From: a virus
Strand: one strand, 5' to 3'
Length of the DNA: 64,000 nt
IMG/VR virus record: IMGVR_UViG_3300046820_002290
Span: 1-64,000 of that record
Shown piece by piece: positions 1-64,000 of the stretch (positions within the stretch are counted from its first letter, which is position 1; each line of letters starts with the position of its first letter). Under the pieces are notes generated by a model. It did not search any database, was not told the origin of the DNA, and worked only from the letters and a program-made list of their open reading frames with translations. Made by a program: the position numbers and the translations under genes.

Positions 1-60
1 TCTTTTTTCCGAGAAGATTCAAAAATAAAATCACTATGGCCAAAAATTTTTTGGAGCAGA

Positions 61-89
61 ATTTACCACCCTCTCCTGCGGACTATACT
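61..89 (+). promoter_or_regulatory. sigma70-type early promoter (ATTTAC-N17-TATACT)
   Basis: Same architecture as 5 other sites in the window; lies upstream of ORF 112 and gyrA. Confidence 0.55.
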
Positions 90-111
90 CCTCTTGCCTA
101 CACCCTCAACC

Positions 112-270
112 ATGGCCCGCCCCCGCCGCTTCGCCCCCCGCCGCAAGCCCAAGCTGCTATCCTTCGGTAAAAAACCCAAGCGTTCTTCCTGGCTTTTTGG
201 CTGGTCCGACCAAAAGGGGAACAGGGCCTCCAGTCGCAAATACGACCTTATGCGTTTCCCCCAATACTAA
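112..270 (+). CDS. small basic protein (52 aa), not in ORF track
   Basis: Hand translation MARPRRFAPRRKPKLL...RFPQY*; sits between the promoter and gyrA and stops 5 nt before the gyrA ATG. Confidence 0.55.
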   Translation: MARPRRFAPRRKPKLLSFGKKPKRSSWLFGWSDQKGNRASSRKYDLMRFPQY

Positions 271-275
271 TAAAT

Positions 276-2222
276 ATGGAAACTTCTGTCGACCTAATCA
301 AACAACTGCAGTCTGACTACCTTTCGTACTCAGTGGCTGTGCTCGTTGGACGAGCTATCCCTTCTTTGACAGACGGTCTAAAGCCAGCCCAACGCCGTGT
401 TCTCACGGCCATGAAGTGGCTTAGCCTTAAGCCCGACGGCAAATATATGAAGAGTGCCAGGGTCGAAGGTGAGACCATGGGCAAATTGCATCCCCATGGA
501 GGAGCCTATGGTGTTATGGTAACCTTGGCCGCACCCTGGAACAACAACCTGCCGCTTATCGACGGTCAAGGCAACTGGGGTTCCTCCGTTGACGGTGCCG
601 CAGCCAGTCGTTACACAGAAGCAAAGCTAACAGCATTCAGCTGGGATGCGTTGCTAGACGACTCCGACACTTGGCAACTTGCAGACAATTATGACGGCTC
701 CTTGAAAGAGCCAATCGAACTCAATGCTAAAGTGCCCACCGTGCTGCTAAATGGGCAAGACGGCATCGGGGTTGGCTTCGCAACTAAAATCCCTCCGCAC
801 TCTCTCCGAGACATTTGCGATGCTGTAACCAAGGGATCCCAACTAACACCATCATTCCCCACAGGTTGTGACATTGTTGCCGATGAGGGTCTAACCTCGT
901 ACCAACAAACGGGAGCAGGCACCTTGAGGTTGCGAGCAAGATGCGAGGTTACCAACGAAGAAACAGGTAAGAGGGCGAAGCAAACACTAACATTCACCAA
1001 CCTACCAACAGGCACTAACCCTGAGAAAATCGGTCAACAAATTAAGGATGCACTTGACAAAGGCAATGTCACCGCAATCACAGCAGTCAGCGATCAGTCT
1101 GATCTCACGGGCGACCGTATTGCAATTACTGCAAAGTCCGGTGCAGACCTCACTCTGCTTCAACGACAACTCTATCACTATACCGACCTGGACACTAAAT
1201 ATTCGGCACGGTTGCTGGTTATTGACGGGTTGCGACCAGTTGAAATGTCGCCAGGTCAACTTGTTGCGCGTTGGCAGACATGGCGACTGGCTAGGTTGGG
1301 CGACAAGTTTGCCTATGAGCTAGATGCCTCCGAGGCACGATTAGAGATTGTACGAGGATACCTTAAGGCAATCGACAAGATTGATGCCGTCATCAAGATT
1401 ATCCGAGCTGCTTCGACTCCCAAAGAGGCACTTATCGAACTTGTTTCGAACAGATCGCTAAAGTTTACGAGGGACCAGGCAAAAGCAATCCTTGAGATGC
1501 GACTTCGTGCGCTAACTAACCTTGACACTACCGAGTTACTGACTGAAGAAACCGATCTTATCTCCAAGATTGCCGAACTTGAAGAACTTATCAAAAACGA
1601 CAAGGCTCGGAAGGCATACATGGTCAAGGAAATCAAGGCAATCGGTGTAAGGTACGGAGAGAAACGCCGCAGCGAACTGATTGATCCGCCGGAAGGCTTA
1701 ACCCTTGAAAAGGGATCCTCTCGGCAAGCGGCACCCGCTACGGCGAAGCCAAAGTTCCTCAAGATTGACCTGAAACGAGGAACTGTTGAACAAGCAAAGG
1801 GTCCCCGTGGCTGCCTTATTGTCGACCGCGCTGAAAAGGTTATCACATTGACTGCTGACGGCACTCTAAGAAAAATCCCTGCAAACTACAAGGGTCCCCT
1901 TGGAGAAGGCTTCTGCGAAGTGCTGCTGGCGAAGAAAGAAAATGACTTGTCTGGCAAAAAATTTCTAATGGTTTTCACAATGGAAGACCAACTCAAAGCG
2001 ATGGCTATTGCCGGAGAAGATCTTACCAAAGTGACTTCAAAGGGGAAACAAGCTTTACCTGAAGGGGCAACCATAGTCTACTTTGGCGAAGGAACCTATG
2101 TGGTCCCCTGGGTTTCAACCCGTAAGAAAAAAGTAGAAGTGTCTCCCACCTCGACCAAACAAGGCAAGCCCGGTGCAAAGGGTACCAAGATCGCTACAAT
2201 CTCTGAAATTTCGATTAACTGA
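276..2222 (+). CDS. gyrA: type IIA topoisomerase subunit A (GyrA/ParC-like)
   Basis: RAIP..DGLKPAQRR, KSARV, HPHG, GQGNWGS, AASRYTE catalytic Tyr, GIGVGFATKIPPH. Confidence 0.93.
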   Translation: METSVDLIKQLQSDYLSYSVAVLVGRAIPSLTDGLKPAQRRVLTAMKWLSLKPDGKYMKSARVEGETMGKLHPHGGAYGVMVTLAAPWNNNLPLIDGQGNWGSSVDGAAASRYTEAKLTAFSWDALLDDSDTWQLADNYDGSLKEPIELNAKVPTVLLNGQDGIGVGFATKIPPHSLRDICDAVTKGSQLTPSFPTGCDIVADEGLTSYQQTGAGTLRLRARCEVTNEETGKRAKQTLTFTNLPTGTNPEKIGQQIKDALDKGNVTAITAVSDQSDLTGDRIAITAKSGADLTLLQRQLYHYTDLDTKYSARLLVIDGLRPVEMSPGQLVARWQTWRLARLGDKFAYELDASEARLEIVRGYLKAIDKIDAVIKIIRAASTPKEALIELVSNRSLKFTRDQAKAILEMRLRALTNLDTTELLTEETDLISKIAELEELIKNDKARKAYMVKEIKAIGVRYGEKRRSELIDPPEGLTLEKGSSRQAAPATAKPKFLKIDLKRGTVEQAKGPRGCLIVDRAEKVITLTADGTLRKIPANYKGPLGEGFCEVLLAKKENDLSGKKFLMVFTMEDQLKAMAIAGEDLTKVTSKGKQALPEGATIVYFGEGTYVVPWVSTRKKKVEVSPTSTKQGKPGAKGTKIATISEISIN

Positions 2223-2223
2223 A

Positions 2224-2421
2224 ATGGCTGAATTCCACGTTTTCGTTCCTGATGACTTTATCTGGGAACCCCAACCAGATATCACAACCTACGAGCTTGC
2301 ACTCTGTATTCCTCTCTTTACCGCCACCGGCCGTTTGCATCAATTCTACGACCAACTCACCCCTGAAGCACAGCGCCACTGGAGAAGGGTAAAAAGGGAT
2401 AAGCCTTTACGGGCCCTCTGA
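2224..2421 (+). CDS. hypothetical protein
   Basis: ATG immediately after the gyrA stop (MAEFHVF...); shorter than the track ORF. Confidence 0.6.
   Translation: MAEFHVFVPDDFIWEPQPDITTYELALCIPLFTATGRLHQFYDQLTPEAQRHWRRVKRDKPLRAL
2387..2394 (+). promoter_or_regulatory. GGGTAAAA box (putative late promoter)
   Basis: Exact motif, upstream of ORF 2453. Confidence 0.5.
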
Positions 2422-2432
2422 GCTACTACAAT
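2405..2432 (+). promoter_or_regulatory. sigma70-type early promoter (CTTTAC-N16-TACAAT)
   Basis: Matches the early class; 20 nt before ATG 2453. Confidence 0.5.
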
Positions 2433-2452
2433 AAGTTCGCCGTAAAAGCATC

Positions 2453-3001
2453 ATGGAAATTTTCTATCCGGTTGAACGCTTGTTCGCCAATCCCCGCATT
2501 TTCTTTGCGATTGCCAATTACCTGGGAGGTCCAGACGGCGAGACCCTTAAGCAATCTTTCTACGAACTGGTAGAATACAATTTTGGAGAATACGAGGATC
2601 CTTCAGAGATCGAGTTCACAGCTGAGGAAACTTGCTTCTCTATAGACGAAGAGACAGGAATCTTACAAATCACGTTGGACACTGGTGTAGCCTCGATCCT
2701 GCAGCCACTTGAAGGGGAAATTCGGGCACAAATTACGAACGATCATGAAATGGCAGCAACAAGTGCCATTTATGCTCGACTCGTCACCGCACTGGAAGAA
2801 GCCAACCCCGATTTTGCAGGCAATATTGCTTTATGCTCTCCACCAACCCCTGGGAATCAATACCTTCGTTCCCCGGACGGAGAGAGATTCGAAGGGTCAT
2901 TTCACCTGCTTTCCGACCCCGAACGTCAATTTGAATTCAACGTGGACATTGTTGACGTTAACCAAGACATCTTACGAGCAACCTACAAACCAATTATCTA
3001 A
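2453..3001 (+). CDS. hypothetical acidic protein
   Basis: 182-aa ORF; stop overlaps the next start. Confidence 0.75.
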   Translation: MEIFYPVERLFANPRIFFAIANYLGGPDGETLKQSFYELVEYNFGEYEDPSEIEFTAEETCFSIDEETGILQITLDTGVASILQPLEGEIRAQITNDHEMAATSAIYARLVTALEEANPDFAGNIALCSPPTPGNQYLRSPDGERFEGSFHLLSDPERQFEFNVDIVDVNQDILRATYKPII

Positions 3002-3810
3002 TGGCAGCTGACAACATACTTTTTGCAACCAACAGCATGCGGTCTTCAGTTTCATCGCTGAAGAAAAAATTATCCAACCTGAAAATCCAGGTTGAGATGT
3101 TCGACGCCGAGTTAGAAAAAATTGAAAATAAATTCGACAACATTCTCACCCAAGCCGAAATCTACAAGGCTAAGGTCGAGCGGGAAGTTGGCAGAGAAGT
3201 GAGGCGCTTAGAAAAAGAACTTTCCGAAGCTTCCTCTAAACGCACCGAAGCAGTAACTAAAACTGTAGACCCCAGCGATCTAAAAGTTGCTTCCACTCTA
3301 TCCATCTTTGAAGCATTGCTGCGCAACATGTGCGCAAATGCCGAAGACTTTAGAATCGCTTCCGAAGCCTTTCTGTTCCCCGCAGTCTATGAACGGGTAA
3401 TGGGTGGAGATGACGAAACTTATTTTCTCGAAGAAGTTCCACCCTCCGCGAGTTTAATCATAAAACGAGGAGTTGAATACATTTCGTGGCTTCGCTCGGA
3501 ATACGACACTCACTTAACAGAACCGGCAACATGGGCAGATGCCATCGACTACATTGCCGAGTGGTGGAGAAATGACGCACTTCCCTTGCTTTACGGGTGC
3601 CGTGACGAGCAATGGGACATTGACTGGCCTCTAAGCCTCTCAGAGATTTTGATCTGGAGAAACTCGCCGGGTGAAAGACCACTCCAATTCCCCAAAATTT
3701 TCGATGCCTACGAAATTTACAAATCCCACAAAGATGAAATCTACGAAAGTTCAGGACTCCGGGCTTTTGAATTGCGACTCTTCACCTTCGAGAATGGCTC
3801 TAATGCATAA
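3001..3810 (+). CDS. hypothetical protein with N-terminal coiled coil
   Basis: 269-aa ORF; heptad-like K/E/L N-terminus. Confidence 0.75.
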   Translation: MAADNILFATNSMRSSVSSLKKKLSNLKIQVEMFDAELEKIENKFDNILTQAEIYKAKVEREVGREVRRLEKELSEASSKRTEAVTKTVDPSDLKVASTLSIFEALLRNMCANAEDFRIASEAFLFPAVYERVMGGDDETYFLEEVPPSASLIIKRGVEYISWLRSEYDTHLTEPATWADAIDYIAEWWRNDALPLLYGCRDEQWDIDWPLSLSEILIWRNSPGERPLQFPKIFDAYEIYKSHKDEIYESSGLRAFELRLFTFENGSNA

Positions 3811-4066
3811 GAAACCCCTAAGTAAAACCGACCACCTGATTGCTAAGGTGGGTATAGGCATTGTAGACACAGTGGAGCGTCACTATCAGAAATACCAAGC
3901 GAAACCTAATGAAGCCAACGCTAAATCTTATTGCCTTTGGCGCTTACGACTCCATCGGCGCCTCAAAAACGACAAATTTCTTTTAGATGCAATCAACGAG
4001 GCAAGAAACTTAGGGCTCTACGACGAAGATCCAGGAAAAACTTGCTGGAATCTTTACTTCTCATAG
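3803..4066 (+). CDS. hypothetical protein
   Basis: ATG 3803 (MHKKPL...) overlaps the upstream stop. Confidence 0.6.
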   Translation: MHKKPLSKTDHLIAKVGIGIVDTVERHYQKYQAKPNEANAKSYCLWRLRLHRRLKNDKFLLDAINEARNLGLYDEDPGKTCWNLYFS

Positions 4067-4073
4067 GGTAAAA
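4066..4073 (+). promoter_or_regulatory. GGGTAAAA box
   Basis: Motif starts 31 nt before ATG 4097. Confidence 0.75.
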
Positions 4074-4096
4074 CCACCTATCATCAGAGTGGCGCA

Positions 4097-4837
4097 ATGA
4101 TTCCACGCACAGTCCTAATGGCGCAGGAAGTAGCTGCGCAGTTTACAGCTAGCCAACTGGAAGACTACGGCAATATTATCCTCAATGGCTACCTGGAAGT
4201 AGTTCCAAACACAATCAACAAAAAACGTTGGCAGTATAAAGAGACCGCAGGTGCTCCGACAAATCTCCCCAGCCTAACCCAAGTGCAACCCGCACTCAAA
4301 GGATGGACCACCAACTACCAGGAGTACTACACTCAACTCCAACCTAACGGTTATGGCGTCAATCCTGGCGACCCGACAATGTTCGAGTACGACGTTCACT
4401 CGTTCACTCCTGCAACCGGAACAATCACAACCGTTGGAGGTCTTCAAGGGGGGAGCGGTTACTTCACCGGTACACATACTGGAGTACCCGCAGTTGGTGG
4501 TCGTGGTACAGGGGCCACTCTCGATATTACTGTTGGCGTTGGCGGCGTAGTTCTAACCGCCGTTATCAACAACCCTGGCACAGGTTATGCTGAAGGTGAT
4601 GGTCTCACAGTAACTTCCATCGGCCCGGGAGCTGGCTTTGCAGTTTTCGTGACTGCTATCACCGTGGTATCACCTGCCAACCAACCCCAATGGGCGCAAC
4701 CCCCTCACCGTTACAACCAGCAGCAAGTGTCTGCCATCACTCCTCCCCAAAACATTAACAACCCTGCGGTCATCCAGTATTCATTCATGCATCCTGTGGG
4801 CGACAATCCTGTCCCCCCTCCGATCGACACCCTCTGA
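4097..4837 (+). CDS. putative virion structural protein
   Basis: GGxGTGATLDITV...NNPGTGY beta module, also present in the sheath insertion; preceded by the late box. Confidence 0.6.
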   Translation: MIPRTVLMAQEVAAQFTASQLEDYGNIILNGYLEVVPNTINKKRWQYKETAGAPTNLPSLTQVQPALKGWTTNYQEYYTQLQPNGYGVNPGDPTMFEYDVHSFTPATGTITTVGGLQGGSGYFTGTHTGVPAVGGRGTGATLDITVGVGGVVLTAVINNPGTGYAEGDGLTVTSIGPGAGFAVFVTAITVVSPANQPQWAQPPHRYNQQQVSAITPPQNINNPAVIQYSFMHPVGDNPVPPPIDTL

Positions 4838-4864
4838 TTTACCCGGGGAAAACCACCCTATAAT
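4837..4864 (+). promoter_or_regulatory. sigma70-type promoter of DNA polymerase (ATTTAC-N16-TATAAT), likely leaderless mRNA
   Basis: Perfect -10 at 4859-4864; ATG at 4871. Confidence 0.6.
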
Positions 4865-4870
4865 GTAAAC

Positions 4871-7657
4871 ATGCAAAACCTAACGTCTATGGCAGAACGC
4901 TTAACAGATCTCGGTTATCCGGTGCTTGGGGAAGAACTCCATCGCCGGATTTTCGGTAAGGAGACTCCTAAGGAAATGTCTCGACTTGCCAAGCAAAGAG
5001 CACAGAAACTCTTGAAAGAATTCGATATTCCAACTCCCGTCGATTACCCAGACCACCTATACGATGGGCCATTACCCCTGCCCGAGCTAAAGGCAGAAAC
5101 ACTTGGTGCACACTTTGAAGAAATTGCCAATGAACAGATTGGCGAATATAAAAAATATGCCGATGAATTTGCTGCCTGCGAGCTGGCAGAAATTCCCCCT
5201 ACCAAAGAGCTTAAGTTCAACCCGGGGTGGACACGTTACACGAAGGTCCAAAACAAATGGAAAACAGAATCTGTGCCATATCCTTTGGAAAAAGCATTCA
5301 CGTACGATACTGAAACTTTTGTGCATGGCGGCGCATTTCCGATTATTGGCACTGCGTTATCTGCCAAGGCGGCTTACATTTGGTTGGCTTCTGAGCTTAT
5401 TGATCCTTCTTTGCCTGAGGATAAGTGGGACCAACACTCCCTGATTCCGATTGGCGAGAACCGTTTCGTAGTTGGCCACAATATCTCGTATGACCGCGTA
5501 CGTGCTCGCGAAGGTTACACCTTAGACCGAACCAAACCTGAAAACTTTTACTTTGACACACTATCTGCACACATTGGCGTATCTGGCCTTGCCAGTGGCC
5601 AGCGCTGGTTATATGTTCTGGCTGGTAAGGACCCTGAGGATCTCACTGATGAAGAAAAACGAAAACTAAGATATGCCCCTAAATGGCTAGACGAAGGTTC
5701 TACTAATTCTCTTGTAGCCACCTACAACTTCCACGTCTACGAGGTTAGGAAATTCTTCGGTGATAACGCTCAACCTTTAGGTCAAGGTGACAAAGCAGTC
5801 CGAGACATCTTCGTAAAAGCCACGCATCTAAGCCAAATCCATCAAATGCTCACAGAGGCAGTTGACTATGCAATCAAAGACGCCTTGTACACAGCGGAGC
5901 TGTTCCAAGCCCTTTGGCCAAAATACTTAGACGCCACCCCCTCACCCGTTGCTCTTTGCGGACACTATCATCTTAACGGATCCATCATTCCTCTTGTCCC
6001 CGACTGGGAAGAATGGATTCAAGGAGTGGAGCGCACATTCGAGGAGCATAATAATGAGATGACTCAAATTTGCAAAGACTTGGTCTGGAAGTGTTATGAG
6101 GAATGGCGGGAAATTTACCAGGATGACCCGGAAAAAGCTGAGCGCTGGGTGTCTCGTGACCCTTGGATCTCCCAACTTAACTGGGAAGTAAAAACCGTCA
6201 AAGGCAAGTATGCCCACATTCCTCACTGGGTGCGACCTTTTATTAAAGACCCTAATGAACATATTGGAGTCAAATCAAACCTTTCTCATCTCCTTCTGAA
6301 ACTCACTTGGGAGGGATCTCCCATGATCTTCACAAAAGACCAAGGTTGGTGCTACCATAACGAAGAGGGCGAACTGACAAAAATCCCACACCCGAAAGGA
6401 GCCGGGGACAATGTGGGCGGTGTCCTAAGCAAAGACTTCGTGGACGACATGAAAGTAGGTCGCTTGAACTCGGATCTCCCCGAAGCCAAACGAGCTCTGG
6501 AAATTGCTAACGCCGTTAGCTACTGGACTTCGGTCCGTAAGCGGGTAATGGACCGCATCTTCCTGCCGGCCCACAACCCCCACGGTCAAGACGCCTTAGT
6601 AACTCTCCCCGAAATTCTTTGCCATGGTACCGTAACCCGACGTACCGTAGAATCGCTCATGGTGACAATGTGCTCCACGAAAAACTGGCGCATTGGCACC
6701 GAATTAAAAACACGAGTGAAAGCCCCGGATGGCTGGAAAATCGTTGGAGCTGACTTTGATGGTCAAGAAATGCAGATCGCTTCGATCTATTCCGATAAGT
6801 GGGAAGGCGGTCATGTTGGCTGTTCCCCGTTTGGTTACAATGTGCTTTCCGGCTCAAAAGAGGCGGGGACTGATCCCCATAGTGCTCTTGCTAAGTTGGC
6901 TGGCGTGGACCGAGACACGGCCAAAATCGCCGGTTTCGCCGTTCTCTATGGCGCGGGAGTCCGAGCCGTGCAAACCTACATCCGACGGAAGTACCCCGAG
7001 AAATCCCCAACCGAAGTGAAAAACTTTGCCTACCGAATTCTGGAAGGCAAGAAAGGAAAGCTGCGAAATGGTTTGTACGAGGGGGGATCTGACAGCGGAT
7101 GCTTCAACTTCATGGAAGAGATTGCGATGCGGTCTCGAGTCCCTCAACTTCCTTGCTTAGGAACCAAAATCTCTACCGCAATGCGCCCCGCTGCTGTCGG
7201 TGATGACTTTAAGACCGGTCGAGTAAACTGGACCATCCAGTCTTCTGGCGCCGAAATTCTTAGTATCATGCTTACATCAGTTCACTGGCTCGCGGCCGAA
7301 TATAAGATTCCTGCCAGGTTTGTGCTAAGTATCCATGACGAAATTTGGTTTATGACGCCTGAGCGCTATGCCGAACAATTTGCGGTGCTGTTTCAGATCG
7401 CACATATGTACACATGGTCTTTGTTCCACTCGGCAGTAGGGATCCCAGATCTCCCTCTGTCCCGAGCTTACTTCTCCTCCGTAGCAATTGACGAGCGTTT
7501 ACGTAAGTCCCCTAAAGAAAAAACCGTGACCCTTTCTAACCCAAAGGGTGAATCAGAGGGCTTTGGTGTCGAGTACTCTATGTATGAGCTCGCTGAGATC
7601 GGAGCTATCAACAAACTAACTAACCGCTATTCCGCCATTCAAAAAGGAATCATCTGA
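4871..7657 (+). CDS. family A DNA polymerase, mitochondrial Pol-gamma-like
   Basis: Exo motifs YDTE, VGHNISYDR, FDTLSAH, YAIKD; pol motifs VGADFDGQE, RDTAKIAGFAVLYGAG, SIHDE; GTVTRRTVE and RVNWTIQSSG resemble POLG. Confidence 0.92.
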   Translation: MQNLTSMAERLTDLGYPVLGEELHRRIFGKETPKEMSRLAKQRAQKLLKEFDIPTPVDYPDHLYDGPLPLPELKAETLGAHFEEIANEQIGEYKKYADEFAACELAEIPPTKELKFNPGWTRYTKVQNKWKTESVPYPLEKAFTYDTETFVHGGAFPIIGTALSAKAAYIWLASELIDPSLPEDKWDQHSLIPIGENRFVVGHNISYDRVRAREGYTLDRTKPENFYFDTLSAHIGVSGLASGQRWLYVLAGKDPEDLTDEEKRKLRYAPKWLDEGSTNSLVATYNFHVYEVRKFFGDNAQPLGQGDKAVRDIFVKATHLSQIHQMLTEAVDYAIKDALYTAELFQALWPKYLDATPSPVALCGHYHLNGSIIPLVPDWEEWIQGVERTFEEHNNEMTQICKDLVWKCYEEWREIYQDDPEKAERWVSRDPWISQLNWEVKTVKGKYAHIPHWVRPFIKDPNEHIGVKSNLSHLLLKLTWEGSPMIFTKDQGWCYHNEEGELTKIPHPKGAGDNVGGVLSKDFVDDMKVGRLNSDLPEAKRALEIANAVSYWTSVRKRVMDRIFLPAHNPHGQDALVTLPEILCHGTVTRRTVESLMVTMCSTKNWRIGTELKTRVKAPDGWKIVGADFDGQEMQIASIYSDKWEGGHVGCSPFGYNVLSGSKEAGTDPHSALAKLAGVDRDTAKIAGFAVLYGAGVRAVQTYIRRKYPEKSPTEVKNFAYRILEGKKGKLRNGLYEGGSDSGCFNFMEEIAMRSRVPQLPCLGTKISTAMRPAAVGDDFKTGRVNWTIQSSGAEILSIMLTSVHWLAAEYKIPARFVLSIHDEIWFMTPERYAEQFAVLFQIAHMYTWSLFHSAVGIPDLPLSRAYFSSVAIDERLRKSPKEKTVTLSNPKGESEGFGVEYSMYELAEIGAINKLTNRYSAIQKGII

Positions 7658-7842
7658 TGAAAAAGAAAAAGTCCCGCGTAGAAAATGTAGGTGTGGTGCT
7701 GTTCCAGGGTATGCACGACACTTACTACCTGACTGTTCCTTACGATAAAAAGAACAGGATTATTCCATCCTCCGTAGAATGTGCGTACAACTCACGTTAC
7801 TTCTCCCCTCAGCAAACCATTAATATGCTTCGGGCGCTCTAA
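7657..7842 (+). CDS. hypothetical protein
   Basis: TGATG coupling with the polymerase. Confidence 0.6.
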   Translation: MKKKKSRVENVGVVLFQGMHDTYYLTVPYDKKNRIIPSSVECAYNSRYFSPQQTINMLRAL

Positions 7843-8084
7843 TGGCCTTCCCCCTTCCTGAGTGCCCTGCATACCGGAAGTTGATGGTTACCTTTTGGTT
7901 GGACGATATTGACGACCGCTTAAAAGATAACCACCTGCAAGACGCAGAGAAAAGCTGGAAAATAGCTAATGAGATCTACTTGTCACTGCCCCCGGGTAAC
8001 GGGGACATGGAAATCGAAAATTGGCTTTTCCAACAGAGGGTAAAACTTGACAACTTCTCTCACACAACCAATGAGAACAATTAG
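7842..8084 (+). CDS. hypothetical protein
   Basis: TAATG coupling with the previous ORF. Confidence 0.6.
   Translation: MAFPLPECPAYRKLMVTFWLDDIDDRLKDNHLQDAEKSWKIANEIYLSLPPGNGDMEIENWLFQQRVKLDNFSHTTNENN
8038..8045 (+). promoter_or_regulatory. GGGTAAAA box
   Basis: Motif starts 33 nt before ATG 8071. Confidence 0.75.
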
Positions 8085-8400
8085 CAACGACGACACGGTC
8101 AAAGCAACACCGGCAACCAAAAAATCCGCTATGTCTAAACTCGAAACTTTTTCCACAACCCTGACCGACGGCCGTGAAATTACGATCCGTGAAATGACTG
8201 GGCGTGATTTAATCTACATGGAAAAAGACCTAACCAAGGCCGGCGATGTAGAAAAAGGCATGCGCATCATCGAGCGGCTAATTGTGGGTGATGATAAAAT
8301 CACTTACGACGAAATTCTAGATCTCGGTGTGAAAGATTTCCGAAAGCTTAGCGAACTTGTTGCCAAAGCAAACGGCACTGATGACGAAGACCCAAACTAA
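8071..8400 (+). CDS. tail assembly chaperone (Mu gp41 / lambda G-like)
   Basis: ITIREMTGRD...ITYDEILDLGVKDFRKL pattern; slippery site at the 3' end. Confidence 0.75.
   Translation: MRTISNDDTVKATPATKKSAMSKLETFSTTLTDGREITIREMTGRDLIYMEKDLTKAGDVEKGMRIIERLIVGDDKITYDEILDLGVKDFRKLSELVAKANGTDDEDPN
8391..8397 (+). other. programmed -1 ribosomal frameshift site C CCA AAC
   Basis: X XXY YYZ heptamer in frame just before TAA; the -1 frame is open into ORF 8433. Confidence 0.75.
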
Positions 8401-8432
8401 TTGTTGAGGATCGTGAGGATTTCACTTATCTT

Positions 8433-8819
8433 GTGAATACCCTGGACGGTCCAACTTTCCATTTTCGGGAAATTACTCCGAAAGATTTCTACCTTGCTCA
8501 AGTTCTTCGACAAGCCGACCGGAACCAACTGGAATTAGTTGAAAAACTACTTCTAAACCCTTCGGTTTTAGACGAGTCAACAGCTTCTCAAGCTCGCCAA
8601 GCAATCCGATGGGTTACCAACAATTTGCTAGACAAGACGGTTCTAACTTTGGAAAATTGGCTTGAAATTTCCTACCATTTATGTAAACAGAGATGGGACA
8701 GTTCTGTTGAATGGTTAGAAACTCAACCAATGAGCAAAATTAACCTGATGATAGACATTGTAAGGAAACATGCCGAAGAGCAGGAAAAGCAAATGAAGAA
8801 GAACTCGAGGAAAAAATGA
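8433..8819 (+). CDS. C-terminal extension of the tail chaperone (GT-like, probably reached by frameshift)
   Basis: In the -1 frame of the heptamer; weak GTG start. Confidence 0.65.
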   Translation: MNTLDGPTFHFREITPKDFYLAQVLRQADRNQLELVEKLLLNPSVLDESTASQARQAIRWVTNNLLDKTVLTLENWLEISYHLCKQRWDSSVEWLETQPMSKINLMIDIVRKHAEEQEKQMKKNSRKK

Positions 8820-9235
8820 TACGATTCAGAGTTGACAACAGCGGCAAAGGTTTAACACCTTTGAACTTAAACTGGTGGACACCCACTCGAAAAGAGTGGG
8901 TCCCGGTTTTAAGGGAAGATCATCCTCAATTTTGGCGTCAACAGGTAGACCCCACTTATCAGAGACCTTGGGCTCAATTGACCCCTAGGTATGCTATCTG
9001 GAAAGGTAAAAATTACCCGGGGCAACCCATTCTTCGAGCCACAGGCAAAATGCAAGATTCGGCTCAAATTTTCTACCGTCAAGGCCAATTTTTAGTGCGG
9101 TCTACCCCTTACGGGAAGTATCATCAGTTTGGTACCTCTAAAATGGTTGCCCGACCATGGATGGGAGTCCCCGATATTTCCTTGAAACAAATTGTCCCAA
9201 TTTCTTGGCGAAACATCCTATCTCGTAAACGCTAA
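8816..9235 (+). CDS. phage virion morphogenesis protein (Mu gpG / P2 S-like)
   Basis: WAQLTP, ILRATGKMQDS, YGKYHQFGTSKMVARPWMG. Confidence 0.8.
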   Translation: MIRFRVDNSGKGLTPLNLNWWTPTRKEWVPVLREDHPQFWRQQVDPTYQRPWAQLTPRYAIWKGKNYPGQPILRATGKMQDSAQIFYRQGQFLVRSTPYGKYHQFGTSKMVARPWMGVPDISLKQIVPISWRNILSRKR

Positions 9236-9237
9236 TT

Positions 9238-9615
9238 ATGACACGCAACACTTCTACTCGCACATCTAAGCCCGCGCCTGCGAAGTCTGACCTTCAGGTA
9301 ACTCCAGAAGCAGCTAAAATTGAATCTCCTGCACTAACCCCAGGAGAAAAAAACTCGGAACCCGCCAGTATGGAAGTTTCGTCCGAAGAAGTGAAACCTG
9401 AAACTCCCGCCGAAGCCGCCCCTGCGGTGAAAATTCAGACTGACGTTCGTGAGAAACTTGCGAAAAAATCCACGGAGGACAACGTTTTTGTTCCAACCAA
9501 CCCGGCCGCGTTGGAGAAGGCAGCTTCTGCAGTAGCGGAAGAAAAAGGATTTGAGCTTAACCGTGGCACCTCCATCGGTGCCCGCCTTATGGCTCGCGCC
9601 AATAAGAGCATCTGA
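9238..9615 (+). CDS. hypothetical low-complexity protein
   Basis: 125-aa ORF tightly packed in the operon. Confidence 0.65.
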   Translation: MTRNTSTRTSKPAPAKSDLQVTPEAAKIESPALTPGEKNSEPASMEVSSEEVKPETPAEAAPAVKIQTDVREKLAKKSTEDNVFVPTNPAALEKAASAVAEEKGFELNRGTSIGARLMARANKSI

Positions 9616-9995
9616 TGACAGTTTCCGTCCCCTTTCAACAACAGTTTACCTGGCGTAAACTTGGGTACCTTTACTTCACTAACTCTCTGGATTATCGGGA
9701 GGTTTTGGAGCAGAACCCACAATGGAAAGTGACGGAACTGCCTCCTGTCGGAGCTCAAATTCGTTTCGACGCCGCTGCTAACACATCTGGAACTCCTGGG
9801 GGACTCTCCCAGGGTTCTTTTGTGTTTGGCTTACCTGCGGGACAACAACAAGACTCCATTTTCCCTTACGACTCACAAGACTCTTATACGCTCGCCCTCA
9901 ATCGCTACACTTTGCAGGGTGTTATCGACAGAGAAGAAATAAACGGCATCACCTTTGACAGCACTCAAGCCATTACGGGACAGCAAAACGGGTAA
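9615..9995 (+). CDS. baseplate LysM / tail X-like protein
   Basis: TWRKLGYLYF...YREVLEQNP...PVGAQI resembles P2 gpX / LysM. Confidence 0.55.
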   Translation: MTVSVPFQQQFTWRKLGYLYFTNSLDYREVLEQNPQWKVTELPPVGAQIRFDAAANTSGTPGGLSQGSFVFGLPAGQQQDSIFPYDSQDSYTLALNRYTLQGVIDREEINGITFDSTQAITGQQNG

Positions 9996-9997
9996 AA
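9990..9997 (+). promoter_or_regulatory. GGGTAAAA box
   Basis: Supplies the stop of ORF 9615; upstream of the sheath gene. Confidence 0.75.
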
Positions 9998-10008
9998 CCG
10001 CCTTAGTA

Positions 10009-10061
10009 AGCTAGTCCTCTACGGAGACCTAAACGGAGCCCGCCACGCCGGTAGGCTAGCT
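10009..10061 (+). other. structured 5' leader of the sheath mRNA
   Basis: AGCTAG/CTAGCT closing stem, C(UACG)G hairpin, CCTA/TAGG stem. Confidence 0.45.
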
Positions 10062-10088
10062 GAAAAAGATGGCCCATCCTATAATAAC

Positions 10089-13000
10089 ATGGCAACTTTC
10101 TCCCTTGGGACTAGCGGGGTAACACCCGGAGCTCCCGGTGTTTACATCAATGAGCAAGCTGGTCGTGCTGCCAACGCCAATTTGGCCGACTTCAGCACTG
10201 TTTACATGCTTGTGGAAGCCGACGAAGACGTTCCCGTAACTCGGTTCCCATTCAATTCCCCTACAGCAGTCACCTCCCTGAATGACTATAAGGAGCTGAT
10301 TCGCGTGGGCACCTCCACAGTTCCCGAGGGACGCATTCCGCTCCTGAGCTATAACTGTGTAAATGAGTTCTTCCAGAACGCCCAAGTTGGCGACCTGCGC
10401 GTTGTTCGCGTAGGTACCCCCAACCAGATCGTTGAGATTGAGTTTTTCCCTTCTGCCACTAAGCTCAACAGCACTAGCCTGCCTTCCGCCCTCATTGCCG
10501 GAAACGTAGTCTACGTGCAAATGATCCTCAATGGCGTACCCCTCGTGGCTGGAGACGGCTCCACAGGCTACACCGCCAACGGCGAGTGGCTGGGTGTGCC
10601 TGTAACCATCCCCGTGAACTACGTGGCTGGTGACGAGGCTAATAACCGCCGCATCTCTGCCGCTATGGCGTCTGCAGTGGCCGCCGCTATTGAGAGCAAC
10701 CCTGCTATCCGCAGCTCGGTTTACGTTCGTAAGTTCGGGCAGGTCAATGATCTGATTCCCTCCAGCAACAGCGAAAACAGCTACGTGACCATTGCCGCCA
10801 CTACCTTTGGTGGAAATGTGTCAGTGGTAACCGAAGTTCTGCCTGTCGGTAGCAACTTCGTGTTAATGCAAAATGCCTACAATGTTGAGAACATTGTTGG
10901 CGGCTCTGTGGATCTGGAGCGTGTGCCCCAAGACTACACTCAGTGCATTGCCACCGCATTCGACGGTCAGCAAGACCAGGGCTACCTGATCACTCCGACC
11001 GCCTACGCTCAGTTTGATGCTGAAGGTCGTGCCGTCGTAGGTGCTGCCGCAGCTGCCCATTGCGAGAACAACAACTACAAGTGGATGGCCCTGGCTGATC
11101 CAGGCCCCTTCCTTGTGACCGATGTCAACGAATACCAGGACTATGTGCCTCACAAGGCCGCTGCTGACCTGGTAACCGGACTCAAGTATCTGGTGGATAA
11201 CGCCATTTACGAGTGGACCGGTAACGACGTCAGCTACAATAAACTGACCAATCAGACCATCGTCTTTGGCGAGTCTGCCGAAACCGCTGTAAACGAGTCT
11301 GCCAATATTGTGGCCGACGGCGTCCAAGTGGGCCTTCTCGATGCTGGTGAGTACACCATCAATGCTGTACCTACCGCTAACATCGGTGTGTTCCAGCTGA
11401 GCACCAACCAGTATTGGCCCGTCACCCTCCCCATTCAGCAAGTGACCCTTACCGGCGCTGGAGTCGGTAATGACTTTGCTTCCCTGAACGGAACCGAGGT
11501 GTTCGTGGTTGCGCCGCCCTATAACTTGGCGTCTGACTCCGAGTACTCCCTCAACTATGTGTTCCTTGCTACTAACGCAGTAGATGCTTCAAACATTTAC
11601 AATGCGGTAGTTCTTCTGGGTGGCACCGTAAACGTGGTAGCAGCCCCCACCGGTGCATTTACGGTGGCTGCCCCAACTGGTGACACAGCTCTGCTTACCT
11701 ACCAAGACCCTTACTGGGATCTTCCTGTTACAATCAATGGTCAAACTTCCGACCTGATTGAGAACATTTCGGGTGCCAACGCGGGTGTAAATACACTGCA
11801 CCTGCCAGCCACTCTGCAAGATGCCACCGAGAGCTATGTCCTTAACTGGGTGAGCCGCTCTATCTACAACCCCAACACCGCTGGTAACATTACAAGTGCC
11901 CTCAGCATCCCCGGTGTTGCAGACGGTAGCGCTGTGTTCCTGTGCAATACGCACGGTCTGCGCGATGGGCAGAAGATCTTCTTCACTCAGCCGGTTTCTG
12001 TAACAAGTGGCGGTAGCACCTCCAATCTTGTGAGCGCCACTACCAAGCTCGTGTCGCGTCCTTACTGGGTCAAGGCAGTTACGGCGAACACCTTCGTTCT
12101 CGCTAACTCCCTGGCCAACTACACGGTTGGATCGTTCATCACACTGCCGTCTGCTCCCACTTTCAGCACAACCCCTACCATCTTCTATTCGCAAGTTCTG
12201 GGTCGCGGTCTTACCACCGTTTCCCCTATTGAGCTTCTGACTCTGCCGATGGTTCGTGCCCGTAAGTACGAGTTCGACACAAGCGCTATCTTCAACCAAG
12301 CCGCTGATTCCTCGGTTGCTCCCGCTGGTTTTGTTGCCAACACCCCTGGCACTGCCATCTACCTGAATAACTCTGCGGTTATTCTGGGTGAAGACCAGAT
12401 TACCCCCTACGGTGAAGATCTGAGTTCCGCGTCTCTGTGCGGTTGGCTGCCTTCGCTGAACCTGGTGAATCCGACCACCGCACCCGCTGCGGCAATCACT
12501 AACGCCTACTGCGTACCGACCGTAGATCAGTTCTTCCAGCCTGAGGCCTACTTCGTGCCTTCGCTGCAACCGATCCTGGTTGGTGACTACGACGGCGCTG
12601 CCTCTGGCACCATCGGTCCCGTGGCAACTGTTAGCTTCGTTGGCGCAGCTTCTGCTGCTACCCTCGGCACTTACAACAATGTTCCGGTTGTTGGTGGAAC
12701 TGGAACAGGCCTGACTCTGACCATCACCGTTGACGGCACTGGCGCTATCACAGCTGCCAGCGTCAACAACCCTGGCCAAGGATACACCTCTACCGACACC
12801 TTCACCTTTGCGGCTCCCTTCACCGGTAACACTGCTGCTGTAGCAACTTTGGTGGGTCCTGTCGGCAGCATTACCGCTGTGAATGCTGGAGCATACGCCA
12901 CACAACTGGGTATCACCGCAGGTGACACTTCCGCTCAAATGGTTAACGACCAAGCGTTGCTGGCTGGCACTTACTTCACCGTAAGCGCCTCTGGTACTGC

Positions 13001-14030
13001 ACCCGACGGTGTGACACCCGTAACAGCCGGTGGCTTCCTGGGCCTGTCCTACGACGGCTCTAGCTATACATGGGTAGCTGTGGCTCCTCTCGCTAACGGT
13101 GGCGATCTGACCTCGATTGGTCAGCCTTGCTACGGCGGTCAAGTGGAGCTGGTGTTCACCCCTGAGCAAGGAGTGCCCCAGAGACTGTGGCGCTTCGATG
13201 CCATCACCTCAACTGAAATCATCGACAATGCTCTCCGTGGCGTAGGATTCAACGGTGTACCCCAGGCCAAGTTTATCGAAGCAGGTGTTGATAACGTCAA
13301 CCGTCTCTTTGACGACTCTCAGCGTTACGGTAACCCCTTCGGCTTCATTGCCTACTATGGCTCCTACATCGAGAACGGTGCTGGTCAGTTCATTCCCCCG
13401 TCACCCTATGTGACTGGTGTGGCTGTTCGTCGCTACCGTTCCGAGGGCTACCAGTTCCCGCCTGCTGGCGTTAAATATCAGCTTGCGGACGCTGTAGGCG
13501 TGCAGATTCCGATCAACTCTGCTCAGCAAAACCTGCTGAACCCCAAGGGTTGCAACGCCGTTCGCACCCTGCCCGGTTACCCCGCTACCGCTGTGTTCAT
13601 CTGGGGTGGACGCACCCGTCTGCTCAACCCGGATGACGCTCAGCAGAAGCTGTACCAGTTCGTCAACACCCGCGTTATTCTCAACGTAGTGTACGGCTCG
13701 CTGCGTACTGCATTCGACAACCAGATCTTCAACGTGATAGATGGTTTCGGCGTGATCTTCAACCAGATCATCTCGGTAGGCAACAGCGTGCTCAACCAGC
13801 TGTACGTACGTGGCGCACTGTTCGGTGCTCGTCCCAGCAATGCTTTCCAAGTTATCTGCGACAGCCGCATCAACCCGCCTGAAGACATCGAGAACGGTAT
13901 TGTGAACGCTAAGGTGTTCGTAACTCCGGTTCCCACTCTCGAGCGGATCCAAATCGACCTCATCCGGGTTGCCATCGGCAAGATGCAACAAGAGCTCGAT
14001 ATTCAGGGTCTGGGGCAATCTAACCAGTGA
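10089..14030 (+). CDS. tail sheath protein with large insertion
   Basis: N-terminal APGVYINE; C-terminal IPPSPYVTG, PPAG, LNPKGCNAVR, IWGGRT, FVNTR, PVPTLERI. Confidence 0.92.
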   Translation: MATFSLGTSGVTPGAPGVYINEQAGRAANANLADFSTVYMLVEADEDVPVTRFPFNSPTAVTSLNDYKELIRVGTSTVPEGRIPLLSYNCVNEFFQNAQVGDLRVVRVGTPNQIVEIEFFPSATKLNSTSLPSALIAGNVVYVQMILNGVPLVAGDGSTGYTANGEWLGVPVTIPVNYVAGDEANNRRISAAMASAVAAAIESNPAIRSSVYVRKFGQVNDLIPSSNSENSYVTIAATTFGGNVSVVTEVLPVGSNFVLMQNAYNVENIVGGSVDLERVPQDYTQCIATAFDGQQDQGYLITPTAYAQFDAEGRAVVGAAAAAHCENNNYKWMALADPGPFLVTDVNEYQDYVPHKAAADLVTGLKYLVDNAIYEWTGNDVSYNKLTNQTIVFGESAETAVNESANIVADGVQVGLLDAGEYTINAVPTANIGVFQLSTNQYWPVTLPIQQVTLTGAGVGNDFASLNGTEVFVVAPPYNLASDSEYSLNYVFLATNAVDASNIYNAVVLLGGTVNVVAAPTGAFTVAAPTGDTALLTYQDPYWDLPVTINGQTSDLIENISGANAGVNTLHLPATLQDATESYVLNWVSRSIYNPNTAGNITSALSIPGVADGSAVFLCNTHGLRDGQKIFFTQPVSVTSGGSTSNLVSATTKLVSRPYWVKAVTANTFVLANSLANYTVGSFITLPSAPTFSTTPTIFYSQVLGRGLTTVSPIELLTLPMVRARKYEFDTSAIFNQAADSSVAPAGFVANTPGTAIYLNNSAVILGEDQITPYGEDLSSASLCGWLPSLNLVNPTTAPAAAITNAYCVPTVDQFFQPEAYFVPSLQPILVGDYDGAASGTIGPVATVSFVGAASAATLGTYNNVPVVGGTGTGLTLTITVDGTGAITAASVNNPGQGYTSTDTFTFAAPFTGNTAAVATLVGPVGSITAVNAGAYATQLGITAGDTSAQMVNDQALLAGTYFTVSASGTAPDGVTPVTAGGFLGLSYDGSSYTWVAVAPLANGGDLTSIGQPCYGGQVELVFTPEQGVPQRLWRFDAITSTEIIDNALRGVGFNGVPQAKFIEAGVDNVNRLFDDSQRYGNPFGFIAYYGSYIENGAGQFIPPSPYVTGVAVRRYRSEGYQFPPAGVKYQLADAVGVQIPINSAQQNLLNPKGCNAVRTLPGYPATAVFIWGGRTRLLNPDDAQQKLYQFVNTRVILNVVYGSLRTAFDNQIFNVIDGFGVIFNQIISVGNSVLNQLYVRGALFGARPSNAFQVICDSRINPPEDIENGIVNAKVFVTPVPTLERIQIDLIRVAIGKMQQELDIQGLGQSNQ

Positions 14031-14326
14031 TTTTAACAGAGAGTCAAATGTACAGGGACCTAAACCTCCGGCTCCCAGACTCTCTTTTCTTTCACCTGGA
14101 AAGGCAAGCGGAGGAGCAGGGTGTTTCACTCGAAACGTTCTGCTTCTCCCTTCTCTCAGGGGAGAAACAAGAGTCCCTCGCGGATCCAAATTACTACCAA
14201 TCGATGACTTTGGATGCTTTGCGAAAAGAAATCAGAAAAGTCGTCGAAAGTGACCTCCCGAAAGAGGAAGTTAGAAAACGTGTGAATACGATTGAGTTTC
14301 AAATTTCACGGAGATACATCCGATGA
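14027..14326 (+). CDS. ribbon-helix-helix (Arc/CopG/HicB-like) DNA-binding protein
   Basis: LNLRLPDSLFFHLERQAEEQGVSL. Confidence 0.65.
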   Translation: MILTESQMYRDLNLRLPDSLFFHLERQAEEQGVSLETFCFSLLSGEKQESLADPNYYQSMTLDALRKEIRKVVESDLPKEEVRKRVNTIEFQISRRYIR

Positions 14327-14700
14327 GTGACCCAACAATCATGTCCCCTGCGGTCAGGGGTTTGACCTATCCGCTCACGGTTATTAACGGAAACCTGTCC
14401 ACCAGCGAAGATTATGCTACGGTCACTCAACAGATCCGTAGTGTGGTGGAAACTCGCTACTATGAACGGGTAATGCGAGCGGAATACGGCATCGGGGACT
14501 ATGTGCTGGAAATTTTGGACCCCGGTCAAATCAACTCAGCGATTCAATATAGCATTTTGCAGAATGTTGCCGGCCTTAGTGACCTATCTGTAACGGGAGA
14601 CTGGCAAACCGGAGGTGACGACGGCCTCTATCGCATCTTCATACAATATTCGATCAACGGTCAGCCCCAACCCACATTGAATTTTACTTTGGCAAACTAA
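14323..14700 (+). CDS. baseplate wedge protein gp25/GpW-like
   Basis: GLTYPL, QIRSVVETRYYERVMRAEYG. Confidence 0.82.
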   Translation: MSDPTIMSPAVRGLTYPLTVINGNLSTSEDYATVTQQIRSVVETRYYERVMRAEYGIGDYVLEILDPGQINSAIQYSILQNVAGLSDLSVTGDWQTGGDDGLYRIFIQYSINGQPQPTLNFTLAN

Positions 14701-14702
14701 CC

Positions 14703-14710
14703 GGGTAAAA
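14703..14710 (+). promoter_or_regulatory. GGGTAAAA box
   Basis: Motif starts 39 nt before the portal ATG. Confidence 0.78.
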
Positions 14711-14741
14711 CTAACCAACTAAGGTAACGCACGAGACTTGG

Positions 14742-16313
14742 ATGGCGCAACGATTTAAGACAGCACCAGTCCCTTCCGGTGAAGTCGCCCGTTACACGAG
14801 TGACCCCTATAATTTATCGTCTATATACATGTTCGGCAGTTCCTCTCCCTTTACAGGGCAGGGGAACACCATTGTGCGCCCCAATGATGACCTGCTCATT
14901 CAGAAGGGCGGCAACCGAGCACTCGTTGTTTATCAGCGTCTTCTTTACGACGAGCAAGTACAGTCTTGCTTTCGTAAGCTGATGCAGGAAGTTACTTCTC
15001 GTCCTTGGTATGTTCAAGAGTATTCCGACAAACCTGGTGACCTCGCAGTTCGAGATTTTGTAGCAGAAGTTCTAGAAGAAATGCCCCTCGATGATATATA
15101 CACCGGGATGGCAGAAGCTTTAATCGCGGGTTTCTCTGTGGGGGAAATCATGTGGAAGAAGACCAAACGCGGAGTAATACCTTTTGACGTTCGTATGCGC
15201 GACCAACGTCGTTTCGTGTTCCAGGAAGAACAAGATGCAGTCAACGGCTTCACGATGCGTTGCCTTACCTTCAACCGGATGTTTGAAGGCGTGGAATTAC
15301 CGCAACGTAAATTTATTGTTTCCCGGTACTGGGTCTCCCATAACGGTGACCCTTACGGTGCTGCTCTTGGCCGGATTCTGTACCCTCTCGTCAAGTTCCG
15401 GCGTCGAGCAATCGAATCTTACGTCCTCTACGGCGACCGCTACGCGACGCCGACAGCTGTTGCAAAAGCACCGCTATCTGCAAGCACCCGAGAATTGGAT
15501 ACGCTCTATGGTCATCTTTCCAATCTCTCCCAAGAAACTGCAATGATTTTGCCTGAGGGATACGAACTTGAGTTTGTTGTTCCCTCAGGTTCTCCCGAAG
15601 TTTTCAAGAATTTAATCGAGTATATTGACAAAGAAATTTCTTTGGTTCTTTGTGGAGAAGATGAAGCAGGACAAGCTGAAGCTGGTTCCCGAGCATCTTC
15701 CCAGGTTGCCAACACGATTCGCGTAGTACGTGCGAGCGAAATTTCTGAGATGCTGTCTCAGACGTTGACGCAGACACTCGTTCGCTGGATTGTTGATCTT
15801 AACTTTGGTGTGGATGTAGCAGCACCTGTTCTTACACGCGAGTTCCGGATTGAGGAATCCCCCCTCTCAATGCCTGACGTCTCTCTTCTGATTCAATCCG
15901 GTTACACTCCCCGTAAAGAGTGGATTGAGCGTCATTTTCGAGTGGAGCTGGAACAAAAATCAGAAAACCAAAACGAGGAGCAAGGGGCCACATTCAATCC
16001 AGAAGAAGACAAAGACCTTTTTGGTAATATATTCGGAGGTTCAGGTGAACAACCTTCTCCCGAGCAGGAACAAGCAGCTCAAGGGGACCTAGAGGAAGCG
16101 GCTAACGTAATGGATGAGGAACCTGGGGCTGTACCAGAAGAAAGTCAAACTGATACTATTCCAACTGATTCCGGTCAACTTACGGAAGAACAACTATACG
16201 AGCTTCTAGGGATCGATCCTTCCTCACTCGAGCCAGAAGGGCAAGAACCTAATAAGCCCTTCGGTAATCAAATAATCACCGAAGACGAAGCGGTAGAGAT
16301 GGATAGAAAGTAG
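14742..16313 (+). CDS. portal protein, Mu gp29 / DUF935 family
   Basis: ALIAGFSVGEIMW, DPYGAALGR, YIDKEISLVLCG, GSRA; acidic C-terminal tail. Confidence 0.88.
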   Translation: MAQRFKTAPVPSGEVARYTSDPYNLSSIYMFGSSSPFTGQGNTIVRPNDDLLIQKGGNRALVVYQRLLYDEQVQSCFRKLMQEVTSRPWYVQEYSDKPGDLAVRDFVAEVLEEMPLDDIYTGMAEALIAGFSVGEIMWKKTKRGVIPFDVRMRDQRRFVFQEEQDAVNGFTMRCLTFNRMFEGVELPQRKFIVSRYWVSHNGDPYGAALGRILYPLVKFRRRAIESYVLYGDRYATPTAVAKAPLSASTRELDTLYGHLSNLSQETAMILPEGYELEFVVPSGSPEVFKNLIEYIDKEISLVLCGEDEAGQAEAGSRASSQVANTIRVVRASEISEMLSQTLTQTLVRWIVDLNFGVDVAAPVLTREFRIEESPLSMPDVSLLIQSGYTPRKEWIERHFRVELEQKSENQNEEQGATFNPEEDKDLFGNIFGGSGEQPSPEQEQAAQGDLEEAANVMDEEPGAVPEESQTDTIPTDSGQLTEEQLYELLGIDPSSLEPEGQEPNKPFGNQIITEDEAVEMDRK

Positions 16314-16320
16314 GGTAAAA
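16313..16320 (+). promoter_or_regulatory. GGGTAAAA box
   Basis: Motif starts 36 nt before GTG 16349. Confidence 0.78.
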
Positions 16321-16348
16321 CCACACCAATGGGTCACTAATAAACACG

Positions 16349-19039
16349 GTGTTTCAAAAACGCATCCACGTCTTCAAAGCGGGTGATCAAACATCTGCTC
16401 AAGGAGTTCAGAGACACTTCTCTGACAAGGACTTGCAGCAGGTTGTTGACACCTATGATCCTTCGATCCATGAAGCCCCATTAGTCATTGGACACGCAGG
16501 TGACAATGATAGCATGCCGGCCTACGGGTGGATCAAAGGATTCTCCAAACAGGGCGGCAATCTATACGCGGACGTGGCCTTTACGGACACGGCCAAAGAC
16601 TTGGTGAAAGATGGGCATTACCGAAAGGTTTCTATTTCCTTCTATTCACCGGATAGCGCCATCAACCCGCACAAGGGGAAATGGAGCGCTCGTCATCTTG
16701 CTTTGCTGGGGGCCTCACCCCCAGCCGTAAAAGGTTTAGAGCCTTTTTCGTTTGCGGAGATGGAGGGAGTCTACGACTTTGCCGTGGCTCTTGCCCCCTC
16801 TGACATCTTTGATGAGGAGCTCGGCCCCACGCTCATAGTGGAAAAAAGCCCTTTAGAGATGCTCCGAGAGAAGCTCGATGAAGTCCGCCAGGACGTGTCG
16901 AGTGCGGTAAAAGAACTGCAAGGCAACCAACAAACACAACCGACCGAGGGACTGGAAGATGTTGCTACGTCATCCGTGACGGAACAACCTGAAGCTGCTC
17001 AAATGGCTAACCCAGATGCTCCACAATTCAAAGAAACCAGCAAAAACGTGGGTCGCGAAGGAACTGAAATCACTCAGCAGACGGCTGACCTCGAAGATCA
17101 ATTTCCGGAAGAGGAATTTATGGACCAAGGAAAAATCAGCCGGAAGCACGTCAAAGGTGCCCACGGCCAAGTTATGCAGGTCGTAGAAAACGTCTACGAC
17201 GAGGCTCACAAAGAGTCGACCGACGAACGCAAGGCAGCCGCCGACCGTGCCTTCGAGGCCAAGCGCATGAAGAAGGAAGGCAAGCCTGAAGAGGCTAAGG
17301 AAGTTAAGCGTTTCGGAAAAGAAGAGGACAAGCTCATCAAGGAGGCTAAGCATTCGGAAGATGAGGACATTTCCGATAGCGCTATGGCTCGCAAACACGG
17401 TGGCGATGGTGGCCCTGGCTCCGCTGACCACGCTGAAGATCCTACCGGACGCTATGAGACCGCCCGTTCCGCCGACAACGGCTATGTCGATCGCATGAAA
17501 ACCGGCAAAGCCGGTGCTGGATCTCAAACCGGCCGCTTCAAAACTGCTAAGAGCAGCGAGCAAGACACCGACCGGATGCACACTGCTGAAAATGGTGAGC
17601 AAGATGAAGACCGTATGCACACTGCTAAGGAGTCCGAGATGGCTTCCGATGGCGAAGAGCGTTGGGCTGGCCAAGCTGACAACTATGAGCGTGTAAACAA
17701 CATGGACCAGTATGACGCCGATGAAAAGAGCTACGGCGTAAATGCCCCTAAGACCTCCAAGGGAACTGACCCCTATGGTCGTCAAGAGACCGAAACCAAG
17801 ATTCCGGTGGAATCTGAAGAGATGCCCGATGATGAGGTGTTTGCAGTGCAAACAACCAATGTCATGAACGACAAGAACATGCGTGTGATTCGTCAGAAAT
17901 CTTCTGACGCTCGTGCCAAGTCTGTTGGCACCCATAACCTGCTGTATGCAGAGCCCCAAGCTGACGAAATGACCGGTGAAGACGGTGTTACTACCGCTCG
18001 CAAGTCAATGAAAGGCGACAAAATGGTTGAGCACGCTGAGTATGAAACTGGCGACATCTCCGGTGAAGCCAGCCTGGAGTCTCTTCGTGAAGAGATTGGC
18101 GACGGTAAGAAAGCTAAAGCCAAGCAACTTCAGCCAGGTGCCATGGACACCACTGACGAGCCTGGTGAAATTGTTGGGCCCTCTGGCGCCTACGCCGAAT
18201 CCTACAAGGGTGAGCCCAAGGCTAAGTCCAAGCAGCTGACTCCCGGTGCCCAGGACAGCGTTGATGATCCTGATCAAATCACCGGTCCTTCCGGTGTGTA
18301 TGGCGAAGCCTCCCTCGAGTCTCTCCGTGAGAATATTGGGGATGGCAAGAAGTCCAAGGCTCGCCAGCTGACCCCCGGCGCGATGGATGATTTGGACTCC
18401 CCTGCTGAAGTCAGCAAGAAGTCCGGTGGCGTTTACGCTGAAGAGCACGGAGAGAAGAAAGATCCTTACACCAAAACTGGTTTCGGCTCCACCTACGAAG
18501 AAGGTGAAGGTGATGACGGTGTGGATGAGGGTGAAGAGTCCTACAACGAGAACTACTCCGTCGACCATTGCGGTATGGAGTATGGCGGCATGGGGTCCAT
18601 GGGTCAAGCCCGTCCCATGGGTACTCAGCAAATGTACGAGGAGCTGATGTCCCTCAAGCAGAAGTACGCTGAGCTTGAGAACCGCAATCGCATGGAGAAG
18701 ATGAACTTCCGTCGGATGCAAATGGCGGAGGCAATCGGTCACATGTACACGGAAGGTCGCCTGACCGACGGCATCATGCCTGAGCAAGAGCTTCTCTCTT
18801 ACGTAGAAGGTCTTGAGTTCGGTACTCTCGAGTTCTCTGAGGGTGAAACTGCCGCTACCAAGCTGCTGACTCTGCTGAGCAAGCTGCCCCCGATGGTTTC
18901 CTTCGGTGAAGTTGCCGGTGGCACCTTCCAGTATGCCGAAGAGGACCTGGATCCTCACGCCAAGGCTCTCCGCATGGTGGAAGAGTCGGAAGGTAAGATG
19001 GACTACGTGGAAGCCCTTAAGAAAACCATGTTCTCCTGA
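16349..19039 (+). CDS. Mu-like prohead protease fused to a long scaffold
   Basis: PLVIGH, PAYGWI, YRKVSISF, HLALLGASPPAVKGL; about 750-aa charged extension; internal GAGGA-ATG at 17120. Confidence 0.88.
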   Translation: MFQKRIHVFKAGDQTSAQGVQRHFSDKDLQQVVDTYDPSIHEAPLVIGHAGDNDSMPAYGWIKGFSKQGGNLYADVAFTDTAKDLVKDGHYRKVSISFYSPDSAINPHKGKWSARHLALLGASPPAVKGLEPFSFAEMEGVYDFAVALAPSDIFDEELGPTLIVEKSPLEMLREKLDEVRQDVSSAVKELQGNQQTQPTEGLEDVATSSVTEQPEAAQMANPDAPQFKETSKNVGREGTEITQQTADLEDQFPEEEFMDQGKISRKHVKGAHGQVMQVVENVYDEAHKESTDERKAAADRAFEAKRMKKEGKPEEAKEVKRFGKEEDKLIKEAKHSEDEDISDSAMARKHGGDGGPGSADHAEDPTGRYETARSADNGYVDRMKTGKAGAGSQTGRFKTAKSSEQDTDRMHTAENGEQDEDRMHTAKESEMASDGEERWAGQADNYERVNNMDQYDADEKSYGVNAPKTSKGTDPYGRQETETKIPVESEEMPDDEVFAVQTTNVMNDKNMRVIRQKSSDARAKSVGTHNLLYAEPQADEMTGEDGVTTARKSMKGDKMVEHAEYETGDISGEASLESLREEIGDGKKAKAKQLQPGAMDTTDEPGEIVGPSGAYAESYKGEPKAKSKQLTPGAQDSVDDPDQITGPSGVYGEASLESLRENIGDGKKSKARQLTPGAMDDLDSPAEVSKKSGGVYAEEHGEKKDPYTKTGFGSTYEEGEGDDGVDEGEESYNENYSVDHCGMEYGGMGSMGQARPMGTQQMYEELMSLKQKYAELENRNRMEKMNFRRMQMAEAIGHMYTEGRLTDGIMPEQELLSYVEGLEFGTLEFSEGETAATKLLTLLSKLPPMVSFGEVAGGTFQYAEEDLDPHAKALRMVEESEGKMDYVEALKKTMFS
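18065..18442 (+). repeat. three ~40-aa repeats in the scaffold (KxKxxQLxPGAxD...GxY[AG]E)
   Basis: Visible in the translation; EASLESLRExIGDGKK occurs twice. Confidence 0.85.
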
Positions 19040-19046
19040 GGTAGTT

Positions 19047-19811
19047 ATGGATCTCCTCTCTTTCGTTAGTATGGCGACAAAGCGGAGATCCGATTACTTC
19101 GCCCAGGCCAAAACTCTAGCTCGAAAATACAAAGAGCAGCCGATTCTGGAAGAACGGATGAAAGCAGAGTCCCTTGGCCTTGTGAAAGGTCTCCGAGACA
19201 AGCTGATGAAGTGGAATGAGTACGAGCGGACAATGCTCGACAAAACTCTGACCGCTGCTTTGGCAGCGTGCATTCTCGGAATCAAAGATGACAATCTCGA
19301 TCGGAAGCTGGAAAAGTGTTGGCCCATTATTGTGGGTGATATGCTCCCGCCTCTTACAAAGTTTTTAGCAGAGACTAAAGAATATATTGACTCTGGTGTT
19401 TTGCGGCTAGGGGATCAAACAGTCGATTTTGCAGACTACAATCTCCTTGGTGCAATGCCTGGTGCAATAGACCTTGGCGTTGACGAAATCGAAGGTATCA
19501 ATCCCGAAGAGGAAGGTATCGAAGAAGCTTCTCAACGTCGAGCTCAAGGGAGGAGTTGGCCGGCATTGGCCGACCGGGTCTCCCGGTATTTAGCGACGCC
19601 TACTTTTTCTTTTTACAATTTGGGCCAATACATGGTGGCTCAAGATCAAGGTTTTAAGGAAATGCGAAGAGTTGCTAAAGGCGATAAAAAAATGTGTATC
19701 GATTGCAAAAACTATGACGAACAAGGCTGGATGCCGATTGGCGAGTTGCCAATGCCCGGCAAAGGCTGCCGTTGTTATGATCGTTGCCGTTGCTACTTGG
19801 AATATCGCTAA
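19047..19811 (+). CDS. minor head / head morphogenesis protein (Mu gpF-like)
   Basis: GAGG then ATG 19047; C-terminal CIDC...PGKGCRCYDRCRC; position in the head module. Confidence 0.65.
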   Translation: MDLLSFVSMATKRRSDYFAQAKTLARKYKEQPILEERMKAESLGLVKGLRDKLMKWNEYERTMLDKTLTAALAACILGIKDDNLDRKLEKCWPIIVGDMLPPLTKFLAETKEYIDSGVLRLGDQTVDFADYNLLGAMPGAIDLGVDEIEGINPEEEGIEEASQRRAQGRSWPALADRVSRYLATPTFSFYNLGQYMVAQDQGFKEMRRVAKGDKKMCIDCKNYDEQGWMPIGELPMPGKGCRCYDRCRCYLEYR

Positions 19812-19819
19812 GGGTAAAA
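19812..19819 (+). promoter_or_regulatory. GGGTAAAA box
   Basis: Upstream of the decoration/capsid operon. Confidence 0.78.
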
Positions 19820-19899
19820 CCCAATACATTCTACTGAGTTCTACAAACCATTCTCAGTGAAAACCAATTGAAGTCCATCAAATTTTTTGGAGACAGATT

Positions 19900-20361
19900 A
19901 TGGCAACCAATGCCGCCCCCATTTACGGAAAGCAGTACATCCGTTACGCTGAGACCTGGGAAGCCCCCGTTAACGACCAAGCCGGTACTAAGGGTATCGT
20001 AGAAGTTGGCGAACTTCGTGCTGTGAGCTATGCCACCTGGGCTGGCCCCAACTACGCTGCCCCTGGCATCTACTTCACCGTTCAGCCCACCAACATTTGT
20101 GGTGTGAACCAGGCCTACATGCCCACCGCCCTGGCTCAGCCTTACACCGCTCGTCAATTGACTGTTGCTACCAGCGGCCTGCTGCTGATTGAAGTGGCCC
20201 CCGCTTCTGCCGCAATCGGTCTGAACACCCCCCTTCAGGTGAACAACCTGGGCCAAGCCACTGCCGCTGGCACCCCTGTAACCCTGGACGCCACCACTCC
20301 TTTGATCCGTGAGAACGTGACCATTGGCGGTCGTCGTCTCGTACTTGTCAGCTTCGCCTGA
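19900..20361 (+). CDS. capsid decoration/cement protein
   Basis: Small Ala/Thr/Gly-rich beta protein directly before the MCP (DUF2190-like position and pattern). Confidence 0.65.
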   Translation: MATNAAPIYGKQYIRYAETWEAPVNDQAGTKGIVEVGELRAVSYATWAGPNYAAPGIYFTVQPTNICGVNQAYMPTALAQPYTARQLTVATSGLLLIEVAPASAAIGLNTPLQVNNLGQATAAGTPVTLDATTPLIRENVTIGGRRLVLVSFA

Positions 20362-20374
20362 TAACTAACTAACG

Positions 20375-20422
20375 GCAGGCTGGGCAGTTTTCGAACGTAA
20401 GCCCCAGCCCTGTGTGCACACA
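20375..20422 (+). other. stem-loop plus 12-bp palindrome before the MCP
   Basis: GCAGGCTGGG/CCCAGCCCTGT stem with inner GTT-TTCG-AAC; TGTGTGCACACA at 20411-20422. Confidence 0.5.
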
Positions 20423-20454
20423 TTTGAAGACAAAGATTACGGAGACTTCCTCCC

Positions 20455-21507
20455 ATGATGAACCTGCAACAAACCTACGCAGGTGTAGATCCGATTCTGA
20501 CTACACTTGCCCAAGGTTTCATGCTTCCGGCGACTAATATCGCCAACTTTATTGCCCCCGTAGTAGATACCCCGACCCGTGCTGGCCGGATTCTGCGCTT
20601 CGGCAAGGAGCAGTTCGCCATCAACGACTTCCGTCGTGCATATGGCACCAACATTCCTTACGTTCAAAGCCGTTACGACTCGGAGCCCTATGCTCTCGAG
20701 CAAGAAGTGGTGGCTTGGGAACTGCCGGAAGAAGTAATTGAGAACGCCGGTGAAGGCCCTGCTCAGGTTGACCTGCGTGCGATTGAAACTCGCAACGCAA
20801 TGTCCCGCCTGATGAACGCCTATGAGTACACCGTATCTCAGGCTGTTACTGTAACCGCTACTTACAACCCTTACGAGCCCAACACTGGCGCTGGTACTCA
20901 GGATGGCCTGGGCTTCACCAGCTGGAGCACCTTCTCGGCTGCCTATACAACTGCCGCTGGTCCTTCGGCTTGGTCCTCCCTGACCTCCAACCCGATCGAA
21001 GACGTTCTGACCCTGAAGCGCTCTGTAGCTAACCAGGTCGGTATTCGCCCCAACTCCATGGTTGTTGGCACCGCTGTGTTCGACCAGCTGCTGACCAACC
21101 AGGCGATCCTTGAGCGTATCAAGTACACCACCGCCGACAGCATCGACACCGACATGCTGGCTCGCTACTTCGGTCTCGAGCGCGGTCTGCGTGTGGCTGA
21201 GGGTCGTTATCTGGCCACCGACGGTAGCCTGCAGCCTGTGTTCCCTGAGAACGGAATCCTGCTGTTCTACAGCCCCAATGGTCCTTCCGACTCCGTGATG
21301 CCTGCTGGTGGCGCTAACGCCGCTACGCCTGCCTTCGCTTACACCTACCAGCTGACCGGCACTCCTGCCGTTCGTCCTGAGTACTACATTCGTGAGCGTC
21401 GTGTGGTTCGTGCTGAGATTACCGTTGAGCGTATTGTTAACCTCGTTGGTCTTGGTGCTACTGGTTTTATCGGTTCTGGCGCGATGATCACCGACATCCT
21501 GTCCTGA
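20455..21507 (+). CDS. major capsid protein
   Basis: VDPILTTLAQG, FGKEQF, NPIEDV...GIRPNSMVVG, PAFAYTYQL; strong codon bias. Confidence 0.88.
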   Translation: MMNLQQTYAGVDPILTTLAQGFMLPATNIANFIAPVVDTPTRAGRILRFGKEQFAINDFRRAYGTNIPYVQSRYDSEPYALEQEVVAWELPEEVIENAGEGPAQVDLRAIETRNAMSRLMNAYEYTVSQAVTVTATYNPYEPNTGAGTQDGLGFTSWSTFSAAYTTAAGPSAWSSLTSNPIEDVLTLKRSVANQVGIRPNSMVVGTAVFDQLLTNQAILERIKYTTADSIDTDMLARYFGLERGLRVAEGRYLATDGSLQPVFPENGILLFYSPNGPSDSVMPAGGANAATPAFAYTYQLTGTPAVRPEYYIRERRVVRAEITVERIVNLVGLGATGFIGSGAMITDILS

Positions 21508-21535
21508 TTAGGAAAGGAAATAAGGAGGTGTTATC

Positions 21536-21979
21536 ATGGCTATTCTTCGCCCATTAACCAAAGCGCAGTACGAAGTAAGCTTCACTGCAATCGGTGGACC
21601 GACTTTTACAGCGGTGTTCACCCAGTTTAGTGGAATCAATGATTCCTCAGATAGCAGCACCTACGCTAATGGCACAGGCAACCGTCTGTATCACGTTGTT
21701 GGCCCTCGGACAGCAGACAATGTAACATTGACTGCTCCGTACGATCCGACAATCTTCAAGACTCTCGAACAGTTCTGGCTTGATTACAACTGTAATCCCA
21801 TCACCGTTACCGTTACCCCCCGTGACTGTTCTGGTGAAGGCTCTGCTCCCGCAGGTGGTCAGTATATCTGTTACGAGTGTCAGTTTGTTTCCATCACGAC
21901 GGCTGATGTCGATCGCGAAAGCGGCGACGTGCAGACCATTGAAGTGGAAATGACCATAAATTACTGGGAGCGTACGTGA
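21536..21979 (+). CDS. tail tube protein
   Basis: AGGAGG RBS; FTQFSGI, NVTLT, DVDRESGDVQTIEVEM (gp19-like); 147 aa. Confidence 0.72.
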   Translation: MAILRPLTKAQYEVSFTAIGGPTFTAVFTQFSGINDSSDSSTYANGTGNRLYHVVGPRTADNVTLTAPYDPTIFKTLEQFWLDYNCNPITVTVTPRDCSGEGSAPAGGQYICYECQFVSITTADVDRESGDVQTIEVEMTINYWERT

Positions 21980-21997
21980 TACGGTGAACTACTTGGA

Positions 21998-22026
21998 GTT
22001 TACTTAAATCCCGCATCTGCTATAAT
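21998..22026 (+). promoter_or_regulatory. sigma70-type promoter of the GIY-YIG gene (GTTTAC-N17-TATAAT, extended -10)
   Basis: T4-early-like architecture. Confidence 0.7.
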
Positions 22027-22050
22027 GCCCTCAGAAATGAGGGCTTTTTT
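22027..22050 (+). terminator. intrinsic terminator of the capsid-tube operon
   Basis: GCCCTCA-GAAA-TGAGGGC-TTTTTT. Confidence 0.85.
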
Positions 22051-22569
22051 GTGATTACTTACACCGCCACCAACGTTAAAACTGGACGGTTTTACATAGG
22101 ATCCGCAAAGGATTACTGTAACCACTTGAACCGGATGGGGAACCACCACGTTGGCAAACCTTATAACGATTTCCGCAAAGAACTTCAGGCAGATCCCCAC
22201 GCATTCAAGTGGGAATACTCAGAAGATGGTTTAGACACCCGTGACTTTGAGGAAAGTCTACTCCATCTGTACGTGGGTAGTAAATGGTGTTATAACAAAT
22301 CAAAAACGAGCAAGGGTTGTGTGGGCGATCCGGAAACGACTTACCGGGGCGGTAAAATTGGGATGACGCAGAGTGAAGAAACCCGCCGCAAAATCGGCAA
22401 GGGCAATAGCAATCCCTCCGCTGAAAAGCGTAAGCGACAGAGTGAGGGTGTTAGCAAAACCAACGCCAAAAAATCCCCGTGCCCCCAATGCGGCATACTC
22501 ATGAACGTCGGCAACCTCACAAAACATCTCAAAGGTACTCGCTGTAAGGGCAAACCGCAAGTAGGGTAA
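22051..22569 (+). CDS. free-standing GIY-YIG homing endonuclease
   Basis: ITYTATNVKTGRFYIGS, NUMOD3-like SEETRRKIG, C-terminal CPQCG..H..C. Confidence 0.82.
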   Translation: MITYTATNVKTGRFYIGSAKDYCNHLNRMGNHHVGKPYNDFRKELQADPHAFKWEYSEDGLDTRDFEESLLHLYVGSKWCYNKSKTSKGCVGDPETTYRGGKIGMTQSEETRRKIGKGNSNPSAEKRKRQSEGVSKTNAKKSPCPQCGILMNVGNLTKHLKGTRCKGKPQVG

Positions 22570-22571
22570 AA
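22564..22571 (+). promoter_or_regulatory. GGGTAAAA box
   Basis: Supplies the endonuclease stop; starts 38 nt before ATG 22602. Confidence 0.78.
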
Positions 22572-22601
22572 CCATCGTAACGTGGGATAGTTATCAGTCG
22601 T

Positions 22602-23162
22602 ATGGCAAAAACGACATTTTCAAGTGGGGTTATTGTCACAAGCCAATGGCTCAATGGCTCCCAGCAAATCTATTTCGACGGTCAAGATCTTGACTGGCAC
22701 TATCCTCCTCTCGGCCTGAACTCACTCGTTCGTACTGGTCCGAACGGATTGGATTCGGCTTACGTGACGCTAACTACGGATCAACCCGAGCTGGATAGCA
22801 ACGGATTGTTGATTTCGGGCGCTCCAATTAGCGGTAACAAGGTTGTAAACGGAATGTGGAATTTCGGTTATGACCCCCTTCAGGCAGGTAATCCGGCCAA
22901 CATCCGCGATAACGCACCAAAGAGCTACACGACCAACGATAAATATAACTATGCCGGCGGTGCTCCTACACCCACCATCCCTCAGAAATTTGGTGCCCTT
23001 GACAACGCTGACCTGGTTACTAAGGAAGTGCTTGAGGCCTGGGTAACCTACCTGTTTGAAACCCTGGAGATTGATAACGGAGTTTACTACTCTGCCTCCA
23101 ACCCAACCTGTCAGAACTACAGCCTAGGTGGCAGTAACTCCGACATTATTTGTCCGCTTTGA
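22602..23162 (+). CDS. putative virion structural protein
   Basis: Late box; MAKTTFSSGVIVTSQWLN fibre-like start. Confidence 0.55.
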   Translation: MAKTTFSSGVIVTSQWLNGSQQIYFDGQDLDWHYPPLGLNSLVRTGPNGLDSAYVTLTTDQPELDSNGLLISGAPISGNKVVNGMWNFGYDPLQAGNPANIRDNAPKSYTTNDKYNYAGGAPTPTIPQKFGALDNADLVTKEVLEAWVTYLFETLEIDNGVYYSASNPTCQNYSLGGSNSDIICPL

Positions 23163-23173
23163 GGGAGTAAGAA

Positions 23174-26032
23174 ATGGCAAGATATGCCCCGCTCCCCTCA
23201 GTAAATATCGACCCTCGCAACGAAGCCGAGCTCGTCCAAGCTGCTTCACAGCGAGTTTATCAAGCCTCCGGTCAAACCCTCAACGACTTTTCATCTGGTA
23301 ACCCTCTGGCAGCACTGCTGGAAGGGCAGGCTTTTGCTCAAGGGGAATTTTTATTCTGGGCTAATCAGCTCCCTCAGTCTATCTTGATTGAGTGGCTGGG
23401 GCCTTTTCTTGGTGCCATGCGGCGCCTGGGGACCCCTGCTGTTGCCAGGCTGACTCTTACTGTTCCCCCCTCGAACACGGTCACTACCATCCCCGCTGGC
23501 ACGGCTTTCACCACAGATGCCAATTTAACTGGGGGAGAAAGTTTCACCTTCATTACAGATAGCGAAGTTGCTATCGCTCCAGGCGAAGACGTGGCATATG
23601 TCACGGTAGCCTCTCAGTATGTTGGTGCTGTATACAATTCTCCTGCTAACTCGATTACAGGTGTATCGGCCGTCGACATCAATGGGCTAACTGCTACTAA
23701 CACGCAACCCGCCACTGGTGGCAGCGACGTTGAAACCTACCAAGAGGTCCAAGAGCGTTTCTTCACCCTTATTCGCCGCCGCAATCCGGTAAGCTCGGGA
23801 GATTGGCAAGATTTCTTCATTGATTTTTACGGCGTCGGAACTCAAACCTCGGTTCAACCCAACCGTCCCAACCAAGGCACCTATAACTACGTAACCGACT
23901 ACCTGAAACCCAACGGCCAGGTGTCGTTTTTCGTGCTTGGCCCCGATGGCGTGGAGTTGAATAAAAGCCAGCTTCAGCGTGGACAAAAGGTTATAAATTA
24001 CTCTGTTCCTGTGGAAAACCAGGGGCACCTTTATCCTATTACCTTAAGCCAGGTTCAATATGACCTGACTGTGGAAATTGACGCAAATGGTGCTTTCGGA
24101 GAGAACCTTAAAGATAGCTCTTTGAATTTCCGTGACCGGTTATTTGAGATTCTACGCCCCGGGAATGTTTTTCCTTCCACGGTAGATCCGACCGTCAGTG
24201 ATGTGGATGCTGCTTTCTACTCTACATTCCCAACCCCTAGCCAGTTTATTGATCCGCACATCAAGGTAAGCGCTGCTTACAACACCCCGCCTCTTCTGGA
24301 GCCTGCTGCTGCCACCTATACAAACGTCTACACTTTCGAGCCCGCGGGAGAGCTCCTAACAAAGAATGACCTGGTAGAAACAATCCTACCTGTTTCCGTT
24401 TTCTACCCTGTTCTCACAAATTTCACTCCCTATTCTACCGCTAAAAAAGATCAAACCATCTACGGGAACTTGGCCCTTCAGCAGATTTTGTTTCTCGTTC
24501 CTGGCAACTACCTGAAAGGTCAGGTTTGCTACTGGGATCCTTCTGTGGGTGGCGATGGACAGTTACATGTCATTAACGAAAATCTCACGGTGGGGTCCCA
24601 AATTGACGTGGGAACCCTGATTACTCAAGGAAAAATTTCCGGTGCCAAGGTTTACTCCCCTTGGACAGTTGGCAACTCCTATGTAGAGACCGTAGGGAGC
24701 ACATATAATCCTGAAATCGTTCAATATGACTATGCCCCAGATGAATTCATTCCTAGCCCCACCTCGCTAATTCCCCTTAATCAGCGCCCCGGCGCCTTTA
24801 TTTGGGTTGTTAGCAACAATTTTACTCTTCAGCCAGCCACTAATAACATTACGGGTGCGTCCGCACAGTCTTTACTCGGACCTTCTATCACCCCGAAAAT
24901 TCTGCAGCCTGGCACTTCTTACGCTGTGGGGGACTGGGTTTATACACCCCAAATCGGGTCTGGCCCCAACCCTGTTGCCGACCCTTACTATAACTATGTA
25001 GATGTTAGACTTGGCGTGGTGAATAAATATGCCTATGTCGAGCAAGCGTTTACATACGAACCTAACGGCCGCACCGTTAGCGTTTACTTTGACGACCTTG
25101 TTGAGCAGGGTATCGTAAAGGAGATTGTAGTAAGCCAAGCAAAAACGGAGTATGACCCCGTGCTGGCAACCGTAACAGAGTTTATCCCTATCAGTAAATA
25201 TAACCCTCGTTTCCCCACTGGCACCTACCTGGAATACCGGGAAAGTGCGGGTGCAGTGTCAGAATATTACATTGCTGCCAAGTATTTCACCCCAACCAGC
25301 ACAAACGCTCAGGACCTGGTGAACCAAGGTTTGGTCTTCCCTCTCTATATTGACAGCGTTCAGTATTCTTCACTTGTTTTGGATCTTGAGGACCCTAACG
25401 GGGTAGTGAAGAAACCCAACCGTATGTTCCGGTTTTTCAAAGGGGACCGGACATTCTTCCGTCAAGGGTCTCAGGTTATTTCTTATACCGCAACAACTAA
25501 CGTTCACCCTTTATTTGAATTCTACATTTATCTGCAAAACGGGATTTTTGTAGAAACCGCTCGTTATCTTCCCGAGCAATTTAACACCGTCGATTACGTG
25601 CCATACTTTGACCCGGCTTACGTTACCTACTCGGAGGACACCGTCCTTTCTGAAGATGGTAGAAACATATATCGGGTTATGCTTGCCTTCACTCCCGAAG
25701 ATACCGTAGTGAATTGGACCAACACTACTGTTGCCAACACTGCTCGGAATGAGGAATATGCTGGTAATCTTCTGCGCTACGTAGATCAGTACGTCTGTGA
25801 AGAGTCAATCCTGTCACAACTGGGTAGAGACATCTCTGCAATCAAATTAGGAATCGCTCAGATTACCCTCATCCCTAAAAACAAAGGAAGGTTTGCCAAC
25901 TCACAGGAGCAGGTGAAGTTTGTGTGGGAGAATGCGTCAACTTTGGCTGAGGTGCCTCAGCTATCCTGGTATTCTGGTACTCCTTACCCGTATTCGCCAC
26001 CTAACTACGGGACTGGGACACTTAAGCTATGA
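23174..26032 (+). CDS. baseplate J-like protein with long C-terminal extension
   Basis: IDPRNEAELV, TIPAGTAF, ATGGSDVET..ERF..IRRRNPVS..DW. Confidence 0.82.
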   Translation: MARYAPLPSVNIDPRNEAELVQAASQRVYQASGQTLNDFSSGNPLAALLEGQAFAQGEFLFWANQLPQSILIEWLGPFLGAMRRLGTPAVARLTLTVPPSNTVTTIPAGTAFTTDANLTGGESFTFITDSEVAIAPGEDVAYVTVASQYVGAVYNSPANSITGVSAVDINGLTATNTQPATGGSDVETYQEVQERFFTLIRRRNPVSSGDWQDFFIDFYGVGTQTSVQPNRPNQGTYNYVTDYLKPNGQVSFFVLGPDGVELNKSQLQRGQKVINYSVPVENQGHLYPITLSQVQYDLTVEIDANGAFGENLKDSSLNFRDRLFEILRPGNVFPSTVDPTVSDVDAAFYSTFPTPSQFIDPHIKVSAAYNTPPLLEPAAATYTNVYTFEPAGELLTKNDLVETILPVSVFYPVLTNFTPYSTAKKDQTIYGNLALQQILFLVPGNYLKGQVCYWDPSVGGDGQLHVINENLTVGSQIDVGTLITQGKISGAKVYSPWTVGNSYVETVGSTYNPEIVQYDYAPDEFIPSPTSLIPLNQRPGAFIWVVSNNFTLQPATNNITGASAQSLLGPSITPKILQPGTSYAVGDWVYTPQIGSGPNPVADPYYNYVDVRLGVVNKYAYVEQAFTYEPNGRTVSVYFDDLVEQGIVKEIVVSQAKTEYDPVLATVTEFIPISKYNPRFPTGTYLEYRESAGAVSEYYIAAKYFTPTSTNAQDLVNQGLVFPLYIDSVQYSSLVLDLEDPNGVVKKPNRMFRFFKGDRTFFRQGSQVISYTATTNVHPLFEFYIYLQNGIFVETARYLPEQFNTVDYVPYFDPAYVTYSEDTVLSEDGRNIYRVMLAFTPEDTVVNWTNTTVANTARNEEYAGNLLRYVDQYVCEESILSQLGRDISAIKLGIAQITLIPKNKGRFANSQEQVKFVWENASTLAEVPQLSWYSGTPYPYSPPNYGTGTLKL

Positions 26033-27324
26033 GTCAGCAACTCACTCCCGTCAATGGCGGTGTAATTCCTAAACTTCAGACATCAACGACTCAGGCACGG
26101 TTAAATGTGCTGTCGCCACAGTACGTTGAGGTCAAGGGACTTCAAAGTCGCCCAACCGAGTGGGTTCCACGCGGGCGACCGATCTATCGTCGCTTACCGG
26201 CAACTGCGGAAACTTACCAGGTTGACTTTTTCAACCTCGTCAATGAGTCTAACATCACTGGTAACACCTTTGTAGGCGATGCTGTTGAGGAGGTTGGGTA
26301 CGTTTACGTGCCTTACGGCCTAAGCATCAATGGCCCCTTTTCCGCTGAGGTTGTAACTTCCGAATCAAAGAGAGACCTACTGATTAAGTCTGGAGTGATT
26401 GTTTGGAAATATGGCAAGGTGGAGGTTTTGCCCACTATCGCAAACATGGAGGTACTTGATATACTTAGCGGCAGGTACGATGTTGCCTATCAGCTTATTT
26501 ACGATGACTCTCCTACCCCCCATCTTTACGAGGTTTCGGATTTTGCTTTGACGGGTATCCCACTTAACGTCACGGCAAGCACTGACTCTGTTATTGGCTG
26601 GCGCTACCCCGCCGTTAATTCTTTTCTGAACACTTCCGACAATTTTTGGTCTAATGAAGATTCTTATTACCCCTCATATACACAACCATCTACCGCTTAT
26701 TTACAGTGGGAAGCAGAGCTTACGCAAGCCTACAAGAAGTTAGTCTTAAGGTGCCCGGCGGGGACAGCTTACTCCGGAACTGCAACACTATCTTACGTAA
26801 ACGGCTCTGTGTTGACACTTGTTGGGACTGTAAATATCTCGTCGGACAGCCAAGGACAATACTTTCAGTTTGACGTTAAAACTCCCAATCTACAGACGGG
26901 TTGGAATGTCACCTTTTCCTCCACAGCGATGGCTATTCAGTCTATAACTGTTACGGGCGCAATTACTCTGCTGGAGCCTCAGTCTGGTTTGTCCCCTCGA
27001 GCAGCATTGGTTATGTACCCGGTTGGAACATTGCCAAAAACCGTCACTAACAGCCAGGGTGAGGAGATTCCTGCGATTTACTGCAAATTGGCTGAGGTAG
27101 ACGTAACCTCCGACCATACTGTAACTCGCGTCCAGGACACGCGCAGCATCATTCACCGGGACTATACACCTGTAGCTGACTGGTTGACAGTACCGTTTGA
27201 CGAAGACCTTACCAACCTGTATGAGCAGGTTTCGGAGTATGCGCCTTTGTGGATGGCTCCCACAACGTGCATGGACCAGGAATATTCAAACCTTTCTTCG
27301 GATCAAATCATAGTCGAGGCTTGA
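26029..27324 (+). CDS. putative baseplate/structural protein
   Basis: ATGA overlap with the J gene; beta-rich composition. Confidence 0.55.
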   Translation: MSQQLTPVNGGVIPKLQTSTTQARLNVLSPQYVEVKGLQSRPTEWVPRGRPIYRRLPATAETYQVDFFNLVNESNITGNTFVGDAVEEVGYVYVPYGLSINGPFSAEVVTSESKRDLLIKSGVIVWKYGKVEVLPTIANMEVLDILSGRYDVAYQLIYDDSPTPHLYEVSDFALTGIPLNVTASTDSVIGWRYPAVNSFLNTSDNFWSNEDSYYPSYTQPSTAYLQWEAELTQAYKKLVLRCPAGTAYSGTATLSYVNGSVLTLVGTVNISSDSQGQYFQFDVKTPNLQTGWNVTFSSTAMAIQSITVTGAITLLEPQSGLSPRAALVMYPVGTLPKTVTNSQGEEIPAIYCKLAEVDVTSDHTVTRVQDTRSIIHRDYTPVADWLTVPFDEDLTNLYEQVSEYAPLWMAPTTCMDQEYSNLSSDQIIVEA

Positions 27325-27325
27325 A

Positions 27326-30223
27326 ATGACACAGCAAACACCCACCTTCAACGTCTCTGAGTTTGAGCTCCGGGGGTTCACTAACCCCTACTTAACACCC
27401 GAGCAAGCGATCGAGGTTTCGAATACGGAAACTCGTGTAAATGAGCAGCTCAACTTTCTAGCTCAAATGTTGGGTTGGAATGGTCCCAATTATTGGGATA
27501 ATCTCCCCTCTACTGTGGACCAAAAGCGACAGCTTTTAGGTGGGACGTTTGGCGTCTACAACAGTTATGTCATTCCACGCATCTACGAAATCCGCAACTG
27601 GGATAATAAAATTGTTGTAGACAGATTGCAATTTTTGGAGCCGGGTAGGCAAACGCAAGTTGCTCGCATTTTGCTGGGTGATAATATCTATCAGCTTCGC
27701 TCAGTTGAAGTTGAAGGAGACAAATATGTTATATCAATCGGAGAGCTAACGCAAGAGTTTTTTGACTTGATTGCGGCAAACGAGCCCCTACGTGCGGACA
27801 TCCCGACTTATCGCCCGGCCCCGTTCCGTCGCTCTGACATCGGGATTTCGGGGGATGCTTCTTTCGTATGTGGCAATGTGGGTAGTAACCTTGTGTTGTA
27901 TCCCGCATATGACACTGAGAAAAAATTTCCCCTAAAATTCCCCATCTTGTTTGCGGGGTCGGTTTATTACTTTGATCAACCGATTTATTTGTCTCTGTCT
28001 ACCTCTCTGACCCCGGACATTCAGCCGGCTTATGACAGCGACTTGGGGCTTTGGTATTTTCAAACTCCCTCGGACCTTGTCAACACAACGGGTTTGACGG
28101 CTTACCTTGCGTGGGCCAACAGTAATGCTACCCAAGCAAATAACTACCAACTTGAAGTTATCCTTCAACCGTGGGTAGACCCTTCGGATTGGAATTCTAT
28201 CCGCACCCTAGACAATTTCCGAGGGGTTTGGGGGAACAAGGGAGGAGATTTACCCTTTAACTTCGTGTTTGACGCTTTGAGCATCCACGGTTTCAGCGAG
28301 CGTGATTCCGTTTATCTGCCCGACGTAACAACCTCTCTGGATTTCAACGACATCGTTAATTATATTTACTATCAAAAAACCACGATATCTGAGTTGGCCC
28401 CTGGTGCTGCTAAAGTGGGTGACCTGTGGTGGAATGACGTAACGGGTGCTTTATCTGTTTGGCTCCCAAACGAGAGCGGTTGCGAAGGCTGGGTAGAAAT
28501 TGACTATCGGCAACAGCCTCGCCAGACCCCGGCTCCCCAGGTTGTCTATCCCGATGTTCCCACTTTTCAAGCTAACTCCGGCTCCCTTTCCGTGGGTACT
28601 GTGGTTCGGATTAATGATATCACCGGTCTAACTGTTTCTGATAATGTGATTGGGGTTCAGGGGACATTAACTGCCCCCGGCAGTTTGGTGCTTCATAGGG
28701 ATTCTGCCGCTCCCTACTGGACGCCAGACGAGTTCGGCTATGCCAGTGTAACTAACTTTGAGCAAGATGCGGAGTTGCTTCCTTACAAGGTTCCCGTAAC
28801 TATTTACGACGCAACGGGACTGGCTCCGTCCGGGTATTCATACACCGTGAACAACCTGAGCATAACTATCGGAGGTGATTACGAGGTGCTTCTAATGAAG
28901 TACTACACTAACACCACTTGGGAAATCTACCCGGACTCCCTCCTGAAGTACATTGCTTACTCTGCCCTGTTTGGTTCCCCCCTGCAAGGAGAAATGTGGT
29001 GGGATTTCGCCAACTCAGACCCAAATACCCGTGCGGCGGCAATTTATTACGGGAATGCATGGATTGCTGTAAATACTCATCCCCTGAGTGGTCCTCCGTC
29101 GCCGGTTCTCAATCTAGGTACCGTCCTTTTCTACTGTGACGGAGTTCTTGTCTCCGTGACCGGGGGAACCGGAGTCTACATGACAGACGACTATATTTTC
29201 ACATTAGTTTTTGATGCGGGGGCAGGAAAGTATGACATCACTTACCAGCCACGCACCTTTGTTGGACGAGTGCAGCTACCTGCCATTACTATTTCCGACT
29301 CCCTTACAACTACTTACCGCGCAGACATTACCAACTTGGTATTTAGTGGTCTGACCTACTACATGAGCCCCAATGTTTATAACGCAGAGACCCCCCTACG
29401 GTTATGGAAAGCCCAAGCCCTTCAGGTTGCTGAAACAGTGGCTCATCTAGAGGAAAACAACTACATTAACCCTTTGCTCGCGGATCTAAATAATGGCCCT
29501 GGTCCCGAAAACTGGGAGAAATACTTTGTGCGCCTACCTCTGGAATACGGCCGTGATGAAGCGGTGTGGCAGAAAGTTGCTCTAACATGTCAGAATTTTG
29601 GCTACTGGGGGTCTAGCGTTGAACCTGAGCAAATGCGGTGTCCTCCTGAGGATGACCTTCCGGCCATTTACGAAGAGCTCTTCCTCTACGATCAACCGGT
29701 GCCAGACTACACTTACGTTTACTCTGAACCCTACCTTTACTCTAACATTGCTTACTTCAATTCCGTAGAAAGCGGTGAGCTTCAAAACTCCGGCGTCTAC
29801 CCCTCGACGGACGTTGAGTTCGATGAATTTTCAGAAGCTGAAATCATTGAGTATGAGCCCCTACACAATAGGCAGGCAGATGTCACATCGCCAGTTAATC
29901 GGGGTTACGGCGAATGGTTGGGGGAATACGTAAACGTGAACCCCTGCATTCCTTTGACAGGGTTCTTCGATACCGATTTACTCAGTGGTGGCGTTACGCC
30001 CATCGCGGCCCCCGTTTGGGATGCTTCTATCTATAAATTTGCTCCCACTTGTGCGAACGCCAAAGAGAGCTACGCTGTGGATGCAAACCATTATAAAATT
30101 TCTTACAGCTACTTTGTTGCTGACGCTTCTGCTGCGGAAGATCCTTTCTTTGATATTGCCCAAGAAGCCGCTTGGCGCTATCCGGTCACTCAATCAAAAA
30201 CCCTGTATCTCACTCCGCGCTAA
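27326..30223 (+). CDS. putative baseplate/structural protein
   Basis: 965 aa in the baseplate operon; GDLWW/GEMWW fibre-type motifs. Confidence 0.55.
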   Translation: MTQQTPTFNVSEFELRGFTNPYLTPEQAIEVSNTETRVNEQLNFLAQMLGWNGPNYWDNLPSTVDQKRQLLGGTFGVYNSYVIPRIYEIRNWDNKIVVDRLQFLEPGRQTQVARILLGDNIYQLRSVEVEGDKYVISIGELTQEFFDLIAANEPLRADIPTYRPAPFRRSDIGISGDASFVCGNVGSNLVLYPAYDTEKKFPLKFPILFAGSVYYFDQPIYLSLSTSLTPDIQPAYDSDLGLWYFQTPSDLVNTTGLTAYLAWANSNATQANNYQLEVILQPWVDPSDWNSIRTLDNFRGVWGNKGGDLPFNFVFDALSIHGFSERDSVYLPDVTTSLDFNDIVNYIYYQKTTISELAPGAAKVGDLWWNDVTGALSVWLPNESGCEGWVEIDYRQQPRQTPAPQVVYPDVPTFQANSGSLSVGTVVRINDITGLTVSDNVIGVQGTLTAPGSLVLHRDSAAPYWTPDEFGYASVTNFEQDAELLPYKVPVTIYDATGLAPSGYSYTVNNLSITIGGDYEVLLMKYYTNTTWEIYPDSLLKYIAYSALFGSPLQGEMWWDFANSDPNTRAAAIYYGNAWIAVNTHPLSGPPSPVLNLGTVLFYCDGVLVSVTGGTGVYMTDDYIFTLVFDAGAGKYDITYQPRTFVGRVQLPAITISDSLTTTYRADITNLVFSGLTYYMSPNVYNAETPLRLWKAQALQVAETVAHLEENNYINPLLADLNNGPGPENWEKYFVRLPLEYGRDEAVWQKVALTCQNFGYWGSSVEPEQMRCPPEDDLPAIYEELFLYDQPVPDYTYVYSEPYLYSNIAYFNSVESGELQNSGVYPSTDVEFDEFSEAEIIEYEPLHNRQADVTSPVNRGYGEWLGEYVNVNPCIPLTGFFDTDLLSGGVTPIAAPVWDASIYKFAPTCANAKESYAVDANHYKISYSYFVADASAAEDPFFDIAQEAAWRYPVTQSKTLYLTPR

Positions 30224-30224
30224 C

Positions 30225-30232
30225 GGGTAAAA
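30225..30232 (+). promoter_or_regulatory. GGGTAAAA box
   Basis: Motif starts 30 nt before ATG 30255. Confidence 0.78.
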
Positions 30233-30254
30233 CCCATTAAACGAAACTATCACG

Positions 30255-30557
30255 ATGGCTACTAGGCGGCGCCCTTCCGGATTCACGGAGCAAGAAAAAG
30301 AAGAAGCGGCAAGTATCTCCGAATTTCTTGACGACAGTGTGAACGAAATTCTCGAAACTCTTTCGCGCGAAGAAGATGTGGACGCCGCCCCCTTTGCCCC
30401 CTCGGAGATAATTCCGACTGAAGACGTGGGCCCTCGATTTTTGCAGGAAGTTGTCACTCCCGCAGCTCAAGAGTCAACTGACACGGTAAGCCCCCTCCTT
30501 CAACCGCCGCCAAAACGCCACCCACGCAACATCCCGAAGTTTTCTCGTTATAAGTAA
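30255..30557 (+). CDS. hypothetical protein
   Basis: Follows the late box. Confidence 0.65.
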   Translation: MATRRRPSGFTEQEKEEAASISEFLDDSVNEILETLSREEDVDAAPFAPSEIIPTEDVGPRFLQEVVTPAAQESTDTVSPLLQPPPKRHPRNIPKFSRYK

Positions 30558-30559
30558 CT

Positions 30560-31357
30560 ATGCGCCCCCCTAAACTTCGCTCAACCCCCCTTGTCCAAAG
30601 CCTGGCTCTCTTGCAGCAACAAGCGGAAGCGAATATGAAGTTTGCCGGCTTACCTCGGGGCACATTGCGTGGAACCATTTGCGATGTAGATGATCCGGAG
30701 AATAGAGGCCGGGTTTGTGTTATTTTTGATGACATGAACCCAAATATCCCTCAAGTATCCGGAGCGGGTGAATGGTCTAAGGAACGGGTAGGCGAAGAAC
30801 CTGACCGGTCACACTGGTTGGATGTGACTCCCGCTTTCAAGGGTAGGCAGCCAAAAGGTTTGGTAGGAAAACGAGTAAATATATCCCCGTCCAACGGCCA
30901 ATACACTATGGCGTTGGCGGGAGACGTTGTTTACGATCCTCAGATGCTTGCTAATGGGGAAAAGTTAAAAATGCCAAACAACTCGTCGATGACGAGATTG
31001 CCTATTTACACTTCGGGTGATTTACCTCCTGCGTCTGAAGAGAATCACGGGTGCATGGTTGTAGAAATGAGCGGGCCTATGGATTCAGATTGGCTGTGCG
31101 TTTGCCTGAAACGTCAGGGGTCGTATTATTGGGTTCGCCACATTGACATGGCCCACGGCCACGCAGGTGAAAATGACGGTAAGCAAGAGGGAGTTGACAC
31201 TGGCGGAGACGCCGAACAACCCGTCAATCAACAAGCTGTCTGGGACTTTGTTTTCCCTACCACGGGAGGGGAAATGCAGAAGTATTCCAAATACGGTACA
31301 AACCCTCGACCCAATCCTTTTGGAGGCGAGGCAAAATGGTACGATCCCCCTAAATAA
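30560..31357 (+). CDS. baseplate spike / gpV-gp5 OB-fold protein
   Basis: RGTICDVDDPENRGRVCV...SHWL; HGH candidate metal-binding tip. Confidence 0.7.
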   Translation: MRPPKLRSTPLVQSLALLQQQAEANMKFAGLPRGTLRGTICDVDDPENRGRVCVIFDDMNPNIPQVSGAGEWSKERVGEEPDRSHWLDVTPAFKGRQPKGLVGKRVNISPSNGQYTMALAGDVVYDPQMLANGEKLKMPNNSSMTRLPIYTSGDLPPASEENHGCMVVEMSGPMDSDWLCVCLKRQGSYYWVRHIDMAHGHAGENDGKQEGVDTGGDAEQPVNQQAVWDFVFPTTGGEMQKYSKYGTNPRPNPFGGEAKWYDPPK

Positions 31358-31359
31358 CT

Positions 31360-31605
31360 ATGAGTACACCTACTTCCTACAGTCTAACCTACCCGGACCC
31401 TTGCACACAAGAGATTGGTTGTGGGCAAGGACCTTGTCTAGGTAAAATTTTGTTTAATCCGCGCCCGCAAAACTTCTGCGAAGACGTTACCATCCAGAAA
31501 GATTTATATGTCGTTCCGGATTACTTATTTGTAGGAGGAGCCCGCTATAAACCAACCACAGTGGTAGCAAATAATGGCACCTTTGTAGTACTGGCGCAAG
31601 GCTAA
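31360..31605 (+). CDS. hypothetical protein
   Basis: Tightly packed ORF. Confidence 0.6.
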   Translation: MSTPTSYSLTYPDPCTQEIGCGQGPCLGKILFNPRPQNFCEDVTIQKDLYVVPDYLFVGGARYKPTTVVANNGTFVVLAQG

Positions 31606-32426
31606 TGGCAATCCGTCGTCCCTCAATCTCATCGCCTGATTGGCTCTTTCAGGATTTCCTCTACCAAGAGGCTTCGGGTCTTGGGGGGTCCGAATTGCGC
31701 TATGTGCAAATCAAGTGGGACGGTGAGCCCTATACCCGTATATCTCAGTCCTTTGACTACAGCGACCCGCCGTATGTAGGCTCCGAGCAACGCGGTGGTA
31801 GCATTGTGGGTCAGATTGATTACGAAGTCAATGCCTCTACGCGCCTTGTCACCATTTACTCCTGGGCGGTCAACTGGCGAGATGAGTGGCCATTGCGTCT
31901 CGGCGTTAACTATTTGGGGCAGTGTCTATATCCGGCCTCTAAGGGTTTTCAGGTCCGAGTTGCTGGTAATGAGGTTTATACGTCTGCTGGCGAAGCTCTA
32001 GAAAAACCAAATCAGTTTCCCTACGCATTCTGGGTATCGGAGCAATACGACCCCCTAACTAACCGACCCGATGATTATTTATTGCGGTTTGGTAGAGCTC
32101 TAACAACTCAAGAAAACCCGGTCCCTATCGTCTATGGTTTTGACTCCTTTGTCCAGGTAACGGTCCCAGACACCTACATTCTGGTAACCGTAACTTCTGC
32201 GGGGGTCAACCTTCAAACTCCTCTCTACTGGAAGGTAACCGGGGATATTACTCCCGCACTTTTAGTGAGTGGCTTCACCGAAGGTGTCCTCCTGGTGAAT
32301 AGTAGCCAGGAGTTTTTGAAGCTTTCGCTCGTTCGGCCGGTCCCCACTGGTCCGACCGGAGCCATTGAGTTTTATGCTGATGCACAGTATACGACCCTTC
32401 TCGGAACGACGACAGTAACCCTGTAA
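31605..32426 (+). CDS. hypothetical protein with C-terminal Ig/Calx-beta-like domain
   Basis: C-terminus resembles a domain in ORF 55742. Confidence 0.6.
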   Translation: MAIRRPSISSPDWLFQDFLYQEASGLGGSELRYVQIKWDGEPYTRISQSFDYSDPPYVGSEQRGGSIVGQIDYEVNASTRLVTIYSWAVNWRDEWPLRLGVNYLGQCLYPASKGFQVRVAGNEVYTSAGEALEKPNQFPYAFWVSEQYDPLTNRPDDYLLRFGRALTTQENPVPIVYGFDSFVQVTVPDTYILVTVTSAGVNLQTPLYWKVTGDITPALLVSGFTEGVLLVNSSQEFLKLSLVRPVPTGPTGAIEFYADAQYTTLLGTTTVTL

Positions 32427-32428
32427 CC

Positions 32429-32436
32429 GGGTAAAA
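32429..32436 (+). promoter_or_regulatory. GGGTAAAA box
   Basis: Motif starts 33 nt before GTG 32462. Confidence 0.78.
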
Positions 32437-32461
32437 ACTGTTATCGTAAGAGCGTAGCGCG

Positions 32462-33544
32462 GTGGCGATCCCCCAAATTAAAGAGATTACGGTACCCAGC
32501 ACCTCCACAGTGATGCTGTGGTTTGACGGCCCCCTAGACAGCAAAGTTCCGGTGCCGGTAGGGTGCTTTACGGTTAACTACGGCAACTACGGAGTTACTA
32601 CCGTAAACTACGCCTCTGACACAATGATTACCCTGGAGCTGGACTCGTTCCTGTCCCCGTGGGACGAAGTTTTTGTCTCCTACGAACCGCCCTTAGACCT
32701 CAAGCAATGTCTGCGAGGACCGGTTCCCCCCACCGCCAACGATGTTGTCGTCAAGAGGAATGCGGTCCGAGCTTTTTATCGTGTTCCCGCACGAAACCAA
32801 CTTGCGCCTGACGAGAAGACGGACGGAAGTCAGGTTCAGGCTAACTTGGGTCAGACTATTGGCGGATTTGGTTTCCCATACCAAAACCGCTCCGGCGTAA
32901 TGACCGAGCACAAGTCGGACCCCAAGTCCGCTAGCCCGGATGACTTTATTGTAGCTTATGGCCTGAAGGAGGCGATTCAACTTACGAACATTGATGACGC
33001 AGCTGCTACCACGGTAAATGTGGCCAAGCTCCGGATGGCAATCCAGGACGCTAACTCGCTGATTGATAGCTACATTGAGCAAAGTGGCAAAGCGGGAATG
33101 GTTCTCATTACCAGCAACCGTCGCCGCACCGCACTCATTATTGCTCGTTACTATCTTGACACGGTTCGTCGCCGTGAGGATGTAAAGCAAGATTACGAAA
33201 CTGCGTTGAAGCAACTTGCCGCCGAAATGCAGATGACTGCTATTCGGGCAGGTAATGGCGATAGTGCGATTGATACTCCTGCGGGCATTATGCGCTCGTG
33301 GCGTATCCCACAGCGTTACAATATGGTGTCCGGCAAAGGTTTGTCCGGCTTCGTTACCGATACTGCGGGGGACCAAGCACCTGACTACAGGATAGGATAT
33401 GGTGCCATCGGGCAAAATGACGACCAGCCCAACTGGCTGAACGGTTCCAACTACGAAGAGCTCACCGGAGGTACTCCCCTAATCGCCGAACCAACTGATG
33501 CAGGCGGCTTACAGATCGATGGCAACCAGGGCTGGGGTCCGTGA
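32462..33544 (+). CDS. Mu gp36 / DUF1320 head-tail adaptor with N-terminal SwmB-like Ig domain
   Basis: YGLKEAIQLT, AIQDANSLIDSYI, IARYYL, DYETALKQL; N-terminal LWFDGPLD..FTVN..VSYEPP. Confidence 0.72.
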   Translation: MAIPQIKEITVPSTSTVMLWFDGPLDSKVPVPVGCFTVNYGNYGVTTVNYASDTMITLELDSFLSPWDEVFVSYEPPLDLKQCLRGPVPPTANDVVVKRNAVRAFYRVPARNQLAPDEKTDGSQVQANLGQTIGGFGFPYQNRSGVMTEHKSDPKSASPDDFIVAYGLKEAIQLTNIDDAAATTVNVAKLRMAIQDANSLIDSYIEQSGKAGMVLITSNRRRTALIIARYYLDTVRRREDVKQDYETALKQLAAEMQMTAIRAGNGDSAIDTPAGIMRSWRIPQRYNMVSGKGLSGFVTDTAGDQAPDYRIGYGAIGQNDDQPNWLNGSNYEELTGGTPLIAEPTDAGGLQIDGNQGWGP

Positions 33545-33571
33545 TTTACCTGAGTGTTTGATTGCTATATT
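33544..33571 (+). promoter_or_regulatory. sigma70-type promoter (ATTTAC-N16-TATATT, extended -10)
   Basis: Matches the early class; just before ATG 33581. Confidence 0.55.
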
Positions 33572-33580
33572 AAAAACAAA

Positions 33581-34207
33581 ATGTTTCACACAGTATATTT
33601 ATCTTTTGAGGACGGTAAAGTAGGGCGCGATTACATCGGTAAGCACAGCAGTGAGGACCCGTACGATGATTACCTGGGGTCTTATAGAGACAAGTCCTTT
33701 GATCCGTCAGGGAAGATTATACTAGAATACGCCAAGACGGAGGAGGGTGCAGTAGAAGCGGAGGTCCGTTGGCAACAAGTTTTTAGAGTGGCGGAAGACC
33801 CTCAGTTTGCGAATCAATCTTATCAAACTAATAAGAAGTTCGTGTTAGACACTCGGGGAGAAAAACATCCACTATTCGGTGCAAAGAGACCTGACACACG
33901 GGAGCGGAACCTTCGGGATAACCCTTCAAAAAAGCCCGAGGCAGCAGCAAAAATCGCCGAAGCTGCCCGCAGGAGGAAGGGCAAGGATTCAGAGGAAACT
34001 CGACGAAAGAAAGGGAAAAGTATAGCTAACCGGGTGAGCGAAAATCCAAACTACCAGTCAGAGTGCGGGTCTATAGCGGCTTCTTTGAGATTTTACGATC
34101 CTGATCACCCTGAGTTAGGTGCTCAGAATGCGGGTAACTTGGTGCAGATGCAGAAACGCAGGGGATATCCACACGGCCCAGAAAACAGGAAGGCGGTAAC
34201 CGGGTAA
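33581..34207 (+). CDS. free-standing GIY-YIG (Seg-like) homing endonuclease
   Basis: HTVY...DYIGKHS..DDYLGS, EAEVRW; SEETRRKK. Confidence 0.8.
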   Translation: MFHTVYLSFEDGKVGRDYIGKHSSEDPYDDYLGSYRDKSFDPSGKIILEYAKTEEGAVEAEVRWQQVFRVAEDPQFANQSYQTNKKFVLDTRGEKHPLFGAKRPDTRERNLRDNPSKKPEAAAKIAEAARRRKGKDSEETRRKKGKSIANRVSENPNYQSECGSIAASLRFYDPDHPELGAQNAGNLVQMQKRRGYPHGPENRKAVTG

Positions 34208-34209
34208 AA
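34202..34209 (+). promoter_or_regulatory. GGGTAAAA box
   Basis: Supplies the endonuclease stop; starts 33 nt before ATG 34235. Confidence 0.78.
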
Positions 34210-34234
34210 CTAGGGTGATCAACGCCTTAATGTA

Positions 34235-34705
34235 ATGGCTGCGTCTTTCCCCCCGAATCCATCGGTGGGACAACTATATACCAGCAATGGTAGGACTTGG
34301 AAGTGGACAGGAACCCAATGGACTGCGCAAGCAGTCACCACACCAACCTCTGCACCGGTGTATGTAAGTGTCTCCCCACCACCCAACCCTATCCAAGGCT
34401 CGCTTTGGTACGACAGCAATAACTCTTATCTCAACATCTGGTATACCGACCTCAACGGCGGCGCTTGGATCTCAGTGACCCCATTCCCTGAGGACACCAT
34501 CGATCAGAACGGTGGCGTCTTCCAGGGACCCATCTACGCGCAATACGAAATCCCCAACAACCCTTCCGCCTTCATCACAGTAGGCTATTTCCAAAACCAG
34601 CTTGTGGCCTACCTTACCCAGGAAGGCTATATGAGGGCTGGCAACGGCATTCAACTTGACACCAACGGTCAAATCCTCTCCATCGACTCCGGACTTCTCG
34701 TTTAA
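34235..34705 (+). CDS. small tail-fibre-associated protein
   Basis: FPPNPSVGQ..TWKWTGTQW, PPPNPIQGSLWYDS. Confidence 0.65.
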   Translation: MAASFPPNPSVGQLYTSNGRTWKWTGTQWTAQAVTTPTSAPVYVSVSPPPNPIQGSLWYDSNNSYLNIWYTDLNGGAWISVTPFPEDTIDQNGGVFQGPIYAQYEIPNNPSAFITVGYFQNQLVAYLTQEGYMRAGNGIQLDTNGQILSIDSGLLV

Positions 34706-34709
34706 TACC

Positions 34710-37700
34710 ATGGCACTTACCGTTCAAAACCTCCGCGCAGTTGGCACTGGTGTCGAGCCTGCGTCTCTCCTCCCCGGTCAGATTGCTTTCAACATTACCG
34801 ACAAGGTCCTGTATGTTGGCGATGGTTCCAGCTTCAAGACCTCTTTCGACGGCACTCAGGTGGCCGGCGTTCCCGGCGAAGGCTGGTATGCAATGCCGAT
34901 GGACTTTGCCTCCCTCGGTGACTATTATGTTGCTAACCCTGGCTACTGGGGCGACGTTCCTACCGACCAGCAAGTTTTAACCTGGAGCACCGCTCTCAAT
35001 CACCCCATCTGGATCACTGGAACAGGTGGTGGCGGAAGCCAAGTTTATGTGGTGAGCAATGCGAATGTTGCGGCTGCGTCCGGCGCAACAACTAGCGACA
35101 AGATTTCAGCAGCTATTGGCGTTGCTTCTCCCGATGAGGGCAATGTCACCATCGTCACCGGTCTGCCCGACGATGTTTACGAAGGACTTTACTTCTTTAC
35201 CACTGAGTGGGTGAAGGGAGCTGCATACGCTTATCCGAGTGCCTCCGAAGTCATCTACGACAACACCGCACACCCGACTCTGACTGCGACCGTACAGGGC
35301 GCCATCGACGACCTGGATGACGGACTGATTGCAACAACCGCAATCGCGAATACTGCAAACAGCACTGCAACTTCGGCTCTGGCTATCGCCTCCGCCGCAC
35401 TGCCGAAAGCAGGCGGTACGATGACCGGAACCATCGTCGCCCAGAACATTAACGTTCAAACGAGTTACGGGGTTCAGTTTAACTCAGGAGTTAACGGAAC
35501 CATTACCGGAATCAACGACTCGATCAATGCAACTTCTTCCACAATCGCTGCTTCTGGAACCGCAGTAAAAACCGCTTACGACATTGGCGCCGCCGCTCTT
35601 GCTCGCTCTGGCGGGACGATGACCGGTGCCATCACGTTTGTCGCTGGTCAGACTTTCCCGATTTCCGGCATCCAGATTGCTTCCACCTCCCAGCTCGGCG
35701 TGGTGCAAATCGGCACTAACATCAATGTAACCGGTGGCGGCACCATTAGCGTTAACTCCGCCAGCACCTCCACTCCTGGTATCGTTCAGCTTAACGATAC
35801 TCTCTCAAGCTCTTCCGTAACAGAAGCCCTCACCGCTCGCGCTGGCGCTGACCTTCAAACCCAAATCACTTCTCTTTCCGTTGCCTCGAACATTGACCTC
35901 GGTGGTTCTCTGGATTGCACGGTTAGCCCTGGCGGCACGATCGACTCCGTTACCGCCGCCGGCACTGCGGCTGGCCTGTTCGTAGGAAACCCACTTCCTG
36001 CACCAGGGCCAGGAAACGTTGATGTCTATGTGATTGTTACCACGGGTTCTCTCTCCTTCAGTCCCACCGGGGGCGGTGGCCCTTACGCTCCCGAAAACGG
36101 CGACTGGTTCCTTTCCAATGGTACGCAATGGCAATACCTTGGCGTTGGAGCTCGCCCCTCTTATGCCTCGACTTCTACCGCTGGCATCATTCAGCTCGGT
36201 TTCCCTGCGGACACACAGGCGGGCGTAAATAACACTCTTGCTGTTACACCTTTTACTCTACAGAGTAAAGTATCCGACAGCACGAGTACCACAAGCTCAA
36301 CCACGATTGCTTCCAGCACCGCTGTCAAGGCTGCTTACGATTTGGCAAACGCCGCTCTGCCGAAGGCAGGTGGAACGATGACCGGGGATATCACCCTGTC
36401 TGGAGCTGGGGTTGGCATCGTATTCAATGACGCCTCCACAGTTGAAGCCATTAGCGACAGCGTTGCGACCACATCCAGCGTAACTGCCGCTTCTAGCACA
36501 GCTGTCAAGGCTGCCTACGATTTAGCCACCACCGCAAACACAACAGCAAACGCCGCTCTACCTAAAGCAGGTGGTACCATGACAGGTGCCATCACATTTG
36601 TTGCAGGGCAAACCTTCCCGGTCTCTGGCATCCAGGATGCAACGACCGTTCAAAAAGGCGTTGTGCAAATTGGAACCAACATTGATGTTTCCTCTGGAAC
36701 CATTAGCGTCAAGAGTGCCTCCACAACGCAGGCTGGCATCGTTCAACTCAACAATACAAACTCATCTACGTCAACTACACAGGCGCTTACTGCCAACCAA
36801 GGTAAGTTGCTTCAGGATCAAATCAACGCTCTTTCTACTTCCAACAACCTGACCTTTGCTGGCACAATCGACGGTTCCACTGGCTTGATGCTCACGGTGA
36901 CAACCGAGGGTGCCTCCGTTGGATTCACCGTTGGGGCGGTTCTTCCCTCGCCTTCGGCAACAATCAACGAGTACTTTGTGATCGCCAGCGTGGCAGGCAC
37001 AATGACTCCTCCTGGTGGTGTTTCCACTCAGGTTTATGTCGGTGACTGGTGGTTGGCCTCCTCGACCACTTGGACTTATATCGCCGCTGGTTTCCAGCCG
37101 CCCTACGCATCCACTACTACTCCGGGTCTGGTTCGCCTTTCCACAAACGCTGAGACGCAAACTGGAACTGACGCTACCGAGGCCGTCACCCCTGCTTCAC
37201 TCCAGAGCAAGGTTTCCGACTCCACCTCAACAACCTCCAGCACGACCATCGCGTCCAGCACCGCTGTTAAGAGTGCTTATGACTTGGCAAATGCTGCGGT
37301 GCCCAAGTCCATCTACTCGGCCCTCGGCGTCATCGCTTCCGGGACAGGCGCCGGAACTGTTGGTGGTCTAGCCCTGGGCACCACCGGTCAGTTCCTTGCT
37401 GCCAACACAGCTTGCGGTGGCGGTATTGAGTGGTGCACACTGTCACTCGCCTGCATTCCTTGCTCTGCTTTCACAGCTGCTGGTCAACTCCTGGCTGGCA
37501 CCGGGTCCAGCGCCTTTACTGCTCTCAACGTTGGCTCAAACGGTCAGTTCTTGACTGTGGATAGCACTTGCACAGGGGGAATCAAGTGGGTAACTGCCAA
37601 TGGCGCTAACATCTGCGGGTTCACCTGCGCACTCACGCCTTTCAACACTGTCATCGGTGCAACCGCTGGTGCATTGCTTACCGGCTTGTCCGTGGCGAAC

Positions 37701-39194
37701 ACCGCCATCGGCTATGCTGCTCTCGATGCCGAAACAGTAGGGGACTTTAATACGGCCATCGGTCACAATGCCCTGACCGCTCAGAACGGCCCCACCGGTA
37801 ACACTGCCGTAGGCGGCAATGCAGGTGCTCAGATTGTGGGCGGTGCTTGCAACACCTTGATGGGTTACAACACCGGGGATGCCCTCACAACTGGAAACAA
37901 CAACACCGCTCTGGGCATGAATGCCCTCGGCGCCACTATTTCCGGAGGCAATAACGTTGCCGTGGGCATGAACGCCCTCGCTACTTCCACGGTTGGGTGT
38001 CAAACTGCGGTTGGCTACTGCGCCTTGGCTTCTGCCACAACCGGTATTCAGAACACCGGACTGGGTTACTTCACTCTCAACAACTTAATCGCCGGTAACC
38101 AGAACACCGCTGTTGGCTTCGCTGCTGGTCAGTTCACGAGCGGAAACTCCAACACCTACCTCGGTTACAACTCCGGTAACGCGGTAACAACAAGCTCGTT
38201 CAACACGATGGTTGGCTGGGAAGCTGGCGTAACCACGACCAATAACGGCAACAACACTTACGTTGGCGCCTGTTCAGGTAGGCTTCAGACAAGCACCAAT
38301 AACACCGCCGTCGGTACCTGCGCTCTGGCTAACACTGGCGTCAATAACAACACTGGTGTTGGTTTTGCTGCCGGGGCCGCTCTGACTACGGGTAGCAGCA
38401 ATACCTTCGTGGGTGCCACTGCTGGTGACAACGCCACCACGGCTGACAACGCGGTTGCCGTTGGATACAATGCTCTGGGTGCTGCACACACACCTAATGG
38501 CACGGTTGCCATCGGTGCTAATGCTCTGGCTGCCAACACAAGCGGCGCTTGCAACACCGCTGTTGGTTTCAACGCCGGTACCGCCGTCACGACCGGTAGC
38601 AACAACACCATGCTCGGTTATGCCGCTGGCGATACCGTCACCACGGGTACTCAGAACACCTTCCTCGGCTCTGGCTCCGGTGGCTTGGCTGCTACTACTT
38701 CCGAAGGTAACACGGGTGTTGGTTTCAGTGCCTTGGGCCAAGGTGTCTTGTCGGGTGCTTACAACGTCGCTCTCGGCAACAACGCTGGTCTGTCGGTAAC
38801 TTCCGGTGCCATCAACACCCTCGTTGGTTTCTCCGCTGGCTCCGCTATCACGACCGGTGGTAGCAACACACTGGTGGGCCGCTACGCCGGTACCGCCGCT
38901 CTGGCTAACAACGTCGTTCTCTCTGACGGCGCTGGCACCATTCGCTTCCAGTCCAACTCCTCAGGCGCTATCAGCCTGGGTGCTGGCGGGTCTTACGGCA
39001 CTGCGGGTCAAATTCTTGTCTCCGGTGGCTCTGGTGCAGCTCCAACTTGGTCTTCCTCCCTCCCACAAGTTACAGCTCCCACTGCATCTACGGATGCTGG
39101 TACACAGGGTCAAATCGCTTCTGACGCAACCTACTTCTATATGTACACTGGTGGCCGCTGGCAACGTGTTGCCTGGGATGCCACTGCCTGGTAA
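34710..39194 (+). CDS. long tail fibre / adhesin-like protein
   Basis: Mtd-like N-terminus (LLPGQIAFN..LYVGDG), STAVKAAYDLA fibre repeats, many NTAVG..AL YadA-head-like repeats. Confidence 0.85.
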   Translation: MALTVQNLRAVGTGVEPASLLPGQIAFNITDKVLYVGDGSSFKTSFDGTQVAGVPGEGWYAMPMDFASLGDYYVANPGYWGDVPTDQQVLTWSTALNHPIWITGTGGGGSQVYVVSNANVAAASGATTSDKISAAIGVASPDEGNVTIVTGLPDDVYEGLYFFTTEWVKGAAYAYPSASEVIYDNTAHPTLTATVQGAIDDLDDGLIATTAIANTANSTATSALAIASAALPKAGGTMTGTIVAQNINVQTSYGVQFNSGVNGTITGINDSINATSSTIAASGTAVKTAYDIGAAALARSGGTMTGAITFVAGQTFPISGIQIASTSQLGVVQIGTNINVTGGGTISVNSASTSTPGIVQLNDTLSSSSVTEALTARAGADLQTQITSLSVASNIDLGGSLDCTVSPGGTIDSVTAAGTAAGLFVGNPLPAPGPGNVDVYVIVTTGSLSFSPTGGGGPYAPENGDWFLSNGTQWQYLGVGARPSYASTSTAGIIQLGFPADTQAGVNNTLAVTPFTLQSKVSDSTSTTSSTTIASSTAVKAAYDLANAALPKAGGTMTGDITLSGAGVGIVFNDASTVEAISDSVATTSSVTAASSTAVKAAYDLATTANTTANAALPKAGGTMTGAITFVAGQTFPVSGIQDATTVQKGVVQIGTNIDVSSGTISVKSASTTQAGIVQLNNTNSSTSTTQALTANQGKLLQDQINALSTSNNLTFAGTIDGSTGLMLTVTTEGASVGFTVGAVLPSPSATINEYFVIASVAGTMTPPGGVSTQVYVGDWWLASSTTWTYIAAGFQPPYASTTTPGLVRLSTNAETQTGTDATEAVTPASLQSKVSDSTSTTSSTTIASSTAVKSAYDLANAAVPKSIYSALGVIASGTGAGTVGGLALGTTGQFLAANTACGGGIEWCTLSLACIPCSAFTAAGQLLAGTGSSAFTALNVGSNGQFLTVDSTCTGGIKWVTANGANICGFTCALTPFNTVIGATAGALLTGLSVANTAIGYAALDAETVGDFNTAIGHNALTAQNGPTGNTAVGGNAGAQIVGGACNTLMGYNTGDALTTGNNNTALGMNALGATISGGNNVAVGMNALATSTVGCQTAVGYCALASATTGIQNTGLGYFTLNNLIAGNQNTAVGFAAGQFTSGNSNTYLGYNSGNAVTTSSFNTMVGWEAGVTTTNNGNNTYVGACSGRLQTSTNNTAVGTCALANTGVNNNTGVGFAAGAALTTGSSNTFVGATAGDNATTADNAVAVGYNALGAAHTPNGTVAIGANALAANTSGACNTAVGFNAGTAVTTGSNNTMLGYAAGDTVTTGTQNTFLGSGSGGLAATTSEGNTGVGFSALGQGVLSGAYNVALGNNAGLSVTSGAINTLVGFSAGSAITTGGSNTLVGRYAGTAALANNVVLSDGAGTIRFQSNSSGAISLGAGGSYGTAGQILVSGGSGAAPTWSSSLPQVTAPTASTDAGTQGQIASDATYFYMYTGGRWQRVAWDATAW

Positions 39195-39203
39195 TTAAGG
39201 AAA

Positions 39204-39425
39204 ATGGCCTCAGTCTCTCAAATCAGGTTACAGAAGGAAATCAACGTAAAATATACCGGGGGAGAGCCCATCCTCCCCCAGGAGCCAACTCCCTTGCCAG
39301 AGCCGATGCTCGTGATCGGGGGTCAACCCGTGCCCGACGGTACGGATTTTGGCGTTGTAAAAGTGGAAGAAGGGGAATTGATTATCGACCCCGACGACTT
39401 CAACGTTGACTTCAAGACTTTTTAA
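39204..39425 (+). CDS. hypothetical protein
   Basis: AAGGA RBS; 73 aa. Confidence 0.6.
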   Translation: MASVSQIRLQKEINVKYTGGEPILPQEPTPLPEPMLVIGGQPVPDGTDFGVVKVEEGELIIDPDDFNVDFKTF

Positions 39426-39427
39426 TG

Positions 39428-39435
39428 AGGTAAAA
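39428..39435 (+). promoter_or_regulatory. variant late box AGGTAAAA
   Basis: Intergenic; 47 nt before ATG 39475. Confidence 0.55.
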
Positions 39436-39474
39436 GTAACGTAACCCACGACACACACATAGCTTTTTGAAAAA

Positions 39475-40449
39475 ATGGTTAACAATCTTCAGTTTCTTCG
39501 CAGTCTGAACGCCGGCACCTCGCCCGCCTCTCTGGCTGCTGGCCAAATTGCTTTCAACCTGCCCGATCAGAAACTCTTCGTTGGTGACGGCACTGACACC
39601 ATCAAGCGCCTTGATGGTACCACCGAGTCCGTGCTCCTGGGCGAGGGTTACTTCGAGAGCGACCTGAGCCTGGTGTCTTCCAGCGCCTATACCGATCAAA
39701 AGATCGCTGATCTGGTTGATTCGGCCCCTGAGCTGCTTAACACCCTTAACGAACTGGCTGCGGCTATCGGCGACGACGCAAACTTCGTCACCACCATCAC
39801 CACCGCTGTCAGCGGTGTTCAGAGCAACCTGAATACCGAGGTTTCTCGCGCTCAGTCTGCTGAGGCTTCCCTTAGTGCTGCCCTGAGTGCCGAGATCTCT
39901 CGCGCCCAGTCTGCCGAAGGCGTTCTGACCGCCGACCTGGCTGCTGAAGTTGCCCGCGCAACCGCCGCTGAAGGTGTCCTGACCAGCGACCTCGCTGCCG
40001 AAGCCGCTCGCGCTCTGGCCGCCGAGGGAGCTCTGTCCGCTGACCTGGCCACCGAAGTCTCACGTGCCCAGGCTGCCGAAGGTGTCCTGACCAGCGACCT
40101 CGCCACCGAAGTGGCCCGTGCAACTGCTGCTGAAGGCGTTCTGACCGCTGACCTGGCTACCGAAGCCGCTCGCGCTCTGGCTGCTGAAGGCGTCCTGGCT
40201 GCCGGCCTGGCCACTGAAACCTCACGTGCCCAAGCCGCTGAAGGCGTCCTGACTGCCGACCTGGCTTCAGAGGTTGCTCGTGCAACCGCCGCTGAGGCTT
40301 CCGTGCAAGCGGCAGCTGACGCTGCTGTCAACTCCGAAACTGCTCGCGCTCTGGCTGCTGAGGCTGCCCTGAGCGCTCGTATTGCTGACATCGAAAACGG
40401 TATCGACCTTGGTACCTTCGGTGGTGGTGGTCAGGCCCAACAGTTCTGA
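39475..40449 (+). CDS. coiled-coil fibre/whisker protein
   Basis: Mtd-like N-terminus, APELLNTLNELAAAIGDDANF motif, Ala-rich repeats. Confidence 0.75.
   Translation: MVNNLQFLRSLNAGTSPASLAAGQIAFNLPDQKLFVGDGTDTIKRLDGTTESVLLGEGYFESDLSLVSSSAYTDQKIADLVDSAPELLNTLNELAAAIGDDANFVTTITTAVSGVQSNLNTEVSRAQSAEASLSAALSAEISRAQSAEGVLTADLAAEVARATAAEGVLTSDLAAEAARALAAEGALSADLATEVSRAQAAEGVLTSDLATEVARATAAEGVLTADLATEAARALAAEGVLAAGLATETSRAQAAEGVLTADLASEVARATAAEASVQAAADAAVNSETARALAAEAALSARIADIENGIDLGTFGGGGQAQQF
39838..40380 (+). repeat. about 10 tandem 54-nt (18-aa) repeats ExxRAxAAEGVLTADLAx
   Basis: Visible in DNA and protein. Confidence 0.9.
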
Positions 40450-40467
40450 TTTCCACTTCGGTTTTTC

Positions 40468-40494
40468 GACCCTCGCTTCGGCGGGGGTCTTTTT
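40468..40494 (+). terminator. intrinsic terminator
   Basis: GACCCTCGC-TTCG-GCGGGGGTC-TTTTT. Confidence 0.88.
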
Positions 40495-40510
40495 GTAGGC
40501 GGGTGTGCCG

Positions 40511-40518
40511 GGGTAAAA
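40511..40518 (+). promoter_or_regulatory. GGGTAAAA box
   Basis: Lies after the terminator and before the HNH gene. Confidence 0.7.
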
Positions 40519-40545
40519 GTTACCAGAGCAATAAACCACTATAAT
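40518..40545 (+). promoter_or_regulatory. sigma70-type promoter (AGTTAC-N16-TATAAT)
   Basis: Perfect -10 at 40540-40545, upstream of the HNH gene. Confidence 0.5.
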
Positions 40546-40563
40546 AGCTGAAACTCTGTTAGT

Positions 40564-41238
40564 ATGGCCCACAAGGATTCCCCATCGCTAGACCACATTG
40601 ACCCGCTCTGGGAAGAAGGGCGGGATTATCAGTTAGTGTGCGGATGGGACTGTAAGAGAAACTGGCGGGAGTTGACTTATTCAGAAAACTCCGTCAAAGG
40701 TAACCGGTTCCTTCCGTGGAGGTATAGCAAAGATGGGATCGGGACGAAACCTGTGGAAACTGGTGATTGGTGTCAGTTCTACAATCCCTTGACCCAGGAC
40801 TGGGAACTGATGGAGTTCGAGGGAGAGCGGTGGTGGGAGTTATCCAGGGCCTACGATGCTCGCCACCGCAACATGACGAAAATAAGCTCTACCATTCTTG
40901 CTATGCGAACGGAAGAGGGGAAGAAAAAGGGTGGGTACGCGGCTGGGGCGTTGGCTGTCGAGCGGGGCGCATTTGACCTCGACTCCCCCAACTGCATAAA
41001 AACATGTGAGACTTTGAGTGCAGCCGGCAAAATTGGCGGAAGAATCGCCGGAGCAAAGTGCCGAGACGAAGGCATTGGTTGGTGCGGGGCAGATGAAGAA
41101 ACTCTGAGGGATTGGAAACGGGCAGGTGGGCGAGCATCAAAAGGAATGCTTTACTGGAATGATGGGACAAAAAATAAACGAGCCCGTGAATGTCCAGGCG
41201 AAGGATGGGTTCGCGGGAGGATTAAAAAATGGAGTTGA
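40564..41238 (+). CDS. free-standing HNH homing endonuclease
   Basis: LDHIDPL..VCGW...N...LTYSENSVKGN; C-terminal WNDGTKN..CPGEGWVRGR. Confidence 0.75.
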   Translation: MAHKDSPSLDHIDPLWEEGRDYQLVCGWDCKRNWRELTYSENSVKGNRFLPWRYSKDGIGTKPVETGDWCQFYNPLTQDWELMEFEGERWWELSRAYDARHRNMTKISSTILAMRTEEGKKKGGYAAGALAVERGAFDLDSPNCIKTCETLSAAGKIGGRIAGAKCRDEGIGWCGADEETLRDWKRAGGRASKGMLYWNDGTKNKRARECPGEGWVRGRIKKWS

Positions 41239-42449
41239 ATAGCCTAACTCGCATCGAGCAGTTTATGGTGGATGCTCTGATTGCTTCCCCCCTTATCCCA
41301 ATTGGTGTAAACGTATTGCGTCTCGCAGATGTCATAGATCGCGAAGGGGTGGTCTCGCAAACTAACAACATTGTTGTCCGATATACAGGGGCTACAAACA
41401 CGGTAAAAAACAGGATACCGATGGTATTTGAAAGGACACTTCGGTTCGAGTGCAATTACTCGTGTCAGAATTATCTGACCTCTTCCGGCCACGATTTTGC
41501 CACACAGCTTATTACGGGGGCATTCATAACCCTAAATGGCTCGGTTCCAGGTGGAGCATACGTGCAAGCCATTGAACCTTTTGTCTGTGTGAGCGAAGAC
41601 TTTACGGGTTTATCCGATCAGTCTCAGTACACTTACACCCAGGTTTGGCAGATTATCATTGAGGAGGCGTTGCCAGTAATTGCTTTAGATCCCTGCGTCC
41701 AACGTGGCGATTGCCGTCAGATCTTCCCAGCCCTTGGTGTCGAGTCTAAGCTACCTCTTGGTGGCATTCTCGATGACACCACTGGGGATATTTACGTTCC
41801 CGCATACGACTGTGATGGTCAACCACCGGAGGATTACGATGCGTGTTATGGGATAAAATGGAGTAACGAACTGACACAAAGCGGTAACTGGGTCTTTATT
41901 TGTGACCCCGATTGCGTCTTCCTAGAGGATCCTCTCGGTCAACCGATTTATCTTCTCTCTAACAATAGTTACACTGAAGACGGTCGCCTCGTTGTGACAA
42001 TCTTCGACGCGGATACAAAGGAGCCTATTCGGGAAGTATTCTACTGCAACACAGGTAAGAAACTGGCTCGATATGCAGTGGAGCTCTGGAACGATACGGT
42101 AAACAAGATTGGCCCAATCTCATCCAAAGCAGTGAAAGATGCAAGCTGGTATCAGAGTATGAACTACGGTGAGTTCGCTGTGGTTCTTGGCGGATATCAG
42201 TTCATCTACGTGGATCCCCTCAATCCCGATTCCCCTCAGCTTTACGTTGACGGTGGGGTTCTCATCGGCGTCCAGATGCAAACATTTATTCAGACTCCTA
42301 AGGGTAGATTTTATTATGTGGGACAGTCTCCGCAAGGAAAAGGATGGCTTTTAGAAGGGACATTTGAATTAGCTTCTGTAAACTCCCTGTGGCGCTTGGG
42401 CTGTCTCCCGTGCACGGACGGTATAAATTCTCCGCAGCAACCTTGCTAG
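41229..42449 (+). CDS. putative tail completion protein (Mu gp37-like N-terminus)
   Basis: IEQFMVDAL..IVVRYTG..Y.QVW pattern; tentative. Confidence 0.45.
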   Translation: MELNSLTRIEQFMVDALIASPLIPIGVNVLRLADVIDREGVVSQTNNIVVRYTGATNTVKNRIPMVFERTLRFECNYSCQNYLTSSGHDFATQLITGAFITLNGSVPGGAYVQAIEPFVCVSEDFTGLSDQSQYTYTQVWQIIIEEALPVIALDPCVQRGDCRQIFPALGVESKLPLGGILDDTTGDIYVPAYDCDGQPPEDYDACYGIKWSNELTQSGNWVFICDPDCVFLEDPLGQPIYLLSNNSYTEDGRLVVTIFDADTKEPIREVFYCNTGKKLARYAVELWNDTVNKIGPISSKAVKDASWYQSMNYGEFAVVLGGYQFIYVDPLNPDSPQLYVDGGVLIGVQMQTFIQTPKGRFYYVGQSPQGKGWLLEGTFELASVNSLWRLGCLPCTDGINSPQQPC

Positions 42450-42456
42450 AGGCAAA

Positions 42457-42615
42457 ATGCAATCGGCTCAGCAACTCTGGAACAGTTACCATGCCGCAGT
42501 CAAAGCGGGTAACATTGATTTAGCGAATAGGATCTTACGATCCCTACAAAACTACAAAGGGAATCCGCCTCCCGCAAAAGGCGGATGTGTTAAATGCCGT
42601 AGGAGGCTTTATTAA
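42457..42615 (+). CDS. small hypothetical protein (52 aa), not in ORF track
   Basis: MQSAQQLW...GGCVKCRRRLY*; fills the gap and is TAATG-coupled to the next gene. Confidence 0.6.
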   Translation: MQSAQQLWNSYHAAVKAGNIDLANRILRSLQNYKGNPPPAKGGCVKCRRRLY

Positions 42616-42899
42616 TGGCTGACTCTAAAGAAAAAGAAGCAATTGTGCGCCAAAAGGAGTTTCTGGCGGAAGAGGCTCTCAAGGTAGCCAACGAGGCTAT
42701 CGGTCTTCTTCAAGATCAAATGTCCGAATGCTCTACGCGAGACCTTGTGCAAATTTTCTCTGCTTCCGTGAAAGCACATCGGGAAATCACTGAGGATATC
42801 GTGATTCTTACGAAGCCCGAGCCCGCTTCTGAACAGTCCTTAGCTCGTGAGTATGACGGCAAGGTTGAGGAGCTTTTGAAGCGCATCTCGAACTTCTAG
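42615..42899 (+). CDS. possible terminase small subunit
   Basis: Helical 94-aa ORF directly before terL; call is positional only. Confidence 0.4.
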   Translation: MADSKEKEAIVRQKEFLAEEALKVANEAIGLLQDQMSECSTRDLVQIFSASVKAHREITEDIVILTKPEPASEQSLAREYDGKVEELLKRISNF

Positions 42900-42900
42900 T

Positions 42901-44652
42901 ATGCGCCCTATAATCACTAAAGCCAGTTTGCTTGATGAGCATAGCACTTGGCGAAAATACATTCGAGGCATCCAGGAATTGATTGTGATGGAGGCTCCGG
43001 CATCCATCATCGAGGAATATAAGTATAAGGCTGCTCAAAATTGCTTCCTGGCATTTGCCGATATCATGAAGAAAGGCGACCTTAAAGTGGTCGCGTTCCA
43101 CGAAGTGATTGCGTCCGCGTTCGAGGATCTTGCCAATAAACGGTATCGCCGTTTGATCGTATCGTGTCCTCCACGATCCGGAAAGTCAATGCTGGCGTCG
43201 ATGTTTGTGGCGTGGTTGCTAGGTCGTGACCAAATGACCCAGCATATTATTGCGTCCTACGGCCAACAACTATCCGGTAAGTTTCATAAAGACACAATCG
43301 GGTACCTGAAACACCCGGAGTTTAAGAAGATATTCCCGGACTGGAAGGGGTTCTCCCCCGACTCCAAATACGACATGCTTGGTGGCGGTTACATCCTGCC
43401 TACCTCCGTGGGCGGTGTGCTTACTGGTTTCACTGCGGGAACGACTAACATTACGAGTCCGGGGGTGGGGGCTATGATTGTGGACGACCCTCTCAAGGAC
43501 TCGACTTCCACTGCCGCACTTGAAGCGTTGGAATCATGGTGGGGCGAACAAGCGAGTACTCGACGCACCAACAACTGGTGTCAAATGGTAATCGCGACTC
43601 GATTCCACCAACATGACTTGCACGGTGTGCTACTAGAGGCAGACGGTGAATATGATGAAGTTGAGAATCCGAATGGTTGGCGCTGGGTTAACATTGCTGG
43701 ACTGATTGAAACGGCAGAGCAACGAGCGAACGACCCTCTTGAACGTGACCTCGGTGAATCTCATTGGCCTTCAAACACTGCCTTCACGGTCGACATGCTC
43801 ATGGCTCAGAAGAAGACCATGGGTTCATTTGCTTTCGCGGCTCTCTACCAAGGCAACCCCGTTGCGGCAGAAGGTCAGATTATCCGGGATAGTTGGATCT
43901 CCCGCATTGAGAAACCCGATTGCCCAGAGTTTGACTTAACTTGGTTGGCAGTTGACTGTGCATTCTCTGAAAAAGAAATGGCAGACGAGACTGCTATTTG
44001 CGTAGCGTCTATTTCCCACCGTTTTCCCGGCAAAGTCTATATTCGCGAAATAATCACAGGCAGGCTAGGTTTTCCAGACCTTATTGCCAAAGTAAAGCAT
44101 TTATACTCGTTCTACGACGCTCGAGTTCTCTGCATTGAAAAAGCAGCTTCGGGTCAGTCCTTAATTCAGATGCTCAAGAAGGAGGCGAAGATTCCGATCG
44201 AGGAAATGAAACCGCTGAAGTCTAAGACCGTGAGGCTACAGGCAGTTGCCCCACTTATGGAATTTGATCGGGTCAAGTTTGTCGAGGGGGACTGGATTGA
44301 CCCCTTTATTAAAGAGTTGACTACTTTCCCTTTCACTAAACACGATGACCGAACTGACGCTTTCACATGGGCGCTTACGTATTATTCCATGAAGTTAGAT
44401 ACGGTAGATCGGGGCCTCCAGGATGCAATCATTCAAAATAAACGCTTCTTTGGCGAGCTGACCCGGCCCGGTTTTGGCAATCAGAATGTTTTCCCCAACC
44501 TCAGTCGGGGTCGTTTACGTATGTTCCCTGCGGATCATAATTATAACGATCCTGATTACGATTCCGTGAGCGGGGAAGCGGATCCCCGATCTTCTTTTGC
44601 CAGAGGAGTGAGAAGTGGGCAGCGTAACATTGGGTGGGATACAGAGTTGTGA
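42901..44652 (+). CDS. terL: terminase large subunit
   Basis: IVSCPPRSGKS, IVDDP, ATRFH..DL, ALYQG.P, AVDCA, IEKAASG, HDDRTDA. Confidence 0.95.
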   Translation: MRPIITKASLLDEHSTWRKYIRGIQELIVMEAPASIIEEYKYKAAQNCFLAFADIMKKGDLKVVAFHEVIASAFEDLANKRYRRLIVSCPPRSGKSMLASMFVAWLLGRDQMTQHIIASYGQQLSGKFHKDTIGYLKHPEFKKIFPDWKGFSPDSKYDMLGGGYILPTSVGGVLTGFTAGTTNITSPGVGAMIVDDPLKDSTSTAALEALESWWGEQASTRRTNNWCQMVIATRFHQHDLHGVLLEADGEYDEVENPNGWRWVNIAGLIETAEQRANDPLERDLGESHWPSNTAFTVDMLMAQKKTMGSFAFAALYQGNPVAAEGQIIRDSWISRIEKPDCPEFDLTWLAVDCAFSEKEMADETAICVASISHRFPGKVYIREIITGRLGFPDLIAKVKHLYSFYDARVLCIEKAASGQSLIQMLKKEAKIPIEEMKPLKSKTVRLQAVAPLMEFDRVKFVEGDWIDPFIKELTTFPFTKHDDRTDAFTWALTYYSMKLDTVDRGLQDAIIQNKRFFGELTRPGFGNQNVFPNLSRGRLRMFPADHNYNDPDYDSVSGEADPRSSFARGVRSGQRNIGWDTEL

Positions 44653-44704
44653 CCGGGATTCAGCCAACCCCGTAAAAAGTTGCTGTTGTTTACAACAGAT
44701 TACC

Positions 44705-44893
44705 ATGGCTATTCAACCGAACCCTGACAACGTCCCCAGCATGATGCAAGAGGACTTCGGAACTAAAGTTTTGATTACGGATCTCGCCGCTGATCGTTAT
44801 CTAGAGCAAGCGGCCAAGCATGGCACCGAGCGCTACCGTAAATGGTGTGGCGGACGAGACGGATTTGATGATTTTGCGGAACGCTTACATTGA
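44705..44893 (+). CDS. hypothetical protein
   Basis: ATG 44705 (MAIQPNP...). Confidence 0.5.
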   Translation: MAIQPNPDNVPSMMQEDFGTKVLITDLAADRYLEQAAKHGTERYRKWCGGRDGFDDFAERLH

Positions 44894-44938
44894 TTGGCTC
44901 CTGGAAAAAGACGCCTGGTGGACGATGTAGTGGCAACC

Positions 44939-44946
44939 GGGTAAAA
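44939..44946 (+). promoter_or_regulatory. GGGTAAAA box
   Basis: Motif starts 32 nt before ATG 44971. Confidence 0.78.
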
Positions 44947-44970
44947 CTAAGGGTCGGTCGCAGTCCTCCA

Positions 44971-45789
44971 ATGCCCGATTCCATATTTCAAGGGGGTGAG
45001 TGCAATGTAGAACTCATTGGCAACAAAGTGTATGACCTACCCACCGATTGCTTCCAGTTACTTAACATGCTCACTTCCCGTGAAAAGCGCAAGAACCGTC
45101 GCGCTGAATCCGCTCAAATGCTAGAAAATTCTTACTCCAAGGGGATGGATGTTCAACCCCCCAAATTCTTGACATGGCGTCAGGAGGAGTTGTGGAATTG
45201 CTTCAAGAAGAATACCGTTACAATAGGCTTCGGGTCAGCCGGTACAGGCAAAACCCTTATAGCCCTACATTACGGTCTTTTCGGAATTGCTCAAGGGCAG
45301 TTTGATAAAGTTTACTACGTTCGTAGTGATGTTGGTGTGGAGTTCCAACGCGGGAGAGGTGCTTTACCTGGCGACCTGTCGGAGAAAATTGCTCCGCTGA
45401 TTGCCCCTGTCTTAGATAATCTACCCTGCATTATGCGTTCCCAAGGAGCAGCAGAATACCTCCTCAATAAAAAAATTATTGAGCCAGTTTTGCTTGAGGA
45501 CATTCGGGGAAGATCTCTTAATAATGCGTTCATCATTGTCGATGAAGCACAAAACTTCCTTCCCTCTCACGTGAAAACTTGCCTCTCCAGGGTGGGTAAA
45601 GATTCAAAAATTTGCCTCATCGGTGACACAAAACAGACCGACCTCGAAGTTTTCCGTCGGGAGAACGGTCTTGTTGATGCCATTCACCGCCTCCGCCAAC
45701 TTGCCGAAGTTGACGTTGTGGAGTTTCAAAAAGAAGACATTGTGCGCAACTCTGTAATTGCGCATATTCTAGATCGGTATGATGATTAA
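44971..45789 (+). CDS. phoH: PhoH-family ATPase
   Basis: GSAGTGKT, GALPGDLSEK, RGRSL..AFIIVDEAQN, GDTKQTD, DIVRN. Confidence 0.93.
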   Translation: MPDSIFQGGECNVELIGNKVYDLPTDCFQLLNMLTSREKRKNRRAESAQMLENSYSKGMDVQPPKFLTWRQEELWNCFKKNTVTIGFGSAGTGKTLIALHYGLFGIAQGQFDKVYYVRSDVGVEFQRGRGALPGDLSEKIAPLIAPVLDNLPCIMRSQGAAEYLLNKKIIEPVLLEDIRGRSLNNAFIIVDEAQNFLPSHVKTCLSRVGKDSKICLIGDTKQTDLEVFRRENGLVDAIHRLRQLAEVDVVEFQKEDIVRNSVIAHILDRYDD

Positions 45790-45804
45790 TCCCCGGAGGG
45801 AAGC

Positions 45805-46137
45805 ATGAGAAAGGACACACGCTTTAGGCGCCCTGAACGACAAGAAATTGAATCTCGGCTTCCCCAAGGGATTTTATCCGACCCGCAAGCGCTAGGTGTG
45901 TGGAATATGATGCTGAGGGGAGATGACCCCTCCGACATCGCCCACACCTATCGTTCTTTCCGAGACAGCTCCTATTGCACAGTTCCTCGTGAGCATCTCC
46001 GCTCGATGCGGGATACCATGATTACGGCAATGAGGGAAGCTAATCGCCAAGATCCGAAACCGCGCAAAGAAAAGAAAAAAGGAATCCATTACAGTGCAAT
46101 GCCAGACGGCTGGATGCCGCGTCGTACGTCAGCTTAA
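45805..46137 (+). CDS. hypothetical basic protein
   Basis: GGAGG RBS. Confidence 0.65.
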   Translation: MRKDTRFRRPERQEIESRLPQGILSDPQALGVWNMMLRGDDPSDIAHTYRSFRDSSYCTVPREHLRSMRDTMITAMREANRQDPKPRKEKKKGIHYSAMPDGWMPRRTSA

Positions 46138-46139
46138 TC

Positions 46140-46493
46140 ATGAACGCTAAGAAAGAAATCGAACGTCATCGTCTCCCGTGCGGGCCAATGGCGGTTTCAA
46201 TTGAAGGCGTCTGCCGTCGCCGTCTCCGTGACAGTATGGATGCGTTACTGGACAGGTTGACACAAGAGACTCACCCTGAAGGTGTAGATATAGATATTCT
46301 TGAAATGGACGAAGAGGTAGAAATTCCAGAACCGGAAGAACCGGAGGAAACCGATGAGGAAAAGAAACAACGCTTGATCCGGGAAGGAAAACTTAAAGTT
46401 GACGTTAAAAAAGAAGTGCAAAAGTACGAAGAGAAACTGTTCGGCAATTCGAAAATGCTGCAGAATGGATCGGGTAAGATTAACAAACGGTAA
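46140..46493 (+). CDS. hypothetical protein
   Basis: Tightly packed ORF. Confidence 0.65.
   Translation: MNAKKEIERHRLPCGPMAVSIEGVCRRRLRDSMDALLDRLTQETHPEGVDIDILEMDEEVEIPEPEEPEETDEEKKQRLIREGKLKVDVKKEVQKYEEKLFGNSKMLQNGSGKINKR
46472..46479 (+). promoter_or_regulatory. variant late box GGGTAAGA
   Basis: 31 nt before ATG 46503, the typical spacing. Confidence 0.55.
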
Positions 46494-46502
46494 CTAACCA
46501 AC

Positions 46503-46838
46503 ATGACTAACAGGATCGGTGGCGATTTTGACGCGGAAATCATTGAAGCATTTCGCGCAGCTTACGCCCAACAACTTGCGTCTCCTGATCAAGATGAGAT
46601 TGCTAACAACTCCGGCCTCCCCACCAACGTTGTAACAAACACTTCTCCCTGGATCGAGCATACCGGCTTGTGGAAATATCCCAGTGGCAAAGGGCCGGAG
46701 GAAGACCTCAAAACACCGTTCAATCCCAATGATTATCTCTCTGACGAGGTGCTGGACGGAGATGGCGAGATTGAAGAAATGAGTGACGAGGAAGTAATAA
46801 ACTTGGTGAACGAAATTACCGGGGACGAAGAGGAATAA
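46503..46838 (+). CDS. acidic protein with shared N-terminal leader (putative internal head protein)
   Basis: GDFDAEIIEAFRAAYAQ resembles the ORF 49232 leader. Confidence 0.6.
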   Translation: MTNRIGGDFDAEIIEAFRAAYAQQLASPDQDEIANNSGLPTNVVTNTSPWIEHTGLWKYPSGKGPEEDLKTPFNPNDYLSDEVLDGDGEIEEMSDEEVINLVNEITGDEEE

Positions 46839-46841
46839 TAA

Positions 46842-46849
46842 GGGTAAAA
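46842..46849 (+). promoter_or_regulatory. GGGTAAAA box
   Basis: Motif starts 31 nt before ATG 46873. Confidence 0.78.
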
Positions 46850-46872
46850 CCGATTAACCAAGCCGGTAAGCC

Positions 46873-47490
46873 ATGGCATCTCTACGGTCGCAGGAGACCT
46901 TACAAAAAGAATACGACCTACAGGCCGAGTACACCACTCGCATTAACCTGGAACTCCAGCGAGGCTCTATTCCTAACTACAAGGAAACCCTGGAAGATTA
47001 CGCTGTTTTTGCGAATGTTTTGCGCAAAGTGGCGCCCGAGAAAACCCTCGTTTTACTCCACCCTCGCCCAGAAATCATTCTGCAAGCCGAGAGCGAAGGG
47101 TACGAGGTGTCTTTGTTCATAAGTGGCCGGATTTGGCTCTTTAAGGTGAACAAATCGGTTCACTATATTCTGCCTCCGGAACTGGCTGCCGGGGCTGGTT
47201 TATTGCTTAAGCGTATGTGGGATGCCACTATCCCTTGTCTGCCAGAAGGTTTTATTATTCGTGGCAAGATTGATCGACGGGATCCGAAAGAAGAAACCGA
47301 AGCACGAACAAAAATCCAGCAAAATCTTGGGTTCTCTCTCCCTCAGATCGATGATTTTGTATATGGGGTAGTTCGTGATAAAAAACTCCACCCCATTACG
47401 CTGGAAGAAGTGATTACGTTGACGGGGGAAGTCCCCGATCACCTGGACCAAAAGTTTAATGTCCGTAAGATTGATTGGCCGGGAGCCTGA
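46873..47490 (+). CDS. hypothetical protein
   Basis: 205-aa ORF after the late box. Confidence 0.7.
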   Translation: MASLRSQETLQKEYDLQAEYTTRINLELQRGSIPNYKETLEDYAVFANVLRKVAPEKTLVLLHPRPEIILQAESEGYEVSLFISGRIWLFKVNKSVHYILPPELAAGAGLLLKRMWDATIPCLPEGFIIRGKIDRRDPKEETEARTKIQQNLGFSLPQIDDFVYGVVRDKKLHPITLEEVITLTGEVPDHLDQKFNVRKIDWPGA

Positions 47491-47492
47491 GC

Positions 47493-48206
47493 ATGTTTGG
47501 TTCTTCTTTTGATTTTAGTGGCGTAACCCTTCCGGGAGTCGGGGGAGGGATCAACGCGAGCAACGCTATCAGTGGCGAACAGCTCAAGAAAATGAACGAC
47601 TCCGGTAAAAAATGGCGTCCAGGCCCCGACGGTATGGGTATGTCTCATCACAATGAAAGCATTTTGAAGATGAATGCAGAGCATCGCGAAAAGCGTGCCA
47701 GTCTGGTAAACCGCGATTACAACGAGAACGCGGACAGCAAAGATGCGATGAAAGAAATTTTTGATCGCAAAAAGTCCAGAATGTCCTCTTTCAAAGAGAT
47801 GAAACGGGGCGAGTATGGATTCTCCGAGGGCGACTCCCAAGATAGCGAGCTTCTGAGCATGCCCCTCCCCTCCTTCAAAGATCACACCTGTAAGGGAGCT
47901 GGCTGCCCAATTTGCGCCAACAACAAGCAAAAGGATGCAGAGTACCGTGAGTGGTCAACAGAAAAGCGCAAGGCCCTTAAGGAAGGAAAAGTGAAGGGCT
48001 CTTTTGCAGGGCCAGACATGAGCTTCCCCATAGCTAGCCCGGTGGATGTGGCCGCCGCTTGGGCATCTGTGGGTCGTGCCTCTAACCCCCGCGCAATCAT
48101 GCGCAATATCATCCGAATCGCAAAACAAAATGATTGGGAGTCGGGTCTCCCGGAATCCGTCAAGAAACGTCTGGCAGCCGGAGAATCAGGTTTACCAACG
48201 GAGTGA
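47493..48206 (+). CDS. putative internal head protein with DUF6582-like C-terminal module
   Basis: STEKRKAL..FAGPDMSFPIAS..DVAAAW...IIRIAK; FSE and YRE motifs. Confidence 0.5.
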   Translation: MFGSSFDFSGVTLPGVGGGINASNAISGEQLKKMNDSGKKWRPGPDGMGMSHHNESILKMNAEHREKRASLVNRDYNENADSKDAMKEIFDRKKSRMSSFKEMKRGEYGFSEGDSQDSELLSMPLPSFKDHTCKGAGCPICANNKQKDAEYREWSTEKRKALKEGKVKGSFAGPDMSFPIASPVDVAAAWASVGRASNPRAIMRNIIRIAKQNDWESGLPESVKKRLAAGESGLPTE

Positions 48207-48209
48207 GCC

Positions 48210-48542
48210 ATGGGGATGGAGCTATTGGGGATTGTTGCATCATTTGCGACAATCGTTTCTGGTTTTGGCTGGCTCATGGAGCGGAGCGCCAAACGATCTG
48301 AACGAATGTTCATGGAAACCCACTCTGCTATCACCAAAGTCGAAACTAACGTTGAAAACATGGAGAAAGCTTTCACCGATTTAAGGGTGCTTCTACCAAC
48401 CAACTTCGTAACAAAGCAGGAGCTTCTGCAACATATCCAGGGTGAAGAAGCTTGGCATAACACAACATCTGAGCGCCTTCGCCAAATCCAAGAGGAAATC
48501 CTCGCCTTACGCTATCATTCGAACAACAATGGACATCACTGA
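48210..48542 (+). CDS. membrane-anchored coiled-coil protein (holin-like?)
   Basis: One N-terminal hydrophobic helix; LPTNFVTKQE. Confidence 0.5.
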   Translation: MGMELLGIVASFATIVSGFGWLMERSAKRSERMFMETHSAITKVETNVENMEKAFTDLRVLLPTNFVTKQELLQHIQGEEAWHNTTSERLRQIQEEILALRYHSNNNGHH

Positions 48543-49098
48543 ATACGACTGGGAACGTTTGGCAGGCTTAGGTTTTGCCGAAAAAGCTAAAGAAGGGCTG
48601 AAGTCCGCCTGCTGGAAAGGCTATGAAGCCATCGGGATGAAGACCAAAAACGGTCGTAAAGTTCCAAATTGCGTCAAAGTGAAATCAGACTCAGAGCACG
48701 GCGAGGGAGATATTGCCACTGCGGAAATGACTCCGAATTACTTGCCTAAGGAACCAGGAAAAGGCGACGAGAAAAACCCGCAGATGGGTGAGCAAAAGAT
48801 TCGTATGCCCCGTATGGAGGAGATTACTAAGTCTTCTAATCGCAATGGGCATCTGGCAATGGCTGCTGCTCCCAATTATGTAGAGGCCGAGGACTTCTTT
48901 GAAGGTATCAACTCCATGGAGCCGAATGCTGCTATGGCAATCAATCAGCTCCGGGTGATGCGGGAAAAGATTGATATTATGCTTGGCATCCTTTACCCGG
49001 ATGATAACATGGAGCCTTGGATGTCCACCAAACTGGCAATGAGTGCTCAAAACCTGGCCTCCGTAGCCGACTACATGCGTTTTGGAGCAGAAGCATGA
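48529..49098 (+). CDS. putative internal head protein with CWKGY...VPNCV module
   Basis: FAE-..ACWKGYEAIGMKTKNGRKVPNCVK..HGE; MA..QL...EPW..KL....L.SVADY module. Confidence 0.6.
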   Translation: MDITEYDWERLAGLGFAEKAKEGLKSACWKGYEAIGMKTKNGRKVPNCVKVKSDSEHGEGDIATAEMTPNYLPKEPGKGDEKNPQMGEQKIRMPRMEEITKSSNRNGHLAMAAAPNYVEAEDFFEGINSMEPNAAMAINQLRVMREKIDIMLGILYPDDNMEPWMSTKLAMSAQNLASVADYMRFGAEA

Positions 49099-49229
49099 AC
49101 CCACAACTTCACCATAAGTGGAATTCTGAGCGTAATCCTAGCCGAGGGTCAGATCGCGAAGGAGCTCAAATCCTTGAAGAAGACGTTGCCAAAAACAAAG
49201 TAATCTTAAAACAAGACAAGCCGAGATAA
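49095..49229 (+). CDS. small hypothetical protein
   Basis: ATGA overlap; fills the gap. Confidence 0.4.
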   Translation: MNPQLHHKWNSERNPSRGSDREGAQILEEDVAKNKVILKQDKPR

Positions 49230-49231
49230 CT

Positions 49232-49585
49232 ATGTTTGGAAATTTCCCAGAAGATCTTCTAGATCAGTTCAAGCGTGATTACGCCGAAAGGCAAGCAATG
49301 GCTATAGGCTACCCTCAGCAGTCTTTTGCAGACAAAAGCTCAATGCCCTGTAACAAGCCGCGTGCTGAGACTCACAACGGCAAATCTCACGTAGTGAAGG
49401 CATGTGAAGGCGGGAAAGAGCGGCTGATTCGCTTCGGTCAAGCCGGAGTCAAAGGGTCTCCTAAGAAAGAAGGGGAATCAGAATCTTACCGTAAGCGCCG
49501 TGAGTCCTTCAAAGCGAGACATTCCAAGAATATTGCTAAAGGAAAGATGAGCGCTGCTTACTGGGCTAATCGAGTCAAGTGGTAA
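49232..49585 (+). CDS. basic phage protein (DUF6321-like) with acidic leader
   Basis: KSHVVKA..LIRFGQ.G...RRESFKARH...SAAYWA..W. Confidence 0.65.
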   Translation: MFGNFPEDLLDQFKRDYAERQAMAIGYPQQSFADKSSMPCNKPRAETHNGKSHVVKACEGGKERLIRFGQAGVKGSPKKEGESESYRKRRESFKARHSKNIAKGKMSAAYWANRVKW

Positions 49586-49588
49586 CAA

Positions 49589-49596
49589 GGGTAAAA
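49589..49596 (+). promoter_or_regulatory. GGGTAAAA box
   Basis: Motif starts 33 nt before ATG 49622. Confidence 0.78.
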
Positions 49597-49621
49597 CCCA
49601 CTATAACGTCTCCGTCCGGCA

Positions 49622-50143
49622 ATGCGAAAGGACTCGATCAATAATGAGGCTATTGAAAAAGCCTATCTCATCTACAAAGAGCACGGTCATCAAATTGTTG
49701 ACTACGATTTCTCGCATCCGCCAACTGACTACAAGCGGAACACAGTCGAGGAGCCCGAAGTAAACAGCAAGCTGCGCGACGCTTTCAACGAGCTTCTTCC
49801 CGCAAACGTCATGCAGGGAGACAAGTACGAAGACCTGGAGAAGCAAGCTCATGCCCTCAATCTTCGTATCGACAAACAGCAAGACAAACTGCGTGTGTGC
49901 CGTATGCGCGGAAACTTCCAAGAGTTTCACCGCTGCATGCAGGAAATGCAGGAAATGATTAAAGAAAAAGAGCGTCTTGACGCCAAGATGGCAGTAGCAG
50001 CCCCTGGCGGCAATGCAGGACAAAAACAAATGGAAGATTACAATCGCACCCACGAGCAAGAAAGTTCCTATTCCGAGATGGAAGATCTCGGCGCTCAAAT
50101 TGCTGCTCTCGAGGAAATGCTGCAGGAATATCTCGAGCAATAG
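49622..50143 (+). CDS. helical/coiled-coil protein (putative internal head protein)
   Basis: Late box; leader-like N-terminus; YSE motif. Confidence 0.6.
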   Translation: MRKDSINNEAIEKAYLIYKEHGHQIVDYDFSHPPTDYKRNTVEEPEVNSKLRDAFNELLPANVMQGDKYEDLEKQAHALNLRIDKQQDKLRVCRMRGNFQEFHRCMQEMQEMIKEKERLDAKMAVAAPGGNAGQKQMEDYNRTHEQESSYSEMEDLGAQIAALEEMLQEYLEQ

Positions 50144-50151
50144 GGGTAAGA
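50144..50151 (+). promoter_or_regulatory. variant late box GGGTAAGA
   Basis: Intergenic, before ORF 50197. Confidence 0.55.
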
Positions 50152-50196
50152 GTGTAGCAACGTGTCTTCACACGCTACACTACTTGCTCTTTAGCC

Positions 50197-53100
50197 ATGT
50201 CTGCCACAAAAATTATATTCAAGCGTTCCAGTTTACTTGGTAAGCGTCCAACTGACGCCAACCTGGAGCCAGGAGAAATTGGCCTTAATACAAACAGTAA
50301 TGATCCCGGCCTCTTCTTCGAAACGAATAATGGCAGCGTAGTCAAGGCAGGGCCTACCGCTTATTTGGCGGAGGCACCCACACAAACGCCAGCGCGAGGC
50401 GAGCTGTGGGTAGACCGGGATACCAAAGCTATGAGCATCGGTGATGATGCTGGAAAATGGCAAAAAGTTGCGGCTCCCTACCTTGGTGGAACCGACGGCC
50501 TTACCGTGTTTGTGGCACCAGAGTTCCCTAATGCTACGGATTCTCTGGCCAATGATGGTCAAACGGTCCCGTTTATTACTATCAACCGGGCTATATTAGA
50601 AGTAACAAAGAATATTATCCAAGATGCCCTGAGTGGAGTTGCTACTGGCAATAACCGTTACCTTATTATTCTTGCTCCTGGACAGCACTGTGTGGTCAAT
50701 CGACCAGGTGTAAGCACAACAAACTTCACTGTTAATTTCTCTAACCCTTATCAAGAAGTCACCCAAGACGATCTGGCTCAGTTTAACCCTGAGTCGGTGG
50801 GTGGTCTCATTTTACCTCGCGGTGTCTCCATCATTGGTCTGGATCTCAAGAAGTGTGAGATTCACCCCACATATGTCCCCAAGTACACCCACCCCGCGTT
50901 CCCGCCTGGATACCGTCAGCAAGTTAACGGACCTGAATATTCCAATCAACCCTTGTCCTCCATCTTCCGGTGGTCTGGAAACACCTACGTTTCCAACTTT
51001 ACTGGTCTCGATAAAATTGACTATAGGATTGGAACTCAAGTCTTTAAGCAAGATGGGACAAACTGGGCCATCATTAAGACTGAGCGCCCCCACGGTTTAG
51101 ATTTCAACGATTTTGTACAAATCAATTACACTGATTCCACCGACCAAGCCCCCAATCTTTTCTTGCCAGGAGCTTACTACGTAAATCCGATCAACAGCTA
51201 CGAGTTTTTGGTATCTGGCGGACCTTGGGGAGGGGCAAATCAGAATCCAGTGCTGGCGGCCAACATGCCGTCTTCCTATTTTTCTACCGAAATCGGACCG
51301 ACATCCAAATTCAGAATCTGGAATATCTATCCTTACTACATTCCTGCTGATGGGGAGAGCTATGAGTTTTCTTCTTACTCTCACCATCGCCTTAGCTTCA
51401 TTAAAAACGCTTCCCTTGAACAACTCAATAACTTCTACATTAAGGTCCAGAAGGCTTTCCCCGGTGTCTTCGGGGGACAAGTTAATACCGATCTTGTTTC
51501 TCCTGCCGAGTACGAAATTGTTGCACCCGCAATAAATGATTACCCTAACAACCTTCCTGCCAACAGCACAGACAACAGCTCCCCGTATCAGAACTCAGTC
51601 AACCATAGGTCTGACTACGGTATGGCAAATGGGGATTATGACGGTAACCTCGTAAGCGGATTTAAGTCGGTTATTGTTAACGCTTCCACAGCCGTGATCC
51701 TTCAAAAAGACCCGGCGGCTTACTCGATCTACTCCAGCACACCCCAGGATTGGATTCAGCTAACTGAGTATACTCAGCAGAGTCTTGGGGGTGCAGATTT
51801 GATTACCTCCATCCCAACGCAGAAACAGCTCGAAATTCTTAATAACGCTAACATCCCCAACATTCGCTATTATTACACTACTCTCACGGTAACTGACCCA
51901 GACTCCGGTGCGCAAAAGAGCATCGGGGTGCCCGACCCTGACAATGACTTCCGTCATTTCGGCTTCCGAATTGAAGGGCCTAACTCCTACATGCAGGCCC
52001 AATCTACTTACACCATCGGTGCTGCTATCGCATGCTGGACAAAATATGGGGCAATCATGTCCCTCACCAACGCCACTACCAACTTCGGGTCCGTGGCATT
52101 CCAGGCCGAAGGCTTTGCGGGTTTGGGCACATTGGGTGGCGCCAATACCATCAACAAAGGCTTCCTGCTTTCCGGTATCGTTCGCCCTTTACGGTTGCTT
52201 GAAGATTCGGTAGTAAGCGATGAGCAGAAACGCATTTTGTTCCTCGGAAGCAAAGTAGTGGGCGTTGGAACAGACCCCCTGGATCCCGGCGTTCAGCTCA
52301 TCTACCTGCAACGGCCTTTCGACCCAGCGTCTATTCTACCCTTCTCCCTCAAACCTGGTTCAGCCGTCTACACATCAGACGGCGTTTGTAGTTTCCGCGC
52401 CTTTTTCGTCACGGACGGTACGCCAACTTGTATTCTGAGTGCAAGTGCTGGTCAAAACCCATACTCGGAGTTTGGAGCTATCCTTCGCGTGCGGTCTTCA
52501 GACTCTACCATCCCCGGCGGAGCGGTAAACAATCTGGACATTCCCTACATTCGGCGCTATGTTGACCCTCGCACCCCCGCCGAAAAATCTTACGGGTTTT
52601 ACACTCAGTCTACTAACCCAACGAGCCAAGCGCCGCAGCTAGGGTCTGTGTTGCGTCTTAACCAGACGGGTCAAAACCTCTCCAACTCCATTAAACGCAA
52701 CTTCCAGTTTGACCCTGGCATTTACGGCGGCATTGCGCAAGTTTTCACCGTAGACTATGTGGAGACAGAGCAGTACTCGGTGTCAGCAAACTTTAATTAC
52801 AAAGTAGCCGATGCCTCTCAGGCAGTCAATTACGTGGTCTATGCGTCTCTGACAGATGCTACTACACCGTGGGTTCAATCAGTTCCGTCGGATCCAACAG
52901 ATTTCACCAGCGATTTTGTCCCTGCGTACAACCCTCAGGGCAGTTACATCACCTATCAAAACAAAAACTACTACGCTGCGGAGAACAACCTTTGGACTTC
53001 CCTTTACTACGAAACATCCTTTAATGCTCTAAACGGCCCTACGAAGGTTTCCCCTGATAAGAGCGACTCGCCCTTCGTAATCACTAGCGTCCTCGAAAAC

Positions 53101-55131
53101 GCTGAGCTTGTCGCAGACTCGTGGCAAGGTGTTGTTCCCGACCCTTACTATGATTACTATGTGAATGGGGTGCCCGCACCCTACAATGTCAACCTGTCCT
53201 ACATGCGTGGCGCCGTAGTTCCTTACACAGAATTCGCACCGCAGTTCCAGGTGGATGATGACGACAGCTCTCCCGATCTAGGTATTATTTTCAAGAGGGA
53301 GCCGATAGATGCTTCCCAAACTCCGATGGTGACCGCATCCAAGGTGATGCAAACCGCCATCCCTATGTCTTCCCCCTTCGTAGCTTCCCCCACCCGTGGG
53401 CGTCCCGAGATCATTCAGTTCGAGGTTCTCCAAGTCCAGCAAATCATGCTGCCTAAGGAAGGAGTCAGCATTCTTCAACTTACTAAAACAGGTGAAGACT
53501 GGGTGGAATATGTGCGGGTAGTTTCGGTTAATTCGAATGTCATTCAAGCCATTCGAAACTATTACCCTGAATATTCACAAGGAAACCTCCCGATACAGTG
53601 GCCCGCAGGCACTACCGTGAAAGTTTGCGTTAGCACGGGTTATCCGGAGCCCTCTATCTATGACCCCGATTGGGCTGTAACCAAGGCGACCATGTTCCGC
53701 TTCTTCCAGCTGATGGGTTATGCTCCGAGCAAAGTGGCATCTTACTTGACCCCTCGCTACTACGGGGAGAGAAATCTGCAGATTAACTCTTTACCTTTTT
53801 CCCCTATCGGCGGCTACGCAAACATCACCACTGCGTGGCCAATCGAGTTTAACAACCCGTCTGCCATCATCGCTAACACTCACACCTGGGAGTATGTGGG
53901 TTACTTTGATTATTCTCGAGGTCTTCCGAAGTATCAAGTCAATGAGATTTCCAAGAAACTCTCTTACGACTATTTATGCACAACCTCCTGGGGTGGCCGT
54001 CTTACCGTCATGGGTGCTAATGAGACTGGGCAACTGGTTTTCCTGGGCCCCGTCAGAGAGGCGCTCACAGGACAATTCTATGTCACAGAGAGCCCACTCT
54101 CGTATGCCGCCGACCGTCAAGTTTACCGCACTCCCGACCCCGTGGCATTCCCCAACCCAGTCTTGGTTTACTCAGTCGACGACATTTCGGGAGGGTTCAA
54201 CGGGGTGGACAACACGTTCAACCTTACTCGGGGCGGCTACAACATCCCGACTTCGCAGCTTTCTACTTACGGTGTGTTCGTCTTCCTCGGCGGCGTGGTC
54301 CAAAAACCGGGAGAAGCTTACTCCATTCTTGGCGAGTCCGCTGGCGTCACGATCCCTCGAATCGTCTTTACGGAAGCCCCTCTCGCTGGCACCAGCTGCG
54401 ACATTCGCATCGTTTCGTCGGACGACGCAGAAGAGACTGTGGAAGTTGTGCCGTTTGCTTTGAGCCCCGCGTTTGACGGTGCACAGACAACCTTTGCAGC
54501 TGGCCCCTCAGAACCTACGTTATCCAACCTTAACGCTTTTGTTTTCTTGGGCGGCGTTGAACAAACTCCGGGAGGTGCCCCCCTGCAAAACTCCCCTGCT
54601 TACACCATCCTGAGCAATCCCACCTCGGTGGCCTTCACCGGTTCGCCTTCCGCCGGCACAGTGCTTGACATGCGTGGAATCCTTTCTGGATCCCGTTACC
54701 GGAACGCCGGGGTGTCCACTGTGTTCGTATCCTCTGTTGACGACATTTCCACTCTTTTCAACAGCACTCAAACGAAATTCCCTCTTACAATTGGCGGCGT
54801 AGCACTTGATCCTAATAAAGTGAACGCCCAGAATATGTTTGTAAGTCTTGGTGGCGTCATGCAGATTCCGGTCACTCAAGCCGGAGACCCACTGGCCGGC
54901 CTTGCGTACACCGTTGGCGTGGACTCGGTGACAAATGTTCTTGAGATCACATTTGCAACTCCCCCGGCCATCGGCACTCTTTGCAACATCAGGGTCATCA
55001 CCTCTGACGAATTCCTGACTTGCCCGCTTCCCTCTGAACTGCTGGACAACTCCCTGCAGGATGGCCCAGGAATCATCATCAATGATCAAAACCAGATCAT
55101 TTCGATTGATCCGGGATTAATTCAACCCTGA
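50197..55131 (+). CDS. large virion structural / tail spike-like protein
   Basis: Mtd-like N-terminus, PFITINRA, LPRGVSIIGLDL; three C-terminal F(N/D)G..TF..VFLGGV.Q.P..AY..F..P repeats. Confidence 0.78.
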   Translation: MSATKIIFKRSSLLGKRPTDANLEPGEIGLNTNSNDPGLFFETNNGSVVKAGPTAYLAEAPTQTPARGELWVDRDTKAMSIGDDAGKWQKVAAPYLGGTDGLTVFVAPEFPNATDSLANDGQTVPFITINRAILEVTKNIIQDALSGVATGNNRYLIILAPGQHCVVNRPGVSTTNFTVNFSNPYQEVTQDDLAQFNPESVGGLILPRGVSIIGLDLKKCEIHPTYVPKYTHPAFPPGYRQQVNGPEYSNQPLSSIFRWSGNTYVSNFTGLDKIDYRIGTQVFKQDGTNWAIIKTERPHGLDFNDFVQINYTDSTDQAPNLFLPGAYYVNPINSYEFLVSGGPWGGANQNPVLAANMPSSYFSTEIGPTSKFRIWNIYPYYIPADGESYEFSSYSHHRLSFIKNASLEQLNNFYIKVQKAFPGVFGGQVNTDLVSPAEYEIVAPAINDYPNNLPANSTDNSSPYQNSVNHRSDYGMANGDYDGNLVSGFKSVIVNASTAVILQKDPAAYSIYSSTPQDWIQLTEYTQQSLGGADLITSIPTQKQLEILNNANIPNIRYYYTTLTVTDPDSGAQKSIGVPDPDNDFRHFGFRIEGPNSYMQAQSTYTIGAAIACWTKYGAIMSLTNATTNFGSVAFQAEGFAGLGTLGGANTINKGFLLSGIVRPLRLLEDSVVSDEQKRILFLGSKVVGVGTDPLDPGVQLIYLQRPFDPASILPFSLKPGSAVYTSDGVCSFRAFFVTDGTPTCILSASAGQNPYSEFGAILRVRSSDSTIPGGAVNNLDIPYIRRYVDPRTPAEKSYGFYTQSTNPTSQAPQLGSVLRLNQTGQNLSNSIKRNFQFDPGIYGGIAQVFTVDYVETEQYSVSANFNYKVADASQAVNYVVYASLTDATTPWVQSVPSDPTDFTSDFVPAYNPQGSYITYQNKNYYAAENNLWTSLYYETSFNALNGPTKVSPDKSDSPFVITSVLENAELVADSWQGVVPDPYYDYYVNGVPAPYNVNLSYMRGAVVPYTEFAPQFQVDDDDSSPDLGIIFKREPIDASQTPMVTASKVMQTAIPMSSPFVASPTRGRPEIIQFEVLQVQQIMLPKEGVSILQLTKTGEDWVEYVRVVSVNSNVIQAIRNYYPEYSQGNLPIQWPAGTTVKVCVSTGYPEPSIYDPDWAVTKATMFRFFQLMGYAPSKVASYLTPRYYGERNLQINSLPFSPIGGYANITTAWPIEFNNPSAIIANTHTWEYVGYFDYSRGLPKYQVNEISKKLSYDYLCTTSWGGRLTVMGANETGQLVFLGPVREALTGQFYVTESPLSYAADRQVYRTPDPVAFPNPVLVYSVDDISGGFNGVDNTFNLTRGGYNIPTSQLSTYGVFVFLGGVVQKPGEAYSILGESAGVTIPRIVFTEAPLAGTSCDIRIVSSDDAEETVEVVPFALSPAFDGAQTTFAAGPSEPTLSNLNAFVFLGGVEQTPGGAPLQNSPAYTILSNPTSVAFTGSPSAGTVLDMRGILSGSRYRNAGVSTVFVSSVDDISTLFNSTQTKFPLTIGGVALDPNKVNAQNMFVSLGGVMQIPVTQAGDPLAGLAYTVGVDSVTNVLEITFATPPAIGTLCNIRVITSDEFLTCPLPSELLDNSLQDGPGIIINDQNQIISIDPGLIQP

Positions 55132-55134
55132 ACA

Positions 55135-55142
55135 GGGTAAAA
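55135..55142 (+). promoter_or_regulatory. GGGTAAAA box
   Basis: Upstream of ORF 55193. Confidence 0.75.
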
Positions 55143-55192
55143 GTTGCTATCAACCTTCAGGGTCTACCTGATTGTAGTGACATTTAGTCAAA

Positions 55193-55699
55193 ATGGCAAC
55201 GAACAAAGTTACACCCATTCAAGTCCTTCGGTCTGAAGTCCTTAACAAACGCCCCGATCCAACTAAAATGTTGGCGGGGCAACCTGCGGTAAATATTGCC
55301 GCCGCACAACCGGGTTTATTTTTTGCCGATGACACTGGCAACGCCCTCTTCAAGGTGGGGCCTTGCACTGTAGGCACATTGCCCCCGAATGACCCTTTGA
55401 TCGCCCCTGTTGGGGCCCCCGGTAACACGGTTGGAGAACTTTGGTTGGACCTGAACGGAGACCCCCCGTTGTTCCCAGGCCCTGTGCTTAAGGTCTGGGA
55501 TGGTGTTAACTGGGTCAACTGCTTCCCGTCGCCAACGATTTACGCAACTCCGATTATCTCAGATACGGCACCCGCTCTGGTTTCCCATCCAAATGGGACT
55601 CTGTGGTGGGACTCAAGTAGCGGTCTCATGTATATTCTTTACCAAGATACCGCTGGAACACGCCAGTGGACACAAGTTTCTGGCAACCCCGTGCCTTGA
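55193..55699 (+). CDS. small fibre-associated protein
   Basis: N-terminus paralogous to ORF 50197 (KRP..GxxxxN...PGLFF..G...K.GP); GELWLD, GTLWWDS. Confidence 0.7.
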   Translation: MATNKVTPIQVLRSEVLNKRPDPTKMLAGQPAVNIAAAQPGLFFADDTGNALFKVGPCTVGTLPPNDPLIAPVGAPGNTVGELWLDLNGDPPLFPGPVLKVWDGVNWVNCFPSPTIYATPIISDTAPALVSHPNGTLWWDSSSGLMYILYQDTAGTRQWTQVSGNPVP

Positions 55700-55702
55700 G
55701 CC

Positions 55703-55710
55703 GGGTAAAA
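55703..55710 (+). promoter_or_regulatory. GGGTAAAA box
   Basis: Motif starts 39 nt before ATG 55742. Confidence 0.78.
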
Positions 55711-55741
55711 CCAATTAACAGGACCCGAGAGCGAAGAACTA

Positions 55742-58700
55742 ATGGCCGGCATCCCCCCGTTTAATTCACAGGATCCAATCCCAAACACTCCCTTTTATAA
55801 CCCTGACGCAAACCGTTATAACCTGTCCTACCCAACAGGACAACTGGTCTTTGGTAGCTATTTGTTTGTAGACTACACGACTGGTAACGTATATATTTCC
55901 CCCAACCCTCCAAATAACGGTACTGTCCGGCAAGTTACTGCTGGTGCAGGTCTTGAGACATCCCCTGCCTCGGGTATCACAACTGCTGGAAGCATCGGTC
56001 TTAAGGCGATTTCAACTTTAACTCCGGGATCCTACACCTATCCGACCGTGGCGGTGAACGGATATGGTCAAATCACCCTGGCCGCTAACGGTAATCCTCC
56101 GCTGGTTACCCTGGTAGGCACCGCCCCCATTTACGTTACCGGTACAAACCCGATCCGCAACGTAGGGATCCTGCAAGCAAGTCTTGCTGCTCCCGGCGCA
56201 GTGCAGCTGACGGATGACGTATTTTCGACAAGTACAATCACGGCTCTTACCGCACTCCAGGGATACAGCCTGGGGTCCCAAATGTCGATCATCGGGTCTT
56301 CTTTGGCAGGGCAGTATTTTGCTGGTGCCATCAACCCTGCGACAGGGAATCTCACTTTCGTTTCCCCTGATGGATTAGCAGCGGGTGGTCTAACAGTTGG
56401 AAGTCCTCTTCCTGCTGCCTCAGCAACTTACAAGAAAGCCTACTTCACCATTACAGCAGACGGCACATACACACCCCCTGGCGGTGTTGCCACAGCGGTG
56501 GTAAAGAACGACCGTGTTTACTGCATCAACAACACTTGGCAGATTATTCTCTGCGGGCAGCGCCTTGTACCCGCATCCACCACGGTATTCGGCACAACAG
56601 TACTTTCTACCGCTGCTGAAGTCCAAGCTCTCACTGAACCCAACAAATCTGTTACTCCGGCTGGTCTCACCATTATGGTAGCTTCGGAGACCCAGGTAGG
56701 TTTTGTCGAGCTTGCTACCGACGCTGAGACTCAGGCATTTACCGACAACACTCGTGCAATCACGTCCTCAAACCTCGGAACTCTCAATGCAACTACCGCC
56801 ACTCGTGGACTTGTTCTTCTAAGTGACTCGGTTTCGGACCCGTCGGTGACAAGCGCACCGACCGCAAACGCTCTGAAGACATATGTTGATTCCTCGCTAG
56901 ATACTGCCACGGTAACAGCCAAAGGCGATCTGATTGTTGGTCTCGGATTTGAGACCCCCGGTATTCTCCCTCTGGGCGACAACGGTTCGGTTCTTACCGT
57001 TGACGATACCAAGCCCACGCAAGGAAGCATGGACTGGACTAGCCGTGATTCCCTTAACTCCTGGCCCGTAGGTTCTATTATTTGGCAACTGGCTACCACC
57101 CCCCTTGGCGGCGTGTGGATGGAGTGCGACGGTCGCCTTCTCGACGCAAGCATCACAGGGCCTTACTACAACCTTTACGAGCTAATCGGTACCACTTACA
57201 ACCAACCTGGCGACGCTGCTGGTTTCTTCCGAGTTCCTGATCTTCGCGGCATGTTCGTTCGTGGCTGGAGCGGTGCGGGCCCCAACCCCGTTCCAACGGC
57301 TCTCGACCCTGCTCGTACATTTGCCAGCACACAGAGCAGTGCGTACAAGCAGCACCTGCACACGGTCACTGATCCTGGTCACATTCACGACTTTGACCTC
57401 ATTCAGCACCAGCACACGAGCAATTCTTCGACTGTTCAACACCTTCACGGTGCAACTAGCAACCATTCCCACAATCTCGACGGATTTCCGAATGCGGAAG
57501 TTGTAGGAGATCAAGCGGGATATTACGATGGAAACGCACAGTGGGGGGCCCCTTCGGGACCAAATTCAAACAGCCCGACAACAGGTATTATTGTTAATAA
57601 CTCTCTTACCGGTATAACTCTTCAGAGTAAAGTTACAGGTATTACGGTTAACACCGTAACCACCGGCCTCACCGTTGACAACTCTCCCCCGACGGCTCCA
57701 GTACCTGACGAGACTCGCCCCTACAACATTGCCCTGCTCCCTGTAATCAAGTACGGCAACGTTCCTGCTGGCCCTACGCCGCCTACGCCAACACCCCCCG
57801 TTCCGACTTACGTCGTCAATACAACGCCTACGGCAGCTACCGAAAATACCGTTATCACGACGACCATCACAACAGCCAACGTGTCGAATGGCACTACCCT
57901 GTACTGGCAAATGTCAGGAACGGGGATCGTTGGCGCATTCTTCACCTCTGGCAGCTTAGTCGGAAGCACCACGGTTGCAGCAAATTCCGCCTCGTTCACT
58001 CAAACTCTGGCTGCCTCGCTGCCTGGACCGGGCCCTTACACCCTGTCTATCGACATTTACTCCGATTCCGCACGCTCCGTGCAGGTGGGTACCACCAGCC
58101 TTGTAATCGCGATTACACCTGGCGTAACCCCGAGTACACCTCAACTCGGTTCTTACATCGACCTTTGGCAGTATCGAAACACAGACGCTACCTATCCGTT
58201 CACAGCAAACAGCGGCCTCAACCCTGTTGTTCGTGCAAGTAACATCTCTGCCAATGCTCTGTCCTTGTTGAACAAGTTCTACCTGCTGGCTGAAGTTCAA
58301 ATCAATGGACTTGACAGCAAGCTTTACTTCGGTGCCCCAACAGGGTTCCCTGCCGCTGCGCAAGTTCTCAACGCCGCTGGCACAGACTGGAACACCAACA
58401 CCGGTAGTGCTAACGGCACCTATGTGAGCCCCACAAACCCTGATTACACCTACTCGGCTTGGGCTCTCAAGAACACGAATGCCTACATGGATACCCAGTC
58501 GGTCTCTAAGGCTAACTTTATGTTGTCAATCGGCGGTTACAACCTGTCCAATAACATGGACCTGGCAGGTGCAAGTGTAGCCCAGGCAAATGCCGCCGCT
58601 GCTCAAATCGTTACCCTGATGAACCTTTGCGGTGCCAAAGGTGTCGACATTGACTACGAACCGGTGGGCATCACTTGTAACCCTGCGCGTATGGCAACGC

Positions 58701-59398
58701 TGATGCAAGCCATTTACAACGCTGTCAAGGCTTACAACGCTTCCTACGAGGTTCATCTGACTCTGATTCCGTCCCTGTCGGTTGCTGACCCTGACCTGAA
58801 GATTGCTACCGCAGTCGCCTGCCAAGCTTACGCCGACCAAATCAACGTTATGACTTACGATGATCCTAGTAATCTCAGTCAGCCTCTGTATGAACCCGGT
58901 GGAGTCACTGTTTACAACCATACTGGCGTAGCCCGCTCGGTTCAAAGTATTCAGTGGTTCATCGACGCCGGTGTCTCCCGCTCGAAGCTTGGTATGGGTA
59001 TTGCCCAGTACGGCCGCAATACCTCCAATCCTTCGGCTGCATTCAACGCTGCTAACCCAGTGCCTTACAGCCAGATTGTTGCCTCGGCAAATGCCGCTGG
59101 TCAAATCACAAACTCCTTCCCTCTTGGCCGCTACTTCGGTGCCGTCAAGATTCAAAACCCTGCCCCAACAAATCAAACCGACTACTACAGCCCCACTTAC
59201 ACAGCCCTCTGGGGCTTCGACTCGGTGGACACCATCCAAGACAAGGTCGAGTCCGCTTCGGATATGGGTCTCCGTGCCGTGTTTACCTGGCAGATCTCCA
59301 ACGACTACGCCGATCCCGCATCGCCGAATCCCCCCGGAGACGCACGAGCCAACTTCGCTCTGCTTGCCGCCGCCCGCGACGCCATCACGAATCTGTAA
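55742..59398 (+). CDS. tail fibre with collar domain and C-terminal GH18 chitinase-like glycosidase
   Basis: Collar PVGSII..CDG..FRVPDLRGMFVRG; GH18 LSIGG, GVDIDYE, INVMTYD, KLGMGIAQYGR, FTWQISND. Confidence 0.85.
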   Translation: MAGIPPFNSQDPIPNTPFYNPDANRYNLSYPTGQLVFGSYLFVDYTTGNVYISPNPPNNGTVRQVTAGAGLETSPASGITTAGSIGLKAISTLTPGSYTYPTVAVNGYGQITLAANGNPPLVTLVGTAPIYVTGTNPIRNVGILQASLAAPGAVQLTDDVFSTSTITALTALQGYSLGSQMSIIGSSLAGQYFAGAINPATGNLTFVSPDGLAAGGLTVGSPLPAASATYKKAYFTITADGTYTPPGGVATAVVKNDRVYCINNTWQIILCGQRLVPASTTVFGTTVLSTAAEVQALTEPNKSVTPAGLTIMVASETQVGFVELATDAETQAFTDNTRAITSSNLGTLNATTATRGLVLLSDSVSDPSVTSAPTANALKTYVDSSLDTATVTAKGDLIVGLGFETPGILPLGDNGSVLTVDDTKPTQGSMDWTSRDSLNSWPVGSIIWQLATTPLGGVWMECDGRLLDASITGPYYNLYELIGTTYNQPGDAAGFFRVPDLRGMFVRGWSGAGPNPVPTALDPARTFASTQSSAYKQHLHTVTDPGHIHDFDLIQHQHTSNSSTVQHLHGATSNHSHNLDGFPNAEVVGDQAGYYDGNAQWGAPSGPNSNSPTTGIIVNNSLTGITLQSKVTGITVNTVTTGLTVDNSPPTAPVPDETRPYNIALLPVIKYGNVPAGPTPPTPTPPVPTYVVNTTPTAATENTVITTTITTANVSNGTTLYWQMSGTGIVGAFFTSGSLVGSTTVAANSASFTQTLAASLPGPGPYTLSIDIYSDSARSVQVGTTSLVIAITPGVTPSTPQLGSYIDLWQYRNTDATYPFTANSGLNPVVRASNISANALSLLNKFYLLAEVQINGLDSKLYFGAPTGFPAAAQVLNAAGTDWNTNTGSANGTYVSPTNPDYTYSAWALKNTNAYMDTQSVSKANFMLSIGGYNLSNNMDLAGASVAQANAAAAQIVTLMNLCGAKGVDIDYEPVGITCNPARMATLMQAIYNAVKAYNASYEVHLTLIPSLSVADPDLKIATAVACQAYADQINVMTYDDPSNLSQPLYEPGGVTVYNHTGVARSVQSIQWFIDAGVSRSKLGMGIAQYGRNTSNPSAAFNAANPVPYSQIVASANAAGQITNSFPLGRYFGAVKIQNPAPTNQTDYYSPTYTALWGFDSVDTIQDKVESASDMGLRAVFTWQISNDYADPASPNPPGDARANFALLAAARDAITNL

Positions 59399-59401
59399 AC
59401 C

Positions 59402-59409
59402 GGGTAAAA
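59402..59409 (+). promoter_or_regulatory. GGGTAAAA box
   Basis: Motif starts 42 nt before ATG 59444. Confidence 0.78.
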
Positions 59410-59443
59410 CCCCTTAACTTGCCTCCTCAACGATATAACGAAC

Positions 59444-61462
59444 ATGGCCATCGTTCCGTTTAACCCTAATAACGAAGTCATCCCGATTCCCAATAACCCG
59501 TTTTATTGGCCCCAAGAATCGGCGTTCCAGACCCCGCAAGGTCCCCTTATCTTTGGGGCAGGCTTCTCCGTTGATTACAATACCGGTGTCGTAAGTGTTG
59601 ATCCGGCACCTCCGGCGTCCACGGGTACGGTAACTTCTGTTACCGCTGGCGCTGGCTTGATCACAAGTCCTTTCGCCGGTATTACAACAGTCGGTCAAGT
59701 TTCGCTCGCAACTGTCCCCGGCGTTGTTCCCGGAACTTACACTTATGCGGCGTTTAGTGTTGACTCTTATGGCCGCATCACATCGGCTGCAAGTGGAGTA
59801 GCTCCCGTTCAAACACTAAGTGGAATCTACCCAATCAACGTTACTGGAGCTGCGCCCTCCCTTACTGTATCAATCGCTGCCGGAACTACCGCAAACGCGG
59901 GTGCCGTTCAGCTGGTTGACAACGTAAGCACCCCGTCCAACACACTCGCCCTGACTGCCAACCAAGGGTACCTTCTTCAAAACCAAATCAACGCAATTGC
60001 TGGAACAGCCAACATCCAATTCCTGGCTGGTACTCTCAACGCTGCCACAGGTAATGTTGTTACTGCGACTGCCGAAGGTAACACCGCAGGCATCTTGGCT
60101 GGTAGTCCCCTGCCTGCCGCAAGCGGCACAAACATCGGTGCTACTCTCCTGATTACAACTGCCGCCACCTACACACCTCCTGGCGGTACTGCGGTTAGCG
60201 TAGTTCCTGGCGACCAACTCCTGAGCGACGGCACAAACTGGGTTTACTTCCAGACCGGTTTCCGTGCTCCTTACGCCACCACCACCACTGCCGGCATCGT
60301 TCGTTACGCCACTGTTGCTGAGACACAGGCACTGGCCGATAATACCATTGCCGTGACACCTTTTGGTCTGTCCGGAATGGTTGCCTCGACCACTCAGCGT
60401 GGTTTCGTTGAGTTGGCTGACGCTGCAGAGACTCAACTGCTTGCCGACACCACTCGTGCTGTCACCCCTGCAGGACTCGGTACTCTTCAGGCTACCACAA
60501 CTTCTCGCGGTATCGTTCAACTGAATGATACACTGACAAGCACTTCGACCACGCTGGCCCCAACTGCTCGTGCGCTCAAACAAGCTTTCGATGAGTCGAT
60601 TCACAATAACATTATTCAAGCTAACGGCGATCTAATCGTTGGCCAAGCTGCTGCAGACCCTCAAATCCTTCCAAAGGGTTCGAACGGTCAGGTTCTCACG
60701 GTAGACAATACCGCTTCCTTGGGTGTATCTTGGCAGACGCCAATCGCCCCTGAGTCCACTCCGGTTGGCTCGGTGTGCTGGTTCACAACTGATGATCCTG
60801 CCAAGCTCCCCGTGGGCTGGTTGGTTGCAGATGGCTCTTCTTACGGTGTTGACTCTTCCAACCCCTACTATCCGCTGTACCAAGTAATCGGTACAACTTT
60901 CACCCCTCCCGCCGATCCTCCGGGAACTTTCCGTGTCCCCGATCTTCGCGGTCAGTTCATTCGTGGTTGGAACGACGCCGGCACTCAAGGTCCTGGAAAC
61001 CTGGATCCCGGTCGTGCTTTTGGCTCCTGTCAAGCAGACGCCTATCAACAGCACTCACACTCGGTAACTGATCCTGGCCACATCCACGCGATTACTGATC
61101 CGGGCCACAACCACCTTATTACTGATCCTGGGCATACGCACACTGTTACCGATCCCGGTCATAGCCACCAGTTCAATGTCCCCAACTCCGAAGTTGTGGG
61201 CGATCAAGCTGGCTTCTACGACGGTAACAACAAGCGAGGGAACAGAGGTGCGGGCACTACAAACAGCAGTGCAAATGTTTCTATCAACAACGCAACAACA
61301 GGCGTGACAATCAACACCGCTCTCACCGGTATCACCCAAACAATCATCTGCACCACTGGACTCACAGTTAATAACTCTCCCGCCAGCGCTCCGGTTCCCA
61401 ACGAGACTCGTCCTACAAACTTCTCACTACTCCCTATCATCAAGTACCGGGATCCTGTCTGA
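59444..61462 (+). CDS. tail fibre with collar domain and HxH needle
   Basis: Paralog of ORF 55742 residues ~1-680; FRVPDLRGQFIRGW, ETRPTNFSLLPIIK. Confidence 0.85.
   Translation: MAIVPFNPNNEVIPIPNNPFYWPQESAFQTPQGPLIFGAGFSVDYNTGVVSVDPAPPASTGTVTSVTAGAGLITSPFAGITTVGQVSLATVPGVVPGTYTYAAFSVDSYGRITSAASGVAPVQTLSGIYPINVTGAAPSLTVSIAAGTTANAGAVQLVDNVSTPSNTLALTANQGYLLQNQINAIAGTANIQFLAGTLNAATGNVVTATAEGNTAGILAGSPLPAASGTNIGATLLITTAATYTPPGGTAVSVVPGDQLLSDGTNWVYFQTGFRAPYATTTTAGIVRYATVAETQALADNTIAVTPFGLSGMVASTTQRGFVELADAAETQLLADTTRAVTPAGLGTLQATTTSRGIVQLNDTLTSTSTTLAPTARALKQAFDESIHNNIIQANGDLIVGQAAADPQILPKGSNGQVLTVDNTASLGVSWQTPIAPESTPVGSVCWFTTDDPAKLPVGWLVADGSSYGVDSSNPYYPLYQVIGTTFTPPADPPGTFRVPDLRGQFIRGWNDAGTQGPGNLDPGRAFGSCQADAYQQHSHSVTDPGHIHAITDPGHNHLITDPGHTHTVTDPGHSHQFNVPNSEVVGDQAGFYDGNNKRGNRGAGTTNSSANVSINNATTGVTINTALTGITQTIICTTGLTVNNSPASAPVPNETRPTNFSLLPIIKYRDPV
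61052..61168 (+). repeat. 27-nt tandem repeats encoding HxHxxTDPG
   Basis: Five HxH motifs. Confidence 0.85.
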
Positions 61463-61483
61463 TTAGCCCGAACCCCAAACCAC

Positions 61484-61491
61484 GGGTAAAA
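61484..61491 (+). promoter_or_regulatory. GGGTAAAA box
   Basis: Motif starts 37 nt before ATG 61521. Confidence 0.78.
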
Positions 61492-61520
61492 CCAGTCAAG
61501 CTGAAGATTTGGTCGTCACT

Positions 61521-63839
61521 ATGCCCGCCTTACCCGTTGATTTCGATCCGTACAATCCGATTCCAAACGGACCGTTTTACTCCCCCCTAACCTATTACCT
61601 GCAAGGTCCGGTTGGCCCTTTGGTAGTTGGTTCGGGTCTGTCCGTCAGTCTGCAAGGTGTAATCAGTGCCACCGGTGGTGGCGGTGGTGGTGGCACAGTG
61701 ACTTCCATCACTGCCGGCCTAGGTCTGACCGGCGGAACCATCACTGGCTCGGGAACTATCAGCCTTGCTCCTAGCGGCGTGGTCGCTGGCGCTTACACCT
61801 ACCCTGCGCTTTCGGTAGACTCTTTCGGGCGTATTACGTCCATCATGAGTGGCAGCCCCGTTACCAGCATCTCTGCTAGCGTTCCCCTGCTTCTGACTGG
61901 CTCCCCCACTTCCCCAACTATTTCGATCCAGCCTGCGTCTACTTCGCAAACAGGATCCGTACAACTCAATAATACGACCACCAGCACCCTTACCAACCAA
62001 GCCCTGACCGCTGCTGCTGGTAAGAGCCTGCAAGATCAAATCAATGCCGTTGCACAAAATGCCAACGGCCTGGTTCTGGCTGGCACTCTAAACGCTGCTA
62101 CTGGCAATGTTGCCAACGCAACTACCGCTGGCGTTTCCGCTGGTTTTACCGCTGGTTCCCCTGTTCCCGCTGCTTCGCCGGCAATCAATGATTACTATGT
62201 AATCGTCACCACTGCTGCCGCTTCTTATACTCCGACTGGCGGAGCTACCATCACTGGCGTAAACGTTGGTGACTACATCCTGTGCTCCAGCGGCGCTTGG
62301 ACCATCCTGCGTGTCGGACCCATCACAGGTGCTTACGCCACAACAACCACCGCTGGTGTGGTTGAACTGGCGACCTCCGCTGAGGCCATCACCGGTACCG
62401 ATCCAAACGCAGTTCTGACTCCGTTCACTGGTACTGCTACTTACGTTGCCCGTAAGTGCTTCACCGGTCCTGGTCAGATTCTGGCAAGTAACGGTAACGC
62501 AACTTATGCCGCTCTTGGATCGGGCATTGACGGTCAAGTTTTGACCGCTGACTCTTCCGCTCCCCTCGGCGTCAAGTGGGCACCTGGTGGTGGTGGTGGT
62601 GGTGCCAGCATTAACATGAGCTTCCTGGCTCCGATCACTGGTACTACCAACCCCTACAGTGGTGGCGTCGTGGCAGTAGGTATCAATACTGCCTCCACAA
62701 CTGCTCTGGGTGCTGTCCAGCTAGCTGACACTGCCGCCACTCAAGCTGGTGTATCTCCTTCCCTTGTGGTAACTTCGCTGGGCGCAGCAAGCACTTACAT
62801 CCCTTTCTGCGACTTTACGGCAAAAGGTCAACTGATTGTCGCCTCAGGTCCCAATGCTTACGCCATGGAGCCTCCTGGTGCTGACGGTCTGGCTCTGGTG
62901 GCTTGCGCCGCTTGCGCCAATGGCGTTACTTATGCCAACCCTCTGGCTGTTGCGACTCCCTCTACTCTTGGTGCGTTCAAAGGATTCGCTGCCGGTACCG
63001 GTGGCAACCTGTCCCTTGGTGGCTCCGCTCTAGCCGGCATCGGCGCTGGTGTCGCTAACACTGCCCTCGGTGTTCAATCTGCCACCACCCTTACCACCGG
63101 TAACGGTAACACCGTAGTTGGTAATGGCGCTCTTGCTCTTGATACCACCGGTAGCTGCAACGTGGCGATGGGTGTTTGCGCCCTTTACTCCACTGTTGGC
63201 GGCGAAGGTAACACCGCTCTTGGTACCGGCGCTGGCGCCACGATGACCAGCGGTGACTTCAACGTTCTGATTGGTTTCTGCGCAGGTGACGTAGTAACTA
63301 CGGGTTGTTACAACATCGCCATCGGTGCCAACGCAATGGGCACCACGGCCACAACCGGTTGCAATAACGTTCTGGTTGGCTGCGGCGCCGGTAACAACGT
63401 CACCACCCAGAGCAATCAGATTGTCATCGGTGCGGGCAACTCCTGCACAACAGGAACCGCAAACGGCGGCGCAACATTCGCGTTCGGCGGTGGTTGCTCC
63501 ATCTATGCCGCAGCTCAAGCTGCTGGCACAGCCGTCTGGACTTCTGTGTCCGACCAAAGCCTAAAGGAAGACGTTGCTGACTTGGCGCTGGGCCTCGACT
63601 TTGTGGGTCAGCTTCAGCCACGCACCTACACCTGGAAGGCAGACGGTGGCAAGTCCGCTGGTTTCATCGCTCAGGAAGCTGCTGCTGTTGTAGATGCTCA
63701 CGGCGCCGATTATCTCGGTTTCGTTGACAAGTCTAACGAACTCTGGGGTGTTGGTCCTGCCGCTCTCATTCCAGTCCTGGTGAATGCCATCAAGGAACTG
63801 AAGGCCGAAGTAGATGAACTGAAAGCCAAACTTGGCTGA
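61521..63839 (+). CDS. tail fibre with YadA-like repeats and C-terminal S74 intramolecular chaperone
   Basis: SDQSLKED..L.GL....L.P..Y.W..GFIAQE...LVNAIKEL. Confidence 0.87.
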   Translation: MPALPVDFDPYNPIPNGPFYSPLTYYLQGPVGPLVVGSGLSVSLQGVISATGGGGGGGTVTSITAGLGLTGGTITGSGTISLAPSGVVAGAYTYPALSVDSFGRITSIMSGSPVTSISASVPLLLTGSPTSPTISIQPASTSQTGSVQLNNTTTSTLTNQALTAAAGKSLQDQINAVAQNANGLVLAGTLNAATGNVANATTAGVSAGFTAGSPVPAASPAINDYYVIVTTAAASYTPTGGATITGVNVGDYILCSSGAWTILRVGPITGAYATTTTAGVVELATSAEAITGTDPNAVLTPFTGTATYVARKCFTGPGQILASNGNATYAALGSGIDGQVLTADSSAPLGVKWAPGGGGGGASINMSFLAPITGTTNPYSGGVVAVGINTASTTALGAVQLADTAATQAGVSPSLVVTSLGAASTYIPFCDFTAKGQLIVASGPNAYAMEPPGADGLALVACAACANGVTYANPLAVATPSTLGAFKGFAAGTGGNLSLGGSALAGIGAGVANTALGVQSATTLTTGNGNTVVGNGALALDTTGSCNVAMGVCALYSTVGGEGNTALGTGAGATMTSGDFNVLIGFCAGDVVTTGCYNIAIGANAMGTTATTGCNNVLVGCGAGNNVTTQSNQIVIGAGNSCTTGTANGGATFAFGGGCSIYAAAQAAGTAVWTSVSDQSLKEDVADLALGLDFVGQLQPRTYTWKADGGKSAGFIAQEAAAVVDAHGADYLGFVDKSNELWGVGPAALIPVLVNAIKELKAEVDELKAKLG

Positions 63840-63861
63840 GTGCAAATAAAATAAGAAAGAC

Positions 63862-63885
63862 GGGGAGGGAAACCTCCCCATTTTT
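63862..63885 (+). terminator. intrinsic terminator
   Basis: GGGGAGG-GAAA-CCTCCCC-A-TTTTT. Confidence 0.8.
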
Positions 63886-63897
63886 GTAGATAGCAAC

Positions 63898-63905
63898 GGG
63901 TAAAA
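63898..63905 (+). promoter_or_regulatory. GGGTAAAA box
   Basis: Motif starts 33 nt before ATG 63931. Confidence 0.78.
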
Positions 63906-63930
63906 CCAGTTATACGAACTTGTGGTGACT

Positions 63931-64000
63931 ATGGCGCTTCCGATTCGCCCGAACAACCCAAACATCCCCATTCCAAACAGCACGTTTTCTTCTCCGTTAA
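63931..64000 (+). CDS. next fibre paralog, truncated by the window edge
   Basis: MALPIRPNNPNIPIPNSTFSSPL shares the PIPNxxF anchor. Confidence 0.7.
   Translation, partial: MALPIRPNNPNIPIPNSTFSSPL

Follow-up and report, generated by a model that had tools for sequence, protein, structure and literature searches.

The late genes of bacteriophage T4 are preceded by a single stringent 8-bp element of the −10 type, TATAAATA, which works without a −35 element and is read by gp55 together with gp33 and the gp45 clamp. The host core polymerase is thereby reprogrammed by a phage sigma factor, and transcription starts about 6–7 nt after the box. T4-like cyanophages, which are likewise myoviruses of cyanobacteria with a short box before structural genes, have late-promoter boxes of the NATAAATA type. 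Stringent recognition is also characteristic of the cellular promoters of group-3 sigma factors, such as the SigB promoter of B. subtilis and Streptomyces (GTTTAA-N12-14-GGG[A/T]A[A/T]), for which the −10 consensus in B. subtilis is GGG(A/T)A(A/T) (PMC8346170). In Synechocystis, the SigF-dependent pilA1 promoter has GGG at positions −15 to −13 and a GGTAA element at −12, and it depends on TAGGC at −32 and on AG-rich surroundings; similar promoters are present upstream of the pilA genes of other cyanobacteria (PMC2532724). Here, we describe an 8-bp box, GGGTAAAA, in a 64-kb window that forms the first part of a 91,972-bp contig of an uncultured cyanophage. From the observed motif statistics, conservation, geometry and sigma genes of relatives, we infer that this box is probably the −10-type core of a single-element promoter of S-CBWM1-like cyanomyoviruses, used mainly for virion (late) genes; its start site, its timing and the sigma factor that reads it are likewise predictions.

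The window contains 20 exact copies of GGGTAAAA on the + strand, at precisely the coordinates reported in an earlier sequence-only reading, and 0 copies on the − strand. That reading had put the chance expectation at about one copy per 64 kb; in dinucleotide-shuffled sequences the average is 2.58 copies and the highest count 7. The whole contig carries 29 copies on the + strand and 0 on the − strand, in a genome with a coding fraction of approximately 96% and every gene on the + strand. All 29 boxes are located at gene boundaries: 26 start between −5 and +62 nt from the upstream stop codon, and the other three lie inside short upstream ORFs, no more than ~50 nt from their ends. Equal abundance within genes or on the − strand, which would have spoken against a regulatory box, is thus not what the contig displays. 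The k-mers enriched upstream of its genes are, without exception, pieces of the box. Three proposed variants, at positions 39428, 46472 and 50144, are present as described, and another with one mismatch precedes the DNA polymerase gene; as a class, however, one-mismatch variants are not enriched (32 on the + strand versus 44 on the − strand), and only about five or six are found at gene boundaries. Recognition of the box would therefore be very stringent, and a loose position weight matrix is unjustified.

Along the window, in which all of the features described here are on the + strand, the box at 2387..2394 precedes the ATG at 2453 of a 182-aa homolog of S-CBWM1 gp75 (function unknown), and that at 4066..4073 precedes a 246-aa gene (ATG 4097) whose PHROG matches to virion-structural families are weak. 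Next comes the DNA polymerase gene, and the variant GGGGAAAA (4845..4852) lies 26 nt before its ATG (4871). For the box at 8038..8045, ATG 8071 is the likely start, as had been proposed, because the alternative TTG 8047 would precede the predicted transcript start. The box at 9990..9997 overlaps the upstream stop codon and is separated by a 99-nt leader from a tail-sheath-like gene (ATG 10089). Boxes at 14703..14710 and 16313..16320 precede the portal gene (ATG 14742) and the prohead protease/scaffold gene (GTG 16349), respectively. The box at 19812..19819 precedes ATG 19900, in a unit that also covers two downstream genes without a box of their own, major head (20455) and tail tube (21536). 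At 22564..22571 the TAA of the box doubles as the stop codon of the preceding ORF; ATG 22602 and the operon for the baseplate wedge come next. Further boxes are located at 30225..30232 (ATG 30255), at 32429..32436 before the head-tail adaptor gene (GTG 32462), and at 34202..34209 before a fibre-assembly-like gene (ATG 34235) and a 1512-aa fibre gene. The variant AGGTAAAA (39428..39435) lies 47 nt before the fibre-like gene at ATG 39475.

In the second half of the window, a strong intrinsic terminator (40468..40489) with a 9-bp stem and a T-run ends 21 nt before the box at 40511..40518, which follows it directly on the 3′ side and has ATG 40564 as the next start. The box at 44939..44946 precedes PhoH and supports the proposed start at ATG 44971; in S-CBWM1, the orthologous box lies 46 nt before PhoH. 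The variant GGGTAAGA occurs twice, at 46472..46479 (31 nt before ATG 46503) and at 50144..50151 (53 nt before the ATG, at 50197, of a 1644-aa fibre gene), and exact boxes are present at 46842..46849 (ATG 46873) and 49589..49596 (ATG 49622). The remaining boxes precede a minor tail/fibre-like gene (55135..55142; ATG 55193) and three fibre genes (55703..55710, ATG 55742; 59402..59409, ATG 59444; 61484..61491, ATG 61521). In the last case, the start that had been chosen on the strength of the box fits, and TTG 61509 is also possible. Finally, an intrinsic terminator composed of a hairpin and a T-run (63862..63879) ends 18 nt before the box at 63898..63905, which again follows directly on its 3′ side, and the next gene (ATG 63931) runs past the end of the window. 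As the earlier reading had it, the boxes stand mostly before virion genes (sheath, portal, protease-scaffold, the capsid/tube and baseplate operons, the head-tail adaptor and five fibre genes); a box is also present before PhoH and before several genes without a known function. With likely start codons, the distance from box to start codon falls within the claimed 30–58 nt for 17 of the 20 window boxes and within 30–42 nt for 15, the full range being 30–99 nt.

The surroundings of the box resemble those of a promoter. A pyrimidine-A step had been noticed 13–14 nt after the start of the box, and 25 of the 29 contig boxes indeed have C or T at position 13, while 17 have A at position 14; the step also holds in 261 non-redundant boxes of the clade (73% pyrimidine, 59% A). 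What is conserved in the clade is the box, the two pyrimidines that follow it and then Y13-A14/A15, and nothing more. A −35 element, reported as missing, was looked for in the 29 and then in the 261 boxes and none was found; no position between −45 and −2 in the latter set exceeds 0.13 bit. Measured from the start of the box, start codons fall either at 30–42 nt or exactly at 14–15, the latter in a small class predicted to be leaderless, and positions 16–27 are nearly devoid of them, as would be expected if transcripts begin at 14–15. The pyrimidine-A step and this class would be consistent with the initiation 6–8 nt beyond the element that a group-3 promoter predicts. Strict terminators lie 8–54 nt upstream of three boxes in the contig and of three to four boxes per genome in three relatives. 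These terminator-then-box units, together with S-CBWM1 boxes upstream of tRNA-Thr (by 18 nt) and tRNA-Gly (by 39 nt), point to a transcriptional rather than a translational role.

The sequence-only reading regarded the box as specific to this phage, whereas GGGTAAAA is common to the whole S-CBWM1-like clade. Synechococcus phage S-CBWM1, with 35–66% protein identity to the present phage, contains 33 copies on the + strand and one on the − strand, often upstream of the corresponding genes (portal, protease, PhoH and the baseplate operon). Megablast with 20 kb of sequence found nothing among the GenBank phages, and relatives were identified through protein search only; a portal-gene scan of IMG/VR confirmed 164 of them. 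In 80 environmental IMG/VR relatives (905 kb), GGGTAAAA is the commonest 8-mer, with 291 copies on the + strand and 0 on the − strand, and three relatives of 112–114 kb have 31/0, 25/0 and 24/0. The portal-gene box is present and unchanged, amid varying flanks, in roughly three-quarters of 66 distinct upstream sequences of relatives, including a subgroup whose upstream flank is otherwise unrelated; where no box is present, the portal start directly adjoins another gene. In S-TIM5, the nearest sequenced sister lineage, GGGTAAAA is at control level (8 forward, 4 reverse), and this phage carries an upstream 8-mer of its own, GTTTAAAG.

The claim of a late regulon holds as a bias and not as a rule. 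The bias is seen in the virion genes and in box-free stretches of 30–33 kb in relatives, which are occupied by small early-type ORFs (Poisson P ~1e-3). In one 20-kb part of the box-free stretch of relative G003, sigma-70-like sites are enriched (26 versus 16.1 ± 3.8), and the box-free nucleotide-metabolism module of the present contig is headed by a consensus TTGACA-N17-TAATAT site at 83783–83811. In the window, the numbers of such sites are near background (19/15.9, 18/13.4 and 19/16.2). Because the box also precedes PhoH, the gene before DNA polymerase, the S-CBWM1 tRNAs and, in S-CBWM1, NMN adenylyltransferase, it may serve the phage as a general promoter and not be confined to late genes.

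A reader of the box, whether sigma factor or activator, had been predicted to lie outside the window. S-CBWM1 and its relatives have two sigma-70-family genes in common (57% and 48% identity), located outside both the window and the contig; none was found on the contig itself, so that their presence in this phage is extrapolated from relatives. The clade sigmas match phrog_351 and general sigma-70 models and contain regions 2 and 3, or 2 and 4. For one of them, encoded after the RNR genes, the best NCBIfam model is SigB/F/G in S-CBWM1, and in a relative FliA/WhiG and SigB/F/G score about equally; at 42–53 bits, far under the curated family cut-off of 234, the phage protein is not a member of these group-3 subfamilies. 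The relative's sigma gene is carried on a 164-kb contig of a near-complete genome. Against PDB sequences, its product gives one weak sigma-factor match, chain 8x6g_H, which we take to be S. aureus SigB, plus a spurious match to a designed repeat. An AlphaFold model of the SigB/F/G-like sigma has a pLDDT of 59, too low to judge region 4. Homologs of the sigma factor number 871 in the protein collection.

The proposed mechanism is that early and nucleotide-metabolism genes, including the phage sigma genes outside the contig, are transcribed from host sigma-70-type promoters, after which the phage sigma would bring the host core RNA polymerase to the box. GGG (−15 to −13) would then act as an extended −10 element in front of the −10 itself, TAAAA(C), with the eight exact base pairs (~16 bits) standing in for a −35 element. 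Transcription would start at the conserved A, 14–15 nt after the box start, and would yield leaders of ~16–28 nt or leaderless mRNAs. The favoured candidate for the reader is the SigB/F/G-like sigma located after the RNR genes.

The earlier reading called the sequence unrelated, yet every box contains GGGTAA, which group-3 sigma factors (SigB/SigF) have as their −10 hexamer. On the other hand, the 261 boxes show no −35/−32 element (GTTTAA or TAGGC, 12–17 nt upstream), on which group-3 promoters usually depend; this counts against a promoter of that type, and the box is longer, with eight invariant bases followed by two pyrimidines. The T4 system offers a parallel in architecture, a single −10-like box without a −35 before virion genes; however, the T4 box TATAAATA has 0 copies in the window, and the clade sigmas are ordinary sigma-70-family proteins. 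Clamp-coupled activation of the T4 kind seems unlikely, because a search run without a positive control gave no match to the T4-type clamp domain PF02916 in the complete S-CBWM1 genome or four relatives, and the replicative polymerase is reported to be Pol-gamma-like (PMC7156551). The T4-like cyanophages, with their NATAAATA box, belong to another lineage than the S-CBWM1-like phages, and the boxes differ.

The hexamer also raises the possibility that the box is read by a borrowed host group-3 sigma of the SigF type rather than by a phage sigma. GGGTAA is identical to positions −15 to −10 of the SigF-dependent Synechocystis pilA1 promoter, and promoters of this kind precede the pilA genes of other cyanobacteria (PMC2532724); nevertheless, both the −32 TAGGC and the AG-rich context that SigF requires (PMC2532724) are missing from the 261 boxes, and the clade maintains two sigma genes of its own, which makes a host reader improbable. 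Somewhat less probable still is that the box works at the RNA level, where a sequence-specific endoribonuclease would recognize it and cut polycistronic transcripts at gene boundaries, in the manner of T4 RegB at GGAG. The strict strand specificity, the intergenic position and the fixed A a few nucleotides downstream would fit such cleavage, but boxes 8–54 nt after strong terminators would leave little read-through RNA to cut, and an AUG class at exactly 14–15 and a Y-R step are classical signatures of initiation. Local folding at the boxes gives no structure signal (mean z −0.25 versus −0.27 for controls), Rfam models have 0 matches in the window, and the late region, with sigma-70-like sites near background, contains no other conserved or enriched promoter-like motif.

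A 5′-UTR element that recruits ribosomes or stabilizes mRNA, a non-Shine-Dalgarno translation enhancer downstream of a more distant transcription start, would account for the fairly constant 30–42 nt between most boxes and the start codon and for the Shine-Dalgarno-like 4-mer being present in only 22 of 91 genes. We consider it very improbable, given the boxes before tRNA genes in S-CBWM1, the genes at 53–99 nt from a box, the small class in which the start codon follows the box by only 6–7 nt, and the many genes without any box. Chi and KOPS are strand-skewed, over-represented 8-mers, and a polar DNA-level signal of their kind, a strand-specific nicking site or a modification target, unrelated to expression, would share the strand skew and over-representation of the box. 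Such signals scatter through coding sequence, whereas every box is at a gene boundary and a set distance from a start codon, and boxes are missing from the 30-kb early regions; this is the least credible of the explanations considered.

Returning to the single-element promoter, a more specific and tentative proposal, which we rate as possible but somewhat doubtful, is that a diverged, group-3-like phage sigma reads the 8-bp extended −10 box GGGTAAAA alone, without −35 contact, as a compact orthogonal pair native to cyanobacterial RNA polymerase, and that S-TIM5 has co-evolved GTTTAAAG with its own diverged sigma, so that these lineages form a natural series of specificity switches. Literature searches for GGGTAAAA, alone or with phage or promoter, returned primers and unrelated matches only, and the searched literature that mentions S-CBWM1 says nothing of such a motif; a prior description elsewhere is possible. 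The clade is abundant in metagenomes, and a promoter word of this kind would fix transcription units and start codons in its genomes, single out late genes among their numerous uncharacterized ORFs and identify clade members from short contigs. The candidate sigma/promoter pair could also be used as an orthogonal switch for gene expression in cyanobacteria. If the promoter reading is true, a cyanomyovirus lineage outside the T4 group would have arrived at the same arrangement as T4, a single stringent −10 box without a −35, from a SigB/SigF-type element.

The window contains 20 copies of the 8-base candidate late-promoter word GGGTAAAA (hereafter, the box), all of them on the + strand, which confirms the observation made in the sequence-only reading; dinucleotide-preserving shuffles gave a mean of 2.58 copies and a maximum of 7. 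Across the entire 91,972-bp viral contig, of which the window is the initial 64 kb and for which completeness is estimated at ~41%, the + and - strands carry 29 and 0 copies, respectively. All long ORFs of the contig lie on the + strand and cover ~96% of the sequence. The boxes are located at gene boundaries, as had been proposed: the box start falls within -5 to +62 nt of the end of the upstream stop codon in 26 of the 29 cases, the internal TAA of several boxes doubles as the stop codon of the upstream gene, and the remaining three are inside the final ~50 nt of short upstream ORFs. The likely start codon lies 30-42 nt from the box start for 15 of the 20 window boxes (full range, 30-99). The longest leader, an unusual 99 nt, belongs to the sheath-like gene that follows the box at 9990; a strong terminator-like hairpin with a T-run is found at 9794-9814, within the ORF 9615-9995 and 176 nt 5′ of this box. 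Three variant boxes listed earlier are real, and a fourth, GGGGAAAA, is located at 4845, 5′ of the DNA polymerase gene. One-mismatch variants taken together are not enriched (32 on the + strand vs 44 on the - strand), which suggests that recognition of the 8-mer is very stringent. All 6- to 8-mers enriched upstream of genes in the contig are fragments of the box.

PHROG matches in the contig include topoisomerase II, DNA polymerase, the sheath-like protein, portal, prohead protease, major head, tail tube, baseplate wedge, head-tail adaptor, large terminase, PhoH and a series of tail-fibre genes. No nucleotide-level match to the contig was found among GenBank phages; at the protein level, Synechococcus phage S-CBWM1 (Aokuangvirus, 139 kb) is the closest isolate, with 35-66% identity and broad synteny, followed by Cyanophage S-TIM5. 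The S-CBWM1 genome carries 33 boxes on the + strand and one on the - strand, many of them shared with the contig at orthologous genes, namely those for portal, protease and PhoH, the gene preceding the baseplate operon, and the homologs of gp79, gp172 and gp2. Among 80 related loci (905 kb in total) retrieved by a portal-based scan of IMG/VR, the box is the commonest of all 8-mers, with 291 copies, every one of them on the coding strand; three relatives of 112-114 kb have +/- counts of 31/0, 25/0 and 24/0. The box is thus clade-wide, and its earlier description as phage-specific has to be given up. The box is not in use in S-TIM5, where its 8 forward and 4 reverse copies match the count of a reversed-pattern control.

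Alignment of 66 distinct sequences from upstream of the portal gene shows an invariant box, where one is present, between a variable upstream coding flank and a variable downstream leader; one subgroup retains the box behind a wholly different upstream gene. About 13 relatives (L005, L007, L011, L016, L019, L020, L026, L027, L032, L048, L050, L053 and L059) have a portal gene without a box. In these loci another upstream gene, with a conserved 3′ end (CCCCGG-GA-GGTTGGGT), reaches the portal start, and an AGGAG-type ribosome site precedes the portal. This gene looks like an insertion that displaced the promoter, and it possibly encodes a homing endonuclease.

An information-content profile of the 29 contig boxes and 261 non-redundant clade boxes restricts conservation to the 8-mer (positions 0-7), the A or C that precedes it at position -1, positions 8-9 (pyrimidines; CC in the phage of the contig), position 10 (A), and a downstream step at which position 13 is a pyrimidine in 73% of cases and positions 14 and 15 are A in 59% and 51%, respectively. 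The pyrimidine-A step noted previously is therefore borne out in the clade boxes. Every position from -45 to -2 carries no more than 0.13 bit, and a -35 element is accordingly absent, also as the sequence-only reading had it. When the spacing between the box start and the first ATG that begins a long ORF was determined in 363 distinct contexts, a main mode at 30-42 and a sharp minor class at 14-15 (seven cases) were separated by a nearly empty interval at 16-27. Transcription starting at 14-15 would be expected to produce such a distribution, with mRNAs that either are leaderless and begin with the AUG or have a leader of sufficient length for ribosomes to load. Shine-Dalgarno use in the contig is weak, a GGAG, GAGG or AGGA 4-mer lying within 20 nt of the start in only 22 of the 91 predicted genes.

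Boxes are also located 39 nt 5′ of the annotated tRNA-Gly gene and 18 nt 5′ of the tRNA-Thr gene in S-CBWM1, which favours a transcriptional over a translational signal. Strict intrinsic terminators precede, by 8-54 nt, the contig boxes at 40511, 63898 and 74594 as well as three to four boxes per sequence in three relatives, forming units of terminator, box and gene. RNA folding around the boxes gave no structure signal (mean z -0.25 vs -0.27 at random positions), and an Rfam search of the window returned no matches. The major head gene lacks a separate box and belongs to the unit of box 19812; a GC-rich hairpin at 20378-20409 (GGCTGGGC...GCCCCAGCC), in the 93-nt spacer 5′ of this gene, may serve in the processing or stability of mRNA within the unit. 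Between the tube gene and the box at 22564, immediately 5′ of a gene starting with GTG at 22051, a sigma-70-like site (TTTACT-16-TATAAT with an upstream TG) adjoins a terminator hairpin at 22027-22044, the two spanning 21999-22044.

Two relatives each contain one box-free stretch of 30-33 kb (Poisson P ~1e-3). In G003, one of these two relatives, this stretch is dense in small ORFs of unknown function and corresponds to the tRNA/early part of S-CBWM1. The S-CBWM1 genome has 20.8 kb without a box, spanning gp41-gp72, topoisomerase and DNA polymerase. Within the G003 region, a 20-kb part is enriched in sigma-70-type promoter matches (26 vs 16.1 ± 3.8), the best being on the coding strand; in the three scanned 20-kb segments of the window, the numbers of matches stay close to background (19 vs 15.9, 18 vs 13.4 and 19 vs 16.2). 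Beyond the window, a nucleotide-metabolism module at 81.9-89.8 kb of the contig, including a DnaQ-like exonuclease and a polymerase-like gene, has no box, and a consensus sigma-70 promoter sequence, TTGACA-N17-TAATAT, at 83783-83811 heads it. Boxes do precede some non-virion genes: PhoH, the gene just 5′ of DNA polymerase, and the tRNAs and NMN adenylyltransferase of S-CBWM1. The box is thus biased towards virion genes without being exclusive to them and, together with the box-free early-type stretches, this distribution points to a late bias. This refines the proposed late regulon to a probable late bias, as opposed to a strict rule.

The earlier view that the sequence is unrelated to known promoters does not survive comparison with those of group-3 (SigB/SigF-class) sigma factors. 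The B. subtilis SigB -10 consensus is GGG(A/T)A(A/T), and the three G and the fifth-position A are almost invariant in the -10 element of Streptomyces SigB homologues (PMC8346170). The SigF-dependent pilA1 promoter of Synechocystis carries GGG at -15 to -13 and, around -12, GGTAA, and its recognition is reported to be stringent (PMC2532724). If the T of the box is set at -12 or -11, +1 would fall at position 14-15, coinciding with the conserved pyrimidine-A step. Whereas SigB/SigF promoters have a -35/-32 partner, the phage box has eight invariant bases instead, the same solution as in the T4 late promoter. The T4 word TATAAATA is absent from the window, and a search of S-CBWM1 and four relatives, performed without a positive control, found no T4 clamp domain.

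Two isolates contain further repeated words. In S-CBWM1, TGTGAAAGATT-N5-ACTGTCCCATGG (examples at 26546-26572, 26635-26661, 65859-65885, 96364-96390, 126613-126639 and 135658-135696 of its record) usually lies 3′ of a short hairpin and often immediately upstream of a box; the TGTGAAAGATT half-element occurs 8 times on the + strand and 4 times on the - strand. The element was found neither in this contig nor in freshwater relatives, and may be an S-CBWM1-specific binding site for a regulator. S-TIM5 (NC_019516.2) has its own upstream word, GTTTAAAG, which resembles the SigB -35 consensus GTTTAA; 24 of its 36 copies are gene-oriented and 19-57 nt (mostly 30-38) 5′ of a start codon. S-TIM5 also encodes a sigma factor with 27% identity to the SigB/F/G-like sigma of S-CBWM1.

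A phage sigma encoded outside the window had been anticipated and, consistent with this, the contig has no Sigma70_r2 match; its end is syntenic with ~90 kb of S-CBWM1, in which the two sigma genes are located further on, at 101.6 and 109.2 kb. Both are conserved in the long relatives. The second (~225 aa, 57% identity to S-CBWM1 gp045) is encoded directly 3′ of the ribonucleotide reductase genes. Its top NCBIfam model in S-CBWM1 is SigB/F/G, and a relative's copy scores about the same against FliA/WhiG and SigB/F/G; every one of these scores is far under the family cut-offs. Among solved sigma-factor structures its best match is chain 8x6g_H, which we take to be S. aureus SigB. On these family-profile and structure matches, the second sigma is tentatively favoured as the reader of the box, at somewhat less than an even chance. 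Family matches stop after region 3, the AlphaFold model (pLDDT 59) is too poor to judge region 4, and of its 871 homologs in the protein collection the best 120 each have 76% identity or more. The box may possibly be read instead by the first clade sigma (200-211 aa, 48% identity to S-CBWM1 gp055), which has both regions 2 and 4, or by host SigF, given as another possible reader.

The promoter interpretation is thus supported with refinements, as a clade-wide, group-3-like and late-biased element. The motif is not mentioned in the literature searched, which included papers that refer to S-CBWM1, and an earlier description elsewhere is possible. On comparative evidence, the box is well supported as a predicted single-box late promoter dependent on a phage sigma factor; since systems of this kind are already familiar, its novelty would be that of a sequence variant.

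Follow-up and report, generated by a model that had tools for sequence, protein, structure and literature searches.

A portable N-terminal leader on unrelated proteins of a cyanomyovirus lineage, a candidate loading tag for Mu-type phage heads

The 64,000-nucleotide stretch analyzed in this study (the window) comes from a cyanomyovirus contig of 92 kb, a distant relative of Synechococcus phage S-CBWM1, the only cultured relative found. Amid the structural genes lies a hypervariable gene island flanked by PhoH on one side and by a giant fiber or baseplate gene on the other. Its gene content differs among the window, the four relatives L004, L014, L178, and L181, and S-CBWM1, and it thus has the character of a variable locus with swapped payloads that is typical of T4-type systems. 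The genes and coordinates reported in an earlier note on this DNA are correct: orthologs in the four relatives back the starts at 46503, 47493, 48529, 49232, and 49622, by which we name the proteins here (all features are on the plus strand). GGGTAAAA boxes at 44939, 46842, and 49589 (44939–49596) partition the island into units. This box is present in 20 copies versus 2.6 expected, on the plus strand in 20 of 20 cases, and is also found upstream of the portal, scaffold, sheath, and fiber genes. Two small conserved genes (45805–46137 and 46140–46493, together spanning 45805–46493) precede 46503, and the first is an ortholog of S-CBWM1 gp107. A genome-specific insertion encoding 205 residues (46873–47490), preceded by its own GGGTAAAA box at 46842, has no counterpart in the four relatives. 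The gene at 48210–48542 overlaps the start of 48529; its small product has a coiled coil and, at the N-terminus, a transmembrane helix, shows weak PHROG matches, and has orthologs in L014 and L181.

The canonical carrier of the leader is the 117-residue protein encoded at 49232–49585. Its leader comprises residues 1–20 (nucleotides 49232–49291), ends in Y-A-E-R, and is followed by a flexible linker (residues 21–36) whose end forms a second [FY]x[DE]K motif. The payload domain (residues 37–117) is basic (pI 10.4) and belongs to phrog_7595, with C40, C58, and H97 invariant and H53 nearly so. An AlphaFold2 model reproduces this layout, with a helix at residues 7–24, pLDDT below 50 at residues 26–31, and a folded domain at residues 40–117; a fold search of the PDB with this protein returned no match. 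The protein has more than 8000 homologs, and most of the close ones carry the leader, with a linker that varies from 0 to 15 residues within the family. In other phages (podoviruses, siphoviruses, and others) the payload domain is mostly leaderless, and in 963 longer, multi-module proteins it is the bead at the C-terminus. The label DUF6321-like, given to this domain previously, has to be dropped, as 21 family members yielded no such match in Pfam up to E 10. Weak matches to Protoglobin and DUF5754 were all that Pfam gave for these members, and they are noise.

The second carrier, a 111-residue protein encoded at 46503–46838, is the ortholog of S-CBWM1 gp108. Its leader comprises residues 5–23 (nucleotides 46515–46571) and ends in Y-A-Q. 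Beyond the leader, conserved GLPT...SPW...LWKYP motifs pass into an acidic tail with a C-terminal helix; the pI is 4.1, and the AlphaFold2 model is mostly disordered except for helices at residues 11–26 and 95–106. In the orthologs from L181 and L170, the helix is exactly N-terminal and in register, and G3, F5, and Y17 are invariant.

The leader is an N-terminal acidic amphipathic helix of about 20 residues with the consensus M-[FW]-G-x-F-[PS]-x-x-h-L-x-x-F-x-x-x-Y-A-E-[RK]. The helix that the earlier note had seen at the start of both 46503 and 49232 makes them the top N-terminal pair in the genome once obvious paralogs are set aside (rank 24 of 3916). Taken by itself, the pairwise match is weak (about 21 bits, E 0.23 over 23,019 ORFs) and the island is clearly recombinogenic, so that one could suppose a similarity with no function at the protein level, due either to chance or to a cassette boundary that acts at the DNA level, as a recombination-promoting site in a hyperplastic region. 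However, a leader HMM built from 110 homologs of 49232 only and searched against the 89 proteins of the genome matched residues 7–23 of 46503 with E 8.5e-4, while the next match had E 0.26; 49232 and 46503 are the only two carriers among the 89. Profile–profile comparison of the two leaders gave P 4e-5.

The scan of relatives agreed with the expectation that the leader would be found only at N-termini and on varying payloads: it is strictly N-terminal and occurs on at least seven unrelated payload classes. When 1.84 billion representative proteins were searched with the leader profile, all 24 matches at E <= 1e-3 began at residues 1–8, and canonical leaders on unrelated payloads scored E 1e-9 to 1e-12. 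Among leader-carrying proteins of different payload, blastp similarity was limited to residues 1–20. A degenerate DNA pattern that left residue 20 unconstrained detected 30 sites in IMG/VR, every one of them at an ORF start; 28 are on 49232-type domains, and two are on unrelated payloads that adjoin a 49232-type gene. Residue 20 was nonetheless R or K in 28 of 28 sequences. In IMG/VR and the 1.84 billion proteins together, the leader is confined to one phage lineage. The carrier phages belong to a freshwater or marine cyanophage family, and this lineage is common in metagenomes.

At the nucleotide level, wobble positions of the leader codons vary freely, and leader pairs within a genome share only 65–68% identity. 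Synonymous sites are thus scrambled while the residues are kept, which, together with the profile matches on unrelated payloads, largely refutes chance or a cassette boundary; we regard that explanation as highly improbable. The leader similarity is significant and is found on other payloads, two of the points on which the earlier proposal would have fallen. We conclude that the leader is a portable module that occurs only at the N-terminus and in a single lineage, is kept by protein-level selection, and has a helix–linker–domain layout.

A second modular leader class is found on the 189-residue protein 48529 (48529–49098). Its leader (residues 1–18, nucleotides 48529–48582) has the form ..YDW.RL..LGF-A-E and is followed by a CWxGY...VPNC mini-module (approximately residues 19–59) that ends in H-G-E. 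The start and the motifs are kept in 24 orthologs, PHROG matches start directly behind the leader, and the same class of N-terminal helix occurs on three other payloads, in two proteins of L186 and in L182.

The 173-residue helical protein 49622 (49622–50143) had been listed as a weaker carrier, and this was not borne out. The similarity of its N-terminus to the leader is not significant (rank 727 of 3916; hhalign P 0.18), even if its best alignment falls in register. Its first 20 residues end in Y-K-E-H and those of its orthologs in Y-A-E-[KHR] or Y-S-E-R, giving a family ending of [YF][KSA]E[HRK], and this N-terminus is nearly always joined to the same payload; we therefore treat 49622 as a candidate. 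Protein 47493 (47493–48206; 237 residues, pI 9.1) is a conserved island protein with a CxxC pair, no leader, and orthologs in the four relatives. Its description as DUF6582-like remains a weak lead: the C-terminal region is faintly similar (in one ortholog, Pfam E 0.12 and 13 bits, under the 27-bit cut-off; in the Atlas, a DUF6582 cluster at rank 6 with a score of 0.81), but the window protein itself has no Pfam match.

The suggestion that payloads are bracketed by aromatic–x–Glu motifs holds in part. The named internal motifs are present and conserved in orthologs, namely F[AS]E and [YF]RE ([YF]REW) in 47493, [YF][SG]E in 49622, [FY]x[DE]K ahead of the 49232 domain, and FAE...H[GSA]E flanking the CW module of 48529. 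Counted as [FYW][AGS]E, however, the motif shows no excess, with one copy in each of these proteins. For the broader [FYW]xE there is an excess in 49622 (5 versus 1.6 expected, P 0.003) and in 47493 (4 versus 1.25, P 0.013).

The head module of the window is Mu- and lambda-like, with Portal_Mu (1e-70), a MuF-like gene downstream, and an E-type capsid protein. The gene at 16349–19039 encodes a Mu gpI-type head protease (approximately residues 1–150; phrog_976, E 3e-58) fused to a long acidic scaffold. The protease was correctly assigned to the Mu type: an N-terminal domain homologous to Mu I precedes the scaffold, and the gene is beside the Mu-type portal. The protein gave tblastn matches to BcepMu, B3, RcapMu, and phiE255, with 36–49% identity to the Mu I equivalents of phiE255, BcepMu, and B3, and the 896-residue fusion had no Pfam match at E <= 0.01. 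Its scaffold is indeed punctuated by motifs, containing nine [FYW][AGS]E versus 1.8 expected and six Y[AG]E versus 0.64. We propose that these nine motifs are cleavage sites. Across five divergent Mu-type protease-scaffolds, the window phage included, [FYW][AGS]E occurs 34 times versus 5.9 expected (approximately 6-fold), while control motifs (D, aliphatic, and reversed) are flat. A literature search did not find a cleavage specificity for Mu-type head proteases.

The idea that the leader ends in this scaffold motif applies to 49232 (Y-A-E) but not to 46503 (Y-A-Q). All nine leader-carrying contigs that are long enough to test, out of 15 in total, encode this Mu-type protease-scaffold; this co-occurrence is not independent evidence because all of these contigs are relatives. 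The first 18 residues of a 153-residue protein encoded between the MuF-like and major capsid genes (19900–20361) likewise end in Y-A-E, and the N-terminal stretch of its S-CBWM1 counterpart, gp172, ends in F-A-E. Genome-wide, however, N-terminal [FYW][AGSTK]E at positions 12–21 is present in four proteins versus 1.5 expected, a marginal excess (P 0.07) that counts against the loading tag proposed below.

We lean toward reading the leader as a tag resembling the CTS of T4, which would target its carriers to the prohead and be cleaved off there by the Mu-type protease. Judging from the sequences and from the T4 analogy, the helix would dock the carrier on the scaffold core as the prohead assembles, and the scaffold-fused protease would cut after the Glu of the aromatic–small–Glu motif, the same motif that would serve to chop up the scaffold. 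Small, mostly basic, and probably DNA-associated proteins would be freed, stay beside the DNA inside the head, and perhaps pass into the host upon infection. The leader of 48529 would be a second tag of the same design, and the acidic disordered protein of the 46503 type may be the oldest carrier of the helix. Of the load-cleave-inject scheme of the earlier note, the portable N-terminal leader, the Mu gpI-type protease, and the motif match are supported, but the membership of 49622 and the DUF labels fall away.

Several observations argue against loading. Leaders of the 46503 type end in Y-A-Q or Y-E-M-Q and so lack the proposed scissile Glu-[RK]; S-CBWM1 carries the leader on gp108 alone, which its record labels hypothetical while another protein is labeled virion structural; and the island is not purely structural, since PhoH and a membrane protein are encoded there, joined in relatives by kinase-like and HNH-like genes. 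The first and last of these would suit a helix that is a shared docking or oligomerization motif for a non-virion job, uncleaved and unpackaged, which either binds one phage or host partner or holds the carriers in one complex, for example basic payloads with the acidic 46503. Amphipathic helices held on a flexible tether serve generically as interaction modules, and acidic and basic carriers coexist. Such docking leaves unexplained the strictly N-terminal position in 24 of 24 library matches, the invariant Y-A-E-[RK] junction at which similarity stops, and the identity of the leader ending with the motif specifically enriched in Mu-type protease-scaffolds, and we consider it unlikely, though a serious competitor. 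The charge of the leader (pI approximately 4.3), set against the pI of 9.5–11.2 of the payloads behind Y-A-E-[RK] in nearly all classes, would also fit a pro-peptide that masks a basic nucleic-acid-binding payload intramolecularly until it is removed and is itself no capsid address; the junction motif would then likewise be the protease site. However, this helix is also borne by the acidic, disordered proteins of the 46503 type, in which it has no basic payload to cover, and the linker is long and variable. We find masking by itself rather improbable, and it does not exclude targeting.

Short amphipathic helices on flexible linkers also send unrelated cargo into the shells of encapsulins and bacterial microcompartments; unlike phage leaders of the kind proposed, these peptides are not removed, operate in cellular compartments, and have no sequence relation to the present leader. 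The T4 CTS, a peptide of 10–20 residues cut after Glu, is the sole conserved part of a diverse set of internal proteins (PMC3012670, PMC5694885), and the likeness noted earlier to this logic is real. As with the CTS, which gp21 removes from IPI–III and other head proteins, a short N-terminal peptide common to otherwise unrelated proteins of one phage is alone conserved on small, fast-evolving proteins of a variable locus and ends at a short x-x-Glu motif, which recurs in core or scaffold proteins (PMC3012670, PMC5694885, PMC12991175). The two systems are nevertheless unrelated in sequence, as had been claimed: the leader consensus is unlike the CTS, with aromatic–small–Glu in place of I/L-x-Glu, and the protease, part of a fusion with the scaffold of a Mu- and lambda-like head module, belongs to the Mu gpI type and not to the gp21 family. 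In giant phages (phiKZ gp175, 201phi2-1, SPN3US gp245), N-terminal propeptides of many head and ejection proteins are cut after the Glu of a three-residue motif, and paralogs may have identical N-termini (PMC5694885). Those propeptides, however, mostly exceed 100 residues, use A/S/G-x-E, and are processed by another protease family, whereas here one 20-residue leader is found on unrelated payloads. The N-terminal 30 residues of P1 DarB suffice for capsid targeting (PMC9024508), but only one protein, of 250 kDa, is known to bear this signal, with no family-wide portable leader and no sequence relation to ours.

The polyvalent proteins found in phages and conjugative elements, for which delivery together with DNA has been proposed (Iyer et al. 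2017; PMC5512222), offer a further parallel, as the phrog_7595 domain and the CWxGY module elsewhere are beads of phage multi-module proteins, beside Zeta-toxin-like, PcfJ, DUF5661, and DUF5872 modules. In the window, by contrast, the modules are separate genes of 111–237 residues, short of the 2–15 domains of a polyvalent protein, and are fused only in homologs elsewhere; no MuF fusion of them was seen. Small separate genes with their own leaders look like a split polyvalent protein, each piece of which would need a targeting tag.

To our knowledge, experiments have demonstrated leader-directed head loading for only a handful of systems, namely T4, P1, and phiKZ-like giants. The present leader is sequence-defined and has many natural payload swaps in a lineage common in metagenomes. 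In a broader and more tentative picture, which we hold to be possible, Mu-type proteases would recognize an aromatic–small–Glu code, and one abundant aquatic cyanophage lineage would have made a 20-residue helix into a general loading tag, with the 48529 leader as a second class, packing changing small basic DNA-binding effectors together with an acidic disordered partner. A CTS would then have arisen a second time, independently of T4, and phages with Mu-type heads would have a delivery tag ready for use; this picture predicts an aromatic–small–Glu cleavage specificity for the whole Mu-type protease-scaffold family. If true, the loading tag would provide a short means to package foreign proteins into capsids with Mu-type heads and would reveal what these cyanophages bring into the cell beside DNA.

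The viral contig, whose first 64 kb form the window, is 91,972 bp long, and essentially all of its genes lie on the + strand. The nearest isolate is Synechococcus phage S-CBWM1, which has a large terminase 56% identical to that encoded here and the same gene order of TerL, PhoH, small ORFs and a giant protein of more than 1500 aa. CheckV rated contigs G001–G015, which lie behind the related phage loci L166–L191, as partial (e.g., 89 kb as 40% and 136 kb as 61% complete); genomes of the lineage would thus measure about 200 kb or more, and the 92-kb record is probably incomplete. The head module comprises a Mu-type portal (14742–16313; Portal_Mu, 1e-70), an 896-aa fusion of a head protease to an acidic scaffold (16349–19039; phrog_976), a MuF-like gene, a 153-aa gene (19900–20361) and an E-type major capsid protein (20455–21507). 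The ORF of the MuF-like gene (18906–19811) overlaps the end of the scaffold gene, matches phrog_24776 and encodes a Cys-rich end of the form ...CRC...CRC; its product looks like a MuF-type minor head protein, with a start probably near 19044. The N-terminal ~145 residues of the protease are 36–49% identical to the Mu I equivalents of BcepMu, B3, RcapMu and phiE255, and the earlier note was correct in calling the enzyme Mu-type.

The starts of genes 46503, 47493, 48529, 49232 and 49622, named by their start coordinates, were fixed by orthologues in four related contigs. When the N-termini of the genome were compared in pairs, 46503 and 49232 formed the best pair after obvious paralogues (rank 24 of 3916; score 39 over 20 residues). 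The list of similar N-termini is dominated by a fibre-like paralogue array (55742–64000, continuing to about 72657 of the genome), the members of which have an N-terminal PIPNxPFY anchor in common. We built an HMM of the leader, a ~20-residue N-terminal helix, from residues 2–21 of 110 database homologues of 49232, with 46503 left out; in the 89-protein proteome it matched 49232 itself and 46503 only (aa 7–23, E 8.5e-4; next E 0.26). The N-termini also aligned when the two families were compared by hhalign (P 4e-5). The pairwise link is moderate alone (E 0.23 over 23,019 ORFs) and is strengthened by orthologues of 46503, which carry the helix at the exact N-terminus and in the register of the canonical leader; G3, F5 and Y17 do not vary across an alignment of eight sequences. 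The helix that the earlier note had described as common to 46503 and 49232 is real and well beyond what chance would give.

The 49232 family is very large, with over 8000 database matches. Its close relatives begin M-[FW]-G-x-F-[PS]-x-x-h-L-x-x-F-x-x-x-Y-A-E-[RK]; next come a linker of 0–15 residues and the conserved domain. The domain occurs without the leader in SIO1-like podoviruses, roseophages, cyanosiphoviruses, pelagiphages and most IMG/VR matches. A degenerate DNA pattern covering the leader codons only was run on IMG/VR and gave 30 sites, every one at an ORF start. Twenty-eight precede 49232-type domains of two subfamilies, and the other two lie on unrelated proteins, each adjoining a 49232-type gene: a K-rich protein of 105 aa in the related locus L178 and, in the related locus L181, one of 160 aa that has a GKPCG...C knuckle. 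Blastp alignments among leader-bearing proteins are confined to residues 1–20. Two further payloads, i.e., protein portions behind the leader, emerged from a scan of all retrieved related loci: one with C.PGE..VFG.C in locus L188, which is leaderless in L178, and a C.RPDG..YGT.G.C module preceded by a leader family of the form M-L-G-[HS]-F-S-E-E-A-L. The profile of eight leader sequences, searched against 1.84 billion representative proteins at E <= 1e-3, returned 24 matches, all starting at residue 1–8 of their protein and representing at least seven payload classes (49232-type, 46503-type, GKPCG-knuckle of 106–382 aa, QKDC.PGE, K-rich, the C.RPDG module and one further type). Matches at N-termini ahead of variable payloads were what the earlier note had expected of a leader HMM. 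The whole S-CBWM1 genome was scanned for the leader, and none was found besides gp108. The main result of this analysis is that the leader is a portable module.

Codon usage indicates that the leader is conserved as protein and not as DNA. Wobble positions are scrambled, with four Gly, six Leu and four Ala codons in use; all 28 distinct sequences have R or K at residue 20, which the search pattern left free; and two leaders of one genome agree at only 39–41 of 60 nucleotides, with six synonymous differences. Taken together, these observations rule out both a recent gene conversion and a cassette boundary acting purely at the DNA level.

A different N-terminal helix (..YDW.RL..LGF) opens 48529 and ends in [FWY]-x-E directly before the CW module, behind which stands a conserved H-[GSA]-E. 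Because this helix is also found on three other payloads (related loci L182 and L186), it defines a second class of leader, built in the same way. The earlier note had listed 49622 as a weaker carrier of the leader, for which we found no support: its family has a 20-residue N-terminal helix ending [YF][KSA]E[HRK] that aligns best to the leader in the expected register, at a P of 0.18 by hhalign; the two N-terminal pairs in which it takes part rank 727 and 1293 of 3916; and its N-terminus almost never occurs on another protein. The leader-like start of 47493 (M-F-G-S-S-F) was rejected, being not conserved in L181 and giving no leader-HMM match. The first 18 residues of 19900 end in Y-A-E (F-A-E in S-CBWM1 gp172); this N-terminus was likewise rejected as a leader homologue (HMM E 18, match limited to aa 16–18). 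Genome-wide, [FYW][AGSTK]E occurs at N-terminal positions 12–21 of 4 proteins versus 1.5 expected (P 0.07), three consecutive genes among them.

The end of the leader coincides with an aromatic-small-Glu motif. In the protease-scaffold of the window, [FYW][AGS]E occurs 9 times versus 1.8 expected and Y[AG]E 6 times versus 0.64. The corresponding [FYW][AGS]E counts are 6 versus 1.2 in S-CBWM1, 5 versus 1.3–1.4 in S-TIM5, 7 versus 1.0–1.1 in Nodularia phage 2AV2 and 7 versus 0.6 in BcepMu gpI. Summed over these five divergent Mu-type proteins (16349–19039 of the window and, in related loci, L197:5995–7437, L206:2429–4255, L207:2480–4192 and L208:2489–3619), the motif is enriched about 6-fold (34 versus 5.9), whereas the controls are flat: [FYW][AGS]D (6 versus 3.2), [ILVM][AGS]E (13 versus 17.6), the reversed motif (4 versus 5.7) and [FYW][AGS] followed by neither D nor E (37 versus 36). 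The enrichment is thus specific to aromatic-small-Glu and family-wide in Mu-type protease-scaffolds; conservation among 26 scaffold orthologues is uninformative, their mean identity being 82%. These counts put [FYW][AGS]E forward as the code at which proteases of the entire Mu gpI family may cleave; a literature search found nothing on the specificity of Mu gpI. T4 gp21, phiKZ gp175 and SPN3US gp245 all cleave behind the Glu of a three-residue motif, taking off targeting peptides of 10–20 aa (PMC5694885, PMC12991175). By analogy with these enzymes, which unlike the Mu gpI-type head protease here belong to another family, the leader may reasonably be supposed to be cleaved.

The best available explanation, towards which we lean slightly, is a load-and-cleave system analogous to the T4 CTS and built on a Mu-type protease, of which we infer the central steps. 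The main rival, a docking helix with a role outside the virion, appears rather unlikely. All leader-bearing contigs long enough to test (9 of 15) encode the protease-scaffold, at 50–92% identity; since these contigs are all relatives, this shows restriction to a single lineage and not independent co-occurrence.

AlphaFold2 predicted for 49232 a helix at residues 7–24, a disordered linker (pLDDT below 50 at 26–31) and a confident alpha/beta domain at 40–117. No PDB fold matched this domain (Foldseek best E 0.87; VIA wide search best Z 2.5), and among viral models it resembles uncharacterised proteins, including an XkdF fusion and some that range from several hundred to 1393 residues in length. 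It is present in 963 longer proteins, nearly always as the final ~80 residues, behind modules such as DUF5661, DUF5872, Zeta-toxin-like kinases or PcfJ; at least one of these proteins has the CWxGY module of 48529 ahead of it. Such multi-module carriers resemble the polyvalent proteins of Iyer et al. (PMC5512222). No payload could be assigned a function by Pfam, PHROGs or Atlas. With a single exception, the classes that follow Y-A-E-[RK] are basic payloads (pI 9.5–11.2); the 46503 type has a pI of 4.1, and its leader ends in Y-A-Q or Y-E-M-Q. The low-confidence AlphaFold2 model of 46503 (mean pLDDT 59) is to be read only as mostly disordered with a helix at each end.

These genes lie in an island of small genes between PhoH and a 1644-aa protein, the content of which varies among relatives, with additional leader-bearing genes in L178 and L181. 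The 205-aa gene at 46873–47490, which has its own GGGTAAAA box and no family match, is missing from each of the four syntenic relatives; it is apparently an insertion that only this genome has. After PhoH, a 500–600-aa CxxGKxCG-knuckle protein is encoded in the related loci L004, L014 and L178 and in S-CBWM1 (gp106), and none in the window between PhoH and 45805. The knuckle, C-x-x-G-K-x-C-G-x-x-C-I...C, stands near the N-terminus of several large, otherwise differing proteins of the lineage (L001:15107–16669, which is S-CBWM1 gp106; L197:9899–11485, which is gp174, annotated 'virion structural protein'; L004:5651–7480; L014:5725–7239; and two in L178, one kinase-like) and, in some small proteins, directly behind the leader. 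The knuckle is possibly a further module of the shared kind. The short DNA box GGGTAAAA occurs in 20 copies, all on the + strand, versus 2.6 expected, and precedes portal, scaffold, sheath and fibre genes; further copies stand in the island at 44939, 46842 and 49589, a placement that agrees with putative co-expression of the island with structural genes. The copy at 44939 lies inside the long PhoH ORF (44890–45789), orthologues of which begin ~27 codons further on; PhoH itself probably starts near 44971. Also conserved in the island is a small protein (48210–48542) that combines a transmembrane helix with a coiled coil; one would not expect such a protein in a head-internal set.

The concept of loading by a leader is already known from T4, P1 and giant phages; new here are the leader, the protease family, the proposed motif and the phage group.
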